Assembly (NCBI GenBank): GCA_036172245.1
Contig: JAYWIR010000031.1
Span: 2,418,001 to 2,482,000 of the forward strand
DNA length: 64,000 bases
From: Raillietiella orientalis
Lineage: Eukaryota
Direction: 5' to 3'
Position numbers and translations under genes: made by a program
Shown: in pieces, positions 1 to 64,000 of the stretch
How the letters are laid out: the number at the start of each line of letters is the position of its first letter
Numbering within the stretch: position 1 is the stretch's first letter
The notes under the pieces: model-generated
What the model was told of the DNA's origin: nothing
What the model saw: the letters and a program-made list of their open reading frames with translations, nothing else
Database searches by the model: none

Positions 1-348
1 GCGCCTTCGTAAAGGCGCGCGCAGTTCGCCCATCAAAAAGGTTGTCTACCTTGTAGACTAGCGAGGGTTTATACCCCGCTTTCTTGTAGGCTTCCATCTC
101 GGCCATGGCTTTCACGCTAGGCGCGGCCACCATGGCGCTCCATGACCTCGGCGTCGCCGGGGACGATCTCGGGGCGGATGCCCCTGATCCAGTAGGCTGT
201 GGGGACGAACAAGCCTCCCCCACGCCTACTCCCATCGCGGTGTCCTCTGGCAACGCTGCCATCGGACACCGACGATGTGCACGCACAAACCACTTAAGAA
301 AAAACCACTCGCCTTGTTACGCAGGCGGAGCGCAGGAAAAGCACGTCC
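1..348 (-). mobile_element. 5' end of family-A non-LTR retrotransposon (5'UTR plus start of ORF1, ATG at 262), running off the left edge
   Basis: Minus strand starts GGACGTGCTTTTCCTG, then reads MAALPEDTAMGVGVGEACSSPQPTGSGASAP...YKKAGYKPSLVYKV, closely similar to the ORF1 N-terminus at 63945. Confidence 0.85.
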
Positions 349-2670
349 TCTCTGCACAGAGGGGATTTGGAGAAGGGGTCGCCAACAGCAGGACTTTCCT
401 GCAGGCGCGCACCATTTTCAGACGGGCTAATGTCAGTCGGCTTGCGGAATACAAGGCGAGAGCCGAGCGCCAGGTCTGGCAGTCTGACGCATCTTGCTTG
501 CTCGGCGAAAAAGGCCTGGAATGCTCGACACCAGCCGATATTCGACGCATCGTAAGGAGTTATTACTCCTCGCTATACGCGGAAGCACCTACGGAAAATA
601 TCTTTTCGAAGATACTACTTTCCCAGGATGCTCCCGCTGTTCGAGAACAGGAACGCTCACGTCTCTACGAGTCCTTCACTGCGGAGGAAATTTCCTCCGC
701 AATCACGAAGCTCGAGAGACGAAAAGCGCCAGGCGAATATGGGCTGCCCGCGGAGTTTTACCAGTGCTTCGCGGTGGAGTTCGTGTCCTTGGTGCTTCGC
801 CTCTCGTCGCTGACGAGGGTTTCGGGGGATGTCCCCAAATCCTTCCTCTCAGCGAGGGTGCGTCTCCTGCCTAAAGGTGGAGACGCACGCCATCTGAACA
901 ACTGGCGTCCGGTTAAATTGGTGAACTCGGACGTCAAGTTGTTCTCCAAGGTGTGGGTTGCGCGCCTTGGGAGAATCGCGCCGTCCTTGGTGAGCCCGGA
1001 GCAGACTTACGCTGTTCCCAAGAGGTCCATGGACGAGAATCTCCGGTTTGCCCGCACCTGGATCCAGCTGCAGGAGCGGGTAGCGCAGCGAAGCTGATCC
1101 GTGTGCAAGGCCGCTGCCAAAGGCACACAGTATCGACAGAAGCGGCAAGAAGGTACGTTGGGTGCCTTGGCGGTCGCAGTCGACCTCCACAAGGCGTTCG
1201 ATTGCTTGAATCAAGGACTCCTATTGTAGGTCTTGGAACGCATGGGTTACCGGCGCAAGTCATAAAGTACTGGCGCGCATGCTGGCGCCACGCGCTAACT
1301 TGCATTTGTTTCAGCGGCTGCAACGTTTACAGTATTCCCCTGCGCAGGGGCATCAGGCACGGTGACAATTTAAGCCCGTTGCTCTTCAGCATTTTCTTTG
1401 AGTCGGTGCTGAGGGTGTACAGGCTGACGCTGAAATTCTTGCGAAGCTCTTGCCCGGGAACGCCTGCCGTGGCTGTCTATGCAGATGACCTGCTTCTTCT
1501 TCTCCCCATGTCCACCCCGGCGTCCAGTGTCGAAGATTTCTTCAAACTGCTTCAACGGGGAGCAGGCGTGAGCGTGAACCGGAAGAAGAGTGTGGTGGTT
1601 CCTGTAGGTGCGTCGTGGGAGAGGCAGTCCTACTGGATCAGCATAGGGATCCCCACGGCAAGGTACTTTAAGTACCTTGGCGTTCCGTTGGGCGACCTCG
1701 GCGCTACCGAGGCGTGGTGAGACTGCTTTCATTAGGCTGATTTGGCCGCCAGCCAGTTCATTAACGGCAAGTTTACCTTGCCAGAACGGGTGGCTATTGG
1801 GAACACCTTCGTGGTGCGCCTCTTCCGAACCCTCTTTTTTGTGATGGACCCCCCCTACGTGGCCAAAGAGCGTGCAAAACGCCTGCTAAGGAACGCTCTC
1901 TGGGAACCGGCGCGATCCAGGATCCAACTGAAAGACCTCACTGCTCCACGTCGGGATGCTGGGCTTGGTATGCTTACGATGGAGAGAATCGGACTGCAAG
2001 TGCAGTTCCGGATGCTCGCACTGTGTGCCGAGCTATGGACTTCCCCTGCGTGCGCCTACGCGCATCAATACGTAAATTTAATGCTCTCCGATGAACTACA
2101 ACGCCTGGAGGCTGGAAACCACGGATTCTTGGGCTGCATTGTTAGGAATGAGCCGTGAAGTTCTTCGCCCCTTGCGTAGATTCCAACCTTGGTCGCTCCA
2201 AGATGTCATGCAGGACGAGGTGAAGTTTTCATCCTTGGCCGCCACTTCACTCGCCGAAGCACTGTCTGCACTCGAGGTTCGAGATGACAGGAGCCAGCCG
2301 GCAAGGTGGGAGTTCTCCTGCACCTTTTCAGAAAGAACAAAACCATTTGGCGAATGGGCCACGAGGAAGCTCGCGGATGCCGCCACTTCTCGTGCTACAC
2401 CGAAGGGGTTACTTCGGTGGGGAGAAGCTCTTGCTGTTGCCCTCGACTAACTTATAATCTCTACCTGATTTTTGGAAAATTCCGGTGTTTCCCCTTGCAT
2501 CGAAGCAGGATGTCTTGCTTTTCTTGCACTGAGGCTTGCGCTACAAGGAGCGGCGCCACCGAGTTTCCGGTGGGGTGGCTTCTCCCTACTGTGCCCGTTG
2601 CGGGGCGACGGAGTCGTTTCCGCACATTGTTATGGATTGCAATGCCCTCTAGGAACTGTGGCAAAGGCTA
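349..2670 (+). pseudogene. Family-B-like ORF2 fragment (linker, RT, C-terminal region) with frameshifts and stops
   Basis: RGFGEGVANS, KAPGEYG, NWRPVKLVN, YADD (in ORF 953-1720) and YLGVP are collinear with the ORF2 at 55324-58761 but spread over several frames. Confidence 0.9.
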
Positions 2671-5395
2671 GCAGCAGCTCTCCTACCACCGGAGGACGAG
2701 ATCCTCTCGGCCATCGGAAAGCTCAAGAGGCGCAAGGCTCCAGGGGAGGACGGCCTGCCCGCGGAGTTTTACCAAACTTTCGCGGCTGAGCTTACCCCCC
2801 TGGTACAGCAACTCACCTTGCTGATACGCGAAACAGGTGACGTTCCCGCCTCGTTTCGTTCGGCAGAGGTGCGGGTCCTCCCTAAGGAAGGAGATCTGAG
2901 GAGCATGAACAACTGGCGTACCATCACAATAGTGAATGCGGACGCCAAGTTGCTGGCTAAGGTTTGGGCAGAGCGTCTGGAACGGGTAGCGGAATCCGTG
3001 CTCGCAGAACTCGCGGGCTTAAGAAGATGTTGGCAACATCTTCTTAAGCCCGACACAGACTTACGCTGTTCCCGGACGAACCATGGAGGCCAACCTGTTC
3101 CTCGCCAGCACCTTTTGGCAGTTGCAACAACGCGAGGCTCAGCTAGGTCGGGAGAGTCCTGGACTCTTCACTGACCGGAGAGAGGGAAGCCGAGGGGAGG
3201 ATGCGGCGCCCGGAGCCCTTGCGGTCGCAGTCGATATGCGTAAAGCTTTCGATTGCGTCGACCAGGGGCTCCTCCTGGAGCTCCTGGAACGCTTGGGATT
3301 TCCGGCCGTCTTCCTGGCGTACCTGCGCTCTTGCAGGCGCTTCGCGCTAATTAACATCAATTTCAGCGGCCGACACGTGTGCGGCGTGCCGGTTCGTCGC
3401 GGCATCCGGCAGGGTGACAGCCTCAGCCCCCTGCTCTTCAGCATCTATTTTGAGTTGGTGCTGAGAGCATACAGGGAAACTTTGGCAACCCTGCCGAGCT
3501 CGTGTTCCGGCACGCCTGCCGGGTCGGCCTATGTTGAGGACCTTCTGCTCCTGTTTCCCGGGTCCACCCCGGCATTGGCGCTCGAGGATTTCTCCGAGTT
3601 GCTGCACCGCGGGACATGACTCGCGGTAAACAGGACGAAGTTGTCGTTACTTCTCACGGACTCGACGCGGGCCGGACGGTCGGACTGGATCCGCTTGGGG
3701 ATCCCCACGGGTAGGTACATCAAGTACCTTGGCGTTCCGTTGGGGGACTTTTGCGCTGCAGAAGCCTGGTCCGACCGTCTACAAAAGGCGGAGTTGGCGA
3801 TCGGCCCGTTCCGGGAAGGCAAGTTTTACTTGCAGGAACGGACCGCGGTGCGAAACGCTTTTGCGGCCCCCCTCCTCGGCCCCGTGCTTTTTGTATTCCA
3901 TATACCTCCCCAAATTCGACAAAGGACAAGGGGCCTCATTACAAAAGCCCTCTGGGACAATCGGAGGCCCCGCGTCCGTCTTAAAGACTTGTGTGCTCCA
4001 CGCAGGGACGGTGGACTTGTTCTCCTGACGCTGGAACGCATGGAGCGACAGCTTCGATTCCGCAAACTTGCCCTTGTGGCAAAGTACTGGACCGCACCCT
4101 GGTGTGCACCTTCACGACTCCTGGCTCACAGGGCAACCGGCTGCAATGGATTGACCTCAATCCTAGTAGCCAACGACCACAGCCTTAACCACTGTGGCTT
4201 CCAGCTACGGGAATCGGTTGCACTGTTGAGAGACAATATGTGGATCTCCTGCATCCCAGCGGACTGGACTACCTGGCTCCAGGAATCCGTTTCCGCATGG
4301 GCTAAAATCAACGGCTCCAGCGATGAGGACTTCTCCTGCCTCCGTAGAGGCAGGCACGCTGGACAGCCACTGCAGGAGATCGTCAGCAACCCACAGAAGC
4401 TTCTGTGGGCCTCCTTTACCCCCTTGCCCCAGTGCTGTTCTCCCTCAGGGAACTTCGGGACAGCCGCCAGGAGGCATCGTGGGAAGTGTCCTGCCTCATC
4501 GGAGGCAGGAAAAAATTATTGAAGGCGTGGACGTCCCGGGAACTAGCGGACGCTAGTACCCCGAGTGTCCCGCCGAACGGACTTTCACACAGGGGCGCGC
4601 TGCTCGAAGTACCTCCGGAGGAGGTGAAGTGGCCCCCAGCGTCATGGGACAACGGCACCCTTCCCCTGCAGTGGCAGGAGACGGCGTTGCTTCTGCTCCA
4701 GTGGGAACTTTTAAGCAGAGCTCGGCTTTCTCACTTGACATCGGGGAGTGTGGATGCTAGTTGTGCAGAGTGCGGGGAAAGAGAAACCTTCCTCCACTTA
4801 ATCATAGAATGCGTTGCCCTCCGCGAGATGTGGAACCGACTCTCGTCGATCCTAAACATTCCGGTGGGCGACCCAAAACATCTATTCAGACGCCTCCTGA
4901 CGCGAGACGGCTTGCCAGCCTCCGGGTGCGTAGCAGTGCTCTGCTGCATACGCGGTATCCTGGATAAGTGGACCGCGTCAAGGAGAGGAAGAACCAGTCG
5001 GAGTGCCATCCACTGGGCAGCGATCTCTTTGGAGAAAGCCTGCCGTTGGCGCCGACTTGGTAAACATTTAGCGGCACTTGTTCGCATCCGAAACGGGATG
5101 CAAAGGCCTCCTCACGGCTCACCGTGATCCCCTCCCTCCCTCCCCAATCCCAAAAAACCTTGCCCTCCATAAGTTATTCTTTTTTTTGTTTTCTATTTAT
5201 TTTTCCCGCCCCTGCGCCAGTGTGAATGACCTTATCGGCCTCAGGATCGGTAAGGACAAGTGCCACTGAACTTCCATGAACGTATAGACGTCCTGAAAAC
5301 AAAAAACATTTTAAAAAAACTAGACTTTATTATGGAATTTTTGTTATTGTAAAAATTTTAGTAATAAAAGCCCCGGCTCCCCCGGGTGAAAAACC
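2671..5395 (+). mobile_element. 5'-truncated family-C element: RT, C-terminal Cys motif (stop at 5127) and complete 3'UTR
   Basis: NWRTITIVNADAK, DMRKAFDCVD, GIRQGDSLSP, YLGVP, CAECGERETFLHLIIEC. The pyrimidine-rich 3'UTR ends AATAAAAGCCCCGGCTCCCCCGGGTGAAAAACC. Confidence 0.9.
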
Positions 5396-5401
5396 TGCGA
5401 C

Positions 5402-5984
5402 GGGAGACGTGAGTCTCACGTCTCCCCAGCCCATGGCGGTGGGGTTGTGCCCCACCACAAAATCAGCCCCCGCCACCCCGGCGACGGCGTGGAACAAGGT
5501 GGCCGCGGCGGCTCCGCCGGACGTGGCTGCAGAATTGCAAGCCTACATAAAAAAGGGCTACAACCCATCCCTCCCTTATAGGGTAGGAAACTTATATTCT
5601 CCGCATACAACGCGGAAATTTGGTAATGCCATCCGTAAGATGGGAATTTCTGACGACGACATTCTTTGCTTCTTGGTTCGGAGCGGCGGGCAGTTCGCGG
5701 AGCTGATCTGCCGAGATGCAGCGCTCACGCACAAACTGCTCTGCACGCCCGTTCCGTTCGAAGGGCGGAATTTCCTCCCACACACGGTGGATCACTCTAT
5801 GGTGCTCCACCTCACTGGTACAACGGTGCGGATGACCGATGAAGCCATCCGCACCGAAGTTAACAAGTTCGCAGAGATTTACGCGATGTGGAGGAAGCCC
5901 AACGCCTTCACATATCGAGGCTCATTCAGTGGGCGACTTGCCGCTCGCGTAAATTTCCGCGATAATGTCGAAATTCCCCACAAG
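5402..5984 (+). pseudogene. ORF1 (gag-like) N-terminal fragment
   Basis: WNKVAAA..AELQAYIKKGYNPSLPYRVGNLYS...RSGGQFAELIC...LHLTG matches the other ORF1 copies (9817-10290, 11539-11859, 18203-18499, 63730-63945). Confidence 0.8.
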
Positions 5985-6085
5985 GCATCGCTGCCATCGG
6001 ACACCAACGATGTTCCACACCAAAAACAGCACAAGAAAAAACCGCTTCCTCTCGACTCACTGAAGAGCGCAGGAAAAACACGTCT
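5985..6085 (-). mobile_element. Isolated ~100-nt 5' terminus of a family-A element (5'UTR plus first codons, ATG at 5997)
   Basis: Minus strand GACGTGTTTTTCCTGCGCTC...CATCGTTGGTGTCCGATGGCAGCG matches the 5' end at 348-262. Confidence 0.8.
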
Positions 6086-9028
6086 ACTCGCCAAGGGATT
6101 TGGCTAAGGGGCTCGCAACGAACGCGCGTATTTGCACGCGCGTCGTCACGAGAGGAACCCCAATGTCCATCGCCTGGCCGAATACCGGGCCGTAGCCGAG
6201 CGACAAGCCTGGCAATTCGGGTCAGCCAGCATGCTGGATGACTTGGGCCGGGAACTTTCGTCCCCGACTGCGGAACGGAATCTCGTGCGGTGTTTTTATT
6301 CCTCTCATTACGCCAAAACACCACCCGAACAAGACGCCTCGCGGCGATTGCTCATGAGTGGTTCCGTGGCGATAGGGGAGGAGGAGAGAGAAAGTGTCGA
6401 TGAGCCTTTCACGACCGGTGAAATTCTCGCCGGTATCAAAAGGCTTAAGAGGGGTAAGGCGCCAGGGGAGGACGGCTTGCCCGCGGAGTTCTTTCAGAGT
6501 TTCGCGAAAGAGCTGGCCCCCCTGGTGCTCGAGTTGACAAGGCGAATCCGAGACGAAGGCGATGTTCCCGCCTCGTTTCGGTCAACCAGGGTGAGGCTCC
6601 TCCCGAAGGGAAGAGACCTCAGGAAACTTTGCAACTGGCGTCCCATCACGATTGTGAACACGGACGCCAAGTTGACTGCCGGGCTGTGGGCGTCGCGATT
6701 GGGGCAGGTGTCGAATTCCATAATTAGCCCGGAGCAGACATACGCTGTTCCCGGGCGAAGTATGGAGGACAACCTCTTCTTCGCGAGCACATGGATGCAC
6801 GCGCAGCGGAGTAAGAAAGAAGGGAAAGGGAAAATTTGCAACCCTCCTTTTGGGCCGCCAGTGAGACAGGGTAGGGACCCTCATGCGGGAAAGGGGGCCT
6901 TAGCGATCGCAGTCGACCTCCATAGGGCATTCGACTGTGTTGACCAGGAACTCCTCTTTTAGCTCCTGGGTCGCATAGGCTTCCCACCCTCCTTGATTAC
7001 CTTCCTGCGCTCTTGCTGGCGGAACGAGATAATCTCGATTACTTCCAGTGGTCAAAAGGTGTATGGCGTGCCGGTGCGGCGGGGCATAAGGGAGGGCGAC
7101 AGCCTCAGCCCCCTGCTCTTTAGCACCTACGCTGAGTTGATGCTGAGAGCGTACAGGGTGACTTTGGCCCCCTTGCCGAGCTCGTGCCCCGGGACGCCAT
7201 CCGTAGCGGCGTATGGCGACGATCTTCTGCTCCTCTTACCTATGTCCACCCCGGGGAAGGCGGTCGGAGATTTCTTCGACCTGCTTAGCCGTGGGGCCGG
7301 ATTACAGGTTAACAGGGCGAAGTCGTCGGTGGTGCCAGTTGGAGCGGCGTAAGTAGGGCAGCAGGACTGGGTCCGTCTAATGATCCCCACGGTGAGGTGC
7401 ATCAAGTACTCTGGTGTGCCGTTGGGGGACTTCTCCCCTGCGGAAGCGTGGTCCAGCTGCCTCCAAAAAGTCAAGACGACGATCGGCCCGTTCCTGGAAG
7501 GCAAGTTTCACTTGCCTGAACGGGCCGCGGTTTGGAACGCCTTCGCGGCCCCCATCCTTCGCCCCTTGCTTTTTGTTTGCCCCGCCCCCGTGGAATCTAA
7601 AAAGAGGACGAAGGACCTCCTCCACATAGCCCTTTGGGGCAAGGGGAGGCCCCGAGTCCCTTTGAGGGACTTGTGCGCTCCGCGTCGGGACGGCGGTCTC
7701 AGCATCCTGACGCTGGAACGCGTGGAAATCCAGCTGCGATGGCGAACCCTCGCCATCGTAGCGAAGATGTGGAGCACCGCTTGGTGCATTCCGGCCCGCC
7801 TCCTGGCTAGGCGTGTGTCCCGCTGCGAAGGACTCGCATCGTTTCTTCTGTGTCCTGGCCGGAAGATTCGAAGATGCGGTCTACTGCTCGGCCGCATGGG
7901 AATCCTGGCAAAGGAGAACGACTGGATGGCCCCGCCAACTCCTCCGCTTGGCTGGAGGAGACTGCTGGCACCTGGTCCAAGCAGAACCAGAGATGCGAAG
8001 ACCGGATGAACTGTCTGCGAGTCGGCTTTTACGCCCTCCGAACTCTCCGTGAAATTCTTGAATTTCCACCGAGTTGCACGTGGGCGGAAGGCACACCCCT
8101 TGTTACTGCGATGCCCTTCCTCCAAAGGGCGCTTCACGAAAGCCGGAAGCCGAGGTGGCAAGTCTGCTGCGGTATCGCAGGCAGAGAGAAGATGATGAGC
8201 GGCTGGACCATGGGAGAGTTGACAGATGCAATGACCCCTAGTCTCCAGCCGCGTGGATTAAGAAAATGGGCGAGCTGCTCGGCATTCGATTGGATGACCT
8301 GAAGTGGCCCCCGGTTCTACTTGGATCCAAAATTCTTACCCTGAAGTGGAAAGAATCGGCGCTTCTGTGGCTGCATTGGGGTCTACCCTGCAACGCGCGC
8401 CGCTTCCACTGGACGCGGGGAAGAGTAAATCCAGTGTGTGCCAGGTGTGGGGAGCAGAGTCGCTCCCCCACCTCTTAGTTGAATGCCCTGCCGTCCGGAT
8501 TCTTTAAGATCGTCTTGAAACGGCCCTTGGGATACCGGATGGTGGCACCGTTGGATGTGTTTACAGTCTTGTCTTCGTGCGGGACGCCCTCAGTCCAGCC
8601 GCAGCCCTGGCAGCACTTTGCGGCATTCGTGGTATCGTGGCGGCCTGGAGTTATGCCGAAGATAAAGATTGCATCGTGAGGGACGTCATCGAGTATGCTT
8701 CTCGCTTCCTGCAGAGAGCTACCCGATGGCTCCATCTAGGAAAATTGAAAATGGAACTAGAAGGCATCCTGTAAAGGATGGGCCCTCCCAGCAGTTTTGT
8801 GTGATCCCTTTCCAGCCCTCCAAACTCCTTTTGTTGTTTGTTTTTCTCTTTTTATTTTTTTTTTGTTTTCTCCCCCATCCCCCTCCACTGCCGAGGAGAG
8901 CCACACCGGGCTGCGTCTTGGTGTCCCGGCAGTTCCGGTATTGCGTGGCTGTCAGTGGGGCCTTGTACCACGTTCTGTATTGACTGTTGAAATGTTTTTA
9001 ATAAACGTCCCGGCGTATCCGGGTGGCA
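6086..9028 (+). mobile_element. Family-A ORF2 (linker, RT, C-terminal region; interrupted) with complete 3'UTR
   Basis: KAPGEDGLP, NWRPITIVNTDAK, DLHRAFDCVD, YGDD, CARCGE. Collinear with 60720-62246 and 59950-60751; ends AATAAACGTCCCGGCGTATCCGGGTGGCA. Confidence 0.9.
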
Positions 9029-9641
9029 TCGCCGAATCCTGGAGGAAGTTGATGGAGGGGAAACTGGTCGCAGAACTCTCGGACTGAGAGTTTTATTTTG
9101 TCCCAGTCAGCGAGATTCTGCAGTTCGCAACCACGCAGGAATGCACGCAGATGTTCGCGCGCTCCTGCGAGTCGCAACCAGTCTCCTGGCAGGCGCCACG
9201 CTTCGGAGGGTGGACCTCTGTCGCGCGGATGGATGGTGAACACTAGCCGAGGGTGATCGAACAGCTCCGACGCAAGTGCGCCTCGAGTCCACACCCGCGT
9301 GCACAGGTGGTTATCGAGGAACACGTGGTCGATTCTGCGTCTCACGTCGGCTTCATCTGCCAACAAGTTCGCGCTTGCATCGACGCACTCGACTCGTTGA
9401 CCAGTTGTGCCCTTATGTCGGGCGCTTCCGACAGCAGGCGGACGTTGAAGTCTCCCGCTATCATATGCGCCCGCCGCACGCCTGCTACGGCCAAGTCTCG
9501 CCGCAGGGCTTCGAAGAACGCAGTACGTTCCACGCGCCTGTGGCTGCTGCTGGGCGGGTGCACGTTCTTGACCACGAGGTCGATCGAGTCCGACCACTTG
9601 AGGACAAGTTGCCCAACTCGACCTTCCTAGTCAAAGTGCAC
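9029..9641 (-). pseudogene. AP-endonuclease domain fragment of ORF2
   Basis: KNVHPPS, IAGDFN, RIDHVFLD, LFDH, WRLPGDW, WDKIK and LPPGFG over two frames. Confidence 0.9.
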
Positions 9642-10290
9642 GGACGTGTTTTTCCTGCACTCCTACCGCTTCAGTCTGGGAAGTCTTCTTTATTTCTTTT
9701 CGTTTGATAGAGTGTGTGGCGCATCGTCGGTGTCCCATGAAAGAAATGCCAGCGGACACCGCGATGGAGATTGGAGTAGGAGAGGCTAGTTCCTCTCCCC
9801 AACCCATGGTGGTGGGGTGATTGCCCCCACGGAGGCGAGGGCATCGATTCCCTTGAAAAAGGGTGCAAGCGTGCCCTCGGAGTCATCCTCGCCAACGACT
9901 AGGACTTGGAGCGCCGTGGCTGCAGCACCATCCGCTGATGCCATGGCCGAACAAACAGCCTATAAAGAACAAGGGTACAAGCCGTCCCTCATCTATAAGG
10001 TAGGCAATATCTTTGTTGGAAATACCACTCGCAACTTTGAGAGGGAGTTGCAGCGGCTCAATGTTAAAGAAGAGTTGGAGGTCTTTCAGTGTTAAGCGGT
10101 GGTCAGCGGGTGAAGCTGACTTGTAAGGATGCAAGCATGGCTCAACGCCTGCTGAACACCCCCATTACGCTGGAAGGCAGAAAGCTCTTCCCTGTAACTG
10201 AGGACCGCTCGGTAGGGGCGCACCTCACGGGAGTTACCCTCCGCATGTCGACGAAGAGCGTGCAGGAGGAACTCAGCAAGTTCGGCACGT
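9642..10290 (+). mobile_element. 5' terminus plus ORF1 N-terminal fragment (family-A-like)
   Basis: Starts GGACGTGTTTTTCCTGC; CATCGTCGGTGTCCCATG at 9737; WSAVAAAPSA..YKEQGYKPSLIYKVGN. Confidence 0.85.
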
Positions 10291-12007
10291 GGCGCCCATC
10301 CTTCGCCTCTTTTGAGGCGGGTGAGATGACCATCAGGATTTCAGCCTCCTCAGGCACCTCATGTTCCTTTTCGGCGTCCATCCCCTTCATCTCCTCCGTG
10401 TCCGTGCGTGATGATTTCTCGGCTGACGATTCCTGGGATTCTCCCACGCTCATGCCACCCTCGTTCTCGGAAGTCATCTCCACTCCTTCGACGTAAATTA
10501 GGGTCTTCCTGGGTTTGCTGGAATATAGTCCAGCCTTCCGTCGGGCTGCCGCGGAGATGGAAGCTGCGCTTCAGGCCTGCACCTCGGGGTTGGATGTTAC
10601 CGACTCCTCGGTGGAGGCCGGACGCCTAACGGCTTTTTTGCCAGCCTTGGAGGGGTATGGATGTAACGATGCAGCCAGCTCCTCTGCCCCACGCTCTTAG
10701 GCGCCGTCAAGGATCACGGTCTCGATGATGGACGCTTCCGCCAGTTCGCTCCCCAGGCTGTTGACATTTTCAACAGTGAATTGCTTGTCGGTAGCAGCGA
10801 GTTCTACCTTGAGGCGTTCGCGAACGGCGCTAACGCGTTTGACGATGACTCTTCATCCTTTTAAATTCTCGCTACCCTCCTGTTTTTTATTTTGGTATTT
10901 GAGCTTTTTTTCGAGTCGGCGTTCTTTTTTCGACTTTTTTTTTTCCACTGTTGCTGCCTGCCATTCAGGCTCTTGGCCACTTCTCTCAATCCTTTCGGCG
11001 TTTGTTGACGGGGTCTTGGCTGAGGCCTCAAACGTGGGTGTGGGTGGCAGAGCTTGAGCGGCAGCTTTCGCCGCCAGCCTTTTTTGCAGTAGCCGGGCGC
11101 GTTTTTTTTGGTTCCTCGCGGAAACCACGCTCTTGTAAACACCTTCCTCGCGTGGTCCATTGTCCCGCATACCTTGCACTGTACGTTGGGTTACCTTTTT
11201 CTGAGGTGTTCCGACGTGTTGCAGAAGCTACAGAATTTGGGCTTCCCCCTCTAACAGAATTCGACGCCTCCGCCACCGACCACCAGTTTGTGGGAAATGG
11301 TAGAGCCCTCGCGGACGGTCACTCGTGCAGCCGTGAGGCCGCATTGAACTTTAGTGTAGTCCTCGAAAGGACTAGGCTTAGTCCACACTGCATGGACCGT
11401 GCCTTGTCCCAACGCGGCGCGTACTTGATCTTTCCGCATCCGAGCGGCCACTCCTAGAAGGCAAACCAACATACTGTGGTCCGCCGTAATGGGAAGGAGC
11501 CTGCGTGTTCCCATCACCACGGGGGTTTTGAGCAGACGTTAGGCCAGTTCTGCGTGTTTGCAGATCACCTGAACGTACTGCCCCCAGCTACGGATGTTCA
11601 TAGCGCAGAGCTCCTCTTCTTCAACATCGAGAGCGCGTATCCCCTTTGAAAAGGCGTGCGCACTGTCAGAACTATATAGATTGCCTACCTTGTAGAACAG
11701 CGAGGCGTAATACCCCTCTTCCACGTAGGCAGATAATTCCGCCGCGGCTGCAGGCGATGGCGCAGACACGACGTCGCTGCAGCGGGGACCGATTCTGTAG
11801 AAGCGGATGCCCCCACCTCCTTCGCCACTGAGAACGACGTTGTTGCCGCCATTTGGCACTCTTTCTTCTCAGGAGGCGACGTTGCCGCCGCCCCCTGACA
11901 CGCACTGTTGGTCGTGTCAGGGAGCGCTGCCTGATCGACCACCGCCACACACGAAGCCTATACCTAGGGACGATTCCTGGCACGAGGTGCACCGAGGAAA
12001 CACGTCC
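10290..12007 (-). mobile_element. 5' terminus plus degenerate ORF1 with two decayed zinc knuckles and a low-complexity C-terminal part
   Basis: GGACGTGTTTCCTC at 12007; AELSAYVEEGYYASLFYKVGNLYS; CSFCNTSEHLRKR*PNVQCKVCGTMDH at about 11140-11235. The acidic tail resembles 53660-54030. Confidence 0.8.
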
Positions 12008-12075
12008 GTCCTAACGGGCGTAAAGCATTCGGCTTCGTCGACCAGGATTTCCTTCTGGAGCTCCTGGACCGCATA

Positions 12076-12400
12076 AGTTTTTAAGTGGATACCGATTGCC
12101 GCGGCGAAGTGGTTCCAAAGGGAACGAAGAGCAGCGCAATCCATAAGGAGGTGGGGGAGAAACTCCCTTTCCACACACCTCACACAATTTGGGTTCATTG
12201 CTATCTAGGTCCAATAGTGCCGGTGGGCGTTGCAATGGAGTCCTCAATGCAGGAACTGTAACCTTGACTCCTGCCACCTTAAGGGGAGGTTGGACGTGTT
12301 CATCAGCACCGGTGGCCACCTAAGTTGTTCTTAACGAACCTCCAGCCTCTCGCCCAAGCGTGAAAGTCCAATAGGGGTGGTAATCTGGGACGCAGTATCT
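12076..12400 (-). pseudogene. ORF2 C-terminal Cys-motif fragment
   Basis: WPPVLMN...GLHCNAHRHYW..NPNCVRCVEREFLPHLLMDC. Confidence 0.8.
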
Positions 12401-12404
12401 CATC

Positions 12405-14460
12405 GATTGCGTGAATCAGGATCTCCACCTAGAACTCCTAGAACGCCTCGTTCTCCCGTTGCACCTCCTGGCCCATTTTCGCGTTTGCTTGTGCCACGCA
12501 CTGATTTCGATCTCTTTCAGCGCCAGCCAGGTGTACGGCGTTTCGATGCGGCGGGGTATGAGGCAGGGTGACAGTTTAAGTCCGTTACTCTGCAGCATCT
12601 TCTTTGAGTTGATACTGAGTACGTACAGGAAGACGCTGGCCAACCTGCCGTGCTCTTGTTCAGGAACGCCATCCGTGCCTTCCTATGGTGACCACCTGCT
12701 ATTCCCTTTACTCATGACCACCCTGCCGTCCAGTCTCGAGGATTCCTTCGAGCTGATTCGCCGGGCAGCGTGCGTGAGCGTAATTCGGATTAAGAGCGTA
12801 CTCGATCCTATTGGTACGGCGTGAGAGGGGCAGTCCGAATGGATCCGCCTGGGGATCCCGATCGCTTCGTCCTTTGATACTTGAGCGTTCCGCTGGAAAG
12901 ACTCAGCCCAGTGGAAGTGTGGTCGGACTGCCTTCGGAAGGCTACGAGTGCTCTGAGCCCGTTCCACCATGGCAGGTTCGTCCTGCCGAAGCGGGTCGCG
13001 ATATGGATCACCTTCGTTGCTTCCCTCTTGCGCCCCCTGTTTTTTGTTTGCCCGCCCCCCTACTCGGCAAAGCTCCAGGCGCACAGCCTGTTGAGGTACG
13101 CTCTGTGGGGTCCTGTGAGGTCCAGGATCCGCCTCAAAGACTCCGCGTAGGGATGTCGGCTGAGACATCCTGACGCTGGAGAGAATCGAGCTGCAGATGC
13201 AGCTTCGGATGTTGGCCCTGTGTGCCAATCTTTGGTCCACTCCCTGGTGCGCTCCCGCGCGAATGCTCCATCGGCACGGCACCGGAAGCGATGGACTTTT
13301 GTCTCTCCGGCCGCCTCCCGAGCGCGCCACTAGAAGCTTCGGTTCCCACTTGAAACCGCTCTAGCGGCTCCTGGCAGCTCAGGAATGGATCTCCTGCCTC
13401 CCACCGAACTTTAAATCCTGGAGGCAGGAACCGTTGCATGCCTAGGCAAAGCAACAGGATGTTTCACTTCTGGAACTCTGTTGCGCTCACCTCTCCCCGT
13501 ACTGCACGGTGGATGAGGTCTGCAACAGCCAGGAGAAGTGGACTCGTCTGGCCGTCACGGCCCTCGAGGACGCGCTGTCAGCCCTCACGGCAAGATACAA
13601 CAGCTGCCAACCGGCGAGATGAGAGGTCGCCTGCACCATCGCAGGAGCAACACGGCCCGTTGACGGCTGGAGGACTTGCGAGCTAGCAGACGCCGCCACG
13701 CCTCGCCACATCCAGAAGGGACTCCTTTGGTGGAGCAAACATTTGAGTGTGCCACCCGAAGAACTTGTGTTCCCTTCCTCCTGTTTGAACACTTCTGTGT
13801 TCCCCCTTTCTTCTAAGCAGGAGGTCATCATGCTGGTGCATTGGGGTTTTCACTCCAACCACCGGAGAACCGTATTTCCGGGGGATTTGTCTCCCCAAAC
13901 TGTAAGCGGTGCGGGGAATTGGAAACGCTTCTGGACTGCGGTGTTCTCCTGGGACTGTTGTGGAGGCTGGCTTGAGCTCTCTTGCACCAGAGGGACATCG
14001 CGACCGACTTGATGCGTCGTTTGTTTACGCCAGGCAGCCTGTCTTTAGGTGCTGTCATCGCAACGGTCTGTTGCACCCGCGCCATCGACAAGGCCCACCG
14101 AGAGTTGGAGATGCTGGTCATCCTTCGTCAGCCAACCGGATTAGCTAGCGCAAAAATGTCGTCGGCTGCCGAGTAGGCCCATCTTTTAGAGGGCGTTTGG
14201 GGAGAGATCGCCGGCATCCATCGCCGGTTCTGAAAGGAAGGAACGGCCTTCCCGAAGTCCCCTCTCCCCTACCCTCCATATCTTTATTTTTATTTTTGCA
14301 CAGGTGTATTTGTGGTCCCCTCCCTCGTGTTTTGCACTTTCCGTATATCGACCTGGGTGTTGGGGATTCCACCCCCTTCGTCTCTTTTTTATTCTTTGTC
14401 CGGGAACTCTGTTCCCGTATAGTTTACTAATAAACGCCCCGGCGCACCCGGCTGACAAAC
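12405..14460 (+). mobile_element. 5'-truncated family-B element (RT C-half through complete 3'UTR), degenerate
   Basis: Roughly 90% identical by eye (two segments compared) to the reverse complement of 54953-57035; ends AATAAACGCCCCGGCGCACCCGGCTGACAAAC. Confidence 0.92.
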
Positions 14461-15830
14461 AGTTGACCTCTTCTGATCGTCTGGATCTCCTGGACGTTCA
14501 CCGCGGCGATCACGTGGACATTCTGCAGCAGGGCATGGTCGAGGACACCCAGGTTGTTGGCCGCATCTCGTCTGTTGCCGTCGTCGCTCTGCCCGTTGGC
14601 ATTCCAAAAGGCCACGCGAATCCGAATGCGACAGGCGAGTCGAGGTGTTACTCATGGGAAATTGACGGTGCGGAGTCCGCCACCTTCTGTAGCTGGACGC
14701 TAGGAGGAGGAGAGGGGTGCTCCGAGCACCTTGTCTCTCTTCTCCATTGTTGCCGGAACGTTAGTCGGGTTGTCCATAGGTGGGGCGCGCATACTTGGTA
14801 TTTCTCCTCGCCGGGGCCGGACTTTTCTGGTTTTGCGCATGAGGGCGGGGCTCCGCCTCCCTGCACGCGTTTCTACATGGGGTTCGCTTTTTCCTCTGCT
14901 GTCGAGCGTGGGAGATCTGCCTGCGGGCTTCTAACGCTGCCGCCGGTTTCCGTCTTCTGCTCCTCGCTGGTTGACTGAAGGCGCCTTCCAGGCTGTTGGA
15001 GCTTGCGTCCCGCTTTCTTGGTGGGTACCTCCGCTGAGGAGGATGAATTTTCATCCCACAAGTCGGACTCACCTGCAGGGCCTTCTTCATCGGAGCCGAC
15101 CTTCGCAAGGCCTTGCGTTACGGGTTGTCATGCTCTGCGAGCATTGCCGCGAGCTCCTACGCTGCCTTCTCGAAAGTGGCGTCGTCATTGTCGGCGGACG
15201 CGACGCGCAGCTCACTGTGCAAACAGATTGTTCGCCATTGCGAACCTCAGGCGCGGAGGAGATGGCGAGGGGAGGATCCGGGCTCAGAGTGGCAGCTTCA
15301 GGAACGACGACGAGCTCCGGTGCCACCGTGCGCACACGAAATGTATGGAAACGCGGCGCGGCTTTTTTCTTTTTACCGGCTGCGTTCGTGTTCGTCTTTT
15401 TCTCCCTGTGTGACTTTATTCTCTTTCCTGGCCTTTACTAGCTTCCAGCCCTCTTCGCCTTCTACCACTTCGGAATGTTTTTCTTCAACGTCTTTTTCGA
15501 AGGTTGAAGAGCTGGCAGTTTGTGCCGGCCATTTTTATAAGTTGGTCTTACGACCTTAGTTGCCCGTTTAGCCAGTGCTATTTTGGCGGCAGGAGGAACC
15601 GGGCTGGAGCGCTTATGGCACACACTGCGAACGTAGCCCTTTAAGCCGCATAGGTGGCACTGAATGTTCTGACACCAATTACGAATGTGTCCTACTGCAT
15701 TGCAGTGGACGCAATACCGAGGCTTCCCCACGTACGAAAGGTCGACCCACTTTTGTGCGACCTTTAGTTTGTTAGGGAGCCAACCACTCTCATTTACAGT
15801 GACACGCGCTGATGCCTGGCTACCGAACAG
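14461..15830 (-). mobile_element. Family-A ORF1 (two CCHC knuckles, low-complexity tail) plus first ~55 codons of the endonuclease, cut off by the family-B 3' end
   Basis: CVHCNAVGHIRNWC and CHLCGLKGYVRSVC; FWNANG...LLQNVH. Collinear with 62020-63400. Confidence 0.9.
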
Positions 15831-15839
15831 TGCGTCATT

Positions 15840-17116
15840 GCGCAGCGCTTGCTGCCGCAAGGCGCCCCCGCATTACAGGCAGATGAACAGCAAGAACTTC
15901 AAAAGCCTTTCTCGATGATGGAGATCATATCTGTCATTGGAAATTTCAGAAAACAAAAAGCAACAGGGGAAGGTGGCCTGCCCAGGGAGTTCTACCAACG
16001 CTTCGCGGCAGAGCTGGTACCCTTGGTGCACAAACTATTCACGCTGATTCGAGAGCAAGAGAATGTCCCCCTGTCGTTCCGGTCAGCCAAATTACGTCTC
16101 CTTCCTAAACAAGGAGACATCCACAACGTAGGCCACTGGCATCTCATCACAATAGTGAATGCGGATGCAGTGTTGCTTGCCAAAGTCTGGGCTGAGCGAC
16201 TGGGTAGTGTAGCGGAATCTGTGGTCAGTCTGGAACAGTCTTACGCTGTCCCCGGACGAACCATGGAGGTCAACCTTTTCCTCGGCAGCAGCTGGTGGTA
16301 CTTGTAACAACGCGAGGCTCAGCAAGGTCGGAAGAGTCCTGGACTCTCCACTGACCGAGGGGAGGGAAGCCCAATGGGAGAAAACATGGCTGGAACCCCT
16401 GCGATCGCAGTGGATTTGCGTAAAACTTGCGACTGCGTCGACTAGGGGCTCCTCCTTAGGGAGCGTAGATGCCCATCGTTCAGAGTGCGGAGAAAGGGAG
16501 ACCTTTCTTTACTTAATCATGGACTGTGTTGCTCTCCGTCAGATGTGGGATCGACTCTCGTCTACCCTAACCATTCCTGGGCGACCCCAAGAACATCTTT
16601 TGACGCCTCCATACGTAAGATGACATGCCAGCCTCGGAGTGTGTGGCAGTGCTTTGCTGCATACACGGGATCTTGAAGAAGTGGACCGCGTCAAGGAGAG
16701 GCCGCACCAGTCGGAATGCCATTCACTGGGCGACCATCTCTTTGGAGAAGGCTTCCCATTAGCGCCGACTCAGACAGCATATGCCGGCACTTGTCTGCAT
16801 CGAAATATCAATGCAGAGGCCGCCTAACGGCGCACCGTGTTCCCTTCCCTTTCCTCCCCTCCCCAAAAAACCTTGTCCCCCAGGCGTTTGTCTTTTTTTT
16901 GTTCTTTTTGTTTTTTTGCGCTTTGGGGCCTCTGAAGTGGCCTTTACCGGTCTGTGGGTCGGTAAGTACAAGTGGTCCAAGACAGCTTGGATATGTGTGT
17001 TGACTGAAAAAACAAAAAACAGAAACAAAAACATTGACAAGAAAAAGATTTTATTATGAAATTTGTATTTGTGAAAATTTTTATAGTGAAAGCCCCGCCT
17101 CACCCGGTTGAAAACC
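15840..17116 (+). mobile_element. Family-C element with a large internal deletion (RT N-half joined at about 16460 to the Cys motif) and 3'UTR
   Basis: KATGEGGLP and HWHLITIVNAD are homologous to 2700-3270, then the sequence jumps to a region homologous to 4755-5395; ends GAAAGCCCCGCCTCACCCGGTTGAAAACC. Confidence 0.85.
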
Positions 17117-17709
17117 CCAAAGCGCGTGCACGGTTGCGAATTCTTCGAGCTCGTTCCGAACGGCCTCTTTGGTCATCCGGAACGATATGCCGGTCATGTG
17201 CACGATCACAAACCGATCCTTCGTTATCGGGAAGAGCCTCCGGCTTCCCATCAGCACACGGGTCCTGAGGAGTCTGTGCGCAAGAGTTGCCTCCTTGCAG
17301 ATGACTCCGACAAATTGTCCCCGCTTCTGATGGACATTGCCAGAAGCTCCTCTTTTTCAACGCCGAGAGCGCGCATCGTCTGTGAAAAGGTACGCGCGTT
17401 CCCGGGTGAATTTAAATCACCTACCTTGTACAGGAGGTGTGGGTTATACCCCTCCTCCAGGTAGGCGCTCATCTCCGCCATAGCCACCGGCGTAGGTGCG
17501 GCAGCTACGGCGTTCGAAGCCCTGGGTAGGGACGAAGGCGCATCAGTGGGGGCGGGGCCTCCACTTCCAACTCCTCCGGGTGCAATGACCTCATCGCCTC
17601 AGATCCTCACTGGTGGTGGCATCAGGCATTGCTGCCTAAACCACCACCCACACCACACACAAACGCAGAGAAAAAAGCATGCACTCAGGAGCGTCGAAAG
17701 AACACGTCC
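17117..17709 (-). mobile_element. 5' terminus plus ORF1 N-terminal fragment
   Basis: GGACGTGTTCTTTC at 17709; AGGCAGCAATGCCTGA start context shared with 52494-52510; AEMSAYLEEGYNPHLLYKVGDL. Confidence 0.85.
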
Positions 17710-18650
17710 GATGGCGGCTGCGCGCCTTCAGCAACGACTGTCGATTTTGCGTTCGCCGATTGACGCTCGATTGACAAGACGCGTCCGACTGTATTGCGGC
17801 ATTCCTTTAATTTCTTGCGCGGCGAAATTTTGTTTTTGCCATTCACGGGGTTTTTCTGAACGCTTGCGTTCTGATTTGATTTAATTTGCATGTTTTTTTT
17901 GGTTGCATTTTGAATTTCTTTTAATTTTATATTTACAACCGTTTTCCAGCCTTCCTTTTCGGCAGATGGCTCAGAAGTCTCCTTCTCCAATTGTTCTTCT
18001 GATGCACGACTTCTTCTAAGGATGGCTGGAGGTCGCGTTGTTTATTGTTTTGCGCCTTCTTCCCCTCTTGTATTTTCGGGGTTGACGGCTCTTGGGCGAC
18101 GTTCTTCGGGCATACGACGCTAGTGGGTCCCCTCTCGCTGCAATTTGGACATGTGGCGTCTAGGCATCGCTTTCCGAGATGACCGAACGTGTTGCACAGC
18201 CCTCAGTATTTTTGCTTCTCCAAGTACCAGAGATCAACGAGTTCGTCGTTGATCTCTAGTTTGTGAGGAGTTTCTGTGTTTTCGCGGAGAGTTACACGCA
18301 CGGCATCTCGCCCACTATATGCATTTCTATATTTAAAAGCGTTGGGCTTGTTCCTCATCGCGAAACTCTCCTCGAATTGATTGATTTCGATACGGATGTC
18401 TTGCTCGTTTATCCGCACCGTTGTTCCTGTAAGGTGAATCACTATCAAGTGATCCACCGTGTGTGGAAGGAGGTTCCTTCCTTCCAAAGGAAAGGGCATT
18501 CAGAGCAGTTTGTGTGTGAGCGCTGCAACTTTGAAAATGAGTTCTGGGAACTGTCCGCCGCTCCGTGCCGAGAAGCACAGAATCTCCTCGTCTTGGATTG
18601 ATCCCGTCCGACGGATGGCATTACCAAATGTCCGCGTGGTTAGCGGAGCT
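17710..18650 (-). pseudogene. ORF1 fragment
   Basis: PLEGRNLLPHTVDHLIVIHLTGTTVR...DLWYLEK is homologous to 5750-5980; a Lys-rich tail follows. Confidence 0.8.
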
Positions 18651-21000
18651 CATTAAAAATGCGTGCCAGCGCCTTCTTTGCTGGCCGCATTCTGCGGGAA
18701 ATACTGGACTTTTCCGTGAGTTGCACGTGGGTGGAGAGGGATCCCCTTGCCATGGTCACGCCCTTCCAGAGAAGGGTGCTTTATAGCAGTTGGACACCGA
18801 GGAGGCAAGTCTCTTGCCCTATCGCAGGCAGAGAGATGATGATGAGAGGCTGGACTGTGAAAGTGCTGGCTTACGCCACCACCGCGAGAGTCCTGCGCGG
18901 AAGCTAACGAAATGGGGCGAGTTGCTAGGCATCGCGACTTATGATCTGAAGTTGCACGCAGTGATTATCGGATCCAGTATTCTTCCTCTGAATTTTTAAT
19001 AGTCGGGGCTTCTGTTGTTGCATTGGGGGCTACACTGCAACGCGCGCTACTTCCACTGCTCGCAGGTAGAAGCAAATCGTGATTGAGCCAGGTGCGGGGA
19101 ACGAGAATCCTTTCCACACCTCTTAGTTGAAAGTGTTGTTCTCCGGACCCTGTTGGAACGTTTCGGAACGACCTTAAGAAATCCTGGAAGGTACCCTTCC
19201 CGGAAATTTTTTCGGCTCCTCTTCGTGAGGGATGCTCTGCTGCCAGGCGCTGTTGTGGCAGCCCTCAGATGCATCTACGGCATTGTGAGAGGAACAACTT
19301 GTTGACGGCGGGATGGACTCGTCGGCAGCTTTTGCCGTTGCTGTCGATTTTCACAAAGCATAATACGGCGTCGACCAGGAACTCCTTCTAAAGCTCCTGC
19401 AATGCATAGGTTTACCGGCCGTTCTGCAGTCCTACCTGCGCTCCTGCTGGCACAAAGGGATAATCAATAGTTGTTTCAGCAGCCGGCAAGCACACAGCGT
19501 GCCAGTGAACTGCGTCATCCGGCAGGGTGACAGTCTGTGCCCCTTGCTCTTTAGCAGCTACTTCGAGTTGATGCTCAGAGCATAAGGGAAACACTGGCAA
19601 CCCTGCCGAGCTCGTGTGCCGTCACGCCTGCTGTATGGTTCTATGCGGATGATCTTTTTCTGCTGCTTCCTGGGTCCACTCCGGCGTGTGTGATTGAGGA
19701 TTACTTATGAGTTCTTACACCGCGGGACCGTGCTGGAAATGCGCAAAAGCGAAGTTGTCCATCGTTCATGTCGGTTTGGCGTGGGCTGGATGGTCGGACT
19801 GGATCCGCTTGGGGGTCCTTGCGGTCAGGTGTTTCAACTACCTTGGAGTTCCGTTGGGGGACTTCTGCGTGTCAGAGGCCTGGTCCGCCTGTCTTCAAAA
19901 GACATCGTTGGCGAAGGACCCGTTGCACGAACTTGCTTTACTTGCGGCAACGGCCGCGGGATGGAACTCAATTGCGGCCCCCCTCCTTTGCATCCTGCTT
20001 TTTGTTTTTCTCACCCCTGCAATTGTTCGCAAAAGTGTAGAGGACCTCCTACGGAGAGCCCTGTGGGGCAAAGGGAGTTCCCATGTGCTATTAAAAGATC
20101 TGTGTGCTTCACGTAGGGATGGTGGACTTGACCTCCTAACGTTGCAGCGCATGGAGCTTGAGCTCAGATTTCGGACTCTGTCTCTATCCGCGGAATTATA
20201 AGACACGCCATAGTGCGCGCAAGCAAGGCTCTTGGCACGACGAGCCTCAGGATTCGGCGGACTTTCGTCGTTTCTGGCTACGCGCTGCGACAGGCACACC
20301 GGATGCGTGCTTCGACTGCGTCGAATGTCCGCTGCAGTTTCAGAGAAACTTTGGATCTCCTGCGTTCCCGGGAACTACTCTGCTTGGCTGCGGAAGTCAG
20401 TATCCACGTGGAAAAAGACACCCCGAAGGATACAAGGATTAGTTGCCTGAGAAGGAAAACTCGCTGGACGCTGCAGGAGATCATGCAATTTCAAAACACA
20501 CTTCTGTGGAAGCAGGTTACCCCTCATGTTCTTTGGTATACTTCAGACAGTAACAAGCAGTGAACACGGAAAGTGTCTAGCGTTATGGACAACAGGACGC
20601 GACCGATAAAGGCGTGAACATCTCGTCACTTCGCAGACGCTGCGATTCCAAGTGCCCTCATAATGGACTTTTACGCTGGAGCAGGGTCCTCGAATCATCT
20701 CCGGAGGAGATAAAGTGGCTCCCAGCGTCTTGGAAGAGTGGCTCCCTTCCTCTGATGTGGCAGGAGATGGTGTTACTCGTTTTCCATAAGGGACCTTGCA
20801 AATTTCGCCTCACCCACCGGAATCGTGTAAATGTGTATGGCCGTTTTGCACGTTTCAGAGAGAATGGGACCTTACCTCACCTACTTCTGAACTTCATTGC
20901 CTTCCTTTCCCTTTGGAATCGTCTTTCTACGATCCTGAACATTGGTGGAGGCATACCCAGGAACATGTTCCGGCGAAGCTCCTCGTGTGCCTCCGCTCCT
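18650..21000 (+). pseudogene. Two adjacent old ORF2 remnants (family-A C-terminal part to about 19290; RT/C-terminal part from about 19320)
   Basis: LREILDF..CTW.E, RQGDSL, FYADD at about 19640, YLGVPLGDF and WLPASW, with many stops. Confidence 0.8.
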
Positions 21001-24000
21001 CTTCACTAATCCTGATAAAAATCTGATTCAAGAAATTTTGCGGCTTTCGATTACACAGAGAATCTTTCAGAATTTCAGATGAACTGATTGCCCTAATGAA
21101 TCGAGTAAACTTTTTACCGGACAGTTGAGTTCAAAAGAGAATCACTTTTATACACCAGAGTCACAACGAAATACATTTTCAATTCCACTATAATACTCTC
21201 TAGTGTGTGATGAGCCCTTTTCTCAAGGAGCCCTTTAATGACTCATCATTACGTCTGTTACAGTTATTCTTCAGAAACATGAACTTCTGTGAGGTACTTT
21301 TTTAGGCGGAACCCCTATATCTGCGTGGGTGGCACCTAACGTCACCGGTGACCTACCAAGATTCGGTCACTTTACAGTAGGCATTCTTTGGGTAAAGTCT
21401 ATCCTAGTCGCGTTTGCAAATTAGTGATATCTTTACAAAAAGAAAGGGTTAGATTTCTTCATATTTCATGACCACTAGAATTTTCATATCGTCTCCGCGT
21501 AGCAAATTTGAAAATAGAAAATAAAAAATTGCTTATTGCACTAGAAAAATGGAATTCCTTTTCTTGCAAACCAACATTTCAAAGGTTTTAATTTTTTCTA
21601 TGTGTTATTAACAAAAGGACGAGTCATCTTGCACAGCGAATAATGACTGCTTCAATCATCAGCACGGTGAAAGAGGGAAGTGGATATGAATGTTGGCAAG
21701 AAGTTTATTTTCACTTTATTAATTCGATACAAGTCAAAACCCATCAAAGGCTGTTTTCGCTACAGATGGTCAAGGTTTTTTGGTTGCTCAGTAGCTCTCG
21801 AAAATTCCAAAAGGCATATGGAACCTGTTTCAAATGTGCAATTCACATTGAATGGGGTTTGAAGCACGACGCCCTCGTTTCCACTTACTTCCTCACTGAA
21901 AGATTGAGTTTAAGAAAAAGGTTTCCTTGCGATTAAAAAGTGGACGCGCACTTTCAATGTTGGTAACGTTTCTGAAGTCTCATTGGATAATTCTTGTAGG
22001 AGGTTTGACCACACCATCCCACAGACGTCCGCATTTCGGGCTCGAGGTACAAGAGTTTTGACCAGAAAAGTAGCAATTTCGGGAGACTAAGAAAGGCCGC
22101 CCTACGAACTTGAAATTTTTAAAAGGTTCGATTAGTTTCCGAGTTTTGATGCTAGATGATACAACTACGACCTATCGAAGAAACTGAGCGTATTTTTTTC
22201 GTGCGTCACCAATTTACGGCAGATGCTTGTATCCAGGTAGGCGATTACGTTGTCATGGAAAAGGAAAAGAAGCGGATGTTCAAAGAATGAGTGCTTTTCC
22301 AGATCATAAGTAAACACGGATGCGTTATTCATGCAAAAGGGAGGCTGGTGTTTGAGAGTTTACATAGGAGGGTATCTTACTCGATATTCGGTGAAACTAA
22401 GCAATGACATGGTCCTCTTATGAAGTTAAGATCTAAAAATACATTCACTGGAACGCCAAAAAAAGACTAAGGAAAACGATGTAATTTTTTGCATGTGCAT
22501 TGCCTCCTTACCGTAACCAACACCGAGCAAGATTGTCTACGAGTTGAAGGCAACTTATTCGTAGTCCATGCTATCTTGCACGAATTCCGTGGTTCCTCAA
22601 GGGGTGGCGTCAGAAGAATGAATGAACACTTTCCTGTGGAATCCTCAAACTTGATGTCGTTAATGAACTGTCGGAACATCAATGCATTCACATCAGCGTT
22701 GTTCATTTTAAGGCAGAGAACTGCCATCACCATCGGCAGCCACTGAAACGTGAAATTTGTCGAAACGAAAGCCTTTTACTATGTTGTGCATGGTGGGCAG
22801 TGTTTAAAATTAAAGGCTGCGAAAGTCAATCACTATTCTCGCCTCCATCTCAAATGCACATGGAAACTCTCGAAAAAAGGGAGTTGTGCTTCAACATAGC
22901 AGAAAGACCATTGCACAACGTGATTGCTTCAATACTCCCCGTATTCTAAATAACGCGTGTTGTATCTTTATCCTATTTGGCGTTTCCACCTTCAGTATGC
23001 AGAGATGAGTTTAATTTTTCAAGCTTCGAAGATTCTTTCCTCTGGAGCTACCTTGACAGTAATAAATGTGAAGCAAATATTTCCGTTGTTCCAATCCCCT
23101 GCTCTTGCATATCTATCACCGTACGAGTGTGTTTTCGACGATGTTGACATAAGGTAAAACCTCTCACTTGGTCAGCGTATACCTTACAGTTGCACCCATC
23201 GAGGAGAGGTACGAAACCGCAGAATGGGGCGGCATTTTGCAATACATCTTCGAATTTAAATTCCGAAACACGAAACTGCCATTTCCTCGTTAGCATAGGG
23301 AGGATGAATTTTCGTAAATCCTCGAGAGGGAGCGTTTCGCATGAGAGTAGGCCCTAGCGTGCATTTTTCAAGTTGCGGTATGCTGGTTTGCATTCGGTGT
23401 TTCGCGAACGTTCACCATCAAAACGCCCTACCCGCCCAACAGGTTGTCTGCATAACCATTAGACATTTCCTCCATGGGAACTCAGTTAACACTTGAGAAT
23501 TTCAAAGAAGTTAACCACATACGCACATTTAGAAGCATCATTATGCCGAAATTCCTCTGCACTTCCTCTCTGAAGCAAAAAGAAGAACGCACTCAGATAT
23601 TAGAAGAACTGAAGTTCCTTTCTTAGAATGTGGTGCGGAGTCGGTCAATTTATAGTTGATCGAGGGAGCACAACAGGCCAACTCCTTGCGTAAGTGCCAC
23701 AAGATGGTTCTTGTCAAAACATGGACACATCATCTCCATACATGCCAGCAGTTTTTCAAAATTTTTTTTTTCAGGATCGCAGAGAAATCTCAAGATTCTT
23801 TTCTATGAGCTGCAGACTTTTCTCTTGCTTCTGAGCGCTTATGCATGTGTGGTCCGCTGCATCATTTATCCCTGATGTTCGCGGAGAGCAGCAGCCAATT
23901 AGGAGCTGCCGTGAAAGGTGGAATAACAAATGAGAGAACTCTTTTCTGGAACAGAAAGAAAGGTTTAACTGCAGCAATGGATGTTGCGAGCATCCTTCTG

Positions 24001-24602
24001 TGCGCTTCGTCCACTTTTCTCCCTCTCAATTTCTTAGGCTCACTTTATCCGCTTTAAAGAAGCTGTCAACAGAGAGAGGCATATTGGGAAAGCCGTTGAT
24101 CACTACTACTACTATTAAGATTTGAAAAGTTTGAATTTGGAAATGAAGGGTACTGATGAAAAATGAGTTCGATGCAGGGAGAAGAAAACATGGTTCAAAG
24201 GTGAAAACAAGCCTAAATGTGATTAATAGGAACCTCAAGATATGGTATGTCGCTTAGCTATTTGCTCAAGAAGTTGGGCTAAGGATTATTATTGGGATGC
24301 TTTCTTACCAAGTAGGAAATAGGCAAAACCATGGTGTGATTCCCCTACTTGAGCAGGCAGAGAAGTATAAACGTGAAACTGCGTTCGGAAAGCATACTTG
24401 GTTGCTTGGAGGATAAGTGCAGGGGAAGAACGATCTTATGATTGCGTTTATACAATCAACTGCTTTGGTTGTTTACTTCCGAGCTGCTTTAGCTAATGTA
24501 TGCAAAAAATTGGGAAGGACAAAAATGATAATAAGGAAGAAAATAAGATGAAAATCGTCTATGCTACATAGAGCGAAGAAGAACCACAAATAAATCTCTC
24601 AG

Positions 24603-24684
24603 AAGGATATTCTGAACTTGGTGATGTTCAACATTCTTGATAATGTAGCGAGTGATCCACATGGATTCGGCGGTGTTGTCGACG
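24603..24684 (+). CDS. Candidate coding exon of an unknown host gene
   Basis: TCTCTCAG acceptor, open frame KDILNLVMFNILDNVASDPHGFGGVVD, strong G|GTAAGT donor (phase 1). No homology recognised. Confidence 0.3.
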
Positions 24685-26661
24685 GTAAGTGAAATGGTTT
24701 TCTCGTGTTTAACCGCAGAAAGGGTCTTCAGCTTGTTCGCTCACTCGATCGTTTATGCAAAATCTCATTCAGCGCAGTGGAAGGCAATCTGGGAAAACTC
24801 TTAGCCATGAAATCTTCATTTTAACGTACAAATTTTCTCTGCGAATCCAGAAAAGGAAAGAAATCTTAGTCTGAATAAACACGCTTTTTAAAATCTTCAG
24901 AGCTCGTTTTCCCGGCAAAACAGCTAAGCAACATCGCATCTCAGAGAATGGAGCTCCAGACATGAAAAACACGTGATATTTTGGATTCCTGCGATTAAAT
25001 TCTGCGTATCTTATCAAATGTAATCAGGAATCCAAGCACAGATTGAAATTAGTTTTGTTTCATTCATAAGCAGAAGGGACGAACAACTGATCTTTTTAAG
25101 CGCTAGAGCTAGCACGTTTCTTGTTCTGCTTTCAAATCGCTAAACAAATGGAAAAAGGCTTAGAGAAGAAGAAGATTTCATTTCTGTTCCCATACAGAGA
25201 ATTCGGCCTCTCTTGCTGAAAGAATGATACACAAGGGGAAACTACATTTCCGGAATGCTGAGTCTGAATTCTCTAGTCGCGATGCTTAAGTATGCAGCAC
25301 TACTGGATCTCATGCAAGGCGAAAGACGGGTGTCTTCTTTTATTGCACCATTTGTCACTTGACTATTGTCTTTGGGGCCATTTCTCGACCTTTGGAGCAC
25401 CTATAATCAAGAGGAACATCCACCCTATATTGCAACCGGGACTAATGAATATGCAATTTATTTTATGCGTCCATTATTTCTTAAGTCGGTTAAATTGTTG
25501 TCCAACTTCTTTCCAGGATTTTGAAGTTTTGCATTGTGAAAAAAATTTGGGTCAGCTTTCCACGGTATAGCACGTAAGACCTCAGAAGTTGCATTCATAA
25601 AGAAGCTAGATTTTGTCCAGCGAGCTGAAAATCCATGTGGGCTGCAAAAGATGCAATTATTTTCATGTTCATTCACAGCCTCTTAAAGAAAGGAGTGCTT
25701 TGCTGAAAACGCGGCCTCCTGGTGTTTTGAAAAACTTGCACTCTTGCGAATGCGTTAGAACGTCTTGCTATGTTTGCTGGTGCACACAAGCTTCAAGGTG
25801 CAAGAAGAGAGCTCTGATGACAAACGTGGACGGTGGGAGAGACCATACCAATGATATGTGGAGCAACATGCGAGGCAAACTATCTGCCGTATACATGGAA
25901 ACCAAACATAAAGCTTAGATCTGTGCATCTCCTGATAACTGTAAAAATGGGGCAAGGCGTTCTCTCCCATGTACACGGAACGCTGTTGGCGCAGGTGCAA
26001 CACGTGTAGGCCACGTGAGCAGGAATGTTGCCAAAAGCAAGTCTTACCGTTTCTGAATACGAATAGAACAAACCAAGTGTATGCGAGATTTTATAGGCAG
26101 CGCTGATAATTTATGATTCTCTGCAAGTGTGAGTGTTTCCTCCTATGGAAACATGGATGCAATGAAATGAAAATCACCGTCGCTAGATAACCATGCATCT
26201 TAGTCATGGGAATCTTCAAGAGGATTTATGTATGCAAGAAACACATTCCATAATGCGTGTACATGCAAGTATGAGCTTAGGAATATTTGGATAAGGACAC
26301 ATGAAACAGCAAGGATGCCAATAAACCAAAATAGTTACGCAATGGTGTGAAAGTTGAGTTAGCAATACGCTTTCTTGCTCCTGCATTCCGATGATAACGT
26401 CTGACAGTTCGCTGCATGCTTGGAGGCTGCTGCAACTACGGCCTCGTATGGATAATCGCGATCTCAATGTCTTGTTTATCAAGATAGATGAAAATATAAG
26501 TTTTAACGAAAGTTATGGCAACGGGACATCGAGAGTACAGCTTTAAAACAGCAAAGAAATTTAGGAAATACAGCAGCTTCATAACAGACCCTCTATCCCC
26601 AATAGCGGAGAGAACGTGAATTTCTTCGATTAGGGAAACCACAAAGACGTTTTTTTCTCAG

Positions 26662-26741
26662 GTTACACGGCTGCAGTTGTGCAACACTCTGAGTCCTCAG
26701 TAGAAGATGTGTTTGAAGAACCACTAGAACGTCCAAGGTGA
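26662..26741 (+). CDS. Candidate coding exon, phase-compatible with 24603-24684
   Basis: TTTTTTTCTCAG acceptor. Phase-1 joining gives (G)YTAAVVQHSESSVEDVFEEPLERPR followed by a stop or an AG|GTGAC donor. Confidence 0.3.
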
Positions 26742-29499
26742 CATTCCTAAACGAGGCATGGAAGTAACTGTTTTTCGTGGTTTTAGCGAATCTTCCCGAG
26801 ATGCAAAAGCAGCATCCTGTAATTAGGATTGAAATTCATATTTTGGCTCAGGCAGCTTGTGCTCTACTCACTACTGAAGTTCAGCTTATTAGGCTTCAAG
26901 GAAGGAAACTACCCACCTGGCAGGTTCAGGGCAACACCGAAGATGAGAAAACCGACGCAAGAAATGCTGTAGACAGGTACAAACATTGAGGAGAATGAAG
27001 TGCATGCGCTTATCTCGTTCCAGCAGCTATCGCCTAGGCAACGGCAACAAACGCTTTCTCATTGTTCCTCCCGCACTTCGATGAAATAGAGATTCTCTCA
27101 CACGTATGTCACAGGAAGCTGGAATGTGCTCCTGCTGAATAGAGGTCTTCCTTTGGCGTAGTATTCGCCTAATGATTCCATTCACACCACTGCGTGTACA
27201 TGAATGCCGAGATTTCCGGGACACAGCCTGCCTTTCGGAATCCACAGCTGTGTTCTTGTGGATATCACTGCCTGCCGCAGACTTTCGTCTGCTATCTATG
27301 CGGGCAACTGCATTACTAAGCTGCTGTTTGTAGTGAGTCTTGGAGTTAAAACATTTTTGAAGTGTCCTTTCTGTGCAAAACTTTAAGGAAAAGCACTTTG
27401 AAGAGCAGTAAGAAGCCACGCTGCTGATTATATGGACGGTACCTTGAGAAGAAATCGTTGCTCATATGAATATCTTAGAAAACTGGGTACGAATGTCATC
27501 AGCTCGTCGCACTTTCCTTGACGCCGTTTCCATCTGATGTTTTTCGAGTCCCGTCGTTCGCCGACATTGGGTTCAATTCTGGAAATCTCCACTAACAGGA
27601 TGGCATGGTCTTCGACGAATCCTCAACAGCGGAAATTACAATTCTCTTGTACGCGGATAGAAGTATCTGTTCGTTTTCTGTCCTCTACAGTACACTCTTT
27701 CTGAGAGAATCTCTGCTTCTGGCTTTATATCATCCTGAATATAAGCATAAAAAAACGTAGGAGCACTTTGCTGATAGATTGCAACGTGCAAGAGCTTCAG
27801 CGAATTCATGCTATCATGCGCGATGTTCTGGAATGATGGTGTGCTCTCTGTTGCCTTGCAGAGCTCTGTTTCAAACCGTGCAATCTGTTAAAGAGAAACC
27901 TAGAAATTTCTGCAAAGTTCAGGCAACGACCGTGAAGAATTAGAGGTTCAGTACACTTTCAAAGATGCAACCGCCTGCATTCAGGATAACTCCTTCCAAT
28001 GAAGCAAACGTCCAGACTACATTTGCAAACTCCTCAGATGTAGAACGGGACCCAATAAGCTATCGATGTTTGACAAGTTCTCACCCATCTTCCAACCAAA
28101 CCAACAACCCAGATCTGAGTAGCCAGCAATAACACGCAAACAATAACCATGCTAGCTCCCTCGTTTAACCCCCCTATCATGACATTTCTTTTATACCATA
28201 TTACATCATAGTACCAAATAGATATTTATCAACTCATAACCCTCCACACCTTAATGCTAACAAAATAGAGCACTATTCCGTAGATGTTGTTATCGATTAC
28301 ATTCAGTAATTGCATTTTTCCAGCAATCAACCATACAACTGCAAACACTATTCAGCAGCCGACATGTTTCACCATCCCGCAGTTACAAATAAGAAATAAA
28401 GAAAAACAACTAATCTTCCTTATTTCATTCATAGATAACTTTAAGTATGCCTTAATCGGAAGATCAGCAACCAATGGATCAGAAAAGTACTTTCCACATA
28501 CAGCATCAACCCAGTGAGTCATGAAGATTCATTTTGGGAATATGAATTCTGAATCGATTCTACAGTGAAGAAAGTGCAAACTCAAGTCGCTATTCCATTC
28601 AACTTTCCACTTATTTGTCAATGTTATTCCCTATCATCATCAAATTATTTCATTACAAACATTCATTACTCATAATACAATAAGCAACCCACATGAAGGA
28701 CATCTGCTCCGACTATTCTAACTTCTGTGCGTAAATTCAGCTTTCGGTACATCGAGGATGCCAATACTTATCTGATGTGACACCATAGGAACGGGGAATC
28801 AGTAGTGAAGGGATGCATTAATACATCTCTTCTCCTCGAAGTAATTCGCAATCACTCTTATCTCATGGAGAAGTTAAAGGGCTGCTGCATCCTTACCTAT
28901 CATTTATCATTCCATCGTTTAATGTCGGAAGTTTTTAGTTGCCTCGTGGTCACAACGTTAAAATACTCTTCTTGGGAACATCGAAAATAAGTAGTGTTGC
29001 TTTGAGAATTTCATTTGAAAACAGAAATCCTACTTCTGGTTGCTGCTAACATGTTCTAGTCTTGTTCCTCAAATCCTTGTTCTCCATGTTACGCAATAAG
29101 TCAACCAATTCCACTTTAAAAACAATAGCTGAAACCTTTATGACATCCACTAGTAACATTTAGAATTATCGGTTAATCCACATGCGGCTACAAAATGACG
29201 TGAACTCAACATCCTAAACAGAGGCAACCCTTGGAAGTTAGGACGAAAGTCCCAGGAGCCGAAGAGACCAATTTCACCACGCTACGAGGCGAATGGGCCG
29301 GCAATTGAGAAAAAGAGGACAGCGTGCAAACCAAGGACGCGAATCCACCACGCTTCGACGCCGCACCGCAGGTAACCCCCAGGCAGGAATGTAAGCAGGT
29401 GAGTGACTCCCCACTCCCTGCATGCGGCCATGTTGATCAGTCGATCCCGTGGAAAAGCGAGAACAGCTACACGAAACAGATCCCCATATTTATTCTTTA

Positions 29500-30440
29500 A
29501 GCTCCGACAGATCAGGGGGCGGAAGTGGCCGTGACACTCTTCCAGGAATAATACCTGGATTCTCTAGTTGATGACAGATCCGCGTGGACTGTTGGAACAT
29601 CAGCGGGCTGTGCAACGAAATCAGCAGACGAGTCACGGCCTCCACCCTGCGTGAATTCGACATTGCTCTTCTGCAGAGGATCCACGTGATCACCGCGAAA
29701 AACGTTCCGGAGATCGAGAGGATCGCAGGAGAGCGACTGATGTGGCATTACGCGACCACAACACTATTGCGGTCGAGTTTTTGGTCAAGCCAGCCGTCCA
29801 CGCTGCCGTGAAGGGTTTGTGCTTCGACATTGGCGGTCAGGACTCCCAGCTGATACCCACCGGACCAACACCATCAACCTCGTCGTTACCAACGTGTACT
29901 CTACCATCGAAAACAAAAGTTACGCGCAACGAACTCAGTACTTCTAATACCTGAAGCATGGTTGGCTGACGGATGCAGGAATGCCCAGGACTCACCTGAT
30001 AGCTGGGGACTTTCACCTTCACGTGTTGAAAGTTGCGTCCTTCACGCAGAATAATGATCCCATCAAGTTCTGTTCCCCTATGTGCGCCATAGACAACTTG
30101 ATATAGGGAGACCAGAAAATCCAGGACAGAATCAACCACGACTACCTCGTCCAGCACACGTGCGAACGTGAAGGGAAACGAGGAATACTTTCGTCGACGC
30201 TCTCCGACTATTAACGGCTCGAATGCAGCGGCTGCTCACACGAAAAGGGACCCCTGTCCAGGACGTGTCGCCTACGGGGAACTGCAACAAATCACCAGAT
30301 ACGGCGGAACATCTTCACCAATTCCTGAGAGGCGTAACTCTCCAGCGTCAATTGAAACCCGGTTGCCCTGGGACGTTCTTTCTTGCCAACAAACATTTTT
30401 TAATCCGGTGACTGAACCATTGGATCAGCCTCACATTAGA
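29500..30440 (+). pseudogene. Degenerate ORF1/ORF2 junction and endonuclease domain
   Basis: TTCCAGGAATAA, CWNISGL, LLQRIH, LVVTNVY, AGDF. Confidence 0.8.
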
Positions 30441-30464
30441 CACTGTCAGCCTGCAGGATACCTG

Positions 30465-31050
30465 CTGCGCAGTTGAATGCGGTTCACCTCGGCAGCATAG
30501 AAGAGCGGGCACAAAATGAAAAGAAAACAAAAAAAAACGAAACTAGGAAGGGAACGGGAAGGAATCACTGTCTGCTGGGAGTGTCCGTCATTCTCTAGAG
30601 GATGACAGCAAGCTGTTGCTGTATGTGATGTTCCAGATGGAACCATCGCGTTGCTGACCTGAGGAAGAGAGCGGCGTATTCGGCGACCTGTCGCTGGTTC
30701 CTGCTGTTGCTTTGCTTCATGCAGCGACGTTGCCTCGTGGGCACCACAGGACTGCAAGCGAGTCCGCTGGCGGCAAAGCAACACGTACAAAGAGGGGTCT
30801 TGAAGCGTCTCTGGGATTTCTCCGAGGGAATCTCAGGGCAGCAGCAAAGTGTTATTATAAGGGCCGGAGGGCAACACAATACACAAACAGGAGGGGGAGA
30901 TATTCTCTCTGCCCGCACTCATCACAATTCGGGTTGAAACCCCCCAGCGTACAATGGTATCGGCGGGCATTGTAAGGGAGACCCTGGAGCGACTGTTGCT
31001 ACTACGTGGAAAGGGCGCGTGAGTTCATAAGCACCAGGAACTACTTAAAA
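30465..31050 (-). pseudogene. Degenerate ORF2 C-terminus plus partial family-A-type 3'UTR
   Basis: VAEYAALFLRSATRWFHL followed by CAGTGATTCC, a T-rich tract and CTGCCGAGG. Confidence 0.7.
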
Positions 31051-31689
31051 TCTGCCTCCGGAACATTCAGTAGCTTCCACCGGCGCAACAGTCCATTTGG
31101 AGTGGCACTTCCGGTAGCAGAATAAGTGAGCTGGACCCTTCTCCATTACCCGATCCTTTTTTCCGTCTCAGATATCTTAATGGTAACATCCCATTCTGCC
31201 GTGATGTCGCTGCATACATAGTCCCGGATTGTAGGCAGAACAGCAGCAAAAAGAGTTCTCTCTGTTCATGCTCTTCTTCGGAATCTTTGACTATTTCCCG
31301 AAGCGTGCGGTGAGCGTGTGGCTCGAACATATCAATTCGCTCGTGTTGCGGACCTTGTTACTGAGTCGTCGCCAACGTGCAAACGGTTTTCTGCAGCCAG
31401 GCAATACCGTAAGCTACGATGTTGTATCTCCGTTGCAGGTTTTCCGCAGTCGTCGTCTGAAAACAACTGTTTAAAGCTGGTTTATGTAAATAAACCTCTC
31501 GGCGTGAACGGGTAAGAAACTTTAACGTACGCTTGAAACAGGATGGGCCGAATCGTGAACGCGATTTGGTCAACGAGGTGTGCACGGCGCTATATACATG
31601 TGATTTGTTAGCCAGTGAACCGGGAATGGAGGACCACGTGTTCCTAGAACAGCACCTGCGATCTTTAATAAGCAGGCGCGGCAATTTAC

Positions 31690-32912
31690 GGCCCCATCCT
31701 GCGCCCCCTACTTTTTGTTTGCCTCGTATCCGTCGTAGTAAAGAAGAGGACCATGAACCTCGTCCACATCGACCTTAGGAGCAAGAAGAGGCACCGATTG
31801 CCTCTAAAGGACTTGTGCGCTCCGCGTTGGGATGGCGGTCATAGTCTCCTGATGCGGGAGCGCCTGTAAATTCATCTGTGTTGGCGAACCTTGCCAACGC
31901 GACGAAGATGTGGAGCACCCCTTGATGCGTTCCACACCGCCTCCTCGCCAGACGTGTGTCCGGGACCGAAGGACTCGAGTTTAAATTTCTGTGCTCCGGC
32001 CGGAAAATGAGAAGATGCGGCCTTCTTCTCGGATGCATGGCCACCCTGGCAAAGGAGAATCGATGGATGACCTGCAGCCTTGCCAACTTCAGCGCATGGC
32101 TGGAAGACATCGTTGGCACGTGGGCAAGGTTAAACCAGCTTAGTGGAGAATCATAGAACCGTCTGCGTCCCAGCATCTATACCTGCTGCACAGTGCAGTA
32201 CATGATCGAATGTCCCGCTAGGAGCACGTGGGCGGAGACGACCCCACTGACCACGGCACTGCCGTTCCTCAGGAGGGCGCTCGGCAGCAGCCGGATACCG
32301 AGGTGGCAAGTCTTCTGGTGGATAGCGGGCAAGGAGAAGCTGTCAAGTGGTTCGGCCATGAGGGTACTGGATGACGCCGCGACCTTAAGCGTCTTTTCAC
32401 GAGGAACTCAAAGATAAGGCGAGCTGTTGGGCATGCCGCAGAATAAACTAAAGTGGGCCCCAATGTGCGACTCCTTTGTGAGAGACCCCTGGAACCGGCC
32501 TCAGCCCTGGCAGAGCTCTGCTGCATCTGAGGGATTGTGGCTGCGTGTAGCTCAGCTAGCAGAGGAAGTGGCGATAAGGACCCCATCGTACACGGGGTTC
32601 GCTACCTGCGAATCGCGATCGGCTGGTCCCATCTGGGGGCTATGCAAAGGAACTTTGAGTGCTTCCTGAAAAGGATGGGCTCCCTCCAGCGGACAGTGAT
32701 CCCTTCCTAGCCCTTCAAGTTGTGTCTTTTTTTTCTTTTTTTCTTGTTTTTTGTTTTCTTTATTTTTCTTTTTGTTCTTTCTCCTATCCTTCTGCGCTGC
32801 CGAGTAGAGGCAAGCCGGTCTTCTCACCGGCCTCCTGATTGGTTGCATGCACTATTGGCAGTAGTGGGTCCCAGTACCGCAGATATAATGTGTTTCGTAA
32901 CAACGCCCCGTC
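31690..32912 (+). mobile_element. Family-A ORF2 C-terminal part plus 3'UTR, degenerate
   Basis: Homologous to 7550-9028 (KMWSTP, CGLLLG, TWAETTPL); ends CAACGCCCCGTCGTGACCGGGT. Confidence 0.8.
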
Positions 32913-33920
32913 GTGACCGGGTATGGACTTCCCCGCATACAGTGGAAGAGCCGCGCGTTGCAGGGTAGACCCCAAAGCAATAACAAAAGCGCCTACTAAT
33001 GCCACTTCAGGGGAAGAATCCTGGATCCCTTGAGCACTAGGAGCCTTTTCAAGTCATTCGTCTTGCTTCCTAGCAGCTTGCCCCATATCGTTAGTCCCCG
33101 CGACAGCACGCTCGGGGTCGTAACGTGAGCCAGCTCTCCCGTGAAACCAGCCGTTCATCATCTTCTCTCTGCCTGCGATACTGCAGGAGACTTGAAAACT
33201 CGAGCCTTTTCCTCTTCATCTCTCTATTTTCCTGGGTTCCTTGAGGATGCAGGAGCTGTCAGGCGTCTTTCCTGGGAGGTGCCCTAGCATAGAGGAAGGA
33301 ATAAAATCTCGGCACGAGGTGCGTAGTCGCGGGCGGTGCAGGGCGTTCCCTCCTGAATTCGTCCAGCAAGATGGCCGACCCGGATTGGCTCTAGGTCCCG
33401 GCTAGATATTCGGCCAGCCGACAGACATTGGGGTTACTCTCGCAACGGAAGGCGTGTAAATACGAGAGCTCTTTGCGTCTGTCCTCTCCAAATAAGAAGG
33501 GCAGGCGTTGCAAGGGGAACTCTTCGCAGAACTCGCGGACCGATGCCTTCTTGTGGTCTCAGTCGTCGAGATTCCGGAAGTTGACGCCTCTTTGGGAATG
33601 GAGAAGGTGATTTTTTGCACCTGAGAGTCGCCTCTAGTCCCCTGGCAGACGTCATGCTCTGAATAAAGGACCCTTATCGCTCGGACAAACCTGGAAAATT
33701 ATCCTGGATTAAACCGACAGCTGCGTCATAAGCTTACCTATCTTGCGGATCCATGGGCACACGTCGTCATCGAGGAAAGCGCAATCGATGCTGAGGGCCA
33801 TTCCTACCACGTCCGCCAATATGCTGCGTGTGTACATGGCTGCGCACAACTCGTTGGCCGTGCGCTCCATTGCTTCGAGTTCAACACACAGCAGGCGGAG
33901 ATTAAAATTTATCCGCTGGT
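32913..33920 (-). pseudogene. Patchwork of minus-strand ORF2 remnants (C-terminal, linker and endonuclease pieces)
   Basis: WGLPCNAR at about 32950-32975, SVREFCEEFPLQRLP at about 33500-33545, and a DCAFLDD endonuclease remnant at about 33765-33790. Confidence 0.7.
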
Positions 33921-34259
33921 CAAGCCGAAACGTTTATTTTCATAAACCGGTCAGCAAAAAGGTTCACAACCAACAAAACCACAGAAAAAAAAGAGAAACT
34001 ACCTTCACTCAAGTCGGGTAAACAAACCGTTTGCAACATGGCAACATAATGGGATAAGAAAAAAACAAACATGGGACGAAAGGATAACGTGTCATTGGTT
34101 AGGCACCGTACTCGCACGGATTAAAACAATCAGCACCTGGAAAGTTCCAAAGTCTATTGGGATGTGAGTGTAAAATAAAGAGAAACAAATTCATGGAGGA
34201 TGGGACAACGATCACCAGATGGGGCGCAGCGGAACGTGTGTAGACCAGCGGTGGATGTC

Positions 34260-37200
34260 GGTGAGATCGCTTCTAGACTGCTGTCAGATGAGGCCATCTG
34301 GAGACCTCTTTCATGTAGGAGGATGCTTTGCAGGCTACCTCTTGGTGCTGCCCGTTGATTAGCAGCTCCTGACGGACTGAAACTATTGCGCGTATGCAAC
34401 CGATGGTTGCAATCCCTGCGCTTGTAGATATCCCGCTTGGCATGAAGAATCGTCTTAGCAAGTCTCTTGCGGTGTCCACGGAATGCGAGAATGCTGTTGC
34501 TAGCCTCCACCAGGGTCCTTGGAGGACGCTGCAGTCCAGAAGTAGGTGCGGGATCGACTCCGCCGTCCCGCACCGAACGCAGTCCGCAGACGCAATTTCC
34601 CCGGAGACACCTTGCCAACGCTCTTTGCACTGAAAACCCCAGTGAACAAAGAGCAGTATGGCTTTTTTCCAAGCAAGCGGAAGCAGCGAACTGTCAACAC
34701 ACTGTGGAGGTACTACTGTTTCTTCGGGGTTCACACCAAGTTCCGCACCCCACCGAAGGAGTCGCTTCGCAGTAGTACGAGGAGTGGCGGCATCCGCCAA
34801 CTCACTCGTCTTCCAGGCACCCAGGAGTTCCGTTCTTCCTGCTATCATGCGGGAAACCTTCCACCTCGCCGGTTGACAACTGTCGTTTCTTGCCTTGAGG
34901 GCAGAAAGCGCTGCGGCGAGAGGCGTGGCAGCCAGGGTGGAAAACTTAACCTCGTCCTACATTACCTCTTCCAAAGGTCGCCGAAGAAGATGGCGCAGGG
35001 GGCTAAGAACTTTAAAGCGCATTGTTTGGAAAGCCGCCCTGGATACAACAGACTCGTGCCGCCAAGCGTCGAAGTTCATTGTACGTCAAGGGATCCGCGA
35101 GGGGGCTTCCAGATGTGAGGCCAATTGCTGCAATTCATAGCCGAAACCTCTCTTTCTGTATTAAGTGACCGGCAAAGCAGAAGCAGTCCTCCACATCTCC
35201 GCAGGAGAATGCATGCAGGCACACAGAGGTTCTGTCAAAAGCTGAGCACACAGTGCCAGCAGTCGGAACCGCGCCTGCAGTTTGTTTCGCTTTATTGTCA
35301 GGATACCCAAACTAGCATCCCGACGAGGAGCCGCCAAGTCTTTCACGCGAATCCTCTTTCTAGCCGGTCTACAGAGAGCGTTCCTAAGCAGGCGTTTAGT
35401 CCGCTGTTTCGACGAGTAGGGGGGTTCCAAAGTGAAAAACAGAGGGCAGAGGAGGGGGACACAAAAGTGTTCCAGATAGCGCCCGTTCCTGCAAAGTAAA
35501 ATGGCCATCAATAAACGGGCTGGCGGCCAACTCTTCCTTCTCAAAGCAACTCCGCCCGCGTCGAAGGCTTTGTGGTTAAGGCTTCCGCGCGTGGCACCAT
35601 GAGTCGCGGGTTCGAATACTTCGGCAGATAAGTGACGCCACTGCGTCGTTTGTGTTCGAGTGTCTCCTGCAAGATGGCGATGGCTGGCCGAGACATTCGG
35701 GCATGGCCCCGGCGGTGGATAAAGCCGGAGACCTCCCGATGAAGGCTCGAACAATGTAAGTCGACCTTCGGGTCATCCCAGGAATAAAAGGAGTGGGAGT
35801 TCCATCTCCAGTCGTGCAACGGAGAGCGGGCCCCGTCACCGGGGGACCGCCTCCGGTTTCAATATGGAGCAGGAACCTTTACAGACACCTCCCCAGCTGT
35901 TCAATGGAACGGACCCCCTTGTTGGGGGGTCCCTCCTAGTCGTCGCCTCTCAAGAAGTGTTCAAGGAAGCAAGCGAGAGCGATCCTTCTGCGGGAAGCTT
36001 CACCCCCTCTTCTGAAATTCGGAAGCGTCCCTTCGGGGTTCTCTTCAGAGTAGTGAAAAAAAGCGGTTCCCTTGCGGGTTCCCTCCGGAGAAGAAATTCC
36101 TACAAACGGATCCTTTCCGGGTTCCCTTCGGAAAAGTTGAAATGGAGAGGACCACCCCCCATCAGGGGGTGCCCCTCCGCAGAGAATGAGGAAAAAGACT
36201 CCATTTGGGGTTCTCCTTTGGAGACAACCAGGGTGGGAGGTACGATCCCCCGACCGGGAGGATCGCTCCTCAAGCGGCAGAGGAATGGACTCCGAGTCCT
36301 TTCTGGATTCATAGGGAGACGGGGGCACTCCTCGTTGAGACGTTGGCGTTTCTCTTCGCTGACAACGGGAGCTTCCTGTGACAGGAGTATCTCCGAGAGA
36401 ATGTCCTCCGTCGGGATTTCCGCGTACAGAAAGGAGTAGTAGCGTTTCACAATGCGGCGTACTACGGCTGGGGTCGCGCATTGCTAGCGCTTGTCTTTCA
36501 GCAGGCATGCTGCTCCAGACTGCCAGACCTGGCGATCAGCCCTCGCCTTGTACTCTGCGAGACGCCTGACATCCACGCGTCTAGCAAACGTGCGGCCTGC
36601 AGAAAGTCTCTGCTGTTGGTCACGCCTTCCCGAAACCTCGTGGAAGCCAGTCCAAGGGGAATTCGCAGCAGAACTCGCAATCGGATCTTCTGAGATCGTC
36701 CCAGTCCTCGAGTTCTTCAATGGTAAAGCCTCGAAGTTGTTCACGGAAATGCTCCGTAGCCCCTGGATGGCTGAGCAAATCCGCCTGCATCCTCCAGTTT
36801 TTCAACGGAGGCTTCTTGCCCGGCGGAAGGAGCTCAACTCCAACCTGTGGTGGTCAGAAAGCCCAGTCAACAATCTTCCTCCCCTACCAACACGTGAATG
36901 CAGGTTTCCATCAAGGAAAACGTGATCCTGCGATCTTTCCATTCCAGGTTCGCTGTACATCAAGATGACCGCGTGCGCCGGCGCGCAAATCTTGTTGGGC
37001 AGCGTTTGCTCCCTCGGGAGGCTCCAATCCTCGGACAGCAGGCGGACGTTGAAGTACCCCGCGACGAGGTGCGCCACTTGGGGGCTAAATTTGTTGAGCC
37101 AATGGCTCTGCACCTCACTAAAGAAAGCTACTCTTTCTTCGAGGTAGCGAGAGCCACTCGGCGCGTAGACGTTCGTAACGACGAGATCGATGGACTCGGA

Positions 37201-37510
37201 CCACTTGATGACAAGCTGGCCTATCCGTCCGTCGTCATCGAAACGAACACTACGCACCGCTTCCGCCATTTTTCCTCTTACGAGGAACGCGACGCCGCAC
37301 GTGTGTGCGCCGCCGCACCGCCAATGTAGCGTTGCGCCTGCGCGCTCCTCGATTTCGGCTGCCTGCTCGTCGGAGATTACGTGAATCTCCTTCAGGAGCG
37401 CGAGGTCAAAGAGGCGCAGGGTTTTCGCTATCAATCGCCTCTTCTCACCGTTCTGCAGTCCGTTCACGTTCCAACACGCGACGGACAGACGACGAGAAAA
37501 AGCGAAAAGT
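34260..37510 (-). mobile_element. Family-B-like ORF2 (endonuclease, linker, C-terminal region) whose RT core is replaced by a SINE-like insert
   Basis: CWNVNGL, LKEIH, TNVYAP, GYFN, DHVFLD, SDH (36802-37510); RLNEE at about 36335; thumb region resumes at about 35560; CVRCGTAESIPHLLLDC. Confidence 0.88.
35565..36330 (+). mobile_element. tRNA-headed, hairpin-rich SINE-like repeat, copy 1 (3' truncated)
   Basis: GTGGTTA-AGGC-T-N5-GCGTGGC-N5-GAGTC-GCGGG-TTCGAAT has tRNA spacing with a B box at 35609-35617. The body is homologous to 46600-47101. Confidence 0.7.
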
Positions 37511-37894
37511 GGAGAAGTAGCTTGAGAAATCATTTTTTTGTGAAGATAAAGCCAATTTCAAAAGAATTCCCTACAGGGGCTGTCCGAGCGCACCCTCGTA
37601 CTAGTCTGATGATTGTAAAAGTTCCATCCTAGAAGCTGTTACCAAGAGATGACTTTGTCGATTGCAAACGGCTGATGGTGTTCGCGGTTTGATGTACATG
37701 TACACACCAACAAACGAAACCAGAAGTGCATCATCATCACTTGTGAACCACGGGTACATTTACTACATATTTACATGCATTTTGCTTATAGTAATACCAT
37801 AAAAAGGCATTTATGCATACACGTTCATACATTTATTTAGGATTATGAAAACGATTAACGGATACGTTTACCGTGCACGCACAAGAAATACGAA

Positions 37895-38200
37895 AACCTT
37901 AGATGTACACATCTACATCTGTATCTATATGTTTGTCCGTACCTCTTTGTATATCTACATGGGTATTTACATCTATATGTGTACGTATCTTTATGTCAAT
38001 GAGTATATTTATTTGTATGTCCATATGTAAATGCATTTCTATGTGTACATATATATACCTATCTATATCTACTTCTACGTCTACATCCATATGTATATAT
38101 CTACTTCTTTATTTGAATCCATCTATTGACATCTATATTCTGTAATCTACGTGTATGCGTCTGTCTGTATATCTGTAGACAGATAGATTGATGGATAGAT
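37895..38200. repeat. Degenerate TACATC/TATATC/ATAG simple repeat
   Basis: Runs such as tacacatctacatctgtatctatatg and gatagattgatggatagat. Confidence 0.85.
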
Positions 38201-40679
38201 ATTGCTATAAGATTTTGTTGCAAACAGCCTAATTACCTTATGGTGCTCCAACTACTTGAGTTCCTTTGAGAATTTCTTCCACAGGTCGAAACTTTCAAAG
38301 AGAACAAGAGCTCATATGCCACTCACTCTTATCTTTGTGTGATAAGCGAGAGCGTTGCGTACCTTGCTTGGCTGCCGAGGGTAAGTAGAAGGACACGGAT
38401 CTGGCAATTTGCATTTTCGCAGAGCCCTATTCCGGCTATCGCTGCGAAGGATATGATGTGGCCGAGTTACTTGCTGGGCGCGCCCTTGAAGAGTGAGAAG
38501 CAAACTAAGTCTTTGGGACAAAGGGAGAACCGAAAAGTTATTCGTTGTTTTAAGGGATGAGCACGTCTCGTGGGTCAATCCGTAGAGGAGTGTGCTGTGC
38601 GACTTGCACACATTTGTGCAAACGTATGAATGAACAATTCTGAGCTCGAACGCTGAGGGCGACAACGTTTGCGAGCTCGTGACGACACCCCTACTTGCAC
38701 CCATCACGACCACTTTTCCTCTGCCACAGACTCACCGGTTGATACAGCTGCATTGCCAGCAGGTTGGAATGGGAGCGAAGAGTAAGGTAAAGGTTCGATG
38801 TTTTTTGATTTCAGAGTCGCTTCATTACCTCTTGCTGGGCTCTCCGCATATCTTCGATGGCGGGAAAGCAGTGAAGTCTCCAGGCACACACGAAGGTGCA
38901 GGATGCACAGTGTCTGAGACGATGAAATGGGAGAAATGAACTTTTCGGAAATGCTATTCTTTCATTTGCTATCCTGTCGTGAACTTTCAAGCTTGCATGT
39001 ATCAACAAGGTTTGGGCACCAAATGGATCATGCACACCTGTGGAAATGTTGCACAGTACCGCCTGTCAAGAAATTTCATGTACTCTTAAGATCCGTATGT
39101 TTGGCCTCCATGTTGACCCATGGAAGATCTTCTTCTTGTAGTCGAGGACCCGGAGATGGTATATGCACCCCAACGTACGATTTACTCCGTGTAAAAATAC
39201 GGAAATTTTGCAGCCAACTCATCCTGCCTTTTTTGTGGTTAGAGGATACTTCCGCTTTTCTGTCTCATCGGAAATAAAAACCCAAGGGGCATTCTGGAGG
39301 ATTCCACAGAGTGAGTCAGTAGTAAGGCTCCCTGATTGCAGGGATAGTGCACACATCACCGTTTACGGTTTGGTGAAATACATTGCAATGCCAGAGCGTA
39401 ATCGCTTATCCTTCCCTCGGAAAGGACTACGCAAGTAAGTTGGTTCCTGTTGTCTACTGGTTGCAGTGCATCAAATGAATTTCCGGGAAAAGACGGACCT
39501 TTGCGTTTTGCAATTGGTGTTCTGACAGAAGAACAATGAAGACCGATCGGAAGCTCCGTACATTCATGGTAGCATCCAGTATTATAAGGCTTTTCTTGCA
39601 TCTCCAGTTTGATTTGAGGACTTTGCAATTCCGAATCTGTCCCATGTTTTGAGAAGAGTGGTCAGCTCCTCCGTGACATCGATCTGAGTATATTCTCTCA
39701 AAGTGCACACTGGGAAACTCGTCTTGTCAACGCACATTCCCCAAATGTTTTCCTGTGCCTCGGTCGAACTCAAAAAACCGTGGCTTTGCATAAACCGCGC
39801 ATAGGCTGATTAGTTATTGGCGAAGCACCCCCAATGTGGCACATGCCGCTCAGCGCCATCTCCCTCAGAAAGGAAGGCATTTATGACGGCACTTCGTGCA
39901 CCACCACTTCCACGATCCGTGTGCAAGTCGAAAGTTTTTTTGGAGTTCGTGAAGCAATTTCAACGATTCGGGATGCGCCTGGTGACTTCCGAGAACCGAG
40001 GACGCTTGATGGCGATACGTAGATCGAAAGATTGTAGCGTGGATGAGCCCCATGCTAATATTTCTAGTAATCGTCAACGGGAGAAAGGCTTTCCCCAACG
40101 CTAAGTAGGAATCGATGGTGGTTTCTCTGGAAAGCATAACCCAACTATCAAAGTTCTGCATTGTTCATGCATTATGGCGCCAAATCATGCCATGTTGGAG
40201 CCTTTTAAAGGTTCAACAGGCTAGCTTCAGCGAGCACAACCATGAAGAGTAGCTCGAGCATCCCAGAAAAACCACACGTGGTAGAGGCTAATTTGTCACA
40301 ACAACCATGACAACATACGGTGATTAAGAAGAGTAGAAATCACAAAATAACGGCTACTTCAATATACATTACATGTCCGCTTAAAGAATGATTGACTGCG
40401 CAGGTTTTATAAAGCTTTTCACATGTTTGGGAAGGATATGAAGGGAACGATATTCTACCAATATTCGATACACCATGAGATAACCGTAAGTTTTTCTTTT
40501 TCAATCGAAATCGTCGATAAGTGGCACGTGGACAAACCCAGATTTTGTGGGCTTTCTAAGACCACGTGACACCTAGAAAGGGTGTGACCGGAAGTCGAAT
40601 ATATGTGCTGCAATAATCCAGACACGCACAAGCCACATGACAATCTGATACAGCTAGAAAAGTTGCACAGAAGGCACCC

Positions 40680-43400
40680 CAATAAGGAAAAACACAGAGA
40701 CTAAAGAGCTTCCTCGTGAGGGCAGTCCTACGCGCCGGAAAGTGCAACCGCTGCAACAGGCGCATCCTGAGGGCCGGACAACTCCTGGTAAGCACGCCCT
40801 TTTATGATGAAAAAGGCGAGTGCACGGCTAACGGAGACTCGAAAGTTCTCAAGAAATACCGAAGAGGGAGAAGAGACCCCGTCTGGCGAGGCGTGCACGA
40901 GAGATAGAAGTGCGCAGGCGGTGAATGGGCTGGCAAGTGAGAGCACCCCTCTTGAACGCGAATTTCTCAAGCCGACGCTTCCGAAGTGAACCAGAACCTA
41001 TCCCCCTCCAAAAGAGAAACAAATCATCTCGGACGCGAAAGTCTATAGACAGCGATGACGACTCCGAAGAAGAATGAGACGGCGGTGCTCCATGGTTCCC
41101 AAGAAGGAACGGATTCGTAGTGAGGAAACGTCGGAAAAGGAATCTCCCTGGAGTAAGCGTGCAGGACACGCATTTTCGTGACTCTTTGCAGGACAAGAGG
41201 CATAGTCTACTGGTGGAATAAATGACCGCGATGCATCCAGGAAGCCACAGTAACGCTAGCTGTGCATAGGACTGAGAGGTACACCCGCCTCATAGGAAGG
41301 AGGGCACGCTGGAATCTTCCCAGGTGCGACAGAAGAAACCGCATGGCTGCTTGGAACGAGGAGTTTCCATCATCATGCTTTCGAAAGAGGTGCACAGGCT
41401 CCCCACGCGTATGATTTTGGGATCAAACCGTTCTTAGGAGGAACCGATGTGAAATGCGGCTCTGCACTCACTTGAGGAATCGAGTAGTCCCGTGATCCAC
41501 ACGCGGAGAGGATGCAACGCGTTTGCTTCGACAAAGGTGGTCGGGTGATACAGCTGCTACTCTGGTGTTGTGACTCGATCGACCTTGTCATAACAAAAGT
41601 CTATGCGTCCTGCGACTACCAACCCTATCGGAACCGAGTAAACTTTCCGAAGCACCTGCAACAAGACCGGCTGTAGTCGGCGCACTCTAAGACCGCACTC
41701 ATCAAAAGACGCTTGATGGCCGCCTGTACCCAAACTAATCTCACTTCCGGAGCCTGGGCTCGAAATTCAACGAAATGCTTGCAGCGAGGCTCACATCAAA
41801 CCTGTTGGCAGACGAATATGGGATGTGCGACTCCATCAATAGCCAATTTTTTGACGACCACCTCTAATCGAAAGTGAGACGACGAGGACAAACACGGTCT
41901 ACCTCACCGGAACATCCCTGGGTCGAGCTTGATCTAGTTACTCTTGGAAAAAACCTTGAGACGGAGATCTGGAAAATTTCAAAAGTGACCCTGGTTCTCC
42001 TACTGGCACGTTTTGCTGAAAGAAGGGCGAGCGCGCAGCGAAGCCTTCCTAAAGGCGCGCACTTTCGGCAGGCAGCTCTTTGCGAGATGACTCGTGGAAT
42101 GCGGTACTTTACTGGGGAGAGACCTCTGGAAGCTAAATGCAGTAAGCCTGCTAATCCCGGAAGGCCAAGTGCACTTCTCGCCGAAATTCACAAGACGTGC
42201 ACAGCGAAAAACTGACTTCCACTTGTGCGTATGGACCCTTTATGATCATAGACATCCCTGCGCTGCCCTTATTGGAGGGCTGCAAACCACAGTTGTCCAT
42301 GGTGCGGATGGACGGCCCTTCATCCATTCAAACACTTTGAGGAAAAACTAGCATCCATGGAGCATCAGTCAACGCAGCTAATCCTGGAAGTCATCTAGGG
42401 TCTGTCTGCTGGCTGTCGGAGATGACATTGAAAAGACCTGCGCAGCATGAGCATCTGGAGTCCGCTTGCAATCATCAACACGGAGTCAGGTTGCTCTCCA
42501 AGGTGTGGACAGCTCAGATTCGTCAGTTGTCGGAATCCCTAATCAGTCCGGTGCCCACCCAGATCATAGATGCCAAGATGCTCCACACCCACGGCAGCCT
42601 AAACCAGCCCACGGCTGGTTTAGGCTGCCCGAAGAGGCTGCGATTGCTTGCGAAAATAGCAAGAGCTGCACGATCCCACCCGAGAATTTAAGAGCACTGG
42701 CGGTCCCGGATGACCTTGAAAAGATTTTGGACTGCCTCCCTCAGGAGTTTTTACCCAGGATGCTGGAAACGGCTTGGCTTTCCACTCAGTTTCCTCCGCA
42801 ACTTGCTCCAGCTATGATGCAGGGAAGAGATTTGGAAAGCTTTCAGTTATCCTCTCACCAAGGGGGTTTAGGTCAAACGTGAAATCATGAAGGGAGACAG
42901 CTTGATGACGATGCCGCTCGAACTGATCTTTGAACTGGTGCTGAACGCGCAACCGCACACTCTAGACTGTCTCTGAGCGACTGTGCCAGTACGCCTGGAA
43001 TAGCGGGCCAACGTTGACGAATTGCTCCTTCTGCTAGCGCTATGAATCGCAGGCTTTTGGCGTAGCCAGGGACGCGAACTGGTCTTGAGAATTTTTGCGG
43101 GAAAGTTCCTCCATTACCTTGGTTTACCATGAGTTCATTCTCCCCAGGAGAACTATGATTCGTCTGCTTGAAAAAGGCAACGTGGCCTGGACCACTTTGG
43201 CGACAAGGGAATGTTGCCTTTTAAGAGGGCAGCAGCGTGGCACATTTTTGCAGTGCTCGTTTTTGGTCCCTTTTTTTCGAGCATCCTGTTGAAAGCTGGA
43301 TGAGCCGTCATGTCGCCGACTTGAAGAAGCAAACCCTGTGTGGCTTCTCCAGATCTAACTGCGATTGCAAGACTTGGTTACCCCTGCGAAGACGAGCACC
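40680..43400 (+). pseudogene. Ancient, heavily decayed LINE copy
   Basis: Remnant motifs in order: RMAAWN (about 41340), GRVIQL..DSIDLVITKVYA (about 41540-41610), VRLLSKVW (about 42485), LAVPDDLEKILDCL (about 42700). Confidence 0.65.
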
Positions 43401-45286
43401 TGAACTTATTCTTCGTCTATCAGAGGGAGGTGCAGGCATCGTTCTGGATTTTGCAACTCTAGGTGAGACTGCGGATCACTCACTGGTGTCTTCTTTTAAT
43501 TTTTAGGGGTTCTCTGCCATTAGTCAGGTATCAGTCTTTTGCGGGAACTTTCTGAGTTTCTGAAACAATTCCAAGTAATGTATGACAACAGCAAAGGAAG
43601 AAAATCATGAGCACACGATGTAAAGAGGCATTTCCTAGATTGCGTTCCCTAATACCCACGGTAAGCATTTCTTTATTTCGACTCATAAATCAAGAAGCTA
43701 TTCAATGACTTATGTTTTAGATCCAGAAGTATTAATTATCTGTTGAGAAGTCCATGAATGCGGACAGTTTAGTGCATTCCTCTCCTTTTCGTAGTTCCAC
43801 TCTTTCAAGTGATGTCTAAATGGTCAAGTGGTCAACTAGCAAACGGAAGGCCAGCCAACAAGAGATTGATGTTTGACAAAGGAACTGCTTCCTATTATCC
43901 TCTATCTTCTTCTGCTATCAACTCGAAATTTCTCTACCGATAATCACACAGCCTTCCCTTCCCATTTCTCAGTGTGGAGTCCCATCACCGATCCACCTAT
44001 TACAACAAAACCAATATGAAAAAAACTATTAGAAATTTCGTTCTTTAGAAAGGAAATGAACGAAATCCATAAAATCGGAAGTGCAGAGCAAAATAAGAAA
44101 GAAAAATGTAAAATCATGGGAAACTGAAAATGAGAAATGAAATGAAAAGGAAGCCATACTCATTCAAGTTTTAAGTAATACCTTCATAAAGGAGATCGAT
44201 AATGTGAGAAAATACATTCCAAGCATGTTTCATTTCAGCTGACTGATTTCGTTCACAATCACCTCCAATATTTCTCAACTTCATTTCAGCCTGATGGCAA
44301 TAAAAAGTCACTTTTATAACCTTTCACGGCTGCTGCGCAGTCCCACCGACCCCACTAAAAGAAACACCAATGAAAGTCCCTTCAAAGTACACAACACTTG
44401 TCTGTCCTCAAGTAAATTAAGAAATGAATGAAGAATTCGAAGGCTAATTCGAAGGCTCGGTGGTGGTTACTGAAAATCAGTTGCACCCAAATCAAAGTCG
44501 AGCTACGCTGCTGCGGGAATTTCAGCCACTACTCAAGGAAGAGTACGTCTTGAGGGATGCTGACCGACTGTCAATTGCAAAGAAGCAAATGTGAGGGCAT
44601 GCTAGAGAGCCTTCTTTTCATTGGTTTCTTACCACTGGTGGAAGAAGAAACACAGTCAAGAATCAAGAGCGAACCTATTTTATCCATAAAAAAATCAAAC
44701 CCTATCATAGGAAACATTCTGTCCCACGGAGGTGTCATTCAGAATATCGCTGGTGCATTCATAAGGACTTGTAATCTGCAGAGCAGTGATTAGGTTTCAT
44801 AAAAAGGGAAGACAGAAGTACCGAATCTTGCATTTGTAATGTGTGCAGGTATTTATGCTGATAAAATCGAGAGGTGCCTCAGTTTATATAGGCAATTCTA
44901 AGGTCTGAAACTGTAACATAAATCAGCAAAACTTCGAAAAAACTTTGTTCTCATGGAGTAGCCCAAATATTCATAAACTTTGAATCGAAATCATTGCCTG
45001 AATTTCGTATGTGCAGAAAATTGATGCATATGCAAAATTGCAATCCCATAAGAACTGTGGATAATAATCTGCACTTTCCTCGGGTAAATGTAAATTTTGT
45101 AAGCAATATGTAAACATATAAAAATGTTGTTCCTATTATGTTGTAAGCACTTGAAATCGAGCACGGTTTGAACTTTGGACAGTTTGTCACCAATGGTTCT
45201 CAATTGAAAATCGAAGCGCGGGAGGTTGGCACGCTGTTGGGGGAATTTGCTGGGAATTTACCGGCAAAAGGTGAAAGGGCGTGAAA

Positions 45287-45583
45287 ATGAACTCAAAAGG
45301 CAGTGAACCGAAAGTTCTTGTAATGTGTACCGGAAGTGTGGCAAGCATAAAAGTCCCGGAACTGGTGCGGGCTCTTGAGGAACGTTTGTCAGCTCATGTA
45401 AAAGTCGTTGCCACCGTGAACGCAGCAAAGTTTTTCTGCCTGGATGGCATCTATACAGATGATTTGGAATGGAAAACTTGGGAGAAGAGAGGAGATCCGA
45501 TTCTGCACATTGATCTGCGCAACTGGTGCGACGTGGGGGTAATTGCACCCTTGGATGCAAACACTCTGGGAAAGATAGCAAAC
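45287..45583 (+). CDS. PPCDC: First coding exon of phosphopantothenoylcysteine decarboxylase (HAL3/CoaC flavoprotein family)
   Basis: KVLVMCTGSVASIK, W..RGDPILHIDLRNWCD and IAPLDANTLGKIAN are hallmark PPC-DC/HAL3 motifs. The 99 codons end at a phase-0 AAC|GTAAGT donor. The downstream exon(s) (CDNLL, PAMN) were not found by eye. Confidence 0.92.
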
Positions 45584-46594
45584 GTAAGTGGAAAATCAGG
45601 TTCCTGAAATGCCCATTAATCTCATTAAATGAAATTTCCGAATAAACCTATTTGAATAGTTTACTTCATGGCAAAATTCGACAGCCCTTGGATGTTATTT
45701 TTATTATCAATTCTACTTACCGTAGTGTACAGTTTGAATGTGTTCATTTACTCATTTCTGAACTACATAGCCATTTGTTTTACCTCAATGCTTTTCAACT
45801 CTGGGTCTGATCAGCTTTATATGGTATCTCCTATATCTACTGCCGCATTGTTAACCAAATAACAAGCCTACATCTTAGGAGAAGACTGTTTTAATTTGGA
45901 AAAGATGAACAGATTTTTGCACCGACATTCAAAAGTAAATTTGTATTGCTAATTGGTGACCGTTTTTTTCTTTGCGCATTCATTTTTTGATCTAGGTTTC
46001 TTATATCAACTTCATTATCTAGACATAACTGGTTTTCAGTTTGCTTTCAAGTGCAGAGCTTGTGTAGGATGTTCCATTAGTTGGCCCTTAAAGGTCATGT
46101 CGTAGGGTAGTGGTCAGACATGAAGGAATTCGCAAGGTTTTCTCCTTGATGCACTCTGAGCAAGAAAACTGATTAGCAAAGAGAAAAGAAATTTACCAAC
46201 CAGATACCTGAAAACAGTTTTATCAGAGATGGGGTCATAGAAGGAGGCAGTGCTTGGAAAACACACTAACTTATTAACTGCTAAAGTATGTCAATTGGAA
46301 AGCAGCTTTCATGGATGTTTGTTTGTTATCATTTCTAGTGAATCTTAATAAAAATAATGCACCCTTTTTAGTGATGCGTAATATAATGCAGATAAAGAAA
46401 GGTAAAGGGTTAAAGAGACTGATCTTTTATTGTGAGAGATGAAAATTTATCATCATCACTATATCAGGACTGTTCTCATCATAAAAATTCAAGTCCATGA
46501 ATAAGGTATTATCAGAAGTGTTTTGTTGAAGACTTATTGCACATTACTATGCAAACAATTTTGCAACAGATGGTCAATTGAATTCCTGGTCAGC

Positions 46595-47215
46595 CTACAT
46601 TCATCTGGGTGTGGCACTGGTAGTGGTTAAAACTGGGACAAATGATAGTTGACTTCCGGATCCTTCCAGGAATAATGGAGTGGGGAGTTCCCCTCTGGTT
46701 GTGAAGGGGCAGACCCCCTATTGCTGGGGGACCTTCTGCATCATACTGATGGTGTAGGTGTGTTGCCACCACCTCTCCAGAGACTGCAGAGAAGTGAACC
46801 AGTCCCTTCGGGGAAGCTGCATCCCTTCTGGGTTCTCTTCAGAGGAGTAAAAACAGGAGTGGATTCCTTGTGGGGGATTCTTCCAGAGCAGAAATTCCAG
46901 GAGTGCATCCTTTCCTGCATTCCCTTCAGAGAAGAAAGAATGGAGGGTACCCCCCTGGGGGTCTTCCAGAGAGAATAAGGAAGGAGATTCCTTTTTGGAT
47001 TCTCCTTTGGAGACAACCAGGGTGGAGGTGATCTCCATTTCCGAGGATCCCTCCCCAGGCATGAGAGGAACGGGCTCCGAGTTCTCCTTGAGTTCATAGG
47101 GTGGACCCTTCCAGGGCGCCTCCTATCTTGAAGCATTACCCACCCTCGGGTGGTGTGGAACCATGTCAAAGAACTGTGAAAACAGAAAAGAAGGATTTCC
47201 ATCAAAAAAAAAAAA
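46595..47215 (+). mobile_element. SINE-like repeat, copy 2 (lacks the tRNA head, ends in an A-run); probably intronic
   Basis: Shares CCAGGAATAA..GGAGTGGG, GGGTTCTCTTCAGAG, TTCTCCTTTGGAGACAACCAGGGTGG and CTCCGAGT..TTCATAGGG with copy 1. A-run at about 47203-47214. Confidence 0.7.
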
Positions 47216-50200
47216 CTAAAGCTAAATTTGAAAATTGTTTTCAATTTGGAGCTTTAGGAGTCCTAGGACAACTTTATCAGAACTGCCAGATGAATGCAGA
47301 ATGAGTTGAATGAAATGAAGATGAATTGAAAGGAAACGATCGAATCTTCTTAGAAAGAAAAATTAAGGATCGTGTAGACATTTATGTATTCTCTACAGAG
47401 TTTCTTTATGTCATGAGAAAGCAAGATCCATTGCTAGCTATGATTTGACAAATCCCATCCAAGAGGTTGGTCTCGCCTTTGTGATTTCATTTGCTGAGAA
47501 GAAAGAAACCTTTAGCTTATGAAAACTAAACATCGTATGATATTTGTGTAGTATTTTAAAATTAAACAATGAAACAATGAAAGGTGCAGTTATGAAAACA
47601 AGTTGACCTGAATTTATGTTTTCATAAATTTGCACCCAACTTAGTAATCAACTCAAAGCAAATAGCAAAAAGTATCAGCGCACGTGATACAGTGAAACGA
47701 AAAAAAGAAAAAGTCAGAAATCTAAATATTGTTCTAGTAATTAACATCTTTAAAGGACATGTGACTGTTTTTATCACAAACTGTCAAGTAACCAAGAAGC
47801 TGAAAGCTATACACCAGGAAACAATTAAACGTGGAACCATCAGACATTACTCTTGTAGATAGATGAGTGTTTATCATCCTTGAAATACCTTTTTTGCTTT
47901 TAAAATACATATAGTTTTCAAGGATGCTGCAAGGAAACAGTGTAGGAGCTTGTGCAGTGTTTGCTTATAGTTGGTTATTGAAAATAAGGAATAACTTCTT
48001 ATGGGTCTTTAATTCAGGCATCTTGAAATTCAGATATTGTTTTGATTGTTTTGTTTTTCTCACATGTCTTCAGTCTGAGTGTAAGTATGCACACATGTGT
48101 GATGCTATTGATGTGAAATGCAAGTCTGTGTTCTGGTACTTGTATTGAAGTTATTTACAAATTCATGCACGTAATTTATAAATGTAAGCTATGGATTCAT
48201 GGTACTGTTGCATTGTCTGCTTTGAGTATGGAGAGAATCTTACTAATGTGAGTGTTGAACAAAGCGTACTTGTTCCAGTGATGAGTAATTGGGTTTATTT
48301 TCAAATTCCTCTGCAGAATGTGAAGTATTTCTCCATGTTTATGAGAAATAGTGAGTGCCAACGAAGCAGCCAGTTGAATATTGAACTAGTTAAAAAATTA
48401 TCCGGAAACTCTTATTAATGTGTGGGTATTTCATGTTACAAAAAAAAAGCAAAGACGTTTCGGGAATTCAATAAAATTTTCCTCGTGCTCTCCGTCGGTA
48501 CAAACAGTAAGTTTGTTCGGCTGACGGTTTTGCCAGACTTTATTGGATCCACGTTATGGTACGCTTGGTGGTTTGGATCTGACTTCTTGAGCAAAGTCAT
48601 CTTTTCTTTGAAGGTTCTGTGGTCGGAATGTTTCGTGGAAACGAGTGGTTTCCTTTTCCAAAAACAGAATGGCAACTCATTTCTATCTTTGTTGGCCAAT
48701 CACCAAATCATGCACATCACGATCGTTTCAAACTGGGGTGCTTATAGACTATGCTTTGTAGGCTGTAGATGATCCTTCAGAACTGCCTTTTTTTTTCCAT
48801 TGTAATCTGATATGTAATTGATTGTTTGTTGGTTTTTTTTTTTTGCTGCCCCACTTACGTTTTAGTAATCTGTTTTCTGGATTCTCGTTTTCCAACTCAG
48901 TTCAAGAGGCTTTTTATTTCCACAAATTCATTCAACATCATTGCCTATTTGAGGTTTGAAGGGATTCGTGTCGTCTTTCGCATATAAATGCAAGTGATTT
49001 CTGATTCTATGCAACATGATAGATGTTTACTATGTGAACTGTTTTCATGCAGGTTTTCATTTGACATGTTCGAAATTCCTTAGTTCGAATCCACTGCTTC
49101 AATTTTTGAGCATTACACTGGGATCTGGGCAAGGTTTTCGAAACCGCAGCAGATTTTCTCGTGTTTCTTTAGGTAATCCTTTGTACACAGTAATGATACA
49201 CAGTGGTGAGTCACTTTTTAAGGAGGAAAGAAAAAATGCGTGTTCATAATAGTCTTCAATGCATTCCGGAAGCAAAACAACAGCATTCCGTAAAAATATT
49301 CTTAGCCATGCTTTTTGAGTATTTACGTAAGGAGAAGTCATGATGTATTTGTTGCATAGAAAAATCAGCGAAACGAATAGCGCATGGAGGGTCTCCGCGA
49401 TTTCCTGATGAACCAAAGAAGCTGCGGTATGCGAAACTCCAAGCTGCGGTGTTTTGCAGCGTGGAGTTTGAACGAACCCTCTGTATCTGTACCTGTTTTT
49501 CTTTTTTTCCACTTGAGATGTCTGCTTTACTTTGAATACTTCGGGTGGTTATTGCGCTCTTGTCGTTATTACGGGACAGCCGATACCTTTCCCCTGCTGC
49601 AGAATTCGTACTCTCGGCTGTGCATGTGATAAATTTAGGAGTTGGGAGCTCCGAAACGAATCTGAATCGAATCTGATCAGTTTTGCACAACTTTCAATTC
49701 CATCCCTGTACATTCTCTCCGGGAGCTTCGGTACGCACGTACCTCCAATACCTTTCCAGATGTGGGAACCCTCAATGCATGATCTTTGCTCTTGAAAAGG
49801 TTGTGGGAGTGCGTCTCTTCTGCATCTGTTGCGCATTCCAGTGGTTTCTTGCTTTGATTTCGAAGCACGAATTGTCTTGGCGGTTGAAAGTATTTGTCAT
49901 TGGTTTTTGCTTTCATCTATGACATGGAGCAATTTTGTTTTCCCACGGGACTGAAGTAAGGGCATGCTCTCATTTCTCAGCCAACTTTGAAGTCTTTAGT
50001 TTAGTACTTGGAAGTGTATCCCGAGATTTTATGTGACCTGCAGCCCAGATTAGTTTGGTTTCCCTAATTCGGTAGTCATCACTGAAAAGTACAGTTTTGG
50101 CTCCTCGGTTGTGTTCTAACGTTCAATCTCTCTGTGTTTTTCTTTGTAATTTTGATTTCATTTTACTTTCTCAGCACTTCTGGAAAGTTTGGTAGATTTT

Positions 50201-52189
50201 CAATTAGTTTTATAATACTTCAAGATTTTTAATTATTTGCAAAGCATTTTGAAGCGGCCTGGCTTCATGTTCTCCAGTCGAGCTACCCGTTCCGGAAAAG
50301 GAAACGCAGAAAATGCTTTCCTGAGGGCGTTTTTGTTACATTAGTTGATGTGCAAGAACCCACTGAGCACTTCAGTGTGGTTTGTATTCCCAATCTGCTC
50401 CGGGCTGGTCGAATGTGGTAGTCAGCTTGTGAAGTAATGTACCTCTATCTAGTGTTCCATGGCTTTCTTTCGAACGGTGGGATTATATGTTAGGTTGTTC
50501 TTTGGAGTCCAGTGATCTGTGAGCAGTTTCGACTAGAATCTGTCAGGATGTAAACATTTAGCAGTAATCCAGCCCTTTTGGAAATCACAGCTATTTAACC
50601 TGGGTACTTTGCTTTCTTCCTTTCTTTATTCTGCTAGGTATTTTCTAGTCTTTCCACGAATAGGATGTTGTTGCTCAGTTCAGGAAGGGCGTTCCGTTTG
50701 TTCTAAAAGAATCCCCTAGTTGCCATTTGCAGTGGTTTTGTATCTTGTTCTGTTTTTTTCCGTATTTTTTTCCTGAGCATTCGCAGGGCTACAGAAGCTC
50801 TATCGTTATTGTGCCGTTCTTTGTTAGAATTTGTGATTATATTATCATAGGTGAAATGATACTGTAGAAACATCGAATTGTTTCCTAAAGCAATGTAAGA
50901 AGAATGATTTGTAGTATCACAAACAAAATCTGTGGCTTGTGCGAATTTAATTGGCGAAAAAAAGTTGCAATGTAGATAATTTTTCTCGAGGAGAGTCACT
51001 GTTAATGAGGTTGGCATTGGCTCGTGGTTCTTAGTGTAATCTATTTTGATTTTCAGTTGAATGGTAAGTGATCCTCTGCGTCTCTCTAGACACGTCTAAG
51101 TTTGCATCTGTTTTCTGGATCTTTTGTGTTTCTAATTCCTGCAAGCTGTGGTCATAACAGGATGCATCGAGGAACGGATGCAGAATTGCTCTCGTTTGGT
51201 GGCATTGGATGTTTATCAGTGTCTTAGGTTTTCCCCTGGCGCTGCTAGTTGACAACGGACTGGTTGTAATTGGAAAAACTTTGATCCGCCAGCACGTCGT
51301 CTTTTTCGAATGTAATGAAAACGTAATTTTGTATATTATTGCGAAAAATTTCACCTACGAATGTTGTGAAAGCATTTCTTCTAATGCAATTCTGCATTGT
51401 TTTTAATCTCTTTTATTGTTTTGTGAAGTCCTTTTACTTAAGCAGTGCTAGGAGGTTTTCGTACAAGATTGAGGGCTGATTCGACTGATGGTTTCAAGCT
51501 AGAAAACATGTTTTCGCAGTTAGTAGGGATATCTAAGTCAGCGCTATTGGGATAGAGACGGTGAAATGCTGCAGGAAAAGGCAATCACATTAATTAATGT
51601 GTATTAAAGAAACCACAAATAAATAAGATTCAAATGAAAACGTATTGAATGCATGGGATATGCAAGTCAGGTATATTGCTGTGAAATTCTGATACAATTG
51701 ATTTATATTCATGTTTTCATGGGTACATTGTACTGTTCATTTTCGCAGTTATACTAGTAATACCATATGACAAGGCAACAGCCGTATCGCAATTCAAACG
51801 CTGCAGTGATACTTTTTTTTTCTATTAAGTACAACATGCTGAATGTCAAGCAGCAATCATAAGATTCTATATCATGAATTTCCGTTGTATGTTATAATTA
51901 TATATTAAGTATCAGCATATTGATAAATGTTTTCGAGAGGTGCTTTGTAATGGAATGAAAAAACCCACAATGGTTCAGACTGCGTTCGTTTGCCACATAT
52001 CAATCCATTGCTTCACTGGCAAGGAGGCGTGAGGGAGCGCACTAATGCTTTGTCCATAACCTCGCTGCAAGAGCGAGTTATGGAGCCTCAGCTCGGAGCT
52101 ACGACCCCATGCGTTCCAATGTCAGGAGGCCTAATCCTCCATCCCTGCGTGGGGAGCACAATTGTTTTAGTCAGACGTGGGACCACCTT

Positions 52190-52405
52190 GAGCCTTACAG
52201 GGCTATCCTTAGGTATCCCTTTGTCCAACTCTTTAATTGGGTTGGAGCGGGAAAAAAAAAGTAGAGTGAAGAGAGGGGCCGCGAACACCTTACAGGCCGC
52301 GCCCGCTCCTGCAAGTAAAACTTGACGCTCCGGAACGGACCGATTGCCAACTCCAACTTTTGAAGACGGTCGGGACAGACTTCCACAACGCAGTCCAAAG
52401 ATTTA
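52190..52405 (-). pseudogene. Family-C ORF2 thumb-region fragment
   Basis: DRLQKLELAIGPFRSVKFYLQER matches 3770-3840. Confidence 0.75.
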
Positions 52406-52417
52406 TGCGCGCTGGGC

Positions 52418-52565
52418 GGGCGTGTTTTCTCGGTGCTCCTCTGTGCTAGGAACCCTTCCTAAGTGCTTGCGTTCGGCGGTTCGCTGATCGATCAGGCAGC
52501 AATGCCTGACACCACCGCAGTGAGTGCCAGGGGGCGACGGCAAAGACGTCTCAAGAGGCGGTGGA
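52418..52565 (+). mobile_element. 5' terminus (5'UTR plus ORF1 start at about 52502)
   Basis: GGGCGTGTTTTCTCGGTGC...GATCAGGCAGCAATGCCTGACACC is homologous to 12007-11880 (-) and 17709-17600 (-). Confidence 0.8.
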
Positions 52566-53420
52566 GGTTTTTCACCCGGGTGAGCCGGGGCTTTCATTAT
52601 TAAAATTTTTACAATACAAAAAATTTCATAATAGTCTTGATTTTTTCGTTGTTCTGCTTGTTTTTCAATCGGAACACATGGAACGACTGTCTTGAGGGAC
52701 TCGTCCTTACCGACCCGCAGGCCGATAAGGTCCTCCATACTGACGCGGGGGCGGGAAAAACAAAACGAAAAAAAAAAAAGAAAACGCCTGGGGGTAATGT
52801 CCATTGGGAGAAGGGGGAAGGGAAGGGATCACGGTACGCCGTGAGGAGGCCTCTGCATCCGGTCACGGATGCGGACGAGTGCCTGCAAATGCTTTCCAAG
52901 TCGGCTCCAACGGCCGGCCTTCTCCAAGGAGATGGCTGTCCAGTGGGTGGCATTCCGACTCTTATGTCCTCTCCTTGACGCGGTCCACTTGTCCAGGATT
53001 CCGCGTATGCAACAGAGCACTGCTACACACCCGCAAGTTGGCACGGCGTCCCGCATCAGGAGGCATCTGAATAGGTTTTTCGGGTCGCCGACCGGAATGT
53101 TCAGGATCGACGAGAGTCGGTCCCACATCTCCCGTAGGGCGACACACTAGAATCAGGTGGGCGAAGGTCTCCCGTTCCCCGCACTCTGTGCAGTTGGCAT
53201 CCACATTCCCCGATGTCCAGTGAGAAAGGCGTGCTCTGCATAACAGTACCCAATGGAGCAGAAGCAACGCCATCTCTTGCCACTGCAGGGAATCGTGCCA
53301 TTATCCCGAGCATCTGGGGGCCACTTCACCTCCTCCGGAGGTACGTCGAGCAGCGCTCCCCAGCGTAAAAGTCCGTTCGGCGGGACACTCGGGGTACTAG
53401 CTTCCGCTATTTCCCGGGAA
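52566..53420 (-). mobile_element. 5'-truncated family-C element (C-terminus plus 3'UTR)
   Basis: Closely similar to 4535-5395; CTECGERETFAHL; ends GAAAGCCCCGGCTCACCCGGGTGAAAAACC. Confidence 0.9.
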
Positions 53421-54952
53421 GCGCCCAGCTGCTGCTGGGCGCGTACACGTTCGTGACCACGAGGCGATGGAGGTGAGACGTCCACTCCCACCGAATCGGT
53501 CCCCGATACAGCACGGGCGTGGAGCGCCGTCGTAGCGGCGCCAACGCCTGCAGCCGCGGCGGAATTGAACGCCTACTTAAAGGACGAGTATAACTCCTCT
53601 CCTCAACAAGGTAGGCAATCTCTATGCCGGCCAGTTTCGAGGCCGACAAGCAGGCGCTGGACTAGGACTGCCTCTTCAAAGTGCATTTCCCAGTGTCCAA
53701 GCGTAAGGCGTCTGGTCTCTACCCAGAAGTCGGTAACTTGCGGGCCCGAGGCAGAGTTCGCAAACGCAGCTTCCATCCCCGTGGCACCCCGCAGGAAGGC
53801 TGGACGAAGGTCCACCAATCCACCGAAGACCCTTTCCCTTGCCGAAGAGGAGGACATGGCTTCCGGAAGCGAGGGTGCCATTAGCGTGGGCGAATCCCGG
53901 AACTCGTCGCCTGAGAGAATCCTACGCTCAGACACGGAGGGCATTGAAGGGGTACAAACCGTACAGGTGTCGCAGGGGCCTCAGAAGGCCGAAACTCCCA
54001 TGTCCATCTCACCCGCCTCGGAAGAGACTCCTCGCCAGAAGAGCGACACGCTGCGGAGGATTGCCCTCGATCCTCGTGGCCTACCAGCGCAGCCTCAACA
54101 ACCAGCTTTCATCTGCTTCAGATGGTTGCTCTGATGAGGGAGAATACCTGGATCTCCTGCCTACCGGCGAACTGCACTGCCTGGCTTCAGGAGTCAGTTT
54201 ACGCGTGGGCCAAGATCAACGGCACAAGCGAGGCGGATAACAAGTGCATCTGTCGAGGACCCAAAGCTAGACAGCCCCTGCAGGAGATCATCAACAAGCC
54301 GCGAAAGCTTCTGTGGGCTTCTTTCATTCTCCTTGCCCCCGTTCTGTCCTACCTGAAGAACATTGGGAGCAACAACGAGGTAGCATCGAGGGAAGTGTCC
54401 TGCCTCATGCGAGGCAGGAGAAAACCTTTTAAGGCGTGGACGAATCGGGAGCTAACGGACGCTGCCACCCCGAGCGTCCCGCCTCGAGGACTTGCGTGCT
54501 GAGGAGAACTGCTCACAATAACTCCGGAGGAGAAGTGGTCCCCAGCGTGTTGGGATAGTGGCATCCTTCCGTCGAACTGGCAGACGGCGTTGCTCTTCCA
54601 GCATTAGGGACTGCTAAGTACAGCACGGCCGAGGTTCCTCCTCCGTCGAGGCCTGTATCCGAATCGGCCTCGACGGAGGAGGAAGAACTGGTGCGCGATG
54701 CACCCCCTCCATCCGTTCCGCCCGATAAGGTGGCGGGAACCGTACTGCCACGTTCCCACGAATAACCCCTGGGCTCGCCTGTCGCCGAAGGATCCGCGTG
54801 GCCTGTTGGAATGTACACGGGCTGCGCGACGACGGCAACAGGCGAGATACAGCCGACACCCTGCGAGAATTCGAACTGACGCTTATGCAGGAGATCCACG
54901 TGATCACTGCAAGAGACGTCGAGGAGATCGAGAGGATCGCAGAAGATCGGTT
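53421..54952. mobile_element. Fine patchwork: endonuclease scrap (-), ORF1 pieces (+), family-C ORF2 piece (+, about 54040-54625) and ORF1/endonuclease junction (+, about 54660-54952)
   Basis: LVVTNVYAP (-); AELNAYLKDEYN; ENTWISCLPANCTAWLQES; CACGAATAA followed by ACWNVHGL..MQEIH. Confidence 0.8.
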
Positions 54953-55323
54953 GTTTGTCACCCGGTTGCGCCGGGGCGTTTATTATAAACTATCCGGGAA
55001 CAGGGTTCCCGGACAAAGGGGAAAACAAGAGACGAAGGGGGTGGGATCCCCGACACGCAGGTCGGTATGCCGAAAGTCCGGAACGGGAGGGAAGGGACCA
55101 CAAACACACTACTATATAAAAAAATAAAAGAAAAATATGGAGGGCAGGGGACAGGGGTCTTTGGTAAATCCGTTCCTTCCTTTCAAAACCGGCGATGGAT
55201 GCCGGCGATCTCTCTCCTTACGCCCTGTGGCAGATGGGCCCACTGGGCAGCCGACGACATGTTTGCGCTGGCTAATCCGTTGGGCTGACGAAGGATGGCC
55301 AGCTTCTCCAACTCTCGGTGGGC

Positions 55324-58300
55324 CTAGTCGAAGGCGCGGGTGCAACACACGGTTGCAACGACAGCACCCAATGACAGGCCGCCTGGGGTGAAGAAGCGGC
55401 GCATCAACTCCCTCGCGGTGTCCCCCTGGTGCAGGAGAGCTGAGGACAGCCTCCGCCAGAGTCCTAGAAGGGCACCGCAGTCCAGGAGGAGGTGCGGGAG
55501 CGTTTCCACTTCCCCGCACCTCTTACAGTTTGGGGAGACGACTCCCCCGGAAACAAGGTTCGTGCGCTGGTTGGAGTGAAAACTCCAATGCACCAGCATA
55601 CTCACGTCCTGCTTCCACGAAAGGGGGAACACAGAAGTGTTCAGACACGAGGGAGGAACCACAAGTTCTTCAAGGGGCACACTCAAGTGTTCGCTCCACC
55701 GAAGGAGTCCCTTCGGAACGTGGCGAGGTGTGGCGGCGTCCGCCAGCTCGCAAGTCTTCCAGCCGCCAATAGGTCGCGTTGTTCCTGCGAGGGTGCAGGC
55801 GACCTCCCATCTCGCCGGTTCGCAACTGTCATCTCTTGCCCTGAGGGCTGACAGTGCGTCTTCGAGGGGGGTGACGGCCAGGCGGGTCCACTTCTCCTGG
55901 CTGTTGCACACCTCATCCACCGTGCAGTACGGGGAGAGGTGAGCGCAACGGAGTTCCAGGAGGGAAACATCCTGGTGCTTTGCCCAGCCATATAACGGTT
56001 CCTGCCGCCAGGCTTCAAAGTTCGTTGGGCGGCAGGAGATCCATTCCTGGGCTTCCAGGAGCCGATACAGCGGTTTCAAGGGGAAACCGAAGCTTCTCGT
56101 GGCGCGCTCCGTGTGCGGCCGCAGCGACAGAAGTCCATCGCTGCCTGTGCAGCGCCGCAGAAGCAGGCGCGCAGGAGCGCACCACGGAGTGGACCAAAGG
56201 TTGGCGCACAGGGCCAACATCCGAAGCTGCACCTGCAGCTCGATTCTCTCCAGCGTCAGGATGCCTAAGCCAGCATCCCGACGCGGAGCCGCCAAGTCTT
56301 TGAGGCGGATCCTGGACCTCGCAGGTCCCCACAGAGCGTTCCTCAACAGGCTGTGCGCCTGGAGCTTGGCCGAGTAGGGGGGCGGGCAAACAAAAAGCAG
56401 GAGGCGCAAGAGGGGGGCAACGAAGGTGTTCCATATCGTGGCCCGCTCCGGCAGGACGAACCTGCCATGGTGGAACGGGCTCAGGGCATTCGAAGCCTTC
56501 CGAAGGCAGTCCGACCACACTTCCACTGGGCTGATGTTCCCCAGCGGAACGCCCAGATATTGCACGGAGGAAGCGGTCGGGATCCCCAGGCGGATCCAGT
56601 CGGCCTGCCCCACCCACGCCGCACCAATAGGTACGACCACGCTCTTGCTCCGGTTTACGCTCATGCCCGCTCCCCGGCGAATCAGCTCGAAGAAATCCTC
56701 GAGACTGGACGCCGGGGTGGTCATGGGTAAGAGGAGACGCAGGTCGTCAGCATAGGCCGCCACGGACGGCGTTCCTGGACAAGAGCTCGGCAGGTTGGCC
56801 AGCGTTAGCCTGTACGCGCTCAGCACCAACTCCAAGAAGATGCTGAAGAGCAAGGGGCTTAAGCTGTCGCCCTGCCTGATGCTCCGCCGCGCCGGCACGC
56901 CGTGCACGTGGCAGCCGCTAAAAGAAATGGAAATGAGCGCGTGGCGCCAGCAAGCGCGCAAATACGCCACGAGGTGCACCGGGAAACCGAGGAGTTCCAG
57001 GAGCTCCAGCAGGAGATCCTGATTTACGCAATCGAACGCATTGCGGAGATCGACCGCGACCGCCAAGGCACCCGGCGCTTCCCCAGGCCGAATGCAGCGA
57101 CGCCTAGCCTCGGCAGCCGCACACGCGGTTCCCTGGCTGTCGTGCGCCACGCAGCGTTGCAGCTCGAGCCACGTGCGCGCGAAGAACAGGTTCGCCTCCA
57201 TGGACCGCCCGGGAACAGCGTAAGACTGCTCCGGACTTACCACGGATCCAGCGATCCTGCCCAGGCGCGCGACCCACAGCCTGGAGAACAACTTGACGTC
57301 CGCATTCTTCAAGGTGATGGGACGCCAGTTGCTTAAATGGTGCATGTCTCCGCCTTTCGGCAACAGACGCACCCTTGCTGAGCGAAACGAGGCCGGGACA
57401 TTGCCCGTCTCTCGCATCAGCGCAGAAAGCCTCAGCACCAGGGGGATGAGTTCCGCCGCGAAGCACTGGAAGAACTCCGCAGGCAGACCATCCTCACCTG
57501 GCGCCTTGCGCTTCTTGAGGCCCGCTATGGCGGAAGACACGTCTTCCGCCGTGAAGGGCAAGTCAAGAGTGGCGCGTTCCTCCTCGTCGACCGCCGGGGA
57601 ATCCGCCGGCAGAAGCAGCTCCGAGAGACTGCGTTCCGTCGGCTCCCTAGCGTACAACAAGGAGTCATAGCGCTTTAGGAGGCGGCGAACTTCGGCCGCG
57701 CCCGAGCACTCCAGGCCCTGGTCGTCGAGCAGACAAGCTGCTCCTGACTGCCAGACCTGGCGCTCGGCCTTGGCCTTGTACTCCGCAAGGTACCGGACGT
57801 CCGGGCATCGGAAGAATTGGCGGGCCTGCAGAAACTCTCTGCTGTTGGCCACGCCTTCCCCGAAGCCACGGGGAAGCAGGCGCAAGGGGAACCGGCTGCA
57901 GAACTCGCGGACCGATCTTTTCAGATCGTCCCAGTCCACGAGCTCTCGAACGGCAAAGGTCCGGAGATGCTGGCGGAGGTGCTCCGCAGCCACCGGATTT
58001 CTCAACCAGTCGGCCGGCAACCTCCAGACGTGCGTCGGAGGGCCCTTGCCAGGCGGGAGTAGCTCAAACTCCAGCCTGTAGTGGTCGGAAAGCTCGGACG
58101 GCACGGGACCTCTTCGACCCACCCGACAATGCAGGTGATCGTCGAGGAACACATGGTCCGGCAAAGCACGCATTACGGGATCGTCGGCCAGCAAATTCGA
58201 GGCGTGCACCGACGCGCACACCTCGTTCACCAGCCGTTTCTCCCGGCGACGGTGAGACTTCTCCGATAGCGCGTGGACGTTGAAGTCCCCGGCTACGAGG

Positions 58301-58761
58301 TGAGCCACGTCGGGGCCGGAGTTGCTGAGCCAGCGGTCGCGCAGTCTCTCGAAAAACTCCAGTTTCTCGGTGTGACGCGCGGAGCCGCTCGGCGCGTACA
58401 CGTTCGTGACGACAAGGTTGATCGATTCGGACCACTTGAGAACAAGTTGGCCCACACGACCTTCCTCGTCGAAACAAACGCTCCGCACCGCTCCCGCCAC
58501 CCTGCCCCGGACAAGGAATGCGACTCCGCAGGTATTCTGGGAGCCTGACCTCCAATGGAGCGTCCCGCCTGCTCGAACTTGCAGATCGGCCGCTTGCTGC
58601 TCGGAGAGTGCGTGAATCTCCTGCAGCAGGGCCAGATCGAAATCGCGCAAGACGTTGGCAACCAATCGCCTCTTCTCGTTGTCCTGCAGCCCGTTGGCGT
58701 TCCAACAGGCCACTCGGACGCGACGGGAAAAAGCAACACCGCGCATTGCTGCTACGGACAT
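55324..58761 (-). CDS. ORF2 polyprotein: AP endonuclease, reverse transcriptase and C-terminal Cys motif (1145 aa from the ATG; premature stop, native end probably 55183)
   Basis: WN, LQE, NVYAP, GDFN, DH and SDH (endonuclease); KAPGEDG, NWRPI, DLRNAFD, RQGDSLSP, YADD and YLG (RT); CKRCGEVETLPHLLLDC. The TAG at 55324 corresponds to AAG in the copy at about 14090. Confidence 0.93.
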   Translation of the reverse strand: MSVAAMRGVAFSRRVRVACWNANGLQDNEKRRLVANVLRDFDLALLQEIHALSEQQAADLQVRAGGTLHWRSGSQNTCGVAFLVRGRVAGAVRSVCFDEEGRVGQLVLKWSESINLVVTNVYAPSGSARHTEKLEFFERLRDRWLSNSGPDVAHLVAGDFNVHALSEKSHRRREKRLVNEVCASVHASNLLADDPVMRALPDHVFLDDHLHCRVGRRGPVPSELSDHYRLEFELLPPGKGPPTHVWRLPADWLRNPVAAEHLRQHLRTFAVRELVDWDDLKRSVREFCSRFPLRLLPRGFGEGVANSREFLQARQFFRCPDVRYLAEYKAKAERQVWQSGAACLLDDQGLECSGAAEVRRLLKRYDSLLYAREPTERSLSELLLPADSPAVDEEERATLDLPFTAEDVSSAIAGLKKRKAPGEDGLPAEFFQCFAAELIPLVLRLSALMRETGNVPASFRSARVRLLPKGGDMHHLSNWRPITLKNADVKLFSRLWVARLGRIAGSVVSPEQSYAVPGRSMEANLFFARTWLELQRCVAHDSQGTACAAAEARRRCIRPGEAPGALAVAVDLRNAFDCVNQDLLLELLELLGFPVHLVAYLRACWRHALISISFSGCHVHGVPARRSIRQGDSLSPLLFSIFLELVLSAYRLTLANLPSSCPGTPSVAAYADDLRLLLPMTTPASSLEDFFELIRRGAGMSVNRSKSVVVPIGAAWVGQADWIRLGIPTASSVQYLGVPLGNISPVEVWSDCLRKASNALSPFHHGRFVLPERATIWNTFVAPLLRLLLFVCPPPYSAKLQAHSLLRNALWGPARSRIRLKDLAAPRRDAGLGILTLERIELQVQLRMLALCANLWSTPWCAPARLLLRRCTGSDGLLSLRPHTERATRSFGFPLKPLYRLLEAQEWISCRPTNFEAWRQEPLYGWAKHQDVSLLELRCAHLSPYCTVDEVCNSQEKWTRLAVTPLEDALSALRARDDSCEPARWEVACTLAGTTRPIGGWKTCELADAATPRHVPKGLLRWSEHLSVPLEELVVPPSCLNTSVFPLSWKQDVSMLVHWSFHSNQRTNLVSGGVVSPNCKRCGEVETLPHLLLDCGALLGLWRRLSSALLHQGDTARELMRRFFTPGGLSLGAVVATVCCTRAFD

Positions 58762-59555
58762 GGAGGTGCGTTCCTCGCCCCGTCCGGCGAGGCACCAGCC
58801 GGGAGCACGGCGGATGAGGTAGCGCAAGCGCTTCCTGTCCCCGCCGCGCCGCTCGCGGCCGGCTCGGTGGAGTCGAGGACCATTGCCTCGGGCTCCGAGG
58901 AGCATCGGGAACCGTTCCCGGCATCAGGCTCTTGCCTGGCAAGTTTTGGCTTGCGCGCAGCCCTGGCCTTGACCGGGGCTTGGCGAGCCTTAGCGCTGCC
59001 CTCGGACTCCACCTCGGAGTCCGGATTGCGCGCGCGCGGCGGGCGTTTCGCCTGCCTCTTTGTTTGCTGGCAGCCCGGAGCTGGTCCAGCACTCTTAGAG
59101 GGTGCCTCCATCGCCGATCCCCCTTTCGGGGTCACGGCTTCGGCATCTCCCCTCTCGCCGCGGGTGTTTGCGGCGGCGCGCGCGGCGGTAGCAGAGGCTT
59201 TTCCTTGCGCCTTTCTGGGCGCGCGGGGTTGCCTCTTCACCCCGCCTACCTTTTGGATCGGGAAGTGGGAAGGATCGCGCGGTTTGCGCTCCTTCTTTCT
59301 CCCGACGAAGGTCCAGCCATCCTCGCCGCCTTCCTGTTTGCCCCGGTTGGGCGCGAGGGCTTCCAGGGTCCTTCGCATCCTTTCCAAGGCCTCGGATACG
59401 GCGATGGAGGCCAGTGTCTCCTTCGCCACGTCTGCCTTCTGCACCTCCTTACCGGGAGGTGCGGGCACAGTGGCGGGATTCTCGGGTGTCGCGCGAGGCT
59501 TTTCAGCCTTTGCTGGCGTTCGGCCCGCTGTGGCCGGCTTACCTGTCGCGGGCAA
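58752..59555 (-). CDS. C-terminal, Ala/Pro/Lys-rich part of family-B ORF1
   Basis: Open frame whose stop overlaps the start of ORF2. It contains GWTFVGRKK, resembling the W..V..KK motif in the other ORF1 tails. Confidence 0.7.
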   Translation of the reverse strand: MPATGKPATAGRTPAKAEKPRATPENPATVPAPPGKEVQKADVAKETLASIAVSEALERMRRTLEALAPNRGKQEGGEDGWTFVGRKKERKPRDPSHFPIQKVGGVKRQPRAPRKAQGKASATAARAAANTRGERGDAEAVTPKGGSAMEAPSKSAGPAPGCQQTKRQAKRPPRARNPDSEVESEGSAKARQAPVKARAARKPKLARQEPDAGNGSRCSSEPEAMVLDSTEPAASGAAGTGSACATSSAVLPAGASPDGARNAPPCP

Positions 59556-59949
59556 AGGGGCGCGCGACCCCTTTTTTGACGCTCCGGTGGTCTTCCCGGG
59601 CGTGCCACCGCTATTTCGCTCCGGAGCGAGAGCGGACGGAAGCGGCGGTGGTTTTGCAGCCTGCCCGATGTTATCGGCGGGCTGGGTCGCTCGGGGCTTT
59701 ACTGAAGCAGCCTGGAGAAGCTTCTTGTCCTTTCGCGCGGGTTTTTGTGGAGCATTGCTCCGAGAATCGCCCGCGCAAGCGGACTTTTCACTTCTCCGCT
59801 GAGAATGCTCGTTCGCGCCTGATTTCTTCTCCGACGACGGGGCGGATGGAGTCGGCGCGGACGGCGATGTTGCGGGGAGGTTTCTCTCCCTCCTCTTTCG
59901 TTTCAGCTAGGCGCACTCGTTAATCGACTGGCCGAGCAGCTTACAGTAT

Positions 59950-60751
59950 CCACGGGTGAACTGGCGGACGCCAGTACCGCTACCGTCCAGCCGAGAGGAC
60001 TCCAGAGATGGGGTGAGCTACTCGGCATCCAGCCGGATGACCTGAAGTGGCCCCCGGTATTAATTGGATCTAGGATCCTCCCCCTGAAGTGGCAAAAGTC
60101 GGCGCTTCTGTTGCTGCATTGGGGTCTACCCTGCAACGCACGCCGCCACCACTGGACCAGGGGTCGAGTAGATCCTACCTGCATCAGGTGTGGGGAACGG
60201 GAAACTCTCCCCCACCTCCTTGTTGATTGTGCTGCCCTCCGACCCCTGTGGGAACGTCTTCGTGCCTCCCTACGGATCCAGGAGGGCAGCCAGCCCAGAG
60301 ACGTTTTTCGGCTGCTGTTCGTGCACGATGCCCTGCGTCCAGCCGCAACCCTGGCTGCACTTTGCTGCGTACGCGGGATTGTGACGTGCTGGAGCAACGT
60401 CGGAAGACCGAGCCACGACAGGGATGCCGTCGTAATTGCAGTCCGCTACCTGCGGATTGTGACCAGTTGGCCCCACCTGGGAATTATACGGACGGACCTC
60501 GAGGGCATCCTGCGAAGGATGGACCCTCCTCCCAGTGGTCAGTGATCCCTCCCCAACCCTCCCAAATCTTTTTGTTTTTATGTTTCATTTTTCTTTTTGT
60601 TTTTTCCCCCACCCCCTTCCGCTGCCGAGGAGAGTCGCGCCGGTCTGCGTACCGGCGACCCGGCAGGTCCAGTTGAGTTGGCCGTAGTGGGGCCTCGTAC
60701 CAGGAATCAAAGAGAATTTTTAATAAACATCCCGGCGTGACCGGGTGGCAA
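59950..60751 (+). mobile_element. Family-A C-terminus (stop 60545) plus complete 3'UTR
   Basis: WGLPCNARRHHW..CIRCGERETLPHLLVDC; ends AATAAACATCCCGGCGTGACCGGGTGGCAA. Confidence 0.9.
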
Positions 60752-62246
60752 CTATCAACTTGGCGTCCGTATTCACGATCGTGATCGGACGCCAGTTCTT
60801 TAAATTCCTGAGGTCTCCCCTTTTCGGAAGGAGCCTCACTCTGGCTGACCGAAACGAGGCGGGAACATCGCCTTCGTCTCGGATCAGCCTGATCAACTTG
60901 AGCAGCAGGGGTGCCAGCTCTTCCGCGAAGCTCTGAAAGAACTCCGCGGGCAAGCCGTCTTCCCCTGGAGCTTTACGCCTCTTGAGCCTTTTGATACCGG
61001 CGAGAATTTCGCCGGTGGTAAAAGGCTCGTCGAGGCTTTCCATCTCCTCCTCCCCTATTGCCGGGGCGCCATCCGGAAGCAAGCGCCGAGAGGCGTTTCG
61101 ATCCGGGAGCTGCCTGGCGTAAAGGGAGGAATAAAAACTCCGCACGAGATGCCGTACCGACGCCGGGGACGAGCATTCCCGGTCCTGGTCGTCCAGCAAG
61201 CTGGCCGACCCGAATTGCCAGGCTTGGCGTTCTTCCCCGGCGCGGTACTCGGCCAGGCGACGGACATTAGGGGTTCTCTCGTACCTACGAGCCTGTAAAT
61301 AGGCCCGATGGTTGCGAGGATCCTCGCCGAATCCGGGGGGCAGGCGGTCCAGGGGGAACTGTTCGCTTAACTTCCGGACCGAGGCCTTGAGAAGGTCCCA
61401 ATCCGAGAGATTCTGGAGCGTGACGCCTCTCTGGAATTCGCGAAGGGGTTCCTTCGCACCTGAGAGTCGCGTCCAGTCCCCCGGCAGACGCCAATCCCTG
61501 GATGGCGGTCCCTTTTCACGAGGCCGCATCTCGAAAATTAACCGGGAATGGTGCGACAACGTCGAGGCAAGCTTCCCCCGTTTGCCGACCCGTGAACACA
61601 GGTCAGCGTCGAGGAAGACGTGGTCGATGCTGCAGACCATTCCCCTCTCACCCGCGAACAAGTTGCGCGCACGCATGGCGGCGCACACCTCGTTCATCGC
61701 GTTTTCTTGTGTTTCTGGCTCACCTTTTAGCAGACGAAGATTGAAATCTCCCGCTATCAGGTGAGCCTTCCGCACGTTCGTGTCTGCCAGCCAGTCGCGC
61801 TTCAGGGATTCCAGCAGCCTGGTGCGGTCGCTGTATCCCTTTTTACCGCTGGCGTCGTACACATTCGTGACGATCAGTTCGATCGAGTCGGACCAGCTGA
61901 GAATCAGCTGACCGACCCGACCGTCGTCATCGAAGCGCACGCTTTTCACGGCAGCGTCGATGGCCGGCTTCACGAAGAACGCGACCCCGCAGGTGTTGCG
62001 GAGGCCGCACCGCCAATACAGCCGACCCCCCGCGATCGTCTCGATCTCCTGGACGTGCGCCGCGGAGATCACGTGGATCTCCTGTAGCAAGGCCAGGTTG
62101 AACTCACGCAGTGGGTCGGCTGTGTCTCGCCTGTTGCCGTCGTCGCGCAGCCCGTTGACATTCCAACAGGCGGCGCGAATCCGACGGCGACTGGCGAGCC
62201 CAGGTGTTATTCCTGGGAAGATGGCGATGCGGCATCCGCCACCTGT
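60752..62246 (-). CDS. Family-A ORF2, N-terminal half (endonuclease, linker, RT start), cut off by the antisense 3' end at 60751
   Basis: Frame open from 62246: ACWNVNGL, LQEIH, TNVYD, GDFN, IDHVFLD, KAPGEDG, NWRPITIVNTDAK. Confidence 0.9.
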
Positions 62247-63945
62247 TTAGGCGGGACGCTAGGTGGAGGAGGAGGGTCAGGTGCTGAAGGCACCTGGTCC
62301 CCCTCCTCCACTGGTAACGGCGCGTCGGCCGGTTCACCCTCAGGTGGGGTCGCGCCTCCCTGTTCGCCCTCATCCATGGGGGCGGCCTGTTCAGGCTCGG
62401 CGACTGCTGGGAAGACTTCGCCCCCCAGTTTCCCCTCCTCCATGGGGGTGGCCTGCTCGACGGCTTACGTGCGTTGGAATTCCACCTCCGGGTTTCCCAC
62501 GCTGGCGTCGGTTTCCTGCTTCTCCTCCTCGCTCGTGGAGGGGAGGCGCCTCCTCGGCTTTTGGGACTTGCGTCCCGTCTTCCGAGGGGGTGCCTCCGAC
62601 GAGGAGGATGCACTTCCGGCCCCCAGGTCGCACTCACCTGCGGGGGCCTTCTTTGCCGGAGCCGGCCTTCGCACGGCCTTGCGTGAGGGGTTTTCACGCT
62701 CGGCCAGCGTGACCGCGAGCTCCTCCGCCGCCTTCGCGAAGGCGGCGTCCTCGCCGTCGGCGCGCGTCGCGCGGCTCACCCTCTGTGTAGACAGAGGGTT
62801 CGTCGTCGCGAACCTCGGGCGCGGTGGAAACGGCGAGGGGATTCTCGTCGCCCCGGGAGGCAGCCTGAGGAACGCTTACGCGATCCAGTGCTACCGAGCA
62901 CTCGCGGAGTTTTTTTGACAGCGGCGCGGCTTTATTCTTTTTGCCGGCTGTGTTCTTTTTCTCCGTTTTCTTCAGTGGTTCTTTCACCACTTGTTTCTCC
63001 TTCCTGGCCTTTACCAGTTCCATCCCTACTCCACTCCCGCGTCTTCCGCAGTCTTATCCTCCGACGCCTGCGTGAGAGGAAGAGGAGATGGCGGCTGGGG
63101 CCAGCTAGTTTCTCGCTTAGGTCTTTCGACCTTGTTCATTTGTTTGGCCTGCTCCTTTTTGGCAGCAGGTGGCACCGGAGTGGGGCATTTAGGGCACGCA
63201 CGACGCACGTGTCCCTTAACCCCGCACAAGTGGCACTCAATGTTCGGGCACCGCTTGCGCAAGTGCCCTACTGCATTGCAGTAGCCACAATAGCGGGGTT
63301 TCCCCACGTACCAGAGGTCGCCGGATTCCGTCGCGACCTTCAGTTTGTGGGGCAACCCAGCACCCTCATTGACAGTGACACGCTGAAGCCTGGCCTTCGA
63401 AATGGCTATGAAAGCCTTCGAAGATGGTGGGCTTTGGCCACAACGCGTGTACCTCGCCGTATTTCATCAACTCGGAATTGACCGCCGAGCGCGTCATCCG
63501 GTCAGACGGACCACTACGGAGCGGTCCATGCTAACCGGTAGGATTTTCCGGCCATCCACATTCAGCGGGGTGTTTATCAGGCGCTGTGCTAAGGCTACGT
63601 CTTTGCAGACGACCTCCACTCGCTGCCCCCCGCTGAGTACGGAGAGGCCGTCAAGATCCTCTTCTCTTACAGGAAAGTCCTGTAGTGCCTTGTTAAAAGC
63701 ACGGGCGATGCGACCATCAAACAGGGGTCCTACTTATAAACCAGAGATGGTTTATATCCTGAGGCCCTGTAAGGCGCTTGCTCCGCCAAGGTTTCCGCGC
63801 TCGGCGCTGCCACCATGGCGCTCCACGTCCTCGGCGTTGCCGGGGATGATTCCGGGGCGGATGCCCCTGATCCAGTAGGCCGTGGGGGGGGACTAGCCTC
63901 CCCCACGCCTACCTCCATCGTGGTGTCCTCTGGCAGCGATGCCAT
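62207..63945 (-). pseudogene. Family-A ORF1 (gag-like, two CX2CX4HX4C knuckles), interrupted
   Basis: ATG at 63945; CGYCNAVGHLRKRC and CHLCGVKGHVRRAC; ends PSSQE-stop at 62207; split over several ORFs. Confidence 0.88.
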
Positions 63946-64000
63946 GGGACACCAACGATGTGAAAAAACACACACTTCCCAAGAAGAAACGCTTCCCGGT

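Follow-up and report, generated by a model that had tools for sequence, protein, structure and literature searches.

A Zepp-like nest of related LINE retrotransposons with recurrent landing sites in a 64-kb window

Several LINEs are known to be site-specific: R1 and R2 insert in the 28S rDNA, Tx1L in the Tx1D transposon, and TRAS and SART in telomeric repeats. Annealing of the RNA 3' end to the target, or recognition of the target, is a known theme among them. Dense nested retroelement fragments are also found in flamenco, a uni-strand piRNA cluster, and L1 twin-priming joins a sense 3' part to an inverted LINE piece. The bias of human L1-into-L1 insertions is reportedly tied to the TTTT/AA nick site and to poly(A). 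Zepp carries poly(A), and we know of no demonstration of the mechanism by which Zepp-type clusters nest in themselves. According to excerpts of the published descriptions, Zepp and ZeppL, L1 LINEs of green algae (Chlorella, Coccomyxa, Chlamydomonas), occur almost only as nested clusters, which in Coccomyxa have 61% GC against 53% for the genome (PMC3446292), and the ZeppL clusters are highly localised (PMC8226300). For human nested transposable elements, excerpts of a further study report hotspots along the targeted element, an orientation bias in favour of sense (21,559, with 9,899 antisense) and the nick site TTTT/AA (Levy, Schwartz, and Ast, 2010; PMC2836564).

The present sample is one window, picked post hoc, by which we mean the whole 64-kb stretch of DNA that was analysed. 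According to our analysis, this window is a Zepp-like LINE nest with family-specific landing sites, that is, a dense stack of related LINE retrotransposons inserted into each other. Three GC-rich nests (51–63% GC) of LINEs with APE and RT, containing at least five related families, are set in DNA of about 40% GC, and about 70% of the window is LINE-derived. As in Zepp, the elements are mainly nested in the GC-rich clusters. There are also differences from Zepp: the window holds several diverged families, whereas Zepp is one family; the 3' end is a hairpin without poly(A); the single host exon of the window is closest to animal and fungal proteins (best 59%); and recurrent antisense sites in ORF2 occur here, of which the excerpts of PMC3446292 and PMC8226300 make no mention.

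The elements are APE-type LINEs (non-LTR retrotransposons) in which APE precedes RT in ORF2. An open ORF2 frame of 1199 codons (55324–58923) matches Exo_endo_phos (E 5.7e-15) and RVT_1 (E 2.2e-18), and its C-terminal Cys motif scores 17.6–18.2 bits against zf-RVT, below the cut-off of 27.5; the closest Atlas clusters carry RVT_1, Exo_endo_phos and zf-RVT. In the L1/Tx1-like clade, a CCHC knuckle accompanies a nucleic-acid-binding domain in ORF1, and a zf-RVT-type Cys motif closes ORF2. Here ORF1 contains a zf-CCHC (23.1 bits, cut-off 20.8), upstream of which a conserved 79-aa domain, perhaps RRM-like, gave no match in Pfam. As is typical of APE-type LINEs, the 3' end is fixed, the points of 5' truncation vary from copy to copy, and a target duplication is present, the last from one insert. 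The 3' module found at all eight 3' termini listed in an earlier note on this DNA comprises a signal resembling AATAAA, a CCCGG..CCGGG hairpin and a short tail of 8–15 nt that is specific to the family (GTGAAAAAC, CTGACAAAC or GGGTGGCA). Poly(A) or an A-rich tail, a trait of L1 proper, was absent from the 3' ends examined. At the other end, about 100–150 nt starting with GACGTGTTTTTCC are common to all six listed 5' termini.

All 14 termini that had been named (eight 3', six 5') proved to be real, with the 3' module or the common 5' start in place. The 3' terminus listed at 32912 is better placed at about 32925, and the copies ending at 12007 and 52418 have a further 32 nt in common upstream of the GACGTGTTTTTCC motif, so that their true 5' ends would lie at about 12039 and 52387, respectively. 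Three 3' termini were missing from the earlier list, at about 30346 (minus strand), 31515 (plus) and 33908 (minus), the last two degenerate. This gives 11 3' termini with one common module, and 17 termini altogether. The additional ones belong to the second nest, which is listed here together with the AT-rich interior:

29207..30345, plus: 5'-truncated LINE (n -222 to 975), truncated end on AT-rich DNA; host of the following segment
30346..31226, minus: epsilon-family 3' part, antisense, 3' terminus at about 30346
31230..31515, plus: degenerate 3' UTR, 3' terminus at about 31515 adjoining same-strand ORF2 at n~600
31516..32925, plus: ORF2 pieces, one of n ~600–816, the other from n 2500 as far as a 3' terminus of delta type at about 32925, which adjoins an opposite-strand ORF2 fragment
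32928..33907, minus: ORF2 pieces, n 3390–3110 and n 1358 to about 600
33908..37503, minus: older LINE, degenerate 3' terminus at about 33908 adjoining same-strand ORF2, 5'-truncated end at about 37503 on AT-rich DNA
40411..43489, plus: old decayed LINE (ORF1 CCHC and traces of ORF2) in an AT-rich stretch

At all 17 termini, the flank is LINE-derived by tblastn or blastn, although at 17709 the first 345 nt are called LINE only because they run on into a CCHC hit. The probability of 17 such flanks under a uniform null is 0.70^17, or about 0.002, as a post hoc figure. The claim that no terminus abuts AT-rich DNA holds for every recognisable terminus and fails for the cluster edges at 29207 and about 37503, where 5'-truncated LINE ends lie directly on such DNA; older LINE pieces are also found within the AT-rich parts (40411–43489, 46819–47101). 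The proposal that insertion is directed to related elements is supported, both by the 17 flanks and by the repeated, independent use of the same sites, and this targeting probably operates via a nicking-site preference.

The recurrent sites are best followed in the first nest, whose edge lies at about 21000:

1..348, minus: B/gamma-like LINE, 5' UTR and ORF1 N-terminus, 77% to the copy 63687–63990; at its 5' terminus 348 it meets, antisense, the hot site in ORF2 (n~1045) of the fragment that follows
349..2697, plus: A-lineage ORF2 fragment (n 1045–3504), host with filled hot site; target-duplication copy at 349–373
2698..5395, plus: alpha-family LINE, 5'-truncated (n 1376 to 3' terminus 5395, which adjoins same-strand ORF1)
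5396..5983, plus: part of another LINE, comprising ORF1 and the 5' UTR from about position 122 onwards; a 25-nt palindrome stands at its start
5984..6085, minus: first 102 nt of a B/gamma-like LINE, 5' terminus 6085 antisense at the hot site
6086..9028, plus: B-lineage gamma-tailed LINE (n 1042 to 3' terminus 9028), both host (filled hot site, duplication copy 6086–6106) and insert
9029..9642, minus: third-lineage ORF2 fragment (n 1067–447), entered antisense twice, at n 1067 (3' junction 9028) and n 447 (5' junction 9642)
9643..10300, plus: LINE 5' end, 5' terminus 9643, cut off at about 10300
10301..12039, minus: LINE 5' region (UTR and ORF1), 5' terminus 12007 or 12039, adjoining a same-strand fragment; probably the same element as 9029–9642
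12040..12402, minus: ORF2 C-terminal fragment (n 3543–3186), right arm of host Z
12403..14460, plus: beta-family LINE (n 1889 to 3' terminus 14460), antisense in host Z at n~370
14461..15827, minus: host Z, n 370 to -1013 (ORF2 start and ORF1)
15845..17116, plus: alpha-family LINE, internally deleted (n 1302–1916, then n 3380 to 3' terminus 17116), antisense in host Z
17117..17709, minus: host Z, 5' terminal 593 nt, 5' terminus 17709 adjoining same-strand ORF1
17710..18648, minus: older ORF1 fragment (CCHC and upstream domain), 48% GC
18657..20976, plus: two older ORF2 fragments (n 2970–3600 and n 1842–3530)

At n~1050, the 5' junctions 348 and 6085 and the 3' junction 9028 fall at one spot of ORF2, all antisense, so that three insertions of the B/gamma family lie within 21–25 bp in the codons PPGFGE. 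The two 5' junctions are 25 and 21 nt upstream of the nick, which is the geometry predicted by target priming with duplication. The hosts belong to the A clade, the B clade (support for the A/B split 100/100) and a third lineage. Seven copies span the site (three filled, four empty), and the window contains same-lineage copies in which it is empty. The second recurrent site, that of the beta family at n~370, is hit by the junctions 14460 and 54953 at the same spot, both antisense. Here the inserts are 86% alike, and the host arms 75.5% and 67%. In both events the host has a gap of 2.8 kb, the right arm restarting at n 3165 and n 3186; this common gap hints at a common origin or at a host family that was already deleted. 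The second of these events lies in the third nest (52021 to 64000):

52021..52386, minus: ORF2 fragment (n 2763–2398), cluster edge
52387..52566, plus: LINE 5' end, 5' terminus 52387 or 52418
52567..53457, minus: alpha-family insert, 5'-truncated, antisense
53458..54664, plus: the interrupted 5' region resumes, then an ORF2 piece (n ~2800–3396)
54675..54952, plus: host Z2, left arm (n 79–370)
54953..59949, minus: beta/A-family LINE, 3' terminus 54953, 5'-truncated in ORF1, antisense in Z2 at n~370; carries the 1199-codon ORF2 frame, hot site 57857–76 empty
59950..60751, plus: host Z2, right arm, from n 3165 up to the 3' terminus 60751 (gamma type); it lies antisense at n 1636 of the element that follows
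60752..64000, minus: B-family LINE, from n 1636 to a point some 30 nt before the 5' end; contains ORF1 (CCHC) and, of ORF2, the APE part; hot site 61324–61343 empty

The insert 52567–53457 is flanked by a 15-bp target duplication, 13/15 identical (52552–52566 left, 53458–53472 right), and the insert 15845–17116 splits a single host (Z), from which about 45 nt of the target were lost, which indicates that these are true target-primed insertions. For most events, a simple insertion fits on only one side, and many other junctions call for later deletions or rearrangements.

Among the 17 junctions, there are five pairs with the same site and the same orientation (p ~0.002 under a uniform null), and the triple at n~1050 has by itself p ~0.03 under the same null. 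As in site-specific LINEs, independent copies lie at the same nucleotides of a multicopy repeat target in a fixed orientation, with three events at n~1050 and two at n~370. The target, however, is the coding sequence of other LINEs, and the specificity is partial rather than bringing essentially all copies to one target: gamma-tailed or gamma-like copies also occur at n 1636 and n 447 (three sites for five events), and the alpha family was found at three places in the 5' region in three events, once in sense. Comparison of the 3' junctions by eye (uninterrupted homologues for 9/11) gave no common nick motif. When both strands of the B copy 60752–64000 are considered, the best match to the 3' terminal 21-mer of gamma (16/21) coincides with the hot site and is on its antisense strand, and no such match was found in the A-type host, so that this mimic concerns one family and one host type. 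RNA–DNA pairing, which had been offered as a cause of directed insertion, is left with one weak hint in one family, namely this gamma 3' end at the hot site; at one of 11 junctions, the insert end marginally resembles the flank (p 0.044, with no multiple-test correction). We infer that the reuse of sites would stem from a sequence preference of the endonuclease or the ORF2 protein, with a possible role for the hairpin-like sequence of the gamma site.

The strong antisense bias claimed in the earlier note (12 of 14 termini) was not upheld. Terminus 12007 adjoins the same-strand (minus) ORF2 C-terminal fragment 12040–12402, which reduces that set to 11 of 14; in the full census, 12 of 17 junctions are antisense (two-sided binomial p 0.14), and in the 3' junctions alone 8 of 11 (p 0.23). 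Five of the 12 antisense cases come from the two recurrent sites. The excess is probably for the most part a sum of site preferences, with no separate strand rule. Compared with the human nests, the elements of the window are GC-rich and without poly(A), and the recurrent sites are antisense.

On these grounds, we consider it rather likely that the window contains three nests of related APE-type LINE families with family-preferred landing sites in other LINEs. New copies would enter older ones by target-primed reverse transcription and the nests would grow, while later deletions and rearrangements would scramble them. Landing within LINE DNA would be non-random: each family would favour certain short stretches of other LINEs as targets, and the asymmetry of such a target sequence would dictate the orientation of the insert. 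The B/gamma family would nick the host sense strand directly after GGATTCGGCGA, in the PPGFGE codons, and enter antisense with a target duplication of 21–25 bp; the beta family would go in antisense at n~370. A stronger version, in which a guild of LINEs home on each other as hyperparasites through landing pads in ORF2 and the gamma site is a chance mimic of the 3' hairpin, is conceivable but appears doubtful to us. There, each family would recognise a short sequence that other families carry in their 5' UTR or coding region, so that new copies would disable rivals and spare unique DNA, the target again setting the orientation.

If insertion was instead near-random, and copies survived only in a gene-poor, low-recombination "safe haven", then orientation and shared sites would be due to chance. 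The orientation count, the lack of a common nick motif, and the two 5'-truncated edges on AT-rich DNA together with the old pieces inside it, which indicate that unique DNA was also hit, agree with such passive accumulation, but the same-site pairs, the triple, the fit of the 5' and 3' junctions of the hot site to one target duplication, and the placement of all recognisable termini in the 70% of the window that is LINE DNA make it unlikely. The number of events would be inflated if the junctions were copies of a few ancestral composite blocks multiplied by segmental or inverted duplication. Alignments do run through junctions (12403–14755 against 57035–54665 at 83%; 249–2053 against 5984–7787; 31515 against 33908), and in both beta loci the host has the same gap, which spans n 370 to about 3170. 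At the sense junctions 31515 and 33908, the alignment continues through at about 62%, and to judge from sequence this pair could be an old inverted duplication. We nevertheless regard block duplication as an improbable general explanation: the n~1050 hosts belong to different clades, each also with empty-site members, the beta inserts are more alike than their host arms, and the point of truncation differs between the beta copies (n 1889 in one, n -1025 in the other).

The earlier note had also suggested that orientation was random and that sense insertions were later deleted by recombination between the direct repeats they created. Nothing direct speaks for this, although one-strand internal deletions are common (e.g., n 1916 to 3380 at 16457/16459). 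Similarity between A- and B-lineage copies, where compared, is about 63%, and it reaches at most 86% for any two distinct copies in the window, which makes them poor substrates for homologous recombination; five sense junctions persist, and the reuse of the same nucleotide positions would be left unexplained. We therefore find this loss very hard to credit. Still less credible is a mosaic made by the assembly itself, through chimeric joins of repeat copies. Repeats do abound in the region, but the best distinct pair is too divergent to mislead an assembler, the positions of the junctions agree exactly with element termini, a target duplication flanks one insert, and adjacent inverted pieces are never near-identical foldbacks.

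Returning to family-preferred landing sites, if these hold genome-wide, they would represent a natural case of non-LTR elements that target the coding sequence of related elements, and would explain simply, at the level of sequence, why LINE clusters nest in themselves. How a hairpin-ended LINE recognises its target would become testable with short DNA substrates, and the locus would show how a guild of elements grows while genes are spared. If the sites fail, the window is an ordinary old LINE nest.

Two further systems resemble parts of this arrangement. As in L1 twin-priming, sense 3' parts stand next to inverted LINE pieces; twin-priming was rejected, because the inverted pieces are of other families and overlap the coordinates of the sense part or start at true termini, as where a 5' terminus is joined to n~1045 or where antisense n 3543–3186 lies beside sense n 1889–3971. 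Like flamenco, the window has dense nested retroelement fragments that could give antisense transcripts. Inverted homologous neighbours are only about 60–65% similar. In contrast to flamenco, orientation alternates and the LINE content of the two strands is nearly equal (23.3 kb and 21.3 kb), so that the window is not a uni-strand array.

The GC-rich blocks of the window (1-21000, 29200-37500 and 52000-64000; 51-63% GC), which alternate with DNA of ~40% GC, are made up of LINE fragments. LINE-derived sequence makes up 70% of the window (~44.5 kb); 23.3 kb of it is plus-strand and 21.3 kb minus-strand. Every fragment was placed by blastn and tblastn on two references from the window itself, an intact copy of lineage A and a copy of lineage B; on this scale, counted in ORF2 nucleotide positions (n), an element extends from about n -1643 at its 5' terminus to n 3971 at its 3' terminus.

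The 14 element termini named in an earlier note on this DNA were all recovered, with a shared module at each of the eight 3' ends and a shared start at each of the six 5' ends. In the 3' module, an AATAAA-like signal is accompanied by a CCCGG..CCGGG hairpin and a family-specific short tail, and poly(A) is absent from all eight. Families were designated by 3'-end type: the delta and epsilon types occur once each, and zeta is a degenerate sixth type at the 3' ends 31515 and 33908. An imperfect T-rich short tandem repeat lies within the delta-type 3' UTR (32725-32782). The six 5' termini have in common the start GACGTGTTTTTCC and ~100-150 nt of similarity; they represent true ends, since two of them adjoin ORF2 at points where intact ORF2 has no such sequence. 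The copies at 12007 and 52418 share an additional 32 nt upstream of this start. Three further 3' termini were added to the census.

Family-specific 3' tails and added 3' termini
alpha 3' tail: GTGAAAAAC
beta 3' tail: CTGACAAAC or GTGACAAAC
gamma 3' tail: GGGTGGCA
~30346, minus strand: added 3' terminus
~31515, plus strand: added 3' terminus, degenerate
~33908, minus strand: added 3' terminus, degenerate

The proposal that these elements nest in one another was borne out, as LINE-derived DNA adjoins all 14 named termini and all 17 of the full census, although at 17709 the nearest 345 nt of the flank were assigned solely by contiguity with a CCHC hit. The further statement that no terminus abuts AT-rich DNA holds for recognizable termini but not for the cluster edges at 29207 and ~37503, where 5'-truncated LINE ends lie directly on such DNA; decayed LINE pieces are also present within the AT-rich stretches. 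Twelve junctions are antisense (348, 6085, 9642, 52418, 9028, 14460, 17116, 30346, 32925, 52566, 54953 and 60751), and the others are in the sense orientation.

Sense junctions
5395: adjoins plus-strand ORF1
12007/12039: adjoins a minus-strand ORF2 C-terminal piece
17709: adjoins minus-strand ORF1
31515 and 33908: adjoin same-strand ORF2 at n~600

The antisense share is thus 12/17 (two-sided p 0.14), or 8/11 for the 3' junctions alone, and therefore a strong general antisense bias is not supported. Among the 14 termini of the earlier note, 11 rather than the reported 12 are antisense; the strand bias as first claimed is overstated.

The most interesting result of our analysis is the recurrence of landing sites. 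At n~1050, within the PPGFGE codons of ORF2, the 5' junctions 348 and 6085 and the 3' junction 9028 share one spot, all in antisense orientation, and all three inserts are of the B/gamma type. Junction 9028 places the nick on the host sense strand directly after GGATTCGGCGA; the 5' junctions 348 and 6085 begin 25 and 21 nt upstream of it, a spacing that fits a single target duplication. A tree of the adjoining 560 nt put host 349-941 in one group with the A copy and host 6108-6675 in another with the B copy (split supported 100/100); in a second tree host 9029-9642 fell outside both groups. Copies with an empty site are present in every host clade, and three of the seven copies spanning the site in the window are filled. 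Judging from these sequences, the hosts of the three inserts did not arise by the copying of a single composite.

The second site lies at n~370, where the beta 3' junctions 14460 and 54953 occupy an identical position, both antisense. The two beta inserts, one of which is the copy with the intact ORF2, are 86% alike, compared with 75.5% and 67% for the host arms, so the inserts postdate the divergence of their hosts. At both loci the host stops at n~370 and resumes at n 3186 (12402/12403) or n 3165 (59949/59950), so that two loci with seemingly independent inserts share a 2.8-kb gap. A host family that was already deleted and retained only ORF1 would explain this gap; an uninterrupted example of such a host (n~370 to ~3170) was sought and not found. 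Under a uniform null, the five same-site, same-orientation pairs among the 17 junctions have p ~0.002 and the n~1050 triple alone p ~0.03.

Sequence-directed nicking would be the likeliest cause of the recurrent landing sites. One lead on the mechanism, which concerns the gamma family only, is a hairpin-like match: when both strands of the B copy were searched with the gamma 3' terminal 21-mer, the best match (16/21) coincided exactly with the n~1050 site, in antisense orientation. The antisense strand over the PPGFGE codons (61324-61343, minus strand; also 9029-9048, minus strand) resembles the LINE 3' hairpin and tail. The nicking protein might also read these hairpin-like bases. The orientation of the insert would follow from the asymmetry of the target; the path from sequence preference to recognition by a protein is one that we infer. 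No gamma-end match was found in the A-type host, nor was a hairpin mimic found at the alpha, beta, delta and epsilon sites. Comparison of the 3' junctions revealed no nick motif common across families, and microhomology between insert 3' end and flank was not found (p<0.05 at only 1 of 11 junctions). The alternative put forward in the earlier note, that sense insertions are removed by recombination between direct repeats, is unlikely because the copies are too unlike (A- and B-lineage copies ~63% alike where compared, maximum 86% for any two distinct copies) and sense junctions persist. Neighboring inverted homologous pieces are only ~60-65% alike. Twin priming as the origin of the inverted junctions was ruled out by their geometry.

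For two insertion events, both flanks are readable. One, the minus-strand alpha insert 52567-53457, interrupts a 5' UTR on the plus strand and is bordered by a 15-bp duplication whose copies agree at 13 of 15 bases; the other, the alpha insert 15845-17116, divides a single minus-strand host (17709-17117 and 15827-14461) with the loss of ~45 nt of target. The 5' UTRs contain a palindrome around GAGACGT at approximately positions 110-150 (5404-5428; 52530-52590 / 53458-53490), and two alpha insertions, in opposite orientations (sense and antisense), are found within ~25 nt of it. Simple insertion does not account for several junctions, among them the 102-nt 5' stub at 5984-6085, the joining of n 3504 to n 1376 at 2697/2698 and the 3'-truncated pieces that converge near 10300; deletions and rearrangements have therefore affected the nests as well. 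Around 32925, two blocks that are ~62-64% alike face each other (31230-34200); in each, a degenerate 3' UTR is followed by ORF2 from n~600 and then by a piece of the ORF2 C-terminus. These blocks, with the junction pair 31515/33908, may go back to an old inverted duplication, given the roughly equal divergence of insert and flank. Junctions 32925 and 60751 looked the same in one long alignment, which proved to be a bridging artefact. No two distinct copies in the window exceed 86% likeness, and this, together with the position of junctions exactly at element ends, argues on sequence grounds against assembly chimeras.

The minus-strand frame at 55324-58923 is open over 1199 codons and encodes Exo_endo_phos (E 5.7e-15) followed by RVT_1 (E 2.2e-18); zf-RVT at the ORF2 C-terminus gave a sub-threshold match only. 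In the copy 60752-64000 (minus strand), the upstream ORF1 carries a CCHC knuckle (23.1 bits, cut-off 20.8) and a conserved 79-aa domain with no Pfam match. A protein search with ORF2 returned just five distant matches (identity <=31%), none named as a known LINE; the nearest database proteins carry RVT_1, Exo_endo_phos and zf-RVT, and the Atlas gave only generic APE-RT(-zf-RVT) clusters without taxa. The 77 metagenome loci that matched the gamma 3'-end pattern were chance matches in GC-rich contigs (AATAAA upstream in 0/77, median GC 67.5%). One sequencing run (X1, Logan contigs) contains 8% of the words sampled, and no RNA run was listed as containing them; among its pieces aligned at 80% likeness, 357 of 515 were less than 90% alike. 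These pieces are relatives of the LINEs and speak neither for nor against the junctions.

LINEs with site-specific insertion into repeats, such as R1, R2 and Tx1L, provide a mechanistic model; the families described here differ from them because they use several sites. The nest itself is real and ordinary in kind. Its closest analogues occur in green algae, where Zepp and Zepp-like LINEs are nested and self-clustered and form GC peaks (PMC3446292, PMC8226300). In human DNA, targeted elements contain insertion hotspots, and L1 insertions into L1 show an orientation bias, towards sense (PMC2836564). On the evidence of one window, the recurrence of antisense landing sites within ORF2 would be a modestly new variation.

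An old, decayed LINE lies within an AT-rich stretch at 40411-43489 (plus strand), with a CCHC trace of ORF1 and ORF2 at 22-40% identity; no recognizable terminus of it was found. Most LINE fragments have a CpG observed/expected ratio of ~1.0, as against 0.77 in non-LINE DNA; the isolated LINE fragment 46819-47101 has a ratio of 0.16. The window contains no Rfam match. An exon at 45299-45583 (plus strand) encodes the N-terminal half of a phosphopantothenoylcysteine decarboxylase; its best identity is 59%, to animal and early-fungal proteins, which marks the organism as a eukaryote with no near relative in the database. A motif search revealed no more exons of this host gene.

Follow-up and report, generated by a model that had tools for sequence, protein, structure and literature searches.

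A LINE of family B has probably entered one position of the endonuclease region of a sister LINE on two or more occasions separated in time, always in antisense and by sequence-specific, target-primed insertion. We reached this reading from the window, i.e.: the whole stretch of 64,000 nucleotides analysed. Two copies of the family, B1 and B2, were found in the related LINE, each antisense to the endonuclease-coding region of a different copy of it (hosts 1 and 2), while the same position is empty in two further host-type copies, at 62019/62020 and 29738/29739. It looks as if a rival mobile element had been targeted. Table 1 gives the coordinates of all the features involved.

Table 1. Family B copies, host copies, neighbouring fragments and motif occurrences in the window.
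Feature	Positions	Strand	Description
B1	12403..14460	+	5'-truncated, decayed family B LINE; ORF2 codon ~630 to stop, then ~370-nt 3'UTR
B2	54953..59906	-	long family B copy; 5' end between 59906 and 59949
B2 3'UTR	54953-55323	-	
B2 ORF2, intact	55324-58923	-	open over 1199 codons; Exo_endo_phos and RVT_1 both matched in full
B2 upstream open frame	58752-59906	-	384 codons
Host 1	14461..15820	-	5' part of related LINE, from ORF2 codon ~122 back to codon 1 and on into ORF1 region; antisense, adjoins B1 3' end
Host 2	54703..54952	+	250-nt piece of related LINE, just upstream of ORF2 to codon ~122; antisense, adjoins B2 3' end
Host 3	60753..63900	-	related LINE with empty site 62019/62020; ORF2 codons ~1-546; upstream ORF1 with CCHC knuckle
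el29	29504..29899	+	fourth host-type endonuclease region; empty site 29738/29739
C	12094..12402	-	inverted 3'-terminal coding fragment of another LINE, head to head with B1 5' end
F2	59950..60751	+	inverted 5'-truncated 3' part of another LINE, head to head with B2 5' end
Motif in host 1	14475..14490	+	GATCGTCTGGATCTCC; 15-30 nt from junction
Motif in host 2	54923..54938	-	GATCCTCTCGATCTCC
Motif at host 3 empty site	62034..62049	+	GATCGTCTCGATCTCC
Motif in el29	29709-29724		
Homologous position in B2 own endonuclease gene, 58558/58559	58559..58578	+	without motif

The element and the position it occupies

Judged from its sequence, family B is an L1-like LINE with an APE endonuclease and without a poly(A) tail. 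Its ORF2 gave a Pfam match above cutoff to Exo_endo_phos (residues 74-281, E 5.7e-15) and, downstream of this endonuclease, a match to RVT_1 (residues 522-793, E 2.2e-18). The C-terminus scored 18.7 bits for zf-RVT against a cutoff of 27.5, and a CX2CX7HX4C string can be read in the translation. The closest solved relative of B2 ORF2 is human L1 ORF2p (E 3.7e-38), which it resembles far more strongly than it does R2 proteins (~3e-13). Protein homologues amounted to nine matches of at most 26% identity, all unnamed or plant L1-like proteins, and the ESM Atlas gave generic endonuclease-RT clusters only, with no taxa attached to them. A search of viral and prokaryote genome contigs with B ORF2 gave no relative. 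When metagenome contigs were scanned for the pattern of the B 3' end, 14 loci came up; as they had no blastn or tblastn similarity to the window, we take them as chance matches.

Both copies share the 3' terminus ..CCGGnTGACAAAC, and the end of the 3'UTR consists of a short hairpin and then TGACAAAC. LINE 3' ends in the window have the form AATAAA..CCCGG-N5-CCGGG-TGACAAAC or similar, with no run of A and hence no poly(A) tail. At their 5' ends the copies are unlike, as the first-pass annotation had proposed: B1 has a sharp boundary at ORF2 codon ~630, while B2 spans the entire ORF2 and ~1 kb beyond.

The junction and empty-site sequences quoted in that annotation, which placed the two junctions at the same base, are all present as written. 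Junction 1 (B1/host 1) reads ..GGCTGACAAAC/AGTTGACCTCTTCTGATCGTCTGGATCTCC at 14460/14461; junction 2 (B2/host 2), on the reverse strand, reads ..GGTGACAAAC/AACCGATCTTCTGCGATCCTCTCGATCTCC at 54953/54952; and the empty site of host 3 reads ..CGCCAATAC/AGCCGACCCCCCGCGATCGTCTCGATCTCC, which corresponds to codons ..IAGGRL/YW of the Exo_endo_phos domain. In its short wording, the host-type insertion position is ..AATAC/AGCCGACC... When six sequences were aligned, junctions 1 and 2 fell in one column, i.e.: the same base within 2 nt. The nick may lie up to 2 nt further left at both junctions, since AC is both the end of B and the dinucleotide that precedes the junction in the empty site.

Host 1 is collinear with host 3 (14475-15820 against 62034-63394, 71.8%) and has a tblastn match to ORF2 codons 68-122 on the minus strand, and host 2 (54703-54954) is 78% like positions 62272-62018 of host 3. 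Host 3 is itself interrupted, at codon 546, by a further LINE, F2, whose 3' end adjoins host 3 in antisense.

Beyond the 5' ends of B1 and B2 the host codons from 123 onward are not adjacent, and the target is thus not restored; nor did we find a target-site duplication or direct repeat around either copy. Several further readings were rejected. A target-site duplication around C was discarded because 12018-12081 (a 62-nt RT fragment) and the start of B1 share a motif but differ in family. Fragment H1b (9029-9642) was discarded as the absent part of host 1, since its homology ends 78 nt before the site and it is only 65% like host 3. If the junctions had arisen from twin priming of the host, the layout of copy 1 would be accounted for, but at copy 2 the fragment 54026-54664 lies on the wrong strand. 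Lastly, the site does not appear to be shared by relatives of B, as the B-like element at 34384-37503 ends in another LINE, in sense, at ~codon 225.

A motif, GATCnTCTnGATCTCC, lies 15-30 nt from the junction in all four host-type sites. It occurs exactly four times in the 64 kb, always at host-type sites, two of the four being occupied; shuffled sequence gave an expectation of 0.30 matches at up to 2 mismatches. The homologous position lacks the motif both in the endonuclease gene of B2 and in the B-like element (37327/37328). The motif may merely mark the host clade and not be the thing recognised.

Probable specificity within a nest of LINEs

The first-pass annotation had described the insertion as sequence-specific. 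In the window, the 3' ends of family B lie at the site in 2/2 cases and those of other LINE families in 0/6, which favours the claim, albeit on a tiny sample from one window. The ends of the other families, at 5394, 9028, 17117, 52567, 60751 and ~33890, adjoin six different places, and where one of these families has three 3' ends their flanks cannot be aligned.

The surroundings must be considered in reading this result. The window is a LINE-in-LINE cluster with frequent 5' truncation: we obtained 41 ORF2-like tblastn matches, on both strands, covering 25,063 of the 64,000 bases, and most LINE 3' ends adjoin other LINEs. Breakpoints recur in it, with three 5'-truncated fragments beginning at ORF2 codons ~1056-1061, three fragments beginning or ending at the RT motif near codon 630, and two beginning at endonuclease codon ~145. 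As recurrent breakpoints are common in the nest, the coincidence of two junctions at one position stands out less than it would in ordinary DNA. Rfam and tandem-repeat scans of the window returned nothing, and neither did Pfam on 19 open frames, 17 of them in AT-rich blocks and two in LINE-rich stretches.

These breakpoints raise the question of a hot spot of breakage or priming in the DNA or RNA of the host, caused by any LINE endonuclease of the group, by DNA structure or by internal priming, where family B would be found twice because it was the active family or had inserted at existing breaks. The several head-to-head junctions, the lack of target-site duplications and the missing host halves would fit such a hot spot too. 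We nonetheless consider it unlikely: the six 3' ends of other families all lie elsewhere, two host-type copies are intact across it, and the complete B 3' terminus was joined both times, as is expected for priming at a nick and unlike what a random break would give.

Alternatively, family B could be targeted to a LINE-rich region or its chromatin while preferring no more than a short sequence for its nick, so that a small target space would make the common base a coincidence. The density of the nest and the tendency of LINE 3' ends in it to adjoin other LINEs are in line with this, and centromere-targeted LINEs without a sequence-specific site have been described, Celine among them (PMC11288735). 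Yet two unguided insertions would, by our estimate, share base and orientation with a chance of ~1/12,000 even if all insertions fell in LINE-sized targets of ~6 kb, and the other families in the nest show no such recurrence; we hold this explanation to be improbable. Sequence-specific insertion at the site is the reading that we follow below.

Two insertions of different age

The inserts are more alike than the hosts that carry them. B1 and B2 match at 1772 of 2055 aligned bases (86.2%) and differ at 283 (13.8%), with 9/99 differences in the last 100 nt. The flanks of hosts 1 and 2 differ at 49/220, at 63/250 or, in MAFFT columns, at 76/255 (22-30%). The contrast in identity between host flanks (187/250, 74.8%) and inserts is significant (Fisher p 8e-6), and when the inserts were cut into 74 windows of 261 columns each, all of these scored higher than the host flank. 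It holds without CpG sites (12.7% in inserts vs 22.8% in host flanks, p 5e-4) and for transversions only (6.6% vs 14.8%, p 2e-5). A hand count in the first-pass annotation had the direction of this contrast right but overstated its size, having put the hosts at ~35% and the inserts at ~10%; equal divergence of inserts and hosts, the outcome that would have pointed to a single event, was not observed.

The two copies also differ in decay. B1 has six in-frame stops plus frameshifting indels in 558 codons, and B2 keeps its long ORF2 open. In simulations, 0/2000 copies of the B2 frame were still open after 6.9% random substitution, and 4% were after 3%. Since simulated frames rarely stay open and the ORF2 of B2 is intact, B2 is much younger than B1. 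The hosts too have unlike extents, host 1 reaching 1.35 kb into ORF1 and host 2 stopping after 250 nt.

Unequal divergence and unequal decay together indicate insertions of different age, as opposed to a single one that was later duplicated. The earlier proposal of two independent insertions thus stands, with host flanks about twice as diverged as the inserts and an intact B2 beside a decayed B1. The least probable explanation of the shared site is that one ancestral B insertion was later copied as a block and its host flanks diverged faster, e.g. through gene conversion by other host-type copies with tracts ending at the junction: the junction is identical in both copies, each B 5' end bears an inverted LINE 3' fragment whose starting codon differs little between the two, by a few codons, and an AU test does not formally reject hosts 1 and 2 as sisters (p 0.086, 262 columns), but a block copy predicts equal decay, no simulated frame stayed open at half the observed divergence, three measures give the excess of divergence in the host flanks, C and F2 are only ~68-70% alike over ~190-220 nt and otherwise unalignable, and the flanks further out are not collinear.

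A possible mechanism and its known relatives

In the mechanism that we propose for two separate insertions, the B endonuclease, as the putative enzyme, would make its nick in the host gene on the sense strand, at a presumed position 5'-..GGTCGGCT^GTATTGG-3' (in the wording of host 3). The freed 3'-OH would then prime reverse transcription of the B RNA from its 3' terminus, and a 2-nt AC/GT match of the RNA end to the target may assist. That B1 and B2 end in an identical terminus is consistent with priming from the 3' end of the RNA. Recognition would probably occur via the part of the host that lies on the primer side, in which the motif described above may take part; this motif has been lost from the endonuclease gene of B, or was never in it.

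The first-pass annotation further suggested that the site is harmless to land in and that insertion there puts a competitor out of action, which we regard as speculation. A fuller version, in which family B is a specialised parasite of the sister LINE whose endonuclease recognises ~16-30 bp there, its own gene having diverged and being spared, and in which each insertion provides a harmless home and destroys a rival, is a tentative possibility. Site-specific LINEs matter as elements that multiply without harm to their host, and their endonucleases as natural, retargetable systems of DNA recognition. If the targeting of a rival is true, competition between transposons would join the known reasons for target choice, the build-up of LINE-in-LINE nests (e.g. 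in algal centromeres) would have an explanation, and the matched pair of related endonuclease genes, one with the site and one without, would be of use for the evolution of specificity and self-avoidance. It would also mean an arms race between retrotransposons, fought inside the very gene that does the cutting.

The claim that such targeting is without precedent was too strong. Published accounts describe DNA transposons and LTR retrotransposons as targets of Tx1 families (PMC4494074), and also Zepp, which targets existing copies of itself (PMC8226300); family B hence represents a new target for a known behaviour. In the Tx1 clade, described from animals, Tx1 inserts in the piggyBac-type Tx1D and Tx1-Mar in Mariner-N4_AMi, while Tx1-8_Crp and Tx1-4_AMi target LTR retrotransposons, a LINE being called target-specific there when one kind of sequence is found in >20% of the flanks of its family (PMC4494074). 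These elements and family B are alike in being APE-type LINEs with copies at a single position in a different mobile element that is itself multicopy, and in the Tx1-type cases the specificity is credited to the endonuclease of the element. The target of B is different: a related LINE, entered in antisense within the protein-coding region for its endonuclease. Moreover, the first-pass annotation had assumed the Tx1 clade, B being shown only to be L1-like, and the Tx1-type cases rest on hundreds of copies, whereas B rests on two.

Zepp and ZeppL are L1-type LINEs of green algae (PMC8226300, PMC3446292). Zepp hits its own family, and these accounts give no single-nucleotide site for it, in contrast to B, which hits a sister lineage. 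For Cnl1 arrays, likewise, no detail at the level of the site is given. The gene of the B lineage lacks the motif, and a Zepp-like nested cluster of LINEs, many of them 5'-truncated, is seen in the window. Zepp carries a 3' poly(A) tail, and the elements of the window are without one.

The rDNA-specific R1 and R2 resemble B in their nucleotide-precise, target-primed insertion in a multicopy sequence and in their defined 3' end (PMC1919474, PMC10499050). They differ in that their targets are host genes and that the R2 endonuclease is restriction-like. Celine, a centromere-colonising LINE of poplar, is regionally targeted: its target-site duplications are unique and its copies have no sequence site in common (PMC11288735), in which it differs from B. 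It is alike in that it lands mostly in other transposons, in a confined compartment (PMC11288735).

A shared junction in the host endonuclease region

The three sequences quoted in the first-pass annotation for the two junctions and the empty site were found in the window exactly as given, and the shared junction is real. In a six-sequence alignment, the 3' termini (..CCGGnTGACAAAC) of B1 and B2, the two copies of the L1-like LINE family B, end in one same column, and each is followed by DNA of a related LINE, namely its N-terminal endonuclease-coding region in antisense (host 1 next to B1, host 2 next to B2). The same column is uninterrupted in two more copies of the host lineage: host 3 (62019/62020, codons ..IAGGRL/YW) and el29 (29738/29739). 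Since the last two bases of B are AC and AC also precedes the junction in the empty site, the true nick may lie up to 2 nt leftward in both copies.

Coordinates of family B, adjoining fragments and other LINE features in the window
Feature	Position	Strand	Remark
B1	12403-14460	+	second copy of family B
B2 ORF2	55324-58923	-	only intact ORF2 in the window; 1199 codons stop to stop
B2 upstream open frame	58752-59906	-	384 codons; basic, low complexity, without early ATG
C	12094-12402		inverted coding fragment of another LINE, head to head with B1 5' end (12402/12403)
F2	59950-60751		inverted 5'-truncated LINE 3' part, head to head with B2 5' end (about 59906-59950)
Hairpin 3' terminus	5357-5394	+	
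Hairpin 3' terminus	8994-9028	+	
Hairpin 3' terminus	14424-14460	+	
Hairpin 3' terminus	17078-17117	+	
Hairpin 3' terminus	60717-60751	+	
Hairpin 3' terminus	52567-52603	-	
Hairpin 3' terminus	54953-54989	-	
Internal deletion	5395-9028	+	ORF1 joined to ORF2 codon ~298
Internal deletion	31518-32468	+	codon 272 joined to 834
Internal deletion	15837-17117	+	codon 639 joined to 3' end

Two insertions of unequal age

We aligned B1 and host 1 to B2 and host 2 as a single block. The inserts were identical at 1772/2055 bases (86.2%) and the host flanks, from the junction on, at 187/250 (74.8%; Fisher p 8e-6 vs the insert), with none of 74 insert windows (261 columns) as low as the host flank (minimum 79.7%). 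Divergence was likewise unequal without CpG sites (insert 12.7%, host flank 22.8%; p 5e-4) and for transversions only (6.6% and 14.8%; p 2e-5). Two other alignments of host 1 and host 2 gave identities of 77.7% (171/220) and 70.2% (179/255), so that the earlier estimate of hosts differing at 35 of 100 nt was too high (identity 70.2-77.7% across alignments); the 10% difference proposed for the inserts applies to their last 100 nt only, overall divergence being 13.8%.

In a host tree of 262 columns, the partner of host 2 is el29 (support 83/91), not host 1. Yet a tree constrained to unite the two hosts is worse by only 5.3 log-likelihood units (AU p 0.086), hence the tree alone does not settle whether there was one event or two. 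The contrast in decay is a stronger argument for two: the ORF2 of B2 is fully open; translated in that same frame, B1 shows 6 stops over 558 codons plus several indels that shift the frame. Under a block copy, about half of the 13.8% divergence would be expected to have built up neutrally in each copy, yet of 2000 simulated B2 frames none was still open at 6.9% random substitution, and at 3% only 4% were. Together, the open frame, the decayed copy and the simulation indicate that B2 is much younger than B1 and that the two are separate insertions; B2, open over its whole ORF2, may even be a recently active element. Contexts are also unlike: host 1 stays collinear with host 3 for 1.35 kb, reaching into the ORF1 region, and host 2 stops after 250 nt. 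The initial reading of two independent insertions, not one duplicated, is thus well supported by unequal divergence, unequal decay and unlike contexts.

Probable specificity for the site and proposed mechanism

A 3' terminus of one design recurs in several distinct LINE families of the window: AATAAA, then a hairpin of 5 bp (CCCGG-N5-CCGGG), then a short tail (TGACAAAC, TGAAAAAC or TGGCA), without poly(A). It is probably a recognition element common to the reverse transcriptases of these families, which would let one LINE family mobilise another's RNA. The 3' ends of the other families served as an internal control for the specificity of B: within the window, 2/2 B ends lie at the site, vs 0/6 for other LINE families. 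Flanks of one family's three ends (5394, 17117, 52567) are mutually unalignable; ends 9028 and 60751, from another LINE type (tail TGGCA/TGGCAA), adjoin antisense ORF2 at codons ~374 and 546; and the end of a B-like element (34384-37503) lies near codon 225 of another LINE, in sense. Of the seven 3' ends recognised in the window, four (the two B ends among them) lie against LINE coding DNA in antisense.

The motif GATCnTCTnGATCTCC has exactly four mismatch-free occurrences in the window, one per host-type copy and 15-30 nt from the junction column (shuffled expectation, 0.30 matches at <=2 mismatches). The homologous stretch differs in B2's own endonuclease gene and in the B-like element (at 37328). 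This distribution is consistent with B recognising the host lineage and leaving its own gene untouched, and could equally be a plain phylogenetic difference between lineages.

That the site is a breakage or priming hot spot is a rival explanation kept alive by the 5' sides, where host sequence resumes beyond neither B1 nor B2 and no target-site duplication is definable, and by recurrent breakpoints. The starting points of C and F2 differ by only a few codons (ORF2 codons ~1056-1061), and a third truncated fragment, 52567-53419, shares this start; C and F2 are only ~68-70% alike over ~190-220 nt, which rules them out as a copied unit. Three fragments, of different families, start or break at one RT motif (..AFDCV.., codon ~630): 12018-12081 (+), 12403 (+), which is the sharp start of B1, and 52388-52409. 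Upstream of this motif, ~150 nt are common to 11868-12017 and 52410-52557 (73% identity). Endonuclease fragments of different elements at 9029-9642 (-) and 41513-41603 (+) both start 72-78 nt away from the B site, at codon ~145, with unrelated upstream flanks. Such features may also reflect 5'-truncation hot spots, or two RNAs primed at one break.

Sequence-specific insertion of family B, as first proposed, is the best explanation, on the basis of two copies. Target-primed reverse transcription is the most likely mechanism: the B endonuclease would nick the host gene on its sense strand at ..GGTCGGCT^GTATTGG.. (host 3), and the freed 3'-OH would prime copying of the B RNA from its hairpin-bearing end. 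We infer the nick position, the nicking enzyme and the role of the GATCnTCTnGATCTCC motif.

Family B and its surroundings

B2 ORF2 encodes both an apurinic-type endonuclease domain and a reverse transcriptase domain, each complete. Among solved relatives human L1 ORF2p comes first (E 3.7e-38), with R2 proteins far behind. The best database relatives are <=26% identical, and the Tx1-clade membership taken for granted in the first-pass annotation is putative. The 3'UTR of B2 measures 371 nt, terminating at 54953. Its 384-codon frame is unlike every other ORF1 in the window and unrelated to the host-lineage ORF1 (RRM-like with a CCHC knuckle; 63029-63733, -).

Tx1-type LINEs with one fixed position in other transposons are already published: Tx1 inserts in Tx1D, Tx1-Mar in a Mariner family, and two crocodilian Tx1-type families in LTR retrotransposons (PMC4494074). 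Celine, from poplar, mostly lands in other transposons without a sequence site (PMC11288735). Searches by keyword in an open-access library found no description of a LINE aimed at a defined base in another LINE's endonuclease-coding region. Family B would represent a known kind of behaviour with a new target, of greater weight if the rule and the self-sparing pattern held genome-wide.

Across the window no Rfam family or tandem repeat was found. GC-rich LINE blocks (GC 55-64%) alternate with AT-rich blocks (20000-30000 and 44000-52000; GC 38-45%), in which 17 tested open frames had no match in Pfam. Related LINEs are densely nested: tblastn with the intact ORF2 as query recovered 41 fragments, from both strands, that together span 25,063/64,000 bases. 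Several copies carry large internal deletions (see table), suggesting that template switching or deletion is frequent in this LINE group.
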